A DNA stretch of 64,000 bases from NCBI GenBank assembly GCA_963514005.1, contig OY740799.1:31062001-31126000 (forward strand). Direction: 5' to 3'. Below the pieces are notes generated by a model that worked only from the letters and a program-made list of their open reading frames with translations, ran no database searches and was not told where the DNA came from. Source of the stretch: Raja brachyura (Eukaryota). The translations under genes were made by a program, and so were the position numbers. This document shows, in pieces, positions 1-64,000 of the stretch (positions within the stretch are counted from its first letter, which is position 1; every line of letters starts with the position of its first letter).

Positions 1-3000
1 GTTGTTTCTATATTTTTGTGGTGAGAAACTACATTTTTGGAATAAAACAATGAACAAATATTCCTGAAGAGGGGGCTATATAGAGCTTCACTAAACAAAA
101 GCACAGAGTCCAAAAGGAAACGCTAACAAGATTGATAGATGATGTTACTAACCTGATGTAGTGCTGGTGGTGGTCTCAGTTGTTGGTGTCGTTTCTAGTG
201 AAAGAAAAGATTGCTGTATTCAAGTGGGGCAGCCAAGAGGAATTGGTACGCAGTTATAAAGCCATCAACAGGAATTCATGAGCTGGCACATTTCATGAAA
301 GTGTTTTAATATGTAGATTGGTTACTTCTTACTAATATGCGAAGATAAACTGCTCAGCAACAACAGACTGTATCCCCCGCAGCTTCTCCACGGTGTTCGG
401 CGCCCAGCACGCTTATTTCACCACCTCCAATCGGTGTGTCTCCGGTGCCATCCCCGGTCACTTCCCCGGTCAATTCCCCGTCACTTTACCGATTAATTGA
501 ATAAAGCGTGCGATCATACTATAGGCTGCATTACTTTTGTACTTGTCAATCAGCGGCTCAATAATTCAGGGTCATCATGAACAATTTCAATTTCTTAATG
601 TACCAACTTCAGATTTTGTGGAAGCTCAGCAGTATTCTAAGAACTATTGATCAGAAATTTAGAACATAAGGAGCGGTAAAGTGCCACAACTGGCGCAACT
701 CCTACCTCACAGCACCAGAGACATCAGATTGATTTGTTCCGTGTGTGCTGTGTACATGGAGATGACATGCCCTCCCTGTTATGTGTTGCTTTCCTACAAG
801 TATCTGAAATATATTTTACTAACCTGATGTGGTGCTGGTAGTGGTCTCTGTTGTTGATGTAGTTGTTGGTGTTCCTAGTGAAAGAAAATAAAGCAATATT
901 TAACCAAGACAGCCAAGAGGAATTGGTATACAGCTAACTATTGGTAGTCAGGAAACCATCAGCAGCAATTCATATGCTGGTACACTTTATTAAAATATTA
1001 ACTATTGGCAGTCAAGAAACCATCAGAAGGAATTCATAGGCTGGCACGCATTATTAAAAAGTTTAACAGATGGCATTTTTGTTCTTCGTAGAATAAAATG
1101 GCAGAGCAAAATATATTTGATCATTCAGCAGCTGAATATTTCTGTGCCATCACAAATAAACCTGTTCTGACTATACATCAGTTACGGATATCCTGGAAGA
1201 TTACCGTCTTCCAAAGACCTCAAAATCACCATGTTGTCCAATACCATTATGTGTTGAACCATGTTTGAAAAATCTTTGAACTGAAACAAAACTGTTTAAC
1301 AGCGTTGCCATGACAAAAAAACTCCAGGAATAGTGGAAGAGGTGAAGGGAAGAGACCTTTTCTATAAATGTGAAAATCCTTATCCATGTCTGCTGAAAGG
1401 TGCCAGACTCAATTCTCTTTGTAAAATCATTGCTTGCAATCAGCAACAAAATGCCTCCTTAATTCGGTAGTTGTTTCTATATTTTTGAGGTGAGAAACTA
1501 CATTTTTGGAATAAAACAATGAACAAATATTCATGAAGAGGGGGCTAGAAAAGAGCTTCACTAAACAAAGCACAGAGTCCAAAAGGAATAGCTAACAAGA
1601 TTGATAGATGATGATACTAACCTGATGTAGTGCTGGTGGTGGTCTCAGTTGTTGGTGTTGTTTCTAGTGAAAGAAAAGATTGCTCTATTCAAGTGGGGCA
1701 GCCAAGAGAATTGGAACGCAGTTATGAAGCCATCAACAGGAATTCAAGAACTGGCATATTTTATGAAAACGTTTTACTAGTTGTCACTTTCTTCATCAGT
1801 GAATAAACCATGCGGCCATACTATACGGCTGCATTACTTTTTCCTTGTCTTTCAGAAATTGCTGCTGATCAGGCATTTAGAAAGATTGATTTGGCACAGA
1901 TGTGCAGCTGGTAGAGCTGCAGCCTCATAGTGTCATAGATTTGTATTCTATCCTAACCTCGGGTGCTGTCAGGGCTGGGATTGCACGTTCTCCCTTTCAC
2001 TACCTGTGATCCCCCCAAGTTTTTAACAGAGGATGATACTGACCTGATGTAGTGGTGGTCCCAGATGTTGATGTAGTTGTTTCTAGTGAAATAAAAAAAT
2101 GTTATGTTCCACTGAGACAAACAAGAGGAATTGTTATGCAGTTTAGAATCCTTCAACAGGAATTTATCAACTGGCCGGTTTAATAAGACATTTTACACAT
2201 TGATCTTTCCTTATCAGTGAATATAGCGTGTGGCCATACTATGCTGCTGCATTACTTTTTCCTTCTCAATCAGCTGCTGAATGTCAGGGCCTTCACAAAT
2301 AATTACAATTTCTTAATGTACCAACTTCAGATTTTGTGGAAGCTCAGCAAGTATTCCAAGAATTATTGATCATAAATTTACAACATAAGCAGCGGTAAAG
2401 TGCCACAACTGTTGCAACTCCTACCTCACAGCACCAGAGACTTCAGATTGATTTGTTCCACGGGTGCTGTGTGCATGGAGATTACATGTACTCCCTGTTA
2501 TGTGTGCCTTTCCTACATGTGTGTGAAATATATTGTCACTAACCTGATGTAGTACTGGTAGTAGTCTCTGTTATTGATGTAGTTGTTGGTGTTTCTAGTG
2601 AAAGAAAATAATGCAATATTCAACCAGGACAGCCAAGAGGAATTGGTACATAGCTAACTATTGGTAGTCAGGAAACCATCAGCAGGAATTCATATGGTGG
2701 CACAGTTAATTGAAATGTTTAACAGATGGCATTTTTGTACTTCATAGAATAAAATTGCAGGGAAAATATAATTTTGATCAATCAGAAGCTGAATATTTCA
2801 GTGCCATCACAAATAATTCTGTTCTATCTATACACCAGTTGCAGATTTCCTGCAAAGATCAACCATCTTCCAAAGACTGCAAGGTCTACTTAATACCGTC
2901 ATTTCTGATAGTATGTACTGTGCGTACTATGGGTAAGCATGTCTGTTCATATGCCCCATTGATACATGATTATCAACTTGCATAAATTGTGTTCATTATA

Positions 3001-6000
3001 ATCATGGTTTTGTTTTTTGCTATGGAATGGCCGTAGAAATTGAGAAGCAGAAAACACCAACTCATTTCCTCCACAAATCCAAACTATTTTGAAATTGTGA
3101 TAGAATTTGGTAAAATTGTTATGAGTCAAACATTGACATCTTAACATGTATATTTGCACAATTTATGCCAATAATTTAAGCAAAGATGCAAGAAGAAAGT
3201 CACAGAGCTGATGTTAGAAATGTTGTCTCATTGTCTTTGATTTGCCAATGTTTATTGAAAGTGGTTTGACTCACCTGTTGTGGAACTGGAGGTAGTCTCA
3301 GTTGTTCCAGTTGTCAAAGATGTTGTTGGTGTTGTTCCTGGAGAGCAAATAGAAAATAATTTACAAATTGAATTGCAAGAGTCACCAATCAATTTCAGTA
3401 CGACACTGTACATTTTCCTGAGACTGGGCTGAATTTTAACAATGTTCATTGCTTGTGCCTATGCAAAGGACATTTATTAGTTAACCGAATTTTGCTTCGT
3501 CATTTATCAAATGCACTGAAATTATGAATAGACATTGTGATTTTTAGAAGAAAGTTCTAAACTCCTTCGTTGATCAACTTTGGAACAATCATTGAGCAGA
3601 AACAAAACTGTTTAACAGCGCTGCCATGACCAAAAACTCCCGGAATAGTGGAGGAGGCGAAGGGAAGAGATCTTTTCTAAAAAGTGAAAATCCTTATCCA
3701 TGTCAACTGAAAAGTGCCAGATTTAATTCTCTTTTTGAAATTATTGTAGGCAACCAGCACCAAAAGGCCTCCTTAATTTGGTACTTACTTCTATATTTTC
3801 GTGGTGAGAAACTACATTTTTGGAATAAAGCAATGAACAAATATTCATGAAGAGGGTGCGATATGGAGCTTCACTAAACAAAGCACCGAATACAAAAGGA
3901 AAAGTTAACAAGATTGACAGATGATGTTACTAACCTGATGTAGTGCTGGTGGTGGTCTCAGTTGTTGGTGTCGTTTCTAGTGAAAGAAAAAATTGCTGTA
4001 TTCAAGTGGGGCAGCCAAGAGGAATTGGTACGCAGTTATAAAGCCATCAACAGGAATTCATGAGCTGGCACATTTTATGAAAGTGTTTTAATATGTAGAT
4101 TGGTTACTTCTTACTAATATGCGAAGATAAACTGCTCAGCAACAACAGACTGTATCCCCCGCAGCCTCTCCACAGTGTTCTGCACCCAGCACGCTTATTT
4201 CACCACCTCCAATCGGTGTGTCTCCGGTGCCATCCCCGCTCACTTCCCCGGTCAATTCCCCGTCACTTTACCGATTAATTGAATAAAGCCATGCGACTAT
4301 ACTATAGGCTGCATTACTTTTTACTTGTCAATCAGCAGCTGAATATTTCAGGTCCATCATGAACAATTTCAATTTCTTAATGTACCAACTTCAGATTTTG
4401 TGGAAGCTCAGCAAGTATTCTAAGAACTATTGATCAGAAATTTAGAACATAAGGAGCGGTAAAGTGCCACATCTGGCGCAACTCCTACCTCACAGCACCA
4501 GAGACTTCAGATTGATTTATTCCGTGGGTGTTATGTGCATGAAAACTACATGTACTCCCCGTTATGTGTGCCTTTCCTACAAGTATCTGAAATATATTGT
4601 CACTAACCTGATGTGGTGCTGGTAGTGGTCTCTGTTGTTGATGTAGTTGTTGGTGTTCCTAGTGAAAGAAAATAAAGCAAGATTTAACCAAGACAGCCAG
4701 AGGAATTGGTATACAGCTAACTATTGGTAGTCAGGAAACCATCAGCAGCAATTCATATGCTGGTACACTTTATTAAAATGTTTAACAGATGACATTTTTG
4801 TTCAACCTAGAATAAAATGGCAAGGCAAAATATACATTTGATAAATCAGCAGCTGAATATTTCAGTGCAATCACAAATAATCCTGTTCTATCTATACACC
4901 AGCTGCGGATTTCCTGGAAGATCAACCGTCTTCCAAAGACAACAAGGTCTACTTAATACCATATTTTATAATACCATTATTCGTGGATCCATTTTTGAAA
5001 AATCTTTGTGCTGAAACAAAACTGTTTAACTGCGTTGCCATGACCAAAAACTACAGGAATAGTGGAAGAGGTGAAGGGAAGAGACCTTTTCTATAAAATT
5101 GAAAATCCTTATTCATGTCTGCTGAAAGGTGCCAGACTCAATTCTCTTTTTAAAATTATGGCAGGCAATCAGCAACAAATGGCCTCCTCAATTCGGTGGT
5201 TGTTTCTATATTTTTGTGGTGAGAAACTACATTTTTGGAATAAAACAATGAACAAATATTCCTGAAGAGGGGGCTATATAGAGCTTCACTAAACAAAGCA
5301 CAGAGTCCAAAAGGAAACGCTAACAAGATTGATAGATGATGTTACTAACCTGATGTAGTGCTGGTGGTGGTCTCAGTTGTTGGTGTCGTTTCTAGTGAAA
5401 GAAAAGATTGCTGTATTCAAGTGGGGCAGCCAAGAGGAATTGGTACGCAGTTATAAAGCCATCAACAGGAATTCATGAGCTGGCACATTTCATGAAAGTG
5501 TTTTAATATGCATATTCTTACTATTATGCAAAGATAAACTGCTCAGCAACAACAGACTGTTTCCCTCGCAGCCTCTCCCTGGCGTTCTGCACCCAGCACG
5601 CTTCTTTCACCACCTCCAATCGGTGTGTCTCCGGTGCCATCCCCGCTCACTTCCCCAGTCAATTCCCCGTCACTTTACCGATTAATTGAATAAAGCGTGC
5701 GACCATACTATAGGCTGCATTACTTTTTACTTGTCAATCAGCAGCTGAATATTTCAGGGCCATCATGAACAATTTCAATTTCTTAATGTACCAACTTCAG
5801 ATTTTGTGGAAGCTCAGCAAGTATTCTAAGAACTATTGATCAGAAATTTAGAACATAAGGAGCGGTAAAGTGCCACAACTGGCGCAACTTCTACCTCACA
5901 GCACCAGAGACTTCAGATTGATTTATTCCGTGGGTGTTATGTGGATGAAAATTACATGTACTCCCCGTTATGTGTGCCTTTCCTACAAGTATCTGAAATA

Positions 6001-9000
6001 TATTGTCACTAACCTGATGTGGTGCTGGTAGTGGTCTCTGTTGTTGATGTAGTTGTTGGTGTTCCTAGTGAAAGAAAATAAAGCAAGATTTAACCAAGAC
6101 AGCCAGAGGAATTGGTATACAGCTAACTATTGGTAGTCAGGAAACCATCAGCAGCAATTCATATGCTGGTACACTTTATTAAAATGTTTAATAGATGACA
6201 TTTTTGTTCAACCTAGAATAAAATGGTAAGGCAAAATATACATTTGATAAATCAGCAGCTGAATATTTCGGTGCAATCACAAATAATCCTGTTCTATCTA
6301 TACACCAGCTGCGGATTTCCTGGAAGATCAACCGTCTTCCAAAGACAGCAAGGTCTACTTAATACAATATTTTATAATATCATTATTCGTGGATCCATTT
6401 TTGAAAAATCTTTGAGCTGAAACAAAACTGTTTAACTGCGCAAAATCTATAGGAATAGTGGAAGAGGCGAAGGGAAGAGACCTTTTCTATAAAAGTGAAA
6501 ATCCTTATCCATGTCTGCTGAAAGGTGCCAGACTCAATTCTCTTTTTAAAATTATGGCAGGCAATCAGCAACAAATGGCCTCCTCAATTCGGTGGTTGTT
6601 TCTATAATTTTTGTGGTGAGAAACTACATTTGTTTTTGGAATAAAACAATGAACAAATATTCCTGAAGAGGGGGCTATATAGAGCTTCACTAAACAAAGC
6701 ACAGAGTCCAAAAGGAAACGCTAACAAGATTGATAGATGATGTTACTAACCTGATGTAGTGCTGGTGGTGGTCTCAGTTGTTGGTGTCGTTTCTAGTGAA
6801 AGAAAAGATTGCTGTATTCAAGTGGGGCAGCCAAGAGGAATTGGTACGCAGTTATAAAGTCATCATCAGGAATTCATGAGCTGGCACATTTCATGAAAGT
6901 GTTTTAATATGCATATTCTTACTAATATGCAAAGATAAACTGCTCAGCAACAACAGACTGTATCCCCGCAGCCTCTCCCTGGCGTTCTGCACCCAGCACG
7001 CTTATTTCACCACCTCCAATCGGTGTGTCTCCGGTGCCATCCCCGGTCACTTCCCCGTCACTTTATCGATTAATTGAATAAAGCGTGCGATCATACTATG
7101 GGCTGCATTACTTTTTACTTGTCAATCAGCGGCTGAATAATTCAGGGTCATCATGAACAATTTCAATTTCTTAATGTACCAACCAGATTTTGTGGAAGCT
7201 TAGCAAGTATTCCAAGAACTACTCATCATAAATTTACAACATAAGGAGCGGTAAAGTGCCACAACAGTTGCAACTCCTACCTCACAGCACCAGAGACATC
7301 AGATTGATTTGTTCCGTGGGTGCTGTGTACATGGAGATGTCATGCCCTCCCTGTTATGTGTTGCTTTCCTACAAGTATCTGAAATATATTTCACTAACCT
7401 GATGTGGTGCTGGTAGTGGTCTCTGTTGTTGATGTAGTTGTTGGTGTTCCTAGTGAAAGAAAATTAAGGAGTATTTAACCAAGACAGCCAAGAGGAATTG
7501 GTATACAGCTAACTATTGGTAGTCAGGAAACCATCAGCAGCAATTCATATGCTGGTACACTTAATTCATATGTTTAACAGATGGCATTTTTGTTCTTCAT
7601 AGAATAAAATTGCAGGGAAAATATAATTTTGATCAATCAGAAGCTGAATATTTCAGTGCCATCACAAATAATTCTGTTCTATCTATGCACCAGTTGCAGA
7701 TTTCCTGCAAAGATCAACCATCTTCCAAAGACTGCAAGGTCTACTTAATACCATCATTTCTGATAGTATGTACTGTGTGTACTATGGGTAAGCATGTCTG
7801 TTCATATGCCCCATTGATACATGATTATCAACTTGCATAAATTGTGTTCATTATAATCATGGTTTTGTTTTTTTCTACGGAATGGCCGTAGAAATTGAGA
7901 AGCAGAAAACACCAACTCATTTCCTCCACAAATCCAAACTATTTTGAAATTGTGACATAATTTGGTAAAATTGTTATGAGTCAAACATTGACATCTTAAC
8001 ATGTATATTTGCACAATTTATGCCAATAATTTAAGCAAAGATGCAAGAAGTAAGTCACAGATCCGATTTTAGAAATGTTGTCTCATTGTCTTTGATTTGC
8101 CAATGTTTATTGAAAGTGGTTTGACTCACCTGTTGTGGAACTGGAGGTAGTCTCAGTTGTTCCAGTTGTCAAAGATGTTGTTGGTGTTGTTCCTGGAGAG
8201 CAAATAAAAAAATAATTTACAAATTGAATTGCAAGAGTCACCAATCAATTTCAGTACGACACTGTACATTTTCCTGAGACTGGGCTGAATTTTAACAATG
8301 TTCATTGCTTGTGCCTATGCAAAGGACAATTATTAGTTAACCGAATTTTGCTTCGTCATTTATCAAATGCACCGAAATTATAAATAGACATTGAGATTTT
8401 TAGAAGAAAGTTCTAAACTCCTTCGTTGATCAACTTTGGAACAATCATTGAGCAGAAACAAAACTGTTTAACAGCGTTGCCATGACCAAAAACTCCCGGA
8501 ATAGTGGAGGAGGCGAAGGGAAGAGATCTTTTCTAAAAAGTGAAAATCCTTATCCATGTCAACTGAAAAGTGCCAGATTTAATTCTCTTTTTGAAATTAT
8601 TGTAGGCAACCAGCACCAAAAGGCCTCATTAATTTGGTATTTACTTCTATATTTTCGTGGTGAGAAACTACATTTTTGGAATAAAGCAATGAACAAATAT
8701 TCATGAAGAGGGTGCGATATGGAGCTTCACTAAACAAAGCACCAAATACAAAAGGAAAAGTTAACAAGATTGACAGATGATGTTACTAACCTGATGTAGT
8801 GCTCGTGGTGGTCTCAGTTGTTGGTGTCGTTTCTAGTGAAAGAAAAGATTGCTGTATTCAAGTGGGGCAGCCAAGAGGAATTGGTACGCAGTTATAAAGC
8901 CATCAACAGGAATTCATGAGCTGGCACATTTCATGAGAGTGTTTTAATATGTAGATTGGTTACTTCTTACTAATATGCGAAGATAAACTGCTCAGCAACA

Positions 9001-10256
9001 ACAGACTGTATCCCCGCAGCCTCGCCACAGCGTTCTGCACCCAGCACGCTTATTTCACCACCTCCAATCGGTGTGTCTCCGGTGCCATCCCCGGTCACTT
9101 CCCCGGTCAATTCCCCGTCACTTTATCGATTAATTGAATAAAGCGTACGATCATACTATAGGCGGCATTACTTTTTACTTGTCAATCAGCGGCTGAATAA
9201 TTCAGGGTCATGATGAACAATTTCAATTTCTTAATGTACCAACTTCAGATTTTGTGGAAGCTCAGCAGTATTCTAAGAACTATTGATCAGAAATTTAGAA
9301 CATAAGGAGCGGTAAAGTGCCCCAACTGGCGCAACTCCTACCTCACAGCACCAGAGACATCAGATTGATTTGTTCCGTGGGTGCTGTGTACATGGAGATG
9401 ACATGACCTCCCTGTTATGTGTTGCTTTCCTACAAGTATCTGAAATATATTTCACTAACCTGATGTGGTGCTGGTAGTGGTCTCTGTTGTTGATGTAGTT
9501 GTTGCTGTTCCTAGTGAAAGAAAATAAAGCAATATTTAACCAAGACAGCCAAGATGAATTGGTATACAGCTAACTATTGGTAGTCAGGAAACCATCAGCA
9601 GCAATTCATATGCTGGTACACTTTATTAAAATATTAACTATTGGCAGTCAAGAAACCATCAGAAGGAATTCATAGGCTGGCATGCATTATTAAAAAGTTT
9701 AACAGATCGCATTTTTGTTCTTCGTAGAATAAAATGGCAGAGCAAAATATATTTGATCATTCAGCAGCTGAATATTTCTGTGCCTTCACAAATAAACCTG
9801 TTCTGACTATACATCAGTTACGGATATCCTGGAAGATTACCGTCTTCCAAAGACCTCAAAATCACCATGTTGTCCAATACCATTATGTGTTGAACTATGT
9901 TTGAAAAATCTTTGAGCTGAAACAAAACTGATTAACAACGGTGCCATGACAAAAAAACTCCAGGAATAGTGGAAAAGGTGCAGTGAAGAGACCTTTTCTA
10001 TAAAAGTGAAAATCCTTATCCATGTCTGCTGAACGGTGCCAGACTCAATTCTCTTTGTAAAATTATTGCTTGCAATCAGCAACAAAAGGCTTCCTTAATT
10101 CGGTAGTTGTTTCTATATTTTTGAGGTGAGAAACTACATTTTTGGAATAAAACAATGAACAAATATTCATGAAGAGGGGGCTATATAGAGCTTCACTAAA
10201 CAAAGCACAGAGTCCTAAAGGAAAAGCTAACAAGATTGATAGATGATGATACTAAC
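1..10256. repeat. Irregular, more diverged part of the same array with 15 micro-exons
   Basis: Minus-strand exons: 153-194 (A), 824-874 (B), 1622-1663 (A), 2044-2082 (C), 2544-2594 (D), 3275-3337 (E), 3935-3976 (A), 4608-4658 (B), 5350-5391 (A), 6014-6064 (B), 6751-6792 (A), 7399-7449 (B), 8130-8192 (E), 8791-8832 (A), 9460-9510 (B). The intron modules are the same as in the main array but in a different order. Confidence 0.92.
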
Positions 10257-13200
10257 CTGATGTAGTGCTGGTGGTGGTCTCAGTTGTTGGTGTTGTTTCT
10301 AGTGAAAGAAAAGATTGCTCTATTCAAGTGGGGCAGCCAAGAGAATTGGAACGCAGATATGAAGCCATCAACAGGAATTCATCAACTGGCATATTTTATG
10401 AAAACGTTTTACTAGTTGTCACTTTCTTCATCAGTGAATAAACCATGCGGCCATACTATACGGCTGCATTACTTTTTCCTTGTCTTTGAGAAATTGCATC
10501 TGATCAGGCATCTAGAAATATTGATTTGGCACAGCTGTGCAGCTGGTAGAGCTGCAGCCTCATAGTGTCATAGATTTGTATTCTATCCTAACCTCGGGTG
10601 CTGTCAGGGCTGGGATTGCACGTTCTCCCTTTCACTACCTGTGATCCCCCCAAGTTTTTAACAGAGGATGATACTGACCTGATGGAGTGGTGGTCCCAGA
10701 TGTTGATGTAGTTGTTTCTAGTGAAATAAAAAAATGTTATGTTCCACTGAGACAAACAAGAGGAATAGTTATGCGGTTTAGAATCCTCCAACAGGAATTT
10801 ATCAACTGGCACCTTTTAATAAGAAATTTTACACTTGATCTTTACTTATCAGTGAATATAGCGTATGGCCATACTATGCTGCTGCATTACTTTTTCCTTG
10901 TCAATCAGCTGCTGAATGTCAGGGCCACCACAAATAATTCCAACTTCTTAATGTACCAACTTCAGATTTTGTGGAAGCTCAGCAAGTATTCCAAGAACTA
11001 CTGATCATAAATTTACAACATAAGCAGCGGTAAAGTGCCACAACTGTTGCAACTCCTACCTCACAGCACCAGAGACTTCAGATTGATTTGTTCCGTGGGT
11101 GCTGTGTGCATGGAGATTACATGTACTCCCTGTTATGTGTGCCTTTCCTACATGTGTGTGAAATATATTGTCACTAACCTGATGTAGTACTGGTAGTGGT
11201 CTCTGTTGTTGATGTAGTTGTTGGTGTTTCTAGTGAAAGAAAATAATGCAATATTCAACCAGGACAGCCAAGAGGAATTGGTACATAGCTAACTATTGGT
11301 AGTCAGGAAACCATCAGCAGGAATTCATATGGTGGCACACTTAATTGAAATGTTGAACAGAAGGCATTTTTGTTCTTCACAGAATAAAATTGTAGGGAAA
11401 ATATAATTTTGATCAATCAGAAGCTGAATATTTCAGTGCCATCACAAATAATTCTGTTCTATCTATACACCAGTTGCAGATTTCCTGGAAGATCAACCAT
11501 CTTCCAAAGACTGCAAGGTCTACTTAATACCATCATTTCCGATAGTATGTACTGTGTGTACTATGGGTAAGCATGTCTGTTCATATGCCCCATTGATACA
11601 TGATTATCAACTTGCATAAATTGTGTTCATTATAATCATGTTTTTGATTTTTACTATGGAATGGCCGTAGAAATTGAGAAGCAGAAAACACCAACTCATT
11701 TCCTCCACAAATCCAAACTATTTTGAAATTGTGACATAATTTGGTAGAATTGTTATGAGTCAAACATTGACATCTTAACATGTATATTTGCACAATTTAT
11801 GCCAATAATTTAAGCAAAGATGCAAGAAGTAAGTCACAGAGCTGATGTTAGAAATGTTGTCTCATTGTCTTCGATTTGCCAATGTTTATTGAAAGTGGTT
11901 TGACTCACCTGTTGTGGAACTGGAGGTAGTCTCAGTTGTTCCAGTTGTCAAAGATGTTGTTGGTGTTGTTCCTGGAGAGCAAATAGAAAAGAATTTACAA
12001 ATTGAATTGCAAGAGTCACCAATCAATTTCAGTACGACACTGTACATTTTCAAAAGACTGGGCTGAATTTTAACAATGTTCATTGCTTGTGCCTATGCAA
12101 AGGACATTTATTAGTAAACCAAATTTTGTTTCGTCATTTATCAAATGCACCGAAATTATAAATAGACATTGTGATTTTTAGAAGAAAGTTCTAAACTCCT
12201 TCGTTGATCAACTTTGGAACCATCATTGAGCAGAAACAAAACTGTTTAACAGCGCTGCCATGACCAAAAACTCCCGGAATAGTGGAGGAGGCGAAGGGAA
12301 GAGACCTTTTCTAAAAAGTGAAAATCCTTATCCATGTCAACTGAAAAGTGCAGATTTAATGCTCTTTTTGAAATTATTGTAGGCAACCAGCACCAAAAGG
12401 CCTCATTAATTTGGTATTTACTTCTATATTTTCGTGGTGAGAAACTACATTTTTGGAATAAAGCAATGAACAAATATTCATGAAGAGGGTGCGATATGGA
12501 GCTTCACTAAACAAAGCACCGAATCCAAAAGGAAAAGTTAACAAGATTGATAGATGATGTTACTAACCTGATGTAGTGCTGGTGGTGGTCTCAGTTGTTG
12601 GTGTCGTTTCTAGTGAAAGAAAAGATTGCTCTATTCAAGTGGGGCAGCCAAGAGGAATTGGTACTCAGTTATAAAGCCATCAACAGGAATTCATGAGCTG
12701 GCACATTTCATGAAAGTGTTTTAATATGTAGATTGGTTACTTCTTACTAATATGCGAAGATAAACTGCTCAGCAACAACAGACTGTATCCCCCGCAGCCG
12801 CTCCATGGCGTTCTGCACCCAGCACGCTTATTTCACCACCTCCAATCGGTGTGTCTCCGGTGCCATCCCCGGTCACTTCCCCGTCACTTTATCGATTAAT
12901 TGAATAAAGCGTGCGATCATACTATGGGCTGCATTACTTTTTACTTGTCAATCAGCGGCTGAATAATTCAGGGTCATCATGAACAATTTCAATTTCTTAA
13001 TGTACCAACTTCAGATTTTGTGGAAGCTCAGCAGTATTCTAAGACCTATTGATCAGAAATTTAGAACATAAGGAGCGGTAAAGTGCCACAACTGGCGCAA
13101 CTCCTACCTCACAGCACCAGAGACATCAGATTGATTTGTTCCGTGGGTGCTGTGTACATGGAGATGACATGCCCTCCCTGTTATGTGTTGCTTTCCTACA

Positions 13201-16200
13201 AGTATCTGAAATATATTTCACTAACCTGATGTGGTGCTGGTAGTGGTCTCTGTTGTTGATGTAGTTGTTGGTGTTCCTAGTGAAAGAAAATAAAGCAATA
13301 TTTAACCAAGACAGCCAAGAGGAATTGGTATACAGCTAACTATTGGTAGTCAGGAAACCATCAGCAGCAATTCATATGCTGGTACACTTTATTAAAATGT
13401 TTAACAGATGACATTTTTGTTCAACCTAGAATAAAATGGCAAGGCAAAATATACTTTTGATAAATCAGCAGCTGAATATTTCAGTGCAATCACAACTAAT
13501 CCTGTTCTATCTATACACCAGTTGCGGATTTCCTGGAAGATCAACCGTCTTCCAAAGACTGCAAGGTCTACTTAATACCATATTTTATAATACCATTATT
13601 CGTGGATCCATTTTTGAAAAATCTTTGAGCTGAAACAAAACTGTTTAACTGCGTTGCCATGACCAAAAACTACAGGAATAGTGGAAGAGGCGAAGGGAAG
13701 AGACCTTTTCTATAAAAGTGAAAATCCTTATCCATGTCTGCTGAAAGGTGCCAGACTCAATTCTCTTTTTAAAATTATGGCAGGCAATCAGCAACAAATG
13801 GCCTCCTCAATTCGGTAGTTGTTTCTATATTTTCATGGTGAGAAACTACATTTTTTGAATAAAGCAATGAACAAATATTCCTGAAGAGGGGGCTATATAG
13901 AGCTTCACTAAACAAAGCACAGAGTCCAAAAGGAAACGCTAACAAGATTGATAGATGATGTTGCTAACCTGATGTAGTGCTGGTAGTGGTCTCAGTTGTT
14001 GGTGTCGTTTCTAGTGAAAGAAAAGATTGCTCTATTCAAGTGGGGCAGCCAAGAGAATTGGTACGCAGTTATAAAGCCATCAACAGGAATTCATGAGCTG
14101 GCACATTTTATGAAAGTGTTTTCATGTGTAGTTTGGTTGCTTCTTACTAATATGCAAAGATAAACTGCTCAGCAACAACAGACTGTGTCCCCCGTGGCCT
14201 CTCCACGGCGTTCTGCGCCCAGCACGCTTATTTCACCACCTCGCCGGTCACTTTCCCGGACACTTCACCGGTGAATTCCCCATCACTTTACCGATTAATT
14301 GAATAAAGCGTGCGGCCATACTATACGGCTGCATTACTTTTTCCTTGTCAATCAGCAGCTGAATATTTCAGGGCCATCATAAACAATTTCAATTTCTTAA
14401 TGTACCAACTTCAGATTTTGTGGAAGCTCAGCAAGTATTCCAAGAACTACTGATCAGAAATGTCGAACATAAGGAGCGGTAAAGTGCCAAAACTGTTGCA
14501 ACTCCTACCTCACAGCACCAGAGACATCAGATTGATTTGTTCCGTGGGTGTTGTGTGCATGGAGATGACATGTCCTCCCTGTTATGTGTGGCTTTCCTAC
14601 AAATGTCTGAAATATATTGTCACTAACCTGATGTAGTACTGGTAGTGGTCTCAGTTATTGATGTAGTTGTTGGTGTTCCTGGTGAAAGAAAATAACGCAA
14701 TATTCAACCAAGACGGCAAGAGGAATTGGTACACAGCTAACTATTGGCAGTCAAGAAACCATCAGAAGGAATTCATAGGCTGGCACGCATTATTAAAAAT
14801 TTTAACAGATGGCATTTTTGTTCTTCGTAGAATAAAATGACAGAGCAAAATATATTTGATCAATCAGCAGCTGAATATTTCTGTGCCATCACAAATAAAC
14901 CTGTTCTGACTATACATCAGTTACGGATATCCTGGAAGATTACCGTCTTCCAAAGACCTCAAAATCACCATGTTGTCCAATACCATTATTTGTTGAACCA
15001 TGTTTGAAAAATCTTTGAGCTGAAACAAAACTGTTTAACAGCGTTGCCATGACAAAAAAACTCCCGGAAATCTGGAGGAGGCGAAGGGAAGAGACCTTTT
15101 CTAAAAAGCGAAAATCCTTATCCATGTCAACTGAAAAATGCCAGATTTAATGCTGTTTGTGAGATTATTGTAGGCAACCAGCACCAAAAGGCCTCCTTAA
15201 TTTGGTAGTTGTTTCTATATTTTTGTGGTGAGAAACTACATTTTTGGAATAAAACAATGAACAAATATTCATGAAGAGGGGGCTATATAGAGCTTCACTA
15301 AACAAAGCACAGAGTCCAAAAGGAAAAGCTAACAAGATTGATAGATGATGATACTAACCTGATGTAGTGCTGGTGGTGGTCTCAGTTGTTGGTGTTGTTT
15401 CTAGTGAAAGAAAAGATTGCTCTATTCAAGTGGGGCAGCCAAGAGAATTGGAACGCAGATATGAAGCCATCAACAGGAATTCATCAACTGGCATATTTTA
15501 TGAAAACGTTTTACTAGTTGTCACTTTCTTCATCAGTGAATAAACCATGCGGCCATACTATACGGCTGCATTACTTTTTCCTTGTCTTTGAGAAATTGCA
15601 TCTGATCAGGCATCTAGAAATATTGATTTGGCACAGCTGTGCAGCTGGTAGAGCTGCAGCCTCATAGTGTCATAGATTTGTATTCTATCCTAACCTCGGG
15701 TGCTGTCAGGGCTGGGATTGCACGTTCTCCCTTTCACTACCTGTGATCCCCCCAAGTTTTTAACAGAGGATGATACTGACCTGATGTAGTGGTGGTCCCA
15801 GATGTTGATGTAGTTGTTTCTAGTGAAATAAAAAAATGTTATGTTCCACTGAGACAAACAAGAGGAATTGTTATGCAGTTTAGAATCCTCCAACAGGAAT
15901 TTATCAACTGGCACCTTTTAATAAGAAATTTTACACTTGATCTTTCCTTATCAGTGAATATAGCGTATGGCCATACTATGCTGCTGCATTACTTTTTCCT
16001 TGTCAATCAGCTGCTGAATGTCAGGACCACCACAAATAATTACAACTTCTTAATGTACCAACTTCAGATTTTGTGGAAGCTCAGCAAGTATTCCAAGAAC
16101 TACTGATAATAAATTTACAACATAAGCAGCGGTAAAGTGCCACAACTGTTGCAACTCCTACCTCACAGCACCAGAGACGTCAGATTGATTTGTTCCGTGG

Positions 16201-19200
16201 GTGCTGTGTGCAAGGAGATTACATGTACTCCCTGTTATATGTGCCTTTCCTACATGTGTGTGAAATATATTGTCACTAACCTGATGTAGTACTGGTAGTG
16301 GTCTCTGTTGTTGATGTAGTTGTTGGTGTTTCTAGTGAAAGAAAATAATGCAATATTCAACCAGGACAGCCAAGAGGAATTGGTACATAGCTAACTATTG
16401 GTAGTCAGGAAACCATCAGCAGGAATTCATATGGTGGCACACTTAATTGAAATGTTGAACAGAAGGCATTTTTGTTCTTCACAGAATAAAATTGTAGGGA
16501 AAATATAATTTTGATCAATCAGAAGCTGAATATTTCAGTGCCATCACAAATAATTCTGTTCTATCTATACACCAGTTGCAGATTTCCTGGAAGATCAACC
16601 ATCTTCCAAAGACTGCAAGGTCTACTTAATACCATCATTTCCGATAGTATGTACTGTGTGTACTATGGGTAAGCATGTCTGTTCATATGCCCCATTGATA
16701 CATGATTATCAACTTGCATAAATTGTGTTCATTATAATCATGTTTTTGATTTTTGCTATGGAATGGCCGTAGAAATTGAGAAGCAGAAAACACCAACTCA
16801 TTTCCTCCACAAATCCAAACTATTTTGAAATTGTGACATAATTTGGTAGAATTGTTATGAGTCAAACATTGACATCTTAACATGTATATTTGCACAATTT
16901 ATGCCAATAATTTAAGCAAAGATGCAAGAAGTAAGTCACAGAGCTGATGTTAGAAATGTTGTCTCATTGTCTTCGATTTGCCAATGTTTATTGAAAGTGG
17001 TTTGACTCACCTGTTGTGGAACTGGAGGTAGTCTCAGTTGTTCCAGTTGTCAAAGATGTTGTTGGTGTTGTTCCTGGAGAGCAAATAGAAAAGAATTTAC
17101 AAATTGAATTGCAAGAGTCACCAATCAATTTCAGTACGACACTGTACATTTTCAAAAGACTGGGCTGAATTTTAACAATGTTCATTGCTTGTGCCTATGC
17201 AAAGGACATTTATTAGTAAACCAAATTTTGTTTCGTCATTTATCAAATGCACCGAAATTATAAATAGACATTGTGATTTTTAGAAGAAAGTTCTAAACTC
17301 CTTCGTTGATCAACTTTGGAACCATCATTGAGCAGAAACAAAACTGTTTAACAGCGCTGCCATGACCAAAAACTCCCGGAATAGTGGAGGAGGCGAAGGG
17401 AAGAGACCTTTTCTAAAAAGTGAAAATCCTTATCCATGTCAACTGAAAAGTGCAGATTTAATGCTCTTTTTGAAATTATTGTAGGCAACCAGCACCAAAA
17501 GGCCTCATTAATTTGGTATTTACTTCTATATTTTCGTGGTGAGAAACTACATTTTTGGAATAAAGCAATGCACAAATATTCATGAAGAGGGTGCGATATG
17601 GAGCTTCACTAAACAAAGCACCGAATCCAAAAGGAAAAGTTTACAAGATTGATAGATGATGTTACTAACCTGATGTAGTGCTGGTGGTGGTCTCAGTTGT
17701 TGGTGTCGTTTCTAGTGAAAGAAAAGATTGCTCTATTCAAGTGGGGCAGCCAAGAGGAATTGGTACTCAGTTATAAAGCCATCAACAGGAATTCATGAGC
17801 TGGCACATTTCATGAAAGTGTTTTAATATGTAGATTGGTTACTTCTTACTAATATGCGAAGATAAACTGCTCAGCAACAACAGACTGTATCCCCCGCAGC
17901 CGCTCCATGGCGTTCTGCACCCAGCAAGCTTATTTCACCACCTCCAATCGGTGTGTCTCCAGTGCCATCCCCGGTCACTTCCCCGTCACTTTATCGATTA
18001 ATTGAATAAAGCGTGCGATCATACTATGGGCTGCATTACTTTTTACTTGTCAATCAGCGGCTGAATAATTCAGGGTCATCATGAACAATTTCAATTTCTT
18101 AATATACCAACTTCAGATTTTGTGGAAGCTCAGCAGTATTCTAAGACCTATTGATCAGAAATTTAGAACATAAGGAGCGGTAAAGTGCCACAACTGGCGC
18201 AACTCCTACCTCACAGCACCAGAGACATCAGATTGATTTGTTCCGTGGGTGCTGTGTACATGGAGATGACATGCCCTCCCTGTTATGTGTTGCTTTCCTA
18301 CAAGTATCTGAAATATATTTCACTAACCTGATGTGGTGCTGGTAGTGGTCTCTGTTGTTGATGTAGTTGTTGGTGTTCCTAGTGAAAGAAAATAAAGCAA
18401 TATTTAACCAAGACAGCCAAGAGGAATTGGTATACAGCTAACTATTGGTAGTCAGGAAACCATCAGCAGCAATTCATATGCTGGTACACTTTATTAAAAT
18501 GTTTAACAGATGACATTTTTGTTCAACCTAGAATAAAATGGCAAGGCAAAATATACTTTTGATAAATCAGCAGCTGAATATTTCAGTGCAATCACAACTA
18601 ATCCTGTTCTATCTATACACCAGTTGCGGATTTCCTGGAAGATCAACCGTCTTCCAAAGACTGCAAGGTCTACTTAATACCATATTTTATAATACCATTA
18701 TTCGTGGATCCATTTTTGAAAAATCTTTGAGCTGAAACAAAACTGTTTAACTGCGTTGCCATGACCAAAAACTACAGGAATAGTGGAAGAGGCGAAGGGA
18801 AGAGACCTTTTCTATAAAAGTGAAAATCCTTATCCATGTCTGCTGAAAGGTGCCAGACTCAATTCTCTTTTTAAAATTATGGCAGGCAATCAGCAACAAA
18901 TGGCCTCCTCAATTCGGTAGTTGTTTCTATATTTTCATGGTGAGAAACTACATTTTTTGAATAAAGCAATGAACAAATATTCCTGAAGAGGGGGCTATAT
19001 AGAGCTTCACTAAACAAAGCACAGAGTCCAAAAGGAAACGCTAACAAGATTGATAGATGATGTTACTAACCTGATGTAGTGCTGGTAGTGGTCTCAGTTG
19101 TTGGTGTCGTTTCTAGTGAAAGAAAAGATTGCTCTATTCAAGTGGGGCAGCCAAGAGAATTGGTACGCAGTTATAAAGCCATCAACAGGAATTCATGAGC

Positions 19201-22200
19201 TGGCACATTTTATGAAAGTGTTTTCATGTGTAGTTTGGTTGCTTCTTACTAATATGCAAAGATAAACTGCTCAGCAACAACAGACTGTGTCCCCCGTGGC
19301 CTCTCCACGGCGTTCTGCGCCCAGCACGCTTATTTCACCACCTCGCCGGTCACTTTCCTGGACACTTCACCGGTGAATTCCCCATCACGTTACCGATTAA
19401 TTGAATAAAGCGTGCGGCCATACTATACGGCTGCATTACTTTTTCCTTGTCAATCAGCAGCTGAATATTTCAGGGCCATCATAAACAATTTCAATTTCTT
19501 AATGTACCAACTTCAGATTTTGTGGAAGCTCAGCAAGTATTCCAAGAACTACTGATCAGAAATGTCGAACATAAGGAGCGGTAAAGTGCCAAAACTGTTG
19601 CAACTCCTACCTCACAGCACCAGAGACATCAGATTGATTTGTTCCGTGGGTGTTGTGTGCATAGAGATGACATGTCCTCCCTGTTATGTGTGGCTTTCCT
19701 ACAAATGTCTGAAATATATTGTCACTAACCTGATGTAGTACTGGTAGTGGTCTCAGTTATTGATGTAGTTGTTGGTGTTCCTGGTGAAAGAAAATAACGC
19801 AATATTCAACCAAGACGGCAAGAGGAATTGGTACACAGCTAACTATTGGCAGTCAAGAAACCATCAGAAGGAATTCATAGGCTGGCACGCATTATTAAAA
19901 ATTTTAACAGATGGCATTTTTGTTCTTCGTAGAATAAAATGACAGAGCAAAATATATTTGATCAATCAGCAGCTGAATATTTCTGTGCCATCACAAATAA
20001 ACCTGTTCTGACTATACATCAGTTACGGATATCCTGGAAGATTACCGTCTTCCAAAGACCTCAAAATCACCATGTTGTCCAATACCATTATTTGTTGAAC
20101 CATGTTTGAAAAATCTTTGAGCTGAAACAAAACTGTTTAACAGCGTTGCCATGACAAAAAAACTCCCGGAAATCTGGAGGAGGCGAAGGGAAGAGACCTT
20201 TTCTAAAAAGCGAAAATCCTTATCCATGTCAACTGAAAAATGCCAGATTTAATGCTGTTTGTGAGATTATTGTAGGCAACCAGCACCAAAAGGCCTCCTT
20301 AATTTGGTAGTTGTTTCTATATTTTTGTGGTGAGAAACTACATTTTTGGAATAAAACAATGAACAAATATTCATGAAGAGGGGGCTATATAGAGCTTCAC
20401 TAAACAAAGCACAGAGTCCAAAAGGAAAAGCTAACAAGATTGATAGATGATGATACTAACCTGATGTAGTGCTGGTGGTGGTCTCAGTTGTTGGTGTTGT
20501 TTCTAGTGAAAGAAAAGATTGCTCTATTCAAGTGGGGCAGCCAAGAGAATTGGAACGCAGATATGAAGCCATCAACAGGAATTCATCAACTGGCATATTT
20601 TATGAAAACGTTTTACTAGTTGTCACTTTCTTCATCAGTGAATAAACCATGTGGCCATACTATACGGCTGCATTACTTTTTCCTTGTCTTTGAGAAATTG
20701 CATTTGATCAGGCATCTAGAAATATTGATTTGGCACAGCTGTGCAGCTGGTAGAGCTGCAGCCTCATAGTGTCATAGATTTGTATTCTATCCTAACCTCG
20801 GGTGCTGTCAGGGCTGGGATTGCACGTTCTCCCTTTCACTACCTGTGATCCCCCCAAGTTTTTAACAGAGGATGATACTGACCTGATGTAGTGGTGGTCC
20901 CAGATGTTGATGTAGTTGTTTCTAGTGAAATAAAAAAATGTTATGTTCCACTGAGACAAACAAGAGGAATTGTTATGCGGTTTAGAATCCTCCAACAGGA
21001 ATTTATCAACTGGCACCTTTTAATAAGAAATTTTACACTTGATCTTTACTTATCAGTGAATATAGCGTATGGCCATACTATGCTGCTGCATTACTTTTTC
21101 CTTGTCAATCAGCTGCTGAATGTCAGGGCCACCACAAATAATTCCAACTTCTTAATGTACCAACTTCAGATTTTGTGGAAGCTCAGCAAGTATTCCAAGA
21201 ACTACTGATCATAAATTTACAACATAAGCAGCGGTAAAGTGCCACAACTGTTGCAACTCCTACCTCACAGCACCAGAGACTTCAGATTGATTTGTTCCGT
21301 GGGTGCTGTGTGCATGGAGATTACATGTACTCCCTGTTGTGTGTGCCTTTCCTACATGTGTGTGAAATATATTGTCACTAACCTGATGTAGTACTGGTAG
21401 TGGTCTCTGTTGTTGATGTAGTTGTTGGTGTTTCTAGTGAAAGAAAATAATGCAATATTCAACCAGGACAGCCAAGAGGAATTGGTACATAGCTAACTAT
21501 TGGTAGTCAGGAAACCATCAGCAGGAATTCATATGGTGGCACACTTAATTGAAATGTTGAACAGAAGGCATTTTTGTTCTTCACAGAATAAAATTGTAGG
21601 GAAAATATAATTTTGATCAATCAGAAGCTGAATATTTCAGTGCCATCACAAATAATTCTGTTCTATCTATACACCAGTTGCAGATTTCCTGGAAGATCAA
21701 CCATCTTCCAAAGACTGCAAGGTCTACTTAATACCATCATTTCCGATAGTATGTACTGTGTGTACTATGGGTAAGCATGTCTGTTCATATGCCCCATTGA
21801 TACATGATTATCAACTTGCATAAATTGTGTTCATTATAATCATGTTTTTGATTTTTGCTATGGAATGGCCGTAGAAATTGAGAAGCAGAAAACACCAACT
21901 CATTTCCTCCACAAATCCAAACTATTTTGAAATTGTGACAAAATTTGGTAGAATTGTTATGAGTCAAACATTGACATCTTAACATGTATATTTGCACAAT
22001 TTATGCCAATAATTTAAGCAAAGATGCAAGAAGTAAGTCACAGAGCTGATGTTAGAAATGTTGTCTCATTGTCTTCGATTTGCCAATGTTTATTGAAAGT
22101 GGTTTGACTCACCTGTTGTGGAACTGGAGGTAGTCTCAGTTGTTCCAGTTGTCAAAGATGTTGTTGGTGTTGTTCCTGGAGAGCAAATAGAAAAGAATTT

Positions 22201-25200
22201 ACAAATTGAATTGCAAGAGTCACCAATCAATTTCAGTACGACACTGTACATTTTCAAAAGACTGGGCTGAATTTTAACAATGTTCATTGCTTGTGCCTAT
22301 GCAAAGGACATTTATTAGTAAACCAAATTTTGTTTCGTCATTTATCAAATGCACCGAAATTATAAATAGACATTGTGATTTTTAGAAGAAAGTTCTAAAC
22401 TCCTTCGTTGATCAACTTTGGAACCATCATTGAGCAGAAACAAAACTGTTTAACAGCGCTGCCATGACCAAAAACTCCCGGAATAGTGGAGGAGGCGAAG
22501 GGAAGAGACCTTTTCTAAAAAGTGAAAATCCTTATCCATGTCAACTGAAAAGTGCAGATTTAATGCTCTTTTTGAAATTATTGTAGGCAACCAGCACCAA
22601 AAGGCCTCATTAATTTGGTATTTACTTCTATATTTTCGTGGTGAGAAACTACATTTTTGGAATAAAGCAATGAACAAATATTCATGAAGAGGGTGCGATA
22701 TGGAGCTTCACTAAACAAAGCACCGAATCCAAAAGGAAAAGTTAACAAGATTGATAGATGATGTTACTAACCTGATGTAGTGCTGGTGGTGGTCTCAGTT
22801 GTTGGTGTCGTTTCTAGTGAAAGAAAAGATTGCTCTATTCAAGTGGGGCAGCCAAGAGGAATTGGTACTCAGTTATAAAGCCATCAACAGGAATTCATGA
22901 GCTGGCACATTTCATGAAAGTGTTTTAATATGTAGATTGGTTACTTCTTACTAATATGCGAAGATAAACTGCTCAGCAACAACAGACTGTATCCCCCGCA
23001 GCCGCTCCATGGCGTTCTGCACCCAGCAAGCTTATTTCACCACCTCCAATCGGTGTGTCTCCAGTGCCATCCCCGGTCACTTCCCCGTCACTTTATCGAT
23101 TAATTGAATAAAGCATGCGATCATACTATGGGCTGCATTACTTTTTACTTGTCAATCAGCGGCTGAATAATTCAGGGTCATCATGAACAATTTCAATTTC
23201 TTAATATACCAACTTCAGATTTTGTGGAAGCTCAGCAGTATTCTAAGACCTATTGATCAGAAATTTAGAACATAAGGAGCGGTAAAGTGCCACAACTGGC
23301 GCAACTCCTACCTCACAGCACCAGAGACATCAGATTGATTTGTTCCGTGGGTGCTGTGTACATGGAGATGACATGCCCTCCCTGTTATGTGTTGCTTTCC
23401 TACAAGTATCTGAAATATATTTCACTAACCTGATGTGGTGCTGGTAGTGGTCTCTGTTGTTGATGTAGTTGTTGGTGTTCCTAGTGAAAGAAAATAAAGC
23501 AATATTTAACCAAGACAGCCAAGAGGAATTGGTATACAGCTAACTATTGGTAGTCAGGAAACCATCAGCAGCAATTCATATGCTGGTACACTTTATTAAA
23601 ATGTTTAACAGATGACATTTTTGTTCAACCTAGAATAAAATGGCAAGGCAAAATATACTTTTGATAAATCAGCAGCTGAATATTTCAGTGCAATCACAAC
23701 TAATCCTGTTCTATCTATACACCAGTTGCGGATTTCCTGGAAGATCAACCGTCTTCCAAAGACTGCAAGGTCTACTTAATACCATATTTTATAATACCAT
23801 TATTCGTGGATCCATTTTTGAAAAATCTTTGAGCTGAAACAAAACTGTTTAACTGCGTTGCCATGACCAAAAACTACAGGAATAGTGGAAGAGGCGAAGG
23901 GAAGAGACCTTTTCTGTAAAAGTGAAAATCCTTATCCATGTCTGCTGAAAGGTGCCAGACTCAATTCTCTTTTTTAAATTATGGCAGGCAATCAGCAACA
24001 AATGGCCTCCTCAATTCGGTAGTTGTTTCTATATTTTCATGGTGAGAAACTACATTTTTTGAATAAAGCAATGAACAAATATTCCTGAAGAGGGGGCTAT
24101 ATAGAGCTTCACTAAACAAAGCACAGAGTCCAAAAGGAAACGCTAACAAGATTGATAGATGATGTTACTAACCTGATGTAGTGCTGGTGGTGGTCTCAGT
24201 TGTTGGTGTTGTTTCTAGTGAAAGAAAAGATTGCTCTATTCAAGTGGGGCAGCCAAGAGAATTGGTACGCAGTTATAAAGCCATCAACAGGAATTCATGA
24301 GCTGGCACATTTTATGAAAGTGTTTTCATGTGTAGTTTGGTTGCTTCTTACTAATATGCAAAGATAAACTGCTCAGCAACAACAGACTGTGTCCCCCGTG
24401 GCCTCTCCACGGCGTTCTGCGCCCAGCACGCTTATTTCACCACCTCGCCGGTCACTTTCCCGGACACTTCACCGGTGAATTCCCCATCACTTTACCGATT
24501 AATTGAATAAAGCGTGCGGCCATACTATACGGCTGCATTACTTTTTCCTTGTCAATCAGCAGCTGAATATTTCAGGGCCATCATAAACAATTTCAATTTC
24601 TTAATGTACCAACTTCAGATTTTGTGGAAGCTCAGCAAGTATTCCAAGAACTACTGATCAGAAATGTCGAACATAAGGAGCGGTAAAGTGCCAAAACTGT
24701 TGCAACTCCTACCTCACAGCACCAGAGACATCAGATTGATTTGTTCCGTGGGTGTTGTGTGCATGGAGATGACATGTCCTCCCTGTTATGTGTGGCTTTC
24801 CTACAAATGTCTGAAATATATTGTCACTAACCTGATGTAGTACTGGTAGTGGTCTCAGTTATTGATGTAGTTGTTGGTGTTCCTGGTGAAAGAAAATAAC
24901 GCAATATTCAACCAAGACGGCAAGAGGAATTGGTACACAGCTAACTATTGGCAGTCAAGAAACCATCAGAAGGAATTCATAGGCTGGCACGCATTATTAA
25001 AAATTTTAACAGATGGCATTTTTGTTCTTCGTAGAATAAAATGACAGAGCAAAATATATTTGATCAATCAGCAGCTGAATATTTCTGTGCCATCACAAAT
25101 AAACCTGTTCTGACTATACATCAGTTACGGATATCCTGGAAGATTACCGTCTTCCAAAGACCTCAAAATCACCATGTTGTCCAATACCATTATTTGTTGA

Positions 25201-28200
25201 ACCATGTTTGAAAAATCTTTGAGCTGAAACAAAACTGTTTAACAGCGTTGCCATGACAAAAAAACTCCCGGAAATCTGGAGGAGGCGAAGGGAAGAGACC
25301 TTTTCTAAAAAGCGAAAATCCTTATCCATGTCAACTGAAAAATGCCAGATTTAATGCTGTTTGTGAGATTATTGTAGGCAACCAGCACCAAAAGGCCTCC
25401 TTAATTTGGTAGTTGTTTCTATATTTTTGTGGTGAGAAACTACATTTTTGGAATAAAACAATGAACAAATATTCATGAAGAGGGGGCTATATAGAGCTTC
25501 ACTAAACAAAGCACAGAGTCCAAAAGGAAAAGCTAACAAGATTGATAGATGATGATACTAACCTGATGTAGTGCTGGTGGTGGTCTCAGTTGTTGCTGTT
25601 GTTTCTAGTGAAAGAAAAGATTGCTCTATTCAAGTGGGGCAGCCAAGAGAATTGGAACGCAGATATGAAGCCATCAACAGGAATTCATCAACTGGCATAT
25701 TTTATGAAAACGTTTTACTAGTTGTCACTTTCTTCATCAGTGAATAAACCATGCGGCCATACTATACGGCTGCATTACTTTTTCCTTGTCTTTGAGAAAT
25801 TGCATCTGATCAGGCATCTAGAAATATTGATTTGGCACAGCTGTGCAGCTGGTAGAGCTGCAGCCTCATAGTGTCATAGATTTGTATTCTATCCTAACCT
25901 CGGGTGCTGTCAGGGCTGGGATTGCACGTTCTCCCTTTCACTACCTGTGATCCCCCCAAGTTTTTAACAGAGGATGATACTGACCTGATGTAGTGGTGGT
26001 CCCAGATGTTGATGTAGTTGTTTCTAGTGAAATAAAAAAATGTTATGTTCCACTGAGACAAACAAGAGGAATTGTTATGCGGTTTAGAATCCTCCAACAG
26101 GAATTTATCAACTGGCACCTTTTAATAAGAAATTTTACACTTGATCTTTACTTATCAGTGAATATAGCGTATGGCCATACTATGCTGCTGCATTACTTTT
26201 TCCTTGTCAATCAGCTGCTGAATGTCAGGGCCACCACAAATAATTCCAACTTCTTAATGTACCAACTTCAGATTTTGTGGAAGCTCAGCAAGTATTCCAA
26301 GAACTACTGATCATAAATTTACAACATAAGCAGCGGTAAAGTGCCACAACTGTTGCAACTCCTACCTCACAGCACCAGAGACTTCAGATTGATTTGTTCC
26401 GTGGGTGCTGTGTGCATGGAGATTACATGTACTCCCTGTTATGTGTGCCTTTCCTACATGTGTGTGAAATATATTGTCACTAACCTGATGTAGTACTGGT
26501 AGTGGTCTCTGTTGTTGATGTAGTTGTTGGTGTTTCTAGTGAAAGAAAATAATGCAATATTCAACCAGGACAGCCAAGAGGAATTGGTACATAGCTAACT
26601 ATTGGTAGTCAGGAAACCATCAGCAGGAATTCATATGGTGGCACACTTAATTGAAATGTTGAACAGAAGGCATTTTTGTTCTTCACAGAATAAAATTGTA
26701 GGGAAAATATAATTTTGATCAATCAGAAGCTGAATATTTCAGTGCCATCACAAATAATTCTGTTCTATCTATACACCAGTTGCAGATTTCCTGGAAGATC
26801 AACCATCTTCCAAAGACTGCAAGGTCTACTTAATACCATCATTTCCGATAGTATGTACTGTGTGTACTATGGGTAAGCATGTCTGTTCATATGCCCCATT
26901 GATACATGATTATCAACTTGCATAAATTGTGTTCATTATAATCATGTTTTTGATTTTTGCTATGGAATGGCCGTAGAAATTGAGAAGCAGAAAACACCAA
27001 CTCATTTCCTCCACAAATCCAAACTATTTTGAAATTGTGACAAAATTTGGTAGAATTGTTATGAGTCAAACATTGACATCTTAACATGTATATTTGCACA
27101 ATTTATGCCAATAATTTAAGCAAAGATGCAAGAAGTAAGTCACAGAGCTGATGTTAGAAATGTTGTCTCATTGTCTTCGATTTGCCAATGTTTATTGAAA
27201 GTGGTTTGACTCACCTGTTGTGGAACTGGAGGTAGTCTCAGTTGTTCCAGTTGTCAAAGATGTTGTTGGTGTTGTTCCTGGAGAGCAAATAGAAAAGAAT
27301 TTACAAATTGAATTGCAAGAGTCACCAATCAATTTCAGTACGACACTGTACATTTTCAAAAGACTGGGCTGAATTTTAACAATGTTCATTGCTTGTGCCT
27401 ATGCAAAGGACATTTATTAGTAAACCAAATTTTGTTTCGTCATTTATCAAATGCACCGAAATTATAAATAGACATTGTGATTTTTAGAAGAAAGTTCTAA
27501 ACTCCTTCGTTGATCAACTTTGGAACCATCATTGAGCAGAAACAAAACTGTTTAACAGCGCTGCCATGACCAAAAACTCCCGGAATAGTGGAGGAGGCGA
27601 AGGGAAGAGACCTTTTCTAAAAAGTGAAAATCCTTATCCATGTCAACTGAAAAGTGCAGATTTAATGCTCTTTTTGAAATTATTGTAGGCAACCAGCACC
27701 AAAAGGCCTCATGAATTTGGTATTTACTTCTATATTTTCGTGGTGAGAAACTACATTTTTGGAATAAAGCAATGAACAAATATTCATGAAGAGGGTGCGA
27801 TATGGAGCTTCACTAAACAAAGCACAGAATCCAAAAGGAAAAGTTAACAAGATTGATAGATGATGTTACTAACCTGATGTAGTGCTGGTGGTGGTCTCAG
27901 TTGTTGGTGTCGTTTCTAGTGAAAGAAAAGATTGCTCTATTCAAGTGGGGCAGCCAAGAGGAATTGGTACTCAGTTATAAAGCCATCAACAGGAATTCAT
28001 GAGCTGGCACATTTCATGAAAGTGTTTTAATATGTAGATTGGTTACTTCTTACTAATATGCGAAGATAAACTGCTCAGCAACAACAGACTGTATCCCCCG
28101 CAGCCGCTCCATGGCGTTCTGCACCCAGCACGCTTATTTCACCACCTCCAATCGGTGTGTCTCCGGTGCCATCCCCGGTCACTTCCCCGTCACTTTATCG

Positions 28201-31200
28201 ATTAATTGAATAAAGCGTGCGATCATACTATGGGCTGCATTACTTTTTACTTGTCAATCAGCGGCTGAATAATTCAGGGTCATCATGAACAATTTCAATT
28301 TCTTAATGTACCAACTTCAGATTTTGTGGAAGCTCAGCAGTATTCTAAGACCTATTGATCAGAAATTTAGAACATAAGGAGCGGTAAAGTGCCACAACTG
28401 GCGCAACTCCTACCTCACAGCACCAGAGACATCAGATTGATTTGTTCCGTGGGTGCTGTGTACATGGAGATGACATGCCCTCCCTGTTATGTGTTGCTTT
28501 CCTACAAGTATCTGAAATATATTTCACTAACCTGATGTGGTGCTGGTAGTGGTCTCTGTTGTTGATGTAGTTGTTGGTGTTCCTAGTGAAAGAAAATAAA
28601 GCAATATTTAACCAAGACAGCCAAGAGGAATTGGTATACAGCTAACTATTGGTAGTCAGGAAACCATCAGCAGCAATTCATATGCTGGTACACTTTATTA
28701 AAATGTTTAACAGATGACATTTTTGTTCAACCTAGAATAAAATGGCAAGGCAAAATATACTTTTGATAAATCAGCAGCTGAATATTTCAGTGCAATCACA
28801 ACTAATCCTGTTCTATCTATACACCAGTTGCGGATTTCCTGGAAGATCAACCGTCTTCCAAAGACTGCAAGGTCTACTTAATACCATATTTTATAATACC
28901 ATTATTCGTGGATCCATTTTTGAAAAATCTTTGAGCTGAAACAAAACTGTTTAACTGCGTTGCCATGACCAAAAACTACAGGAATAGTGGAAGAGGCGAA
29001 GGGAAGAGACCTTTTCTATAAAAGTGAAAATCCTTATCCATGTCTGCTGAAAGGTGCCAGACTCAATTCTCTTTTTAAAATTATGGCAGGCAATCAGCAA
29101 CAAATGGCCTCCTCAATTCGGTAGTTGTTTCTATATTTTCATGGTGAGAAACTACATTTTTTGAATAAAGCAATGAACAAATATTCCTGAAGAGGGGGCT
29201 ATATAGAGCTTCACTAAACAAAGCACAGAGTCCAAAAGGAAACGCTAACAAGATTGATAGATGATGTTACTAACCTGATGTAGTGCTGGTAGTGGTCTCA
29301 GTTGTTGGTGTCGTTTCTAGTGAAAGAAAAGATTGCTCTATTCAAGTGGGGCAGCCAAGAGAATTGGTACGCAGTTATAAAGCCATCAACAGGAATTCAT
29401 GAGCTGGCACATTTTATGAAAGTGTTTTCATGTGTAGTTTGGTTGCTTCTTACTAATATGCAAAGATAAACTGCTCAGCAACAACAGACTGTGTCCCCCG
29501 TGGCCTCTCCACGGCGTTCTGCGCCCAGCACGCTTATTTCACCACCTCGCCGGTCACTTTCCCGGACACTTCACCGGTGAATTCCCCATCACTTTACCGA
29601 TTAATTGAATAAAGCGTGCGGCCATACTATACGGCTGCATTACTTTTTCCTTGTCAATCAGCAGCTGAATATTTCAGGGCCATCATAAACAATTTCAATT
29701 TCTTAATGTACCAACTTCAGATTTTGTGGAAGCTCAGCAAGTATTCCAAGAACTACTGATCAGAAATGTCGAACATAAGGAGCGGTAAAGTGCCAAAACT
29801 GTTGCAACTCCTACCTCACAGCACCAGAGACATCAGATTGATTTGTTCCGTGGGTGTTGTGTGCATGGAGATGACATGTCCTCCCTGTTATGTGTGGCTT
29901 TCCTACAAATGTCTGAAATATATTGTCACTAACCTGATGTAGTACTGGTAGTCGTCTCAGTTATTGATGTAGTTGTTGGTGTTCCTGGTGAAAGAAAATA
30001 ACGCAATATTCAACCAAGACGGCAAGAGGAATTGGTACACAGCTAACTATTGGCAGTCAAGAAACCATCAGAAGGAATTCATAGGCTGGCACGCATTATT
30101 AAAAATTTTAACAGATGGCATTTTTGTTCTTCGTAGAATAAAATGACAGAGCAAAATATATTTGATCAATCAGCAGCTGAATATTTCTGTGCCATCACAA
30201 ATAAACCTGTTCTGACTATACATCAGTTACGGATATCCTGGAAGATTACCGTCTTCCAAAGACCTCAAAATCACCATGTTGTCCAATACCATTATTTGTT
30301 GAACCATGTTTGAAAAATCTTTGAGCTGAAACAAAACTGTTTAACAGCGTTGCCATGACAAAAAAACTCCCGGAAATCTGGAGGAGGCGAAGGGAAGAGA
30401 CCTTTTCTAAAAAGCGAAAATCCTTATCCATGTCAACTGAAAAATGCCAGATTTAATGCTGTTTGTGAGATTATTGTAGGCAACCAGCACCAAAAGGCCT
30501 CCTTAATTTGGTAGTTGTTTCTATATTTTTGTGGTGAGAAACTACATTTTTGGAATAAAACAATGAACAAATATTCATGAAGAGGGGGCTATATAGAGCT
30601 TCACTAAACAAAGCACAGAGTCCAAAAGGAAAAGCTAACAAGATTGATAGATGATGATACTAACCTGATGTAGTGCTGGTGGTGGTCTCAGTTGTTGGTG
30701 TTGTTTCTAGTGAAAGAAAAGATTGCTCTATTCAAGTGGGGCAGCCAAGAGAATTGGAACGCAGATATGAAGCCATCAACAGGAATTCATCAACTGGCAT
30801 ATTTTATGAAAACGTTTTACTAGTTGTCACTTTCTTCATCAGTGAATAAACCATGCGGCCATACTATACGGCTGCATTACTTTTTCCTTGTCTTTGAGAA
30901 ATTGCATCTGATCAGGCATCCAGAAATATTGATTTGGCACAGCTGTGCAGCTGGTAGAGCTGCAGCCTCATAGTGTCATAGATTTGTATTCTATCCTAAC
31001 CTCGGGTGCTGTCAGGGCTGGGATTGCACGTTCTCCCTTTCACTACCTGTGATCCCCCCAAGTTTTTAACAGAGGATGATACTGACCTGATGTAGTGGTG
31101 GTCCCAGATGTTGATGTAGTTGTTTCTAGTGAAATAAAAAAATGTTATGTTCCACTGAGACAAACAAGAGGAATAGTTATGCGGTTTAGAATCCTCCAAC

Positions 31201-34200
31201 AGGAATATATCAACTGGCACCTTTTAATAAGAAATTTTACACTTGATCTTTACTTATCAGTGAATATAGCGTATGGCCATACTATGCTGCTGCATTACTT
31301 TTTCCTTGTCAATCAGCTGCTGAATGTCAGGGCCACCACAAATAATTCCAACTTCTTAATGTACCAACTTCAGATTTTGTGGAAGCTCAGCAAGTATTCC
31401 AAGAACTACTGATCATAAATTTACAACATAAGCAGCGGTAAAGTGCCACAACTGTTGCAACTCCTACCTCACAGCACCAGAGACTTCAGATTGATTTGTT
31501 CCGTGGGTGCTGTGTGCATGGAGATTACATGTACTCCCTGTTATGTGTGCCTTTCCTACATGTGTGTGAAATATATTGACACTAACCTGATGTAGTACTG
31601 GTAGTGGTCTCTGTTGTTGATGTAGTTGTTGGTGTTTCTAGTGAAAGAAAATAATGCAATATTCAACCAGGACAGCCAAGAGGAATTGGTACATAGCTAA
31701 CTATTGGTAGTCAGGAAACCATCAGCAGGAATTCATATGGTGGCACACTTAATTGAAATGTTGAACAGAAGGCATTTTTGTTCTTCACAGAATAAAATTG
31801 TAGGGAAAATATAATTTTGATCAATCAGAAGCTGAATATTTCAGTGCCATCACAAATAATTCTGTTCTATCTATACACCAGTTGCAGATTTCCTGGAAGA
31901 TCAACCATCTTCCAAAGACTGCAAGGTCTACTTAATACCATCATTTCCGATAGTATGTACTGTGTGTACTATGGGTAAGCATGTCTGTTCATATGCCCCA
32001 TTGATACATGATTATCAACTTGCATAAATTGTGTTCATTATAATCATGTTTTTGATTTTTGCTATGGAATGGCCGTAGAAATTGAGAAGCAGAAAACACC
32101 AACTCATTTCCTCCACAAATCCAAACTATTTTGAAATTGTGACATAATTTGGTAGAATTGTTATGAGTCAAACATTGACATCTTAACATGTATATTTGCA
32201 CAATTTATGCCAATAATTTAAGCAAAGATGCAAGAAGTAAGTCACAGAGCTGATGTTAGAAATGTTGTCTCATTGTCTTCGATTTGCCAATGTTTATTGA
32301 AAGTGGTTTGACTCACCTGTTGTGGAACTGGAGGTAGTCTCAGTTGTTCCAGTTGTCAAAGATGTTGTTGGTGTTGTTCCTGGAGAGCAAATAGAAAAGA
32401 ATTTACAAATTGAATTGCAAGAGTCACCAATCAATTTCAGTACGACACTGTACATTTTCAAAAGACTGGGCTGAATTTTAACAATGTTCATTGCTTGTGC
32501 CTATGCAAAGGACATTTATTAGTAAACCAAATTTTGTTTCGTCATTTATCAAATGCACCGAAATTATAAATAGACATTGTGATTTTTAGAAGAAAGTTCT
32601 AAACTCCTTCGTTGATCAACTTTGGAACCATCATTGAGCAGAAACAAAACTGTTTAACAGCGCTGCCATGACCAAAAACTCCCGGAATAGTGGAGGAGGC
32701 GAAGGGAAGAGACCTTTTCTAAAAAGTGAAAATCCTTATCCATGTCAACTGAAAAGTGCAGATTTAATGCTCTTTTTGAAATTATTGTAGGCAACCAGCA
32801 CCAAAAGGCCTCATTAATTTGGTATTTACTTCTATATTTTCGTGGTGAGAAACTACATTTTTGGAATAAAGCAATGAACAAATATTCATGAAGAGGGTGC
32901 GATATGGAGCTTCACTAAACAAAGCACCGAATCCAAAAGGAAAAGTTAACAAGATTGATAGATGATGTTACTAACCTGATGTAGTGCTGGTGGTGGTCTC
33001 AGTTGTTGGTGTCGTTTCTAGTGAAAGAAAAGATTGCTCTATTCAAGTGGGGCAGCCAAGAGGAATTGGTACTCAGTTATAAAGCCATCAACAGGAATTC
33101 ATGAGCTGGCACATTTCATGAAAGTGTTTTAATATGTAGATTGGTTACTTCTTACTAATATGCGAAGATAAACTGCTCAGCAACAACAGACTGTATCCTC
33201 CGCAGCCGCTCCATGGCGTTCTGCACCCAGCACGCTTATTTCACCACCTCCAATCGGTGTGTCTCCGGTGCCATCCCCGGTCACTTCCCCGTCACTTTAT
33301 CGATTAATTGAATAAAGCGTGCGATCATACTATGGGCTGCATTACTTTTTACTTGTCAATCAGCGGCTGAATAATTCAGGGTCATCATGAACAATTTCAA
33401 TTTCTTAATGTACCAACTTCAGATTTTGTGGAAGCTCAGCAGTATTCTAAGAACTATTGATCAGAAATTTAGAACATAAGGAGCGGTAAAGTGCCACAAC
33501 TGGCGCAACTCCTACCTCACAGCACCAGAGACATCAGATTGATTTGTTCCGTGGGTGCTGTGTACATGGAGATGACATGCCCTCCCTGTTATGTGTTGCT
33601 TTCCTACAAGTATCTGAAATATATTTCACTAACCTGATGTGGTGCTGGTAGTGGTCTCTGTTGTTGATGTAGTTGTTGGTGTTCCTAGTGAAAGAAAATA
33701 AAGCAATATTTAACCAAGACAGCCAAGAGGAATTGGTATACAGCTAACTATTGGTAGTCAGGAAACCATCAGCAGCAATTCATATGCTGGTACACTTTAT
33801 TAAAATGTTTAACAGATGACATTTTTGTTCAACCTAGAATAAAATGGCAAGGCAAAATATACTTTTGATAAATCAGCAGCTGAATATTTCAGTGCAATCA
33901 CAAATAATCCTGTTCTATCTATACACCAGTTGCGGATTTCCTGGAAGATCAACCGTCTTCCAAAGACTGCAAGGTCTACTTAATACCATATTTTATAATA
34001 CCATTATTCGTGGATCCATTTTTGAAAAATCTTTGAGCTGAAACAAAACTGTTTAACTGCGTTGCCATGACCAAAACCTACAGGAATAGTGGAAGAGGCG
34101 AAGGGAAGAGACCTTTTCTATAAAAGTGAAAATCCTTATCCATGTCTGCTGAAAGGTGCCAGACTCAATTCTCTTTTTAAAATTATGGCAGGCAATCAGC

Positions 34201-37200
34201 AACAAATGGCCTCCTCAATTCGGTAGTTGTTTCTATATTTTCATGGTGAGAAACTACATTTTTTGAATAAAGCAATGAACAAATATTCCTGAAGAGGGGG
34301 CTATATAGAGCTTCACTAAACAAAGCACAGAGTCCAAAAGTAAACGCTAACAAGATTGATAGATGATGTTACTAACCTGATGTAGTGCTGGTAGTGGTCT
34401 CAGTTGTTGGTGTCGTTTCTAGTGAAAGAAAAGATTGCTCTATTCAAGTGGGGCAGCCAAGAAAATTGGTACGCAGTTATAAAGCCATCAACAGGAATTC
34501 ATGAGCTGGCACATTTTATGAAAGTGTTTTCATGTGTAGTTTGGTTGCTTCTTACTAATATGCAAAGATAAACTGCTCAGCAACAACAGACTGTGTCCCC
34601 CGTGGCCTCTCCACGGCGTTCTGCGCCCAGCACGCTTATTTCACCACCTCGCCGGTCACTTTCCCGGACACTTCACCGGTGAATTCCCCATCACTTTACC
34701 GATTAATTGAATAAAGCGTGCGGCCATACTATACGGCTGCATTACTTTTTCCTTGTCAATCAACAGCTGAATATTTCAGGGCCATCATAAACAATTTCAA
34801 TTTCTTAATGTACCAACTTCAGATTTTGTGGAAGCTCAGCAAGTATTCCAAGAACTACTGATCAGAAATGTCGAACATAAGGAGCGGTAAAGTGCCAAAA
34901 CTGTTGCAACTCCTACCTCACAGCACCAGAGACATCAGATTGATTTGTTCCATGGGTGTTGTGTGCATGGAGATGACATGTCCTCCCTGTTATGTATGGC
35001 TTTCCTACAAATGTCTGAAATATATTGTCACTAACCTGATGTAGTACTGGTAGTGGTCTCAGTTATTGATGTAGTTGTTGGTGTTCCTGGTGAAAGAAAA
35101 TAACGCAATATTCAACCAAGACGGCAAGAGGAATTGGTACACAGCTAACTATTGGCAGTCAAGAAACCATCAGAAGGAATTCATAGGCTGGCACGCATTA
35201 TTAAAAATTTTAACAGATGGCATTTTTGTTCTTCGTAGAATAAAATGACAGAGCAAAATATATTTGATCAATCAGCAGCTGAATATTTCTGTGCCATCAC
35301 AAATAAACCTGTTCTGACTATACATCAGTTACGGATATCCTGGAAGATTACCGTCTTCCAAAGACCTCAAAATCACCATGTTGTCCAATACCATTATTTG
35401 TTGAACCATGTTTGAAAAATCTTTGAGCTGAAACAAAACTGTTCAACAGCGTTGCCATGACAAAAAAACTCCCGGAAATCTGGAGGAGGCGAAGGGAAGA
35501 GACCTTTTCTAAAAAGCGAAAATCCTTATCCATGTCAACTGAAAAATGCCAGATTTAATGCTGTTTGTGAAATTATTGTAGGCAACCAGCACCAAAAGGC
35601 CTCCTTAATTTGGTAGTTGTTTCTATATTTTTGTGGTGAGAAACTACATTTTTGGAATAAAACAATGAACAAATATTCATGAAGAGGGGGCTATATAGAG
35701 CTTCACTAAACAAAGCACAGAGTCCAAAAGGAAAAGCTAACAAGATTGATAGATGATGATACTAACCTGATGTAGTGCTGGTGGTGGTCTCAGTTGTTGG
35801 TGTTGTTTCTAGTGAAAGAAAAGATTGCTCTATTCAAGTGGGGCAGCCAAGAGAATTGGAACGCAGATATGAAGCCATCAACAGGAATTCATCAACTGGC
35901 ATATTTTATGAAAACGTTTTACTAGTTGTCACTTTCTTCATCAGTGAATAAACCATGCGGCCATACTATACGGCTGCATTACTTTTTCCTTGTCTTTGAG
36001 AAATTGCATCTGATCAGGCATCTAGAAATATTGATTTGGCACAGCTGTGCAGCTGATAGAGCTGCAGCCTCATAGTGTCATAGATTTGTATTCTATCCTA
36101 ACCTCGGGTGCTGTCAGGGCTGGGATTGCACGTTCTCCCTTTCACTACCTGTGATCCCCCCAAGTTTTTAACAGAGGATGATACTGACCTGATGTAGTGG
36201 TGGTCCCAGATGTTGATGTAGTTGTTTCTAGTGAAATAAAAAAATGTTATGTTCCACTGAGACAAACAAGAGGAATTGTTATGCAGTTTAGAATCCTCCA
36301 ACAGGAATTTATCAACTGGCACCTTTTAATAAGAAATTTTACACTTGATCTTTCCTTATCAGTGAATATAGCGTATGGCCATACTATGCTGCTGCATTAC
36401 TTTTTCCTTGTCAATCAGCTGCTGAATGTCAGGGCCACCACAAATAATTACAACTTCTTAATGTACCAACTTCAGATTTTGTGGAAGCTCAGCAAGTATT
36501 CCAAGAACTACTGATCATAAATTTACAACATAAGCAGCGGTAAAGTGCCACAACTGTTGCAACTCCTACCTCACAGCACCAGAGACGTCAGATTGATTTG
36601 TTCCGTGGGTGCTGTGTGCATGGAGATTACATGTACTCCCTGTTATGTGTGCCTTTCCTACATGTGTGTGAAATATATTGTCACTAACCTGATGTAGTAC
36701 TGGTAGTGGTCTCTGTTGTTGATGTCGTTGTTGGTGTTTCTAGTGAAAGAAAATAATGCAATATTCAACCAGGACAGCCAAGAGGAATTGGTACATAGCT
36801 AACTATTGGTAGTCAGGAAACCATCAGCAGGAATTCATATGGTGGCACACTTAATTGAAATGTTGAACAGAAGGCATTTTTGTTCTTCACAGAATAAAAT
36901 TGTAGGGAAAATATAATTTTGATCAATCAGAAGCTGAATATTTCAGTGCCATCACAAATAATTCTGTTCTATCTATACACCAGTTGCAGATTTCCTGGAA
37001 GATCAACCATCTTCCAAAGACTGCAAGGTCTACTTAATACCATCATTTCCGATAGTATGTACTGTGTGTACTATGGGTAAGCATGTCTGTTCATATGCCC
37101 CATTGATACATGATTATCAACTTGCATAAATTGTGTTCATTATAATCATGTTTTTGATTTTTGCTATGGAATGGCCGTAGAAATTGAGAAGCAGAAAACA

Positions 37201-40200
37201 CCAACTCATTCAAACTATTTTGAAATTGTGACATAATTTGGTAGAATTGTTATGAGTCAAACATTGACATCTTAACATGTATATTTGCACAATTTATGCC
37301 AATAATTTAAGCAAAGATGCAAGAAGTAAGTCACAGAGCTGATGTTAGAAATGTTGTCTCATTGTCTTCGATTTGCCAATGTTTATTGAAAGTGGTTTGA
37401 CTCACCTGTTGTGGAACTGGAGGTAGTCTCAGTTGTTCCAGTTGTCAAAGATGTTGTTGGTGTTGTTCCTGGAGAGCAAATAGAAAAGAATTTACAAATT
37501 GAATTGCAAGAGTCACCAATCAATTTCAGTACGACACTGTACATTTTCAAAAGACTGGGCTGAATTTTAACAATGTTCATTGCTTGTGCCTATGCAAAGG
37601 ACATTTATTAGTAAACCAAATTTTGTTTCGTCATTTATCAAATGCACCGAAATTATAAATAGACATTGTGATTTTTAGAAGAAAGTTCTAAACTCCTTCG
37701 TTGATCAACTTTGGAACCATCATTGAGCAGAAACAAAACTGTTTAACAGCGCTGCCATGACCAAAAACTCCCGGAATAGTGGAGGAGGCGAAGGGAAGAG
37801 ACCTTTTCTAAAAAGTGAAAATCCTTATCCATGTCAACTGAAAAGTGCAGATTTAATGCTCTTTTTGAAATTATTGTAGGCAACCAGCACCAAAAGGCCT
37901 CATTAATTTGGTATTTACTTCTATATTTTCGTGGTGAGAAACTACATTTTTGGAATAAAGCAATGAACAAATATTCATGAAGAGGGTGCGATATGGAGCT
38001 TCACTAAACAAAGCACCGAATCCAAAAGGAAAAGTTAACAAGATTGATAGATGATGTTACTAACCTGATGTAGTGCTGGTGGTGGTCTCAGTTGTTGGTG
38101 TTGTTTCTAGTGAAAGAAAAGATTGCTCTATTCAAGTGGGGCAGCCAAGAGGAATTGGTACTCAGTTATAAAGCCATCAACAGGAATTCATGAGCTGGCA
38201 CATTTCATGAAAGTGTTTTAATATGTAGATTGGTTACTTCTTACTAATATGCGAAAATAAACTGCTCAGCAACAACAGACTGTATCCCCCGCAGCCGCTC
38301 CATGGCGTTCTGCACCCAGCACGCTTATTTCACCACCTCCAATCGGTGTGTCTCCGGTGCCATCCCCGGTCACTTCCCCGTCACTTTATCGATTAATTGA
38401 ATAAAGCGTGCGATCATACTATGGGCTGCATTACTTTTTACTTGTCAATCAGCGGCTGAATAATTCAGGGTCATCATGAACAATTTCAATTTCTTAATAT
38501 ACCAACTTCAGATTTTGTGGAAGCTCAGCAGTATTCTAAGACCTATTGATCAGAAATTTAGAACATAAGGAGCGGTAAAGTGCCACAACTGGCGCAACTC
38601 CTACCTCACAGCACCAGAGACATCAGATTGATTTGTTCCGTGGGTGCTGTGTACATGGAGATGACATGCCCTCCCTGTTATGTGTTGCTTTCCTACAAGT
38701 ATCTGAAATATATTTCACTAACCTGATGTGGTGCTGGTAGTGGTCTCTGTTGTTGATGTAGTTGTTGGTGTTCCTAGTGAAAGAAAATAAAGCAATATTT
38801 AACCAAGACAGCCAAGAGGAATTGGTATACAGCTAACTATTGGTAGTCAGGAAACCATCAGCAGCAATTCATATGCTGGTACACTTTATTAAAATGTTTA
38901 ACAGATGACATTTTTGTTCAACCTAGAATAAAATGGCAAGGCAAAATATACTTTTGATAAATCAGCAGCTGAATATTTCAGTGCAATCACAAATAATCCT
39001 GTTCTATCTATACACCAGTTGCGGATTTCCTGGAAGATCAACCGTCTTCCAAAGACTGCAAGGTCTACTTAATACCATATTTTATAATACCATTATTCGT
39101 GGATCCATTTTTGAAAAATCTTTGAGCTGAAACAAAACTGTTTAACTGCGTTGCCATGACCAAAAACTACAGGAATAGTGGAAGAGGCGAAGGGAAGAGA
39201 CCTTTTCTATAAAAGTGAAAATCCTTATCCATGTCTGCTGAAAGGTGCCAGACTCAATTCTCTTTTTAAAATTATGGCAGGCAATCAGCAACAAATGGCC
39301 TCCTCAATTCGGTAGTTGTTTCTATATTTTCATGGTGAGAAACTACATTTTTTGAATAAAGCAATGAACAAATATTCCTGAAGAGGGGGCTATATAGAGC
39401 TTCACTAAACAAAGCACAGAGTCCAAAAGGAAACGCTAACAAGATTGATAGATGATGTTACTAACCTGATGTAGTGCTGGTAGTGGTCTCAGTTGTTGGT
39501 GTCGTTTCTAGTGAAAGAAAAGATTGCTCTATTCAAGTGGGGCAGCCAAGAGAATTGGTACGCAGTTATAAAGCCATCAACAGGAATTCATGAGCTGGCA
39601 CATTTTATGAAAGTGTTTTCATGTGTAGTTTGGTTGCTTCTTACAAATATGCAAAGATAAACTGCTCAGCAACAACAGACTGTGTCCCCCGTGGCCTCTC
39701 CACGGCGTTCTGCGCCCAGCACGCTTATTTCACCACCTCGCCGGTCACTTTCCCGGACACTTCACCGGTGAATTCCCCATCACTTTACCGATTAATTGAA
39801 TAAAGCGTGCGGCCATACTATACGGCTGCATTACTTTTTCCTTGTCAATCAGCAGCTGAATATTTCAGGGCCATCATAAACAATTTCAATTTCTTAATGT
39901 ACCAACTTCAGATTTTGTGGAAGCTCAGCAAGTATTCCAAGAACTACTGATCAGAAATGTCGAACATAAGGAGCGGTAAAGTGCCAAAACTGTTGCAACT
40001 CCTACCTCACAGCACCAGAGACATCAGATTGATTTGTTCCGTGGGTGTTGTGTGCATGGAGATGACATGTCCTCCCTGTTATGTGTGGCTTTCCTACAAA
40101 TGTCTGAAATATATTGTCACTGACCTGATATAGTACTGGTAGTGGTCTCAGTTATTGATGTAGTTGTTGGTGTTCCTGGTGAAAGAAAATAACGCAATAT

Positions 40201-43200
40201 TCAACCAAGACGGCAAGAGGAATTGGTACACAGCTAACTATTGGCAGTCAAGAAACCATCAGAAGGAATTCATAGGCTGGCACGCATTATTAAAAATTTT
40301 AACAGATGGCATTTTTGTTCTTCGTAGAATAAAATGACAGAGCAAAATATATTTGATCAATCAGCAGCTGAATATTTCTGTGCCATCACAAATAAATCTG
40401 TTCTGACTATACATCAGTTACGGATATCCTGGAAGATTACCATCTTCCAAAGACCTCAAAATCACCATGTTGTCCAATACCATTATTTGTTGAACCATGT
40501 TTGAAAAATCTTTGAGCTGAAACAAAACTGTTTAACAGCGTTGCCATGACAAAAAAACTCCCGGAAATCTGGAGGAGGCGAAGGGAAGAGACCTTTTCTA
40601 AAAAGCGAAAATCCTTATCCATGTCAACTGAAAAATGCCAGATTTAATGCTGTTTGTGAAATTATTGTAGGCAACCAGCACCAAAAGGCGTCCTTAATTT
40701 GGTAGTTGTTTCTATATTTTTGTGGTGAGAAACTACATTTTTGGAATAAAACAATGAACAAATATTCATGAAGAGGGGGCTATATAGAGCTTCACTAAAC
40801 AAAGCACAGAGTCCAAAAGGAAAAGCTAACAAGATTGATAGATGATGATACTAACCTGATGTAGTGCTGGTGGTGGTCTCAGTTGTTGGTGTTGTTTCTA
40901 GTGAAAGAAAAGATTGCTCTATTCAAGTGGGGCAGCCAAGAGAATTGGAACGCAGATATGAAGCCATCAACAGGAATTCATCAACTGGCATATTTTATGA
41001 AAACGTTTTACTAGTTGTCACTTTCTTCATCAGTGAATAAACCATGCGGCCATACTATACGGCTGCATTACTTTTTCCTTGTCTTTGAGAAATTGCATCT
41101 GATCAGGCATCTAGAAAGATTGATTTGGCACAGCTGTGCAGCTGGTAGAGCTGCAGCCTCATAGTGTCATAGATTTGTATTCTATCCTAACCTCGGGTGC
41201 TGTCAGGGCTGGGATTGCACGTTCTCCCTTTCATTACCTGTGATCCCCCCAAGTTTTTAACAGAGGATGATACTGACCTGATGTAGTGGTGGTCCCAGAT
41301 GTTGATGTAGTTGTTTCTAGTGAAATAAAAAAATGTTATGTTCCACTGAGACAAACAAGAGGAATAGTTATGTGGTTTAGAATCCTCCAACAGGAATTTA
41401 TCAACTGGCACCTTTTAATAAGAAATTTTACACTTGATCTTGACTTATCAGTGAATATAGCATATGGCCATACTATGCTGCTGCATTACTTTTTCCTTGT
41501 CAATCAGCTGCTGAATGTCAGGGCCACCACAAATAATTCCAACTTCTTAATGTACCAACTTCAGATTTTGTGGAAGCTCAGCAAGTATTCCAAGAACTAC
41601 TGATCATAAATTTACAACATAAGCAGCGGTAAAGTGCCACAACTGTTGCAACTCCTACCTCACAGCACCAGAGACTTCAGATTGATTTGTTCCGTGGGTG
41701 CTGTGTGCATGGAGATTACATGTACTCACTGTTATGTGTGCCTTTCCTACATGTGTGTGAAATATATTGTCACTAACCTGATGTAGTACTGGTAGTGGTC
41801 TCTGTTGTTGATGTAGTTGTTGGTGTTTCTAGTGAAAGAAAATAATGCAATATTCAACCAGGACAGCCAAGAGGAATTGGTACATAGCTAACTATTGGTA
41901 GTCAGGAAACCATCAGCAGGAATTCATATGGTGGCACACTTAATTGAAATGTTGAACAGAAGGCATTTTTGTTCTTCACAGAATAAAATTGTAGGGAAAA
42001 TATAATTTTGATCAATCAGAAGCTGAATATTTCAGTGCCATCACAAATAATTCTGTTCTATCTATACACCAGTTGCAGATTTCCTGGAAGATCAACCATC
42101 TTCCAAAGACTGCAAGGTCTACTTAATACCATCATTTCCGATAGTATGTACTGTGTGTACTATGGGTAAGCATGTCTGTTCATATGCCCCATTGATACAT
42201 GATTATCAACTTGCATAAATTGTGTTCATTATAATCATGTTTTTGATTTTTACTATGGAATGGCCGTAGAAATTGAGAAGCAGAAAACACCAACTCATTT
42301 CCTCCACAAATCCAAACTATTTTGAAATTGTGACATAATTTGGTAGAATTGTTATGAGTCAAACATTGACATCTTAACATGTATATTTGCACAATTGATG
42401 CCAATAATTTAAGCAAAGATGCAAGAAGTAAGTCACAGAGCTGATGTTAGAAATGTTGTCTCATTGTCTTCGATTTGCCAATGTTTATTGAAAGTGGTTT
42501 GACTCACCTGTTGTGGAACTGGAGGTAGTCTCAGTTGTTCCAGTTGTCAAAGATGTTGTTGGTGTTGTTCCTGGAGAGCAAATAGAAAAGAATTTACAAA
42601 TTGAATTGCAAGAGTCACCAATCAATTTCAGTACGACACTGTACATTTTCAAAAGACTGGGCTGAATTTTAACAATGTTCATTGCTTGTGCCTATGCAAA
42701 GGACATTTATTAGTAAACCAAATTTTGGTTCGTCATTTATCAAATGCACCGAAATTATAAATAGACATTGTGATTTTTAGAAGAAAGTTCTAAACTCCTT
42801 CGTTGATCAACTTTGGAACCATCATTGAGCAGAAACAAAACTGTTTAACAGCGCTGCCATGACCAAAAACTCCCGGAATAGTGGAGGAGGCGAAGGGAAG
42901 AGACCTTTTCTAAAAAGTGAAAATCCTTATCCATGTCAACTGAAAAGTGCAGATTTAATGCTCTTTTTGAAATTATTGTAGGCAACCAGCACCAAAAGGC
43001 CTCATTAATTTGGTATTTACTTCTATATTTTCGTGGTGAGAAACTACATTTTTGGAATAAAGCAATGAACAAATATTCATGAAGAGGGTGCGATATGGAG
43101 CTTCACTAAACAAAGCACCGAATCCAAAAGGAAAAGTTAACAAGATTGATAGATGATGTTACTAACCTGATGTAGTGCTGGTGGTGGTCTCAGTTGTTGG

Positions 43201-58200: not shown

Positions 58201-61200
58201 TACCAACTTCAGATTTTGTGGAAGCTCAGCAGTATTCTAAGACCTATTGATCAGAAATTTAGAACATAAGGAGCGGTAAAGTGCCACAACTGGCGCAACT
58301 CCTACCTCACAGCACCAGAGACATCAGATTGATTTGTTCCGTGGGTGCTGTGTACATGGAGATGACATGCCCTCCCTGTTATGTGTTGCTTTCCTACAAG
58401 TATCTGAAATATATTTCACTAACCTGATGTGGTGCTGGTAGTGGTCTCTGTTGTTGATGTAGTTGTTGGTGTTCCTAGTGAAAGAAAATAAAGCAATATT
58501 TAACCAAGACAGCCAAGAGGAATTGGTATACAGCTAACTATTGGTAGTCAGGAAACCATCAGCAGCAATTCATATGCTGGTACACTTTATTAAAATGTTT
58601 AACAGATGACATTTTTGTTCAACCTAGAATAAAATGGCAAGGCAAAATATACTTTTGATAAATCAGCAGCTGAATATTTCAGTGCAATCACAAATAATCC
58701 TGTTCTATCTATACACCAGTTGCGGATTTCCTGGAAGATCAACCGTCTTCCAAAGACTGCAAGGTCTACTTAATACCATATTTTATAATACCATTATTCG
58801 TGGATCCATTTTTGAAAAATCTTTGAGCTGAAACAAAACTGTTTAACTGCGTTGCCATGACCAAAAACTACAGGAATAGTGGAAGAGGCGAAGGGAAGAG
58901 ACCTTTTCTATAAAAGTGAAAATCCTTATCCATGTCTGCTGAAAGGTGCCAGACTCAATTCTCTTTTTAAAATTATGGCAGGCAATCAGCAACAAATGGC
59001 CTCCTCAATTCGGTAGTTGTTTCTATATTTTCATGGTGAGAAACTACATTTTTTGAATAAAGCAATGAACAAATATTCCTGAAGAGGGGGCTATATAGAG
59101 CTTCACTAAACAAAGCACAGAGTCCAAAAGTAAACGCTAACAAGATTGATAGATGATGTTACTAACCTGATGTAGTGCTGGTAGTGGTCTCAGTTGTTGG
59201 TGTAGTTTCTAGTGAAAGAAAAGATTGCTCTATTCAAGTGGGGCAGCCAAGAGAATTGGTACGCAGTTATAAAGCCATCAACAGGAATTCATGAGCTGGC
59301 ACATTTTATGAAAGTGTTTTCATGTGTAGTTTGGTTGCTTCTTACAAATATGCAAAGATAAACTGCTCAGCAACAACAGACTGTGTCCCCCGTGGCCTCT
59401 CCACGGCGTTCTGCGCCCAGCACGCTTATTTCACCACCTCGCCGGTCACTTTCCCGGACACTTCACCGGTGAATTCCCCATCACTTTACCGATTAATTGA
59501 ATAAAGCGTGCGGCCATACTATACGGCTGCATTACTTTTTCCTTGTCAATCAGCAGCTGAATATTTCAGGGCCATCATAAACAATTTCAATTTCTTAATG
59601 TACCAACTTCAGATTTTGTGGAAGCTCAGCAAGTATTCCAAGAACTACTGATCAGAAATGTCGAACATAAGGAGCGGTAAAGTGCCAAAACTGTTGCAAC
59701 TCCTACCTCACAGCACCAGAGACATCAGATTGATTTGTTCCGTGGGTGTTGTGTGCATGGAGATGACATGTCCTCCCTGTTATGTGTGGCTTTCCTACAA
59801 ATGTCTGAAATATATTGTCACTGACCTGATATAGTACTGGTAGTGGTCTCAGTTATTGATGTAGTTGTTGGTGTTCCTGGTGAAAGAAAATAACGCAATA
59901 TTCAACCAAGACGGCAAGAGGAATTGGTACACAGCTAACTATTGGCAGTCAAGAAACCATCAGAAGGAATTCATAGGCTGGCACGCATTATTAAAAATTT
60001 TAACAGATGGCATTTTTGTTCTTCGTAGAATAAAATGACAGAGCAAAATATATTTGATCAATCAGCAGCTGAATATTTCTGTGCCATCACAAATAAACCT
60101 GTTCTGACTATACATCAGTTACGGATATCCTGGAAGATTACCGTCTTCCAAAGACCTCAAAATCACCATGTTGTCCAATACCATTATTTGTTGAACCATG
60201 TTTGAAAAATCTTTGAGCTGAAACAAAACTGTTTGACAGCGTTGCCATGACAAAAAAACTCCCGGAATAGTGGAAGAGGCGAAGGGAAGAGACCTTTTCT
60301 AAAAAGCGAAAATCCTTATCCATGTCAACTGAAAAATGCCAGATTTAATGCTGTTTGTGAAATTATTGTAGGCAACCAGCACCAAAAGGCCTCCTTAATT
60401 TGGTAGTTGTTTCTATATTTTTGTGGTGAGAAACTACATTTTTGGAATAAAACAATGAACAAATATTCATGAAGAGGGGGCTATATAGAGCTTCACTAAA
60501 CAAAGCACAGAGTCCAAAAGGAAAAGCTAACAAGATTGATAGATGATGATACTAACCTGATGTAGTGCTGGTGGTGGTCTCAGTTGTTGGTGTTGTTTCT
60601 AGTGAAAGAAAAGATTGCTCTATTCAAGTGGGGCAGCCAAGAGAATTGGAACGCAGATATGAAGCCATCAACAGGAATTCATCAACTGGCATATTTTATG
60701 AAAACGTTTTACTAGTTGTCACTTTCTTCATCAGTGAATAAACCATGCGGCCATACTATACGGCTGCATTACTTTTTCCTTGTCTTTGAGAAATTGCATC
60801 TGATCAGGCATCTAGAAAGATTGATTTGGCACAGCTGTGCAGCTGGTAGAGCTGCAGCCTCATAGTGTCATAGATTTGTATTCTATCCTAACCTTAGGTG
60901 CTGTCAGGGCTGGGATTGCACGTTCTCCCATTCACTACCTGTGATCCCCCCAAGTTTTTAACAGAGGATGATACTGACCTGATGTAGTGGTGGTCCCAGA
61001 TGTTGATGTAGTTGTTTCTAGTGAAATAAAAAAATGTTATGTTCCACTGAGACAAACAAGAGGAATAGTTATGCGGTTTAGAATCCTCCAACAGGAATTT
61101 ATCAACTGGCACCTTTTAATAAGAAATTTTACACTTGATCTTGACTTATCAGTGAATATAGCATATGGCCATACTATGCTGCTGCATTACTTTTTCCTTG

Positions 61201-63576
61201 TCAATCAGCTGCTGAATGTCAGGGCCACCACAAATAATTCCAACTTCTTAATGTACCAACTTCAGATTTTGTGGAAGCTCAGCAAGTATTCCAAGAACTA
61301 CTGATCATAAATTTACAACATAAGCAGCGGTAAAGTGCCACAACTGTTGCAACTCCTACCTCACAGCACCAGAGACTTCAGATTGATTTGTTCCGTGGGT
61401 GCTGTGTGCATGGAGATTACATGTACTCCCTGTTATGTGTGCCTTTCCTACATGTGTGTGAAATATATTGTCACTAACCTGATGTAGTACTGGTAGTGGT
61501 CTCTGTTGTTGATGTAGTTGTTGGTGTTTCTAGTGAAAGAAAATAATGCAATATTCAACCAGGACAGCCAAGAGGAATTGGTACATAGCTAACTATTGGT
61601 AGTCAGGAAACCATCAGCAGGAATTCATATGGTGGCACACTTAATTGAAATGTTGAACAGAAGGCATTTTTGTTCTTCACAGAATAAAATTGTAGGGAAA
61701 ATATAATTTTGATCAATCAGAAGCTGAATATTTCAGTGCCATCACAAATAATTCTGTTCTATCTATACACCAGTTGCAGATTTCCTGGAAGATCAACCAT
61801 CTTCCAAAGACTGCAAGGTCTACTTAATACCATCATTTCCGATAGTATGTACTGTGTGTACTATGGGTAAGCATGTCTGTTCATATGCCCCATTGATACA
61901 TGATTATCAACTTGCATAAATTGTGTTCATTATAATCATGTTTTTGATTTTTACTATGGAATGGCCGTAGAAATTGAGAAGCAGAAAACACCAACTCATT
62001 TCCTCCACAAATCCAAACTATTTTGAAATTGTGACATAATTTGGTAGAATTGTTATGAGTCAAACATTGACATCTTAACATGTATATTTGCACAATTTAT
62101 GCCAATAATTTAAGCAAAGATGCAAGAAGTAAGTCACAGAGCTGATGTTAGAAATGTTGTCTCATTGTCTTCGATTTGCCAATGTTTATTGAAAGTGGTT
62201 TGACTCACCTGTTGTGGAACTGGAGGTAGTCTCAGTTGTTCCAGTTGTCAAAGATGTTGTTGGTGTTGTTCCTGGAGAGCAAATAGAAAAGAATTTACAA
62301 ATTGAATTGCAAGAGTCACCAATCAATTTCAGTACGACACTGTACATTTTCAAAAGACTGGGCTGAATTTTAACAATGTTCATTGCTTGTGCCTATGCAA
62401 AGGACATTTATTAGTAAACCAAATTTTGTTTCGTCATTTATCAAATGCACCGAAATTATAAATAGACATTGTGATTTTTAGAAGAAAGTTCTAAACTCCT
62501 TCGTTGATCAACTTTGGAACCATCATTGAGCAGAAACAAAACTGTTTAACAGCGCTGCCATGACCAAAAACTCCCGGAATAGTGGAGGAGGCGAAGGGAA
62601 GAGACCTTTTCTAAAAAGTGAAAATCCTTATCCATGTCAACTGAAAAGTGCAGATTTAATGCTCTTTTTGAAATTATTGTAGGCAACCAGCACCAAAAGG
62701 CCTCATTAATTTGGTATTTACTTCTATATTTTCGTGGTGAGAAACTACATTTTTGGAATAAAGCAATGAACAAATATTCATGAAGAGGGTGCGATATGGA
62801 GCTTCACTAAACAAAGCACCGAATCCAAAAGGAAAAGTTAACAAGATTGATAGATGATGTTACTAACCTGATGTAGTGCTGGTGGTGGTCTCAGTTGTTG
62901 GTGTCGTTTCTAGTGAAAGAAAAGATTGCTCTATTCAAGTGGGGCAGCCAAGAGGAATTGGTACTCAGTTATAAAGCCATCAACAGGAATTCATGAGCTG
63001 GCACATTTCATGAAAGTGTTTTAATATGTAGATTGGTTACTTCTTACTAATATGCGAAGATAAACTGCTCAGCAACAACAGACTGTATCCCCCGCAGCCG
63101 CTCCATGGCGTTCTGCACCCAGCACGCTTATTTCACCACCTCCAATCGGTGTGTCTCCGGTGCCATCCCCGGTCACTTCCCCGTCACTTTATCGATTAAT
63201 TGAATAAAGCGTGCGATCATACTATGGGCTGCATTACTTTTTACTTGTCAATCAGCGGCTGAATAATTCAGGGTCATCATGAACAATTTCAATTTCTTAA
63301 TATACCAACTTCAGATTTTGTGGAAGCTCAGCAGTATTCTAAGACCTATTGATCAGAAATTTAGAACATAAGGAGCGGTAAAGTGCCACAACTGGCGCAA
63401 CTCCTACCTCACAGCACCAGAGACATCAGATTGATTTGTTCCGTGGGTGCTGTGTACATGGAGATGACATGCCCTCCCTGTTATGTGTTGCTTTCCTACA
63501 AGTATCTGAAATATATTTCACTAACCTGATGTGGTGCTGGTAGTGGTCTCTGTTGTTGATGTAGTTGTTGGTGTTC
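153..63576 (-). CDS. Internal part of a mucin-like gene: Thr/Ser-rich PTS domain encoded by 93 symmetric micro-exons (~4440 nt, ~1480 aa in window); both ends lie outside the window
   Basis: A recurrent minus-strand cassette reads polypyrimidine-(C/T)AG | 39/42/51/63 nt | GTTAGT/GTCAGT/GTGAGT. All exons are phase 1-1, and I saw no stops or frameshifts. Spliced unit in transcription order: GTPTTTSITETTTSTTS-ETTPTTETTTSTTS-GTPTTTSTTETTTSTTS-ETTPTTETTTSTTS-GTTPTTSLTTGTTETTSSSTT-ETPTTTSTTETTTSTTS-ETTTSTSGTTTTS-ETTPTTETTTSTTS. The mucin call rests on composition only. Confidence 0.88.
10257..10298 (-). CDS. Micro-exon class A (42 nt): ETTPTTETTTSTTS
   Basis: ttttctttcactag|AAACAACACC...ACTACATCAG|gttagt. 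Copies start at 15359, 20461, 25563, 30665, 35767, 40856, 45958, 51060 and 60557. Confidence 0.88.
10528..10642 (+). mobile_element. Degenerate tRNA-derived SINE 5' fragment (V-SINE/HE1-like), one per unit; also at ~1893-2008
   Basis: GGCACAGCTGTGCAGCTGGTAGAGCTGCAGCCTCATAG...ATCCTAACCTCGGGTGCTGTC...TTGCACGTTCTCCC resembles the A-box head and start of the V-domain of shark/ray SINEs. This is recognised from memory, not from a search. Confidence 0.7.
10679..10717 (-). CDS. Micro-exon class C (39 nt): ETTTSTSGTTTTS (this copy ETTTSTSGTTTPS)
   Basis: ttttatttcactag|AAACAACTAC...ATCAG|gtcagt. Copies at 15781, 20883, 25985, 31087, 36189, 41278, 46380, 55877 and 60979. Confidence 0.85.
11027..11150 (+). 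mobile_element. Second, more degenerate V-SINE-like fragment, three per unit (also ~13075-13198 and ~14477-14599)
   Basis: CCTACCTCACAGCACCAGAGAC...GGGTGCTGTGTGCATGGAG...CATGTACTCCCTGT...TTTCCT is colinear with the recalled V-SINE consensus. Confidence 0.6.
11179..11229 (-). CDS. Micro-exon class D (51 nt): ETPTTTSTTETTTSTTS
   Basis: ttttctttcactag|AAACACCAAC...ACATCAG|gttagt. Copies at 16281, 21383, 26485, 31587, 36689, 41778, 46880, 56377 and 61479. Confidence 0.88.
11909..11971 (-). CDS. Micro-exon class E (63 nt): GTTPTTSLTTGTTETTSSSTT
   Basis: tatttgctctccag|GAACAACACC...ACAACAG|gtgagt, a consensus donor. The peptide is visible inside ORF 11886..12083. Copies at 17011, 22113, 27215, 32317, 37406, 42508, 47610, 57107 and 62209. 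Confidence 0.9.
12568..12609 (-). CDS. Micro-exon class A' (42 nt): ETTPTTETTTSTTS
   Basis: cactag|AAACGACACC...ACATCAG|gttagt. Copies at 17670, 22772, 27874, 32976, 38065, 43167, 48269, 57766 and 62868. Confidence 0.88.
13226..13276 (-). CDS. Micro-exon class B (51 nt): GTPTTTSTTETTTSTTS
   Basis: cactag|GAACACCAAC...CCACATCAG|gttagt. Copies at 18328, 23430, 28532, 33634, 38723, 43825, 48927, 58424 and 63526. Confidence 0.88.
13969..14010 (-). CDS. Micro-exon class A'' (42 nt): ETTPTTETTTSTTS
   Basis: cactag|AAACGACACC...ACATCAG|gttag(c/t). It differs from A' by a synonymous ACC/ACT in most copies. Copies at 19071, 24173, 29275, 34377, 39466, 44568, 49670 and 59167. Confidence 0.87.
14628..14678 (-). 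CDS. Micro-exon class F (51 nt): GTPTTTSITETTTSTTS
   Basis: ttttctttcaccag|GAACACCAAC...ACATCAG|gttagt. Copies at 19730, 24832, 29934, 35036, 40125, 45227, 50329 and 59826. Confidence 0.88.
51445..51462 (+). repeat. Target-site duplication, left copy (TGATCCCCCCAAGTTTTT)
   Basis: Identical to 55840-55857. Uninterrupted units contain this sequence only once. Confidence 0.95.
51475..51480 (-). terminator. Putative polyadenylation signal (AATAAA) of the L1
   Basis: The minus strand reads ...CAAATAAAAAAAAATATTAC|AAAAA, so AATAAA lies 12 nt before the element's 3' end. Confidence 0.6.
51712..51732. repeat. (AT)10 microsatellite in the L1 3' UTR
   Basis: Direct reading. Confidence 0.9.
51871..55659 (-). 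CDS. L1 ORF2 protein (APE endonuclease, reverse transcriptase, C-terminal CCHC), ~1262 aa from the first ATG
   Basis: Endonuclease motifs: SWNVKG, FLQETH, NIYAPN, GGDFN, SRIDY, SDH. RT motifs: GKTAGPDG, SLDAEKAFD, RQGCPLSP, YADD, YLGI. C-terminal CDKC-x8-H-x4-C. The track start at 55716 is a GTG; the first ATG is at 55659. Confidence 0.96.
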   Translation of the reverse strand: MQDMNVRNGDDGITFCSWNVKGINEPIKRGKVLAQLNRLKSGVMFLQETHLKKDAQYRLTAKWISKVYHSSFIHKSRGVAIIIRKGIPFKLNSLIEDKEGRYLIITGELHSKKVILMNIYAPNFDNPLFFKKIFNSIPISTQYNLIIGGDFNCTLDNYLDRSSTKIKALSKSSKLINSFSKTLNVKDIWRLDNPTGREYSFFSPVFGTYSRIDYFLVDSKLLPFTYDAKYHNIIISDHAPLTFKIKLKDMVNKTNIWRFNTQILKDKDCCNYVEKQIKLFFETNDKPETSSLLLWDTFKAFMRGAIISAQAHFNKENRKMEQKLEKEINQLDSENIIHPSKELSNKIAILKYRLNKIYADQVIKLYQQTKQVHFEFGDKPQKLLARQLRRLDDEKTIHSIRSAQGNTLTIPKDINDTFLQYYQNLYSSKLTGQTDEMETFLEKCHFNKLNFESRQLLNAEISVIDIEESIGSLKNGKTAGPDGLNAEFYKKFHDLLSPRLQTVYRHTYELGKLPDSLNESTITLIPKLDKDLEDPGSYRAIALLNTDQKILTKVLSRRLSLVISKIIHYDQTGFIPKRYSSHNLRRLFNIIYSRRRRDIELAVISLDAEKAFDQVEWSYLFNIMEKYQLGDGFCKWVRILYSNPTARILTNQILSPKFNLFRGCRQGCPLSPLLFALVIEPLAERIRSEPEIYGYNTDITNNKISLYADDILIYITKPERSIPKLFNVINEFSVFSGYRINWSKSDIMPITGINVNILQKYPLKIVTDKFKYLGINVSKSYKLLIKANYYQLLEKLKKNILYWKTLPISMIGRINAIKMIFLPQLLYLFQAIPFFLPKSFLKKIDTIVNNFVWDYKSHRIGKKHLCKSKINGGLALPNFLYYYWAVQIKNMNFWWVNMDVEPMWLKMEKEDCLPFTIESIIFAPKEVQKKTYRDNIIIHNIRRIWKQIVKTLHLDNLSFRLSIRNNPLFKPSILDAGFRLWEDLGIKRIEHLYRNGKLLLFEELQDIFGLPSQHHFRYLQIRDFIKCNTYDYKNKGPGLLDEVFNLHPNTDKLIAYIYNIILDKENPTTETYRQAWENEIGLPITKETWEESLQRIHWCSLNARHTLIQFKVIYRLHYSKTKLKSIFPNLSSICDKCKNFEANLIHSFVTCPRLNFYWIEIFKVISEVLKVKLDPDPKLIIFGIPEPNLVLTINQRNFFDYCLIIGKKMILKFWKGTLSPTIKMWKAEMLETLNLERIRFVLLDKYNSFELIWSPYIQYLEK
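55840..55857 (+). repeat. Target-site duplication, right copy
   Basis: Identical to 51445-51462. The 4395-bp offset equals the excess length of this unit. Confidence 0.95.
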
Positions 63577-64000
63577 CTAGTGAAAGAAAATAAAGCAATA
63601 TTTAACCAAGACAGCCAAGAGGAATTGGTATACAGCTAACTATTGGTAGTCAGGAAACCATCAGCAGCAATTCATATGCTGGTACACTTTATTAAAATGT
63701 TTAACAGATGACATTTTTGTTCAACCTAGAATAAAATGGCAAGGCAAAATATACTTTTGATAAATCAGCAGCTGAATATTTCAGTGCAATCACAAATAAT
63801 CCTGTTCTATCTATACACCAGTTGCGGATTTCCTGGAAGATCAACCGTCTTCCAAAGACTGCAAGGTCTACTTAATACCATATTTTATAATACCATTATT
63901 CGTGGATCCATTTTTGAAAAATCTTTGAGCTGAAACAAAACTGTTTAACTGCGTTGCCATGACCAAAAACTACAGGAATAGTGGAAGAGGCGAAGGGAAG

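Follow-up and report, generated by a model that had tools for sequence, protein, structure and literature searches.

A 232-exon, frame-symmetric PTS array in a predicted MUC19-like mucin gene of Raja brachyura, probably built by duplication and mostly constitutively spliced

Mucin PTS length affects gel properties, and variation of this length by splicing was raised in 2006 for chicken Muc13, where it was proposed to occur within individuals (PMC1552070); the answers since then have been mixed. In Schistosoma mansoni, the repeat number of SmPoMuc transcripts is described as varying widely in cDNA (PMC2576457), and the Xenopus integumentary mucin FIM-C.1 is described, with reference to work of 1992, as polymorphic via alternative splicing (PMC7177656). 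On the other side, the account of chicken MUC2 characterises one PTS event and describes no massive alternative splicing on infection (PMC3549977), and for MucXS the account gives a long RT-PCR product that dominates (PMC5789918). Disordered proteins are reported to be encoded, in general, by genes built of symmetric exons, often via internal tandem duplication (PMC3632108), and three Muc19 paralogs have been described in Callorhinchus (PMC4948705). Our literature search, largely of openly accessible papers, found no published exon structure of an elasmobranch Muc19.

The stretch analysed here (the window; 64,000 nucleotides of Raja brachyura DNA, C19:31,062,001-31,126,000, in a genome of 2.70 Gb) contains a tandem array with a period of 5,102 bp. 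From about position 9,600 onward the copies are more than 99% identical, before it they are more diverged, and there is one 4.4-kb insertion. Every unit has eight minus-strand blocks, in each of which a pyrimidine tract and an AG precede 39-63 nt of coding sequence rich in Thr and Ser, with a GT donor after it. Between 10257 and 63576 these blocks amount to 78 predicted mini-exons, namely 29 of 42 nt, 29 of 51 nt, 10 of 39 nt and 10 of 63 nt. The class order given in the preliminary description, F-A''-B-A'-E-D-C-A, is correct and corresponds to 51-42-51-42-63-51-39-42 nt, or 381 nt and 127 aa per unit; its count of ten units holds for nine full ones, the tenth being represented by six exons. 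In the unit at 10257..15358, with introns of 380-692 nt, the minus-strand exons are F (14628..14678, 51 nt, phase 1-1), A'' (13969..14010, 42 nt, donor GTTAGC in this copy), B (13226..13276, 51 nt), A' (12568..12609, 42 nt), E (11909..11971, 63 nt, donor GTGAGT), D (11179..11229, 51 nt), C (10679..10717, 39 nt, donor GTCAGT) and A (10257..10298, 42 nt). The 18 young units are 96.9-99.9% identical, with a mean of 99.26%. Moreover, the array extends past the range first described: there are 93 exons in the window (153..63576, minus strand) and 232 overall, which span C19:31,201,612 to 31,038,435 and run past both window ends.

To judge from its sequence, the array belongs to a MUC19-like gel-forming mucin gene, here referred to as gene B, with MUC19 orthology resting on automatic names. 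Its upstream exons match the Pfam families VWD (five exons, four of them over the cut-off), TIL (twice) and C8 (once), and two downstream exons match Cys_knot with E-values of 0.015 and 8.8e-5, both just below the Pfam cut-off. All 16 protein matches of the D3 exon, among 21 candidates scored, are fish mucins, and the top 13 come from cartilaginous fishes at 61-74% identity; 11 of the 16 are named mucin-19-like or MUC19 and one mucin-6-like, while four bear no mucin name, all these names being automatic. The same exon matches structures of MUC5B, MUC5AC, MUC2 and VWF. Furthermore, the 29 N-terminal exons of the model align over about 1,165 aa to shark and ray mucins, and the D1-D2-D'D3 region is 58-74% identical to seven chondrichthyan proteins.

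Our hand-built model of gene B has 266 exons (29 + 232 + 5), with AG and GT at each of the internal splice sites and its only stop at the end. It is predicted to encode about 5,067 aa, comprising a signal peptide (a hydrophobic first exon, from a motif scan only), D1-D2-D'D3, a PTS domain of about 3,700 aa, a short Cys-rich stretch in which no Pfam match was found, and a cystine knot that is in frame with the PTS domain and followed by an in-frame path to the stop. The PTS domain consists of about 61% Thr, 17% Ser, 6% Pro and 9% Glu, and the earlier view of the product as a glycoprotein holds in the form of a predicted gel-forming mucin with a Thr/Ser-rich PTS domain. Phase 1 mucin exons also occur in membrane proteins such as CD45, CD164 and endomucin, which are ruled out here by the VWD and cystine-knot exons. 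In mammals, MUC19 is syntenic with LRRK2. In our LRRK2 check, COR-A matches lay on C36 and C3 only, among the best candidates, and no kinase motif turned up in the 864 kb analysed.

The preliminary description had stated that every exon ends in CAG, that almost all start with AA or GA, and that any donor-acceptor pairing consequently yields Glu or Gly and keeps the frame. In fact, all 78 exons end in CAG, have 3n length and phase 1-1, are preceded by AG and followed by GT, and contain no stop codon, these 78 being copies from one unit with 15 distinct sequences and hence not independent. As for the first bases, 77 exons start with AA (48) or GA (29), and the only TA-starting one (48269..48310, minus strand) gives Val at the junction with the frame kept. 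Among the 6,084 donor-acceptor pairs, 3,744 give Glu and 2,262 give Gly, so the statement on residues needs to be amended for 78 Val pairs; none of the pairs creates a stop, and the frame is kept for any pairing of canonical splice sites, to which the claim applies. At GTTAGT and GTCAGT donors a second, out-of-frame GT lies 4 nt further on. Upstream of the 42-nt exons there is a weaker AG, at a distance of 21 nt (in frame) or, in older units, 19 nt (out of frame). The junction residues follow from the usual G at exon ends together with the two bases with which the ancestral exon started. The claim that circles would be free of stops is also borne out, as a circle of the eight-exon unit is open in the coding frame; its other two frames carry two and five stops. 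No ATG was found in the repeated exons in any frame or across their junctions, and one of the 232 exons, the last and non-repeated one, has one.

We further scanned 864 kb blind to phase and length and obtained 396 PTS-rich exon candidates. All 389 minus-strand candidates in the three arrays are in phase 1-1, and the other seven include three on the plus strand within arrays and four outside arrays. In gene B, 232 of 232 array PTS exons are in phase 1-1, whereas among its 32 internal non-PTS exons only 11 are 3n long. The difference between 389 of 389 and 11 of 32 argues that the symmetry is not due to chance. Such symmetry is expected in any exon array grown by duplication, being a precondition for tandem exon duplication.

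Gene B is flanked upstream by paralog A (C19:31,369,000-31,557,000, L052-L072) and downstream by a 5'-truncated copy C (C19:30,893,000-30,997,100, L012-L022). Paralog A, which has 129 PTS exons and is 78% identical to gene B over 21 N-terminal matches, is laid out as D1-D3, a PTS region of about 27 exons, CysD-D4-C8-TIL, a second PTS region of 102 exons (mostly repeats of a six-exon, roughly 4,057-bp unit), another CysD-D4-C8-TIL block and a cystine knot. Copy C begins at the last D3 exon, with its splice sites intact, and continues with 28 PTS exons that differ in sequence, followed by CysD, D4 and a cystine knot. None of its earlier N-terminal exons was found in the 30 kb up to the end of gene B, and it represents either a duplicate that was truncated or a 3' half that gene B could use as an alternative.

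At the DNA level the symmetry can be seen at work on every scale between the single exon and the whole CysD-D4 module, in keeping with the general finding on genes for disordered proteins (PMC3632108). The CysD-D4-C8-TIL block starts and ends in phase 1; it is doubled in paralog A and deleted from gene B, where the breakpoint falls within the final TIL exon without loss of frame. Within the array, the 28 E-to-E intervals range from 3,779 to 9,497 bp and from 6 to 12 exons. Three array exons have lost their acceptor (L031:8091-8141, L035:2413-2451 and L026:9757-9798) and one exon is inverted, all without a frameshift. Between old and young units, exons differ at 7 of 381 positions and introns at 189 of 4,528 (P = 0.02), and this exon rate of under half the intron rate indicates that the array exons are constrained; the young units show no such difference, with 17/381 in exons and 219/4,533 in introns (P = 0.9). 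The 5,102-bp-type unit also occurs, at about 96-98% identity, in sequencing runs of two other organisms, a hint that each lineage homogenised it separately. The unit contigs in these runs have a depth of 8-20, against 3-7 for single-copy DNA in X4 and single-copy DNA that was not assembled in X5, these being rough values in which depth is not copy number.

We therefore regard it as probable, from the architecture described above, that the predicted PTS exons were multiplied by duplication and are mostly constitutive, with length changing at the DNA level and low-level skipping being tolerated. One ancestral phase 1-1 exon would have been duplicated into the 42-, 51-, 39- and 63-nt classes, and the eight-exon unit would next have been amplified and homogenised, likely through unequal crossing-over of exon-plus-intron units. 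The exons would mostly be spliced in genomic order to give one long O-glycosylated stalk, with length differences expected chiefly between alleles and species. In any one animal, low-level stochastic skipping of these short exons would be tolerated and would produce a narrow smear just below full length. Since only symmetric exons survive such copying, the property that any subset can be skipped is a footprint of this history and not proof of a splicing programme. Architecture alone does not decide the splicing mode either, as the symmetric-exon arrays of collagen helices are constitutively spliced, and titin PEVK and tropoelastin show alternative splicing.

Simple arithmetic helps to separate the number of isoforms from their range of lengths. 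With independent skipping, the coefficient of variation of length would be 0.67% at 1% per exon and 3.3% at 20%, and 1% skipping over 232 exons would leave only 9.7% of transcripts exactly full length. On this model many isoforms are cheap but a wide length range is not, so a very large range needs block skipping. Several considerations count against a mostly constitutive array, among them this small full-length share and the equal variation of exons and introns among young units. Short exons are harder to define, and all array exons measure 39-63 nt. An inverted segment close to the array's 5' end, described below, would provide a concrete route to multi-exon skipping. Finally, alternative exons are reported to be enriched for symmetry and disorder (PMC3632108).

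The preliminary description raised another reading, in which a substantial share of transcripts skips or repeats PTS exon blocks, so that one allele would give polydisperse mucins. We consider this unlikely. All canonical pairings are in frame, and the splice-site contexts are nearly identical across units, as had been noted, and would leave the spliceosome little to discriminate on. Precedents are described for SmPoMuc (PMC2576457) and the frog integumentary mucins (PMC7177656), and such splicing was proposed for chicken Muc13 (PMC1552070); in the accounts of chicken MUC2 (PMC3549977) and MucXS (PMC5789918), by contrast, little variation is described. The array donors are not weak: 225 of 228 agree with the U1 consensus in at least 8 of its 9 positions, the average for the gene's 33 other donors being 6.3, in a crude match count (not MaxEnt) that reflects a few ancestral sites and not 228 independent ones. 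Weak donors, which would be a sign of alternative splicing, were not seen in this count. A simple pattern search found the canonical branch-point motif absent in seven of the eight acceptors. A wide range would moreover require long-range block skipping, which co-transcriptional splicing of introns of 380-692 nt would disfavour. On the whole, the indirect signs, namely the U1 match and the exon constraint, lean to inclusion.

Four of the six listed sequencing runs (X1, X2, X4 and X5), placed on one unit and on the unique D2-D3 exons, showed even intron coverage, a pile-up on transposons and no splice joints, and none of the three joints seen is at a splice site; these runs therefore behave as DNA and carry no information on splicing. 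No isoform names occur among the eight protein clusters, which is uninformative on splicing. With 25 nt a side, 49 junctions can be distinguished, of which 15 join genomic neighbours and 34 are absent as neighbours in this assembly. The E-to-C junction is hard-wired in one unit, whose D exon is without AG (L031:8091-8141), and, in this allele, B-to-E is a diagnostic one. Short reads cannot reveal the skipping of whole units. Nor can circles be demonstrated here by counting junctions, because linear splicing into the next unit makes the same junction as a back-splice.

A more specific route to skipping may lie in the inverted segment. While no inverted repeats were found inside the window, a 577-bp segment at C19:31,193,160-31,193,736 (L035:7160-7736), near the 5' end of the array and six exons deep in the PTS region, consists of an E-type exon that has been inverted in place together with about 265 nt to either side, and it is the only inverted segment in the whole array. 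It is complementary to 29 segments of the same pre-mRNA, 28 of them downstream (12 in the window) and one upstream. The reverse-complementarity is 83-87% to 27 downstream copies, 91% to the 28th over 388 bp and 82% to the upstream one; one of the 12 window partners, an exon E segment with about 265 nt each side (11643..12238, minus strand), shows 86%. The predicted duplex energies are -763 kcal/mol for a typical partner, -712 for the nearest and -444 for the upstream one, against -116 to -157 for shuffled sequences (-156 over 5 base shuffles for the typical partner). If the segment paired with one of the 28 downstream E copies, it would mask that exon and loop out all exons between. Pairing with the k-th partner is predicted to remove from 83 to about 3,550 aa, always in frame and mostly in 127-aa steps.

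That the segment works in this way is, in our estimation, a long shot, and the same low expectation applies to its predicted outcome, a ladder of in-frame deletions in steps of about 127 aa that would also favour circles of the looped exons. Besides the high complementarity, the strong predicted duplex and the in-frame losses, the segment differs by 9-17% from all other copies and is therefore no assembly echo, and inverted intronic repeats are reported to promote skipping in primates (PMC13019944). However, any inverted copy would be expected to form a strong duplex, and the counterpart in paralog A, 91% identical, has the normal orientation, so the inversion is not conserved. Local pairing should win, because transcription reaches the upstream partner first and the nearest one downstream lies at a distance of 3.3 kb; captured Alu duplexes are likewise described as biased to short distances (PMC13019944). 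It is accordingly improbable that a single inverted unit copy serves as a docking arm, that is, as a length selector by competing RNA duplexes born of a local inversion. If it did, an inverted arm driving such a ladder would be a simple new way to graded isoforms.

It is very improbable that the array is silent or partly over-assembled and that the gene is not expressed at this length. In run X1 the contig depth is about 190-214 on the unit and about 9-16 on single-copy exons and introns, a rough 15-fold excess (depth not being copy number) that is lower than the 22-28 units assembled. This gap could reflect an allelic copy-number difference as well as an assembly effect. The retroelement on the sense strand, with its seven AATAAA motifs, could end transcripts early. 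Against this, the model is open from ATG to stop, the exons are constrained, the units differ by 0.1-3% with distinct indels, and the unit is multi-copy also in the runs of the two other organisms. The element itself is a non-LTR retrotransposon in the C-A intron of one unit (51463..55839, minus strand, the same strand as the mucin), with an open ORF of 1,262 codons (51871-55659) for endonuclease and reverse transcriptase. It appears young, with a target-site duplication of 17-18 bp and no separate ORF1 of at least 150 codons, and a 2.6-kb copy that is 99.8% identical lies at C19:31,646,788. The idea that back-splicing gives abundant stop-free circles translated into poly-PTS is hardly credible: the coding frame of the eight-exon circle is indeed without stop, but the other two frames are interrupted, the repeated exons and junctions offer no ATG, the window has no inverted matches, and a product without signal peptide would miss the secretory pathway.

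A mostly constitutive, duplication-built array can be placed among the known systems as follows. RefSeq proteins named mucin-19-like, from Mobula hypostoma, Rhincodon typus, Stegostoma tigrinum and others, have similar Thr/Ser/Glu repeats after D1-D2-D'D3. Four of these shark and ray models (P0002, P0005, P0007 and P0009) stop inside the PTS region, without a cystine knot, whereas the model of gene B reaches it; these database models apparently read into an intron after a phase 1 donor and are probably incomplete annotations. Gene B is without CysD and D4, both of which are kept by the neighbouring paralog A and copy C.

Further afield, chicken Muc13 is like gene B in having one PTS repeat per exon, but it is described as a transmembrane SEA mucin with at least 12 repeats, while gene B is a predicted secreted mucin with 232 exons and an eight-exon unit (PMC1552070). 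SmPoMuc is built of exon-plus-intron units of about 1 kb that are more than 94% identical and carry one small repeat exon each; as described, it differs in being an unrelated protein with one exon class per unit and at most 20 units, and in being known from cDNA, whereas gene B is known here from DNA alone (PMC2576457). The Xenopus mucins FIM-B.1 and MucXS are secreted mucins with VWD domains (PMC7177656), and X. tropicalis MucXS (PMC5789918) and chicken MUC2 (PMC3549977) have multi-exon PTS domains as gene B does. In the accounts of the frog integumentary mucins, MucXS and chicken MUC2, no inverted exon arm like that of gene B is seen. The predicted arm resembles instead the loop-out skipping described for Alu duplexes, in which a long intronic duplex encloses exons (PMC13019944). 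Unlike in the Alu case, the arm derives from an exon unit of gene B itself, as an inverted copy, and would have 28 partners in competition, each covering the splice sites of an exon. Among other genes, TBXT reportedly shows exon skipping by an inverted-repeat loop-out, and Joba and Hoffmann are said to have described cassette splicing of FIM-B.1 in 1996. Gene B offers an extreme and fully assembled test case, with 232 exons, four length classes and class-specific junctions, and is well suited to long-read RNA sequencing. The idea of length control by splicing has already been proposed for this gene class, in chicken Muc13, and what distinguishes gene B is its scale and the inverted arm.
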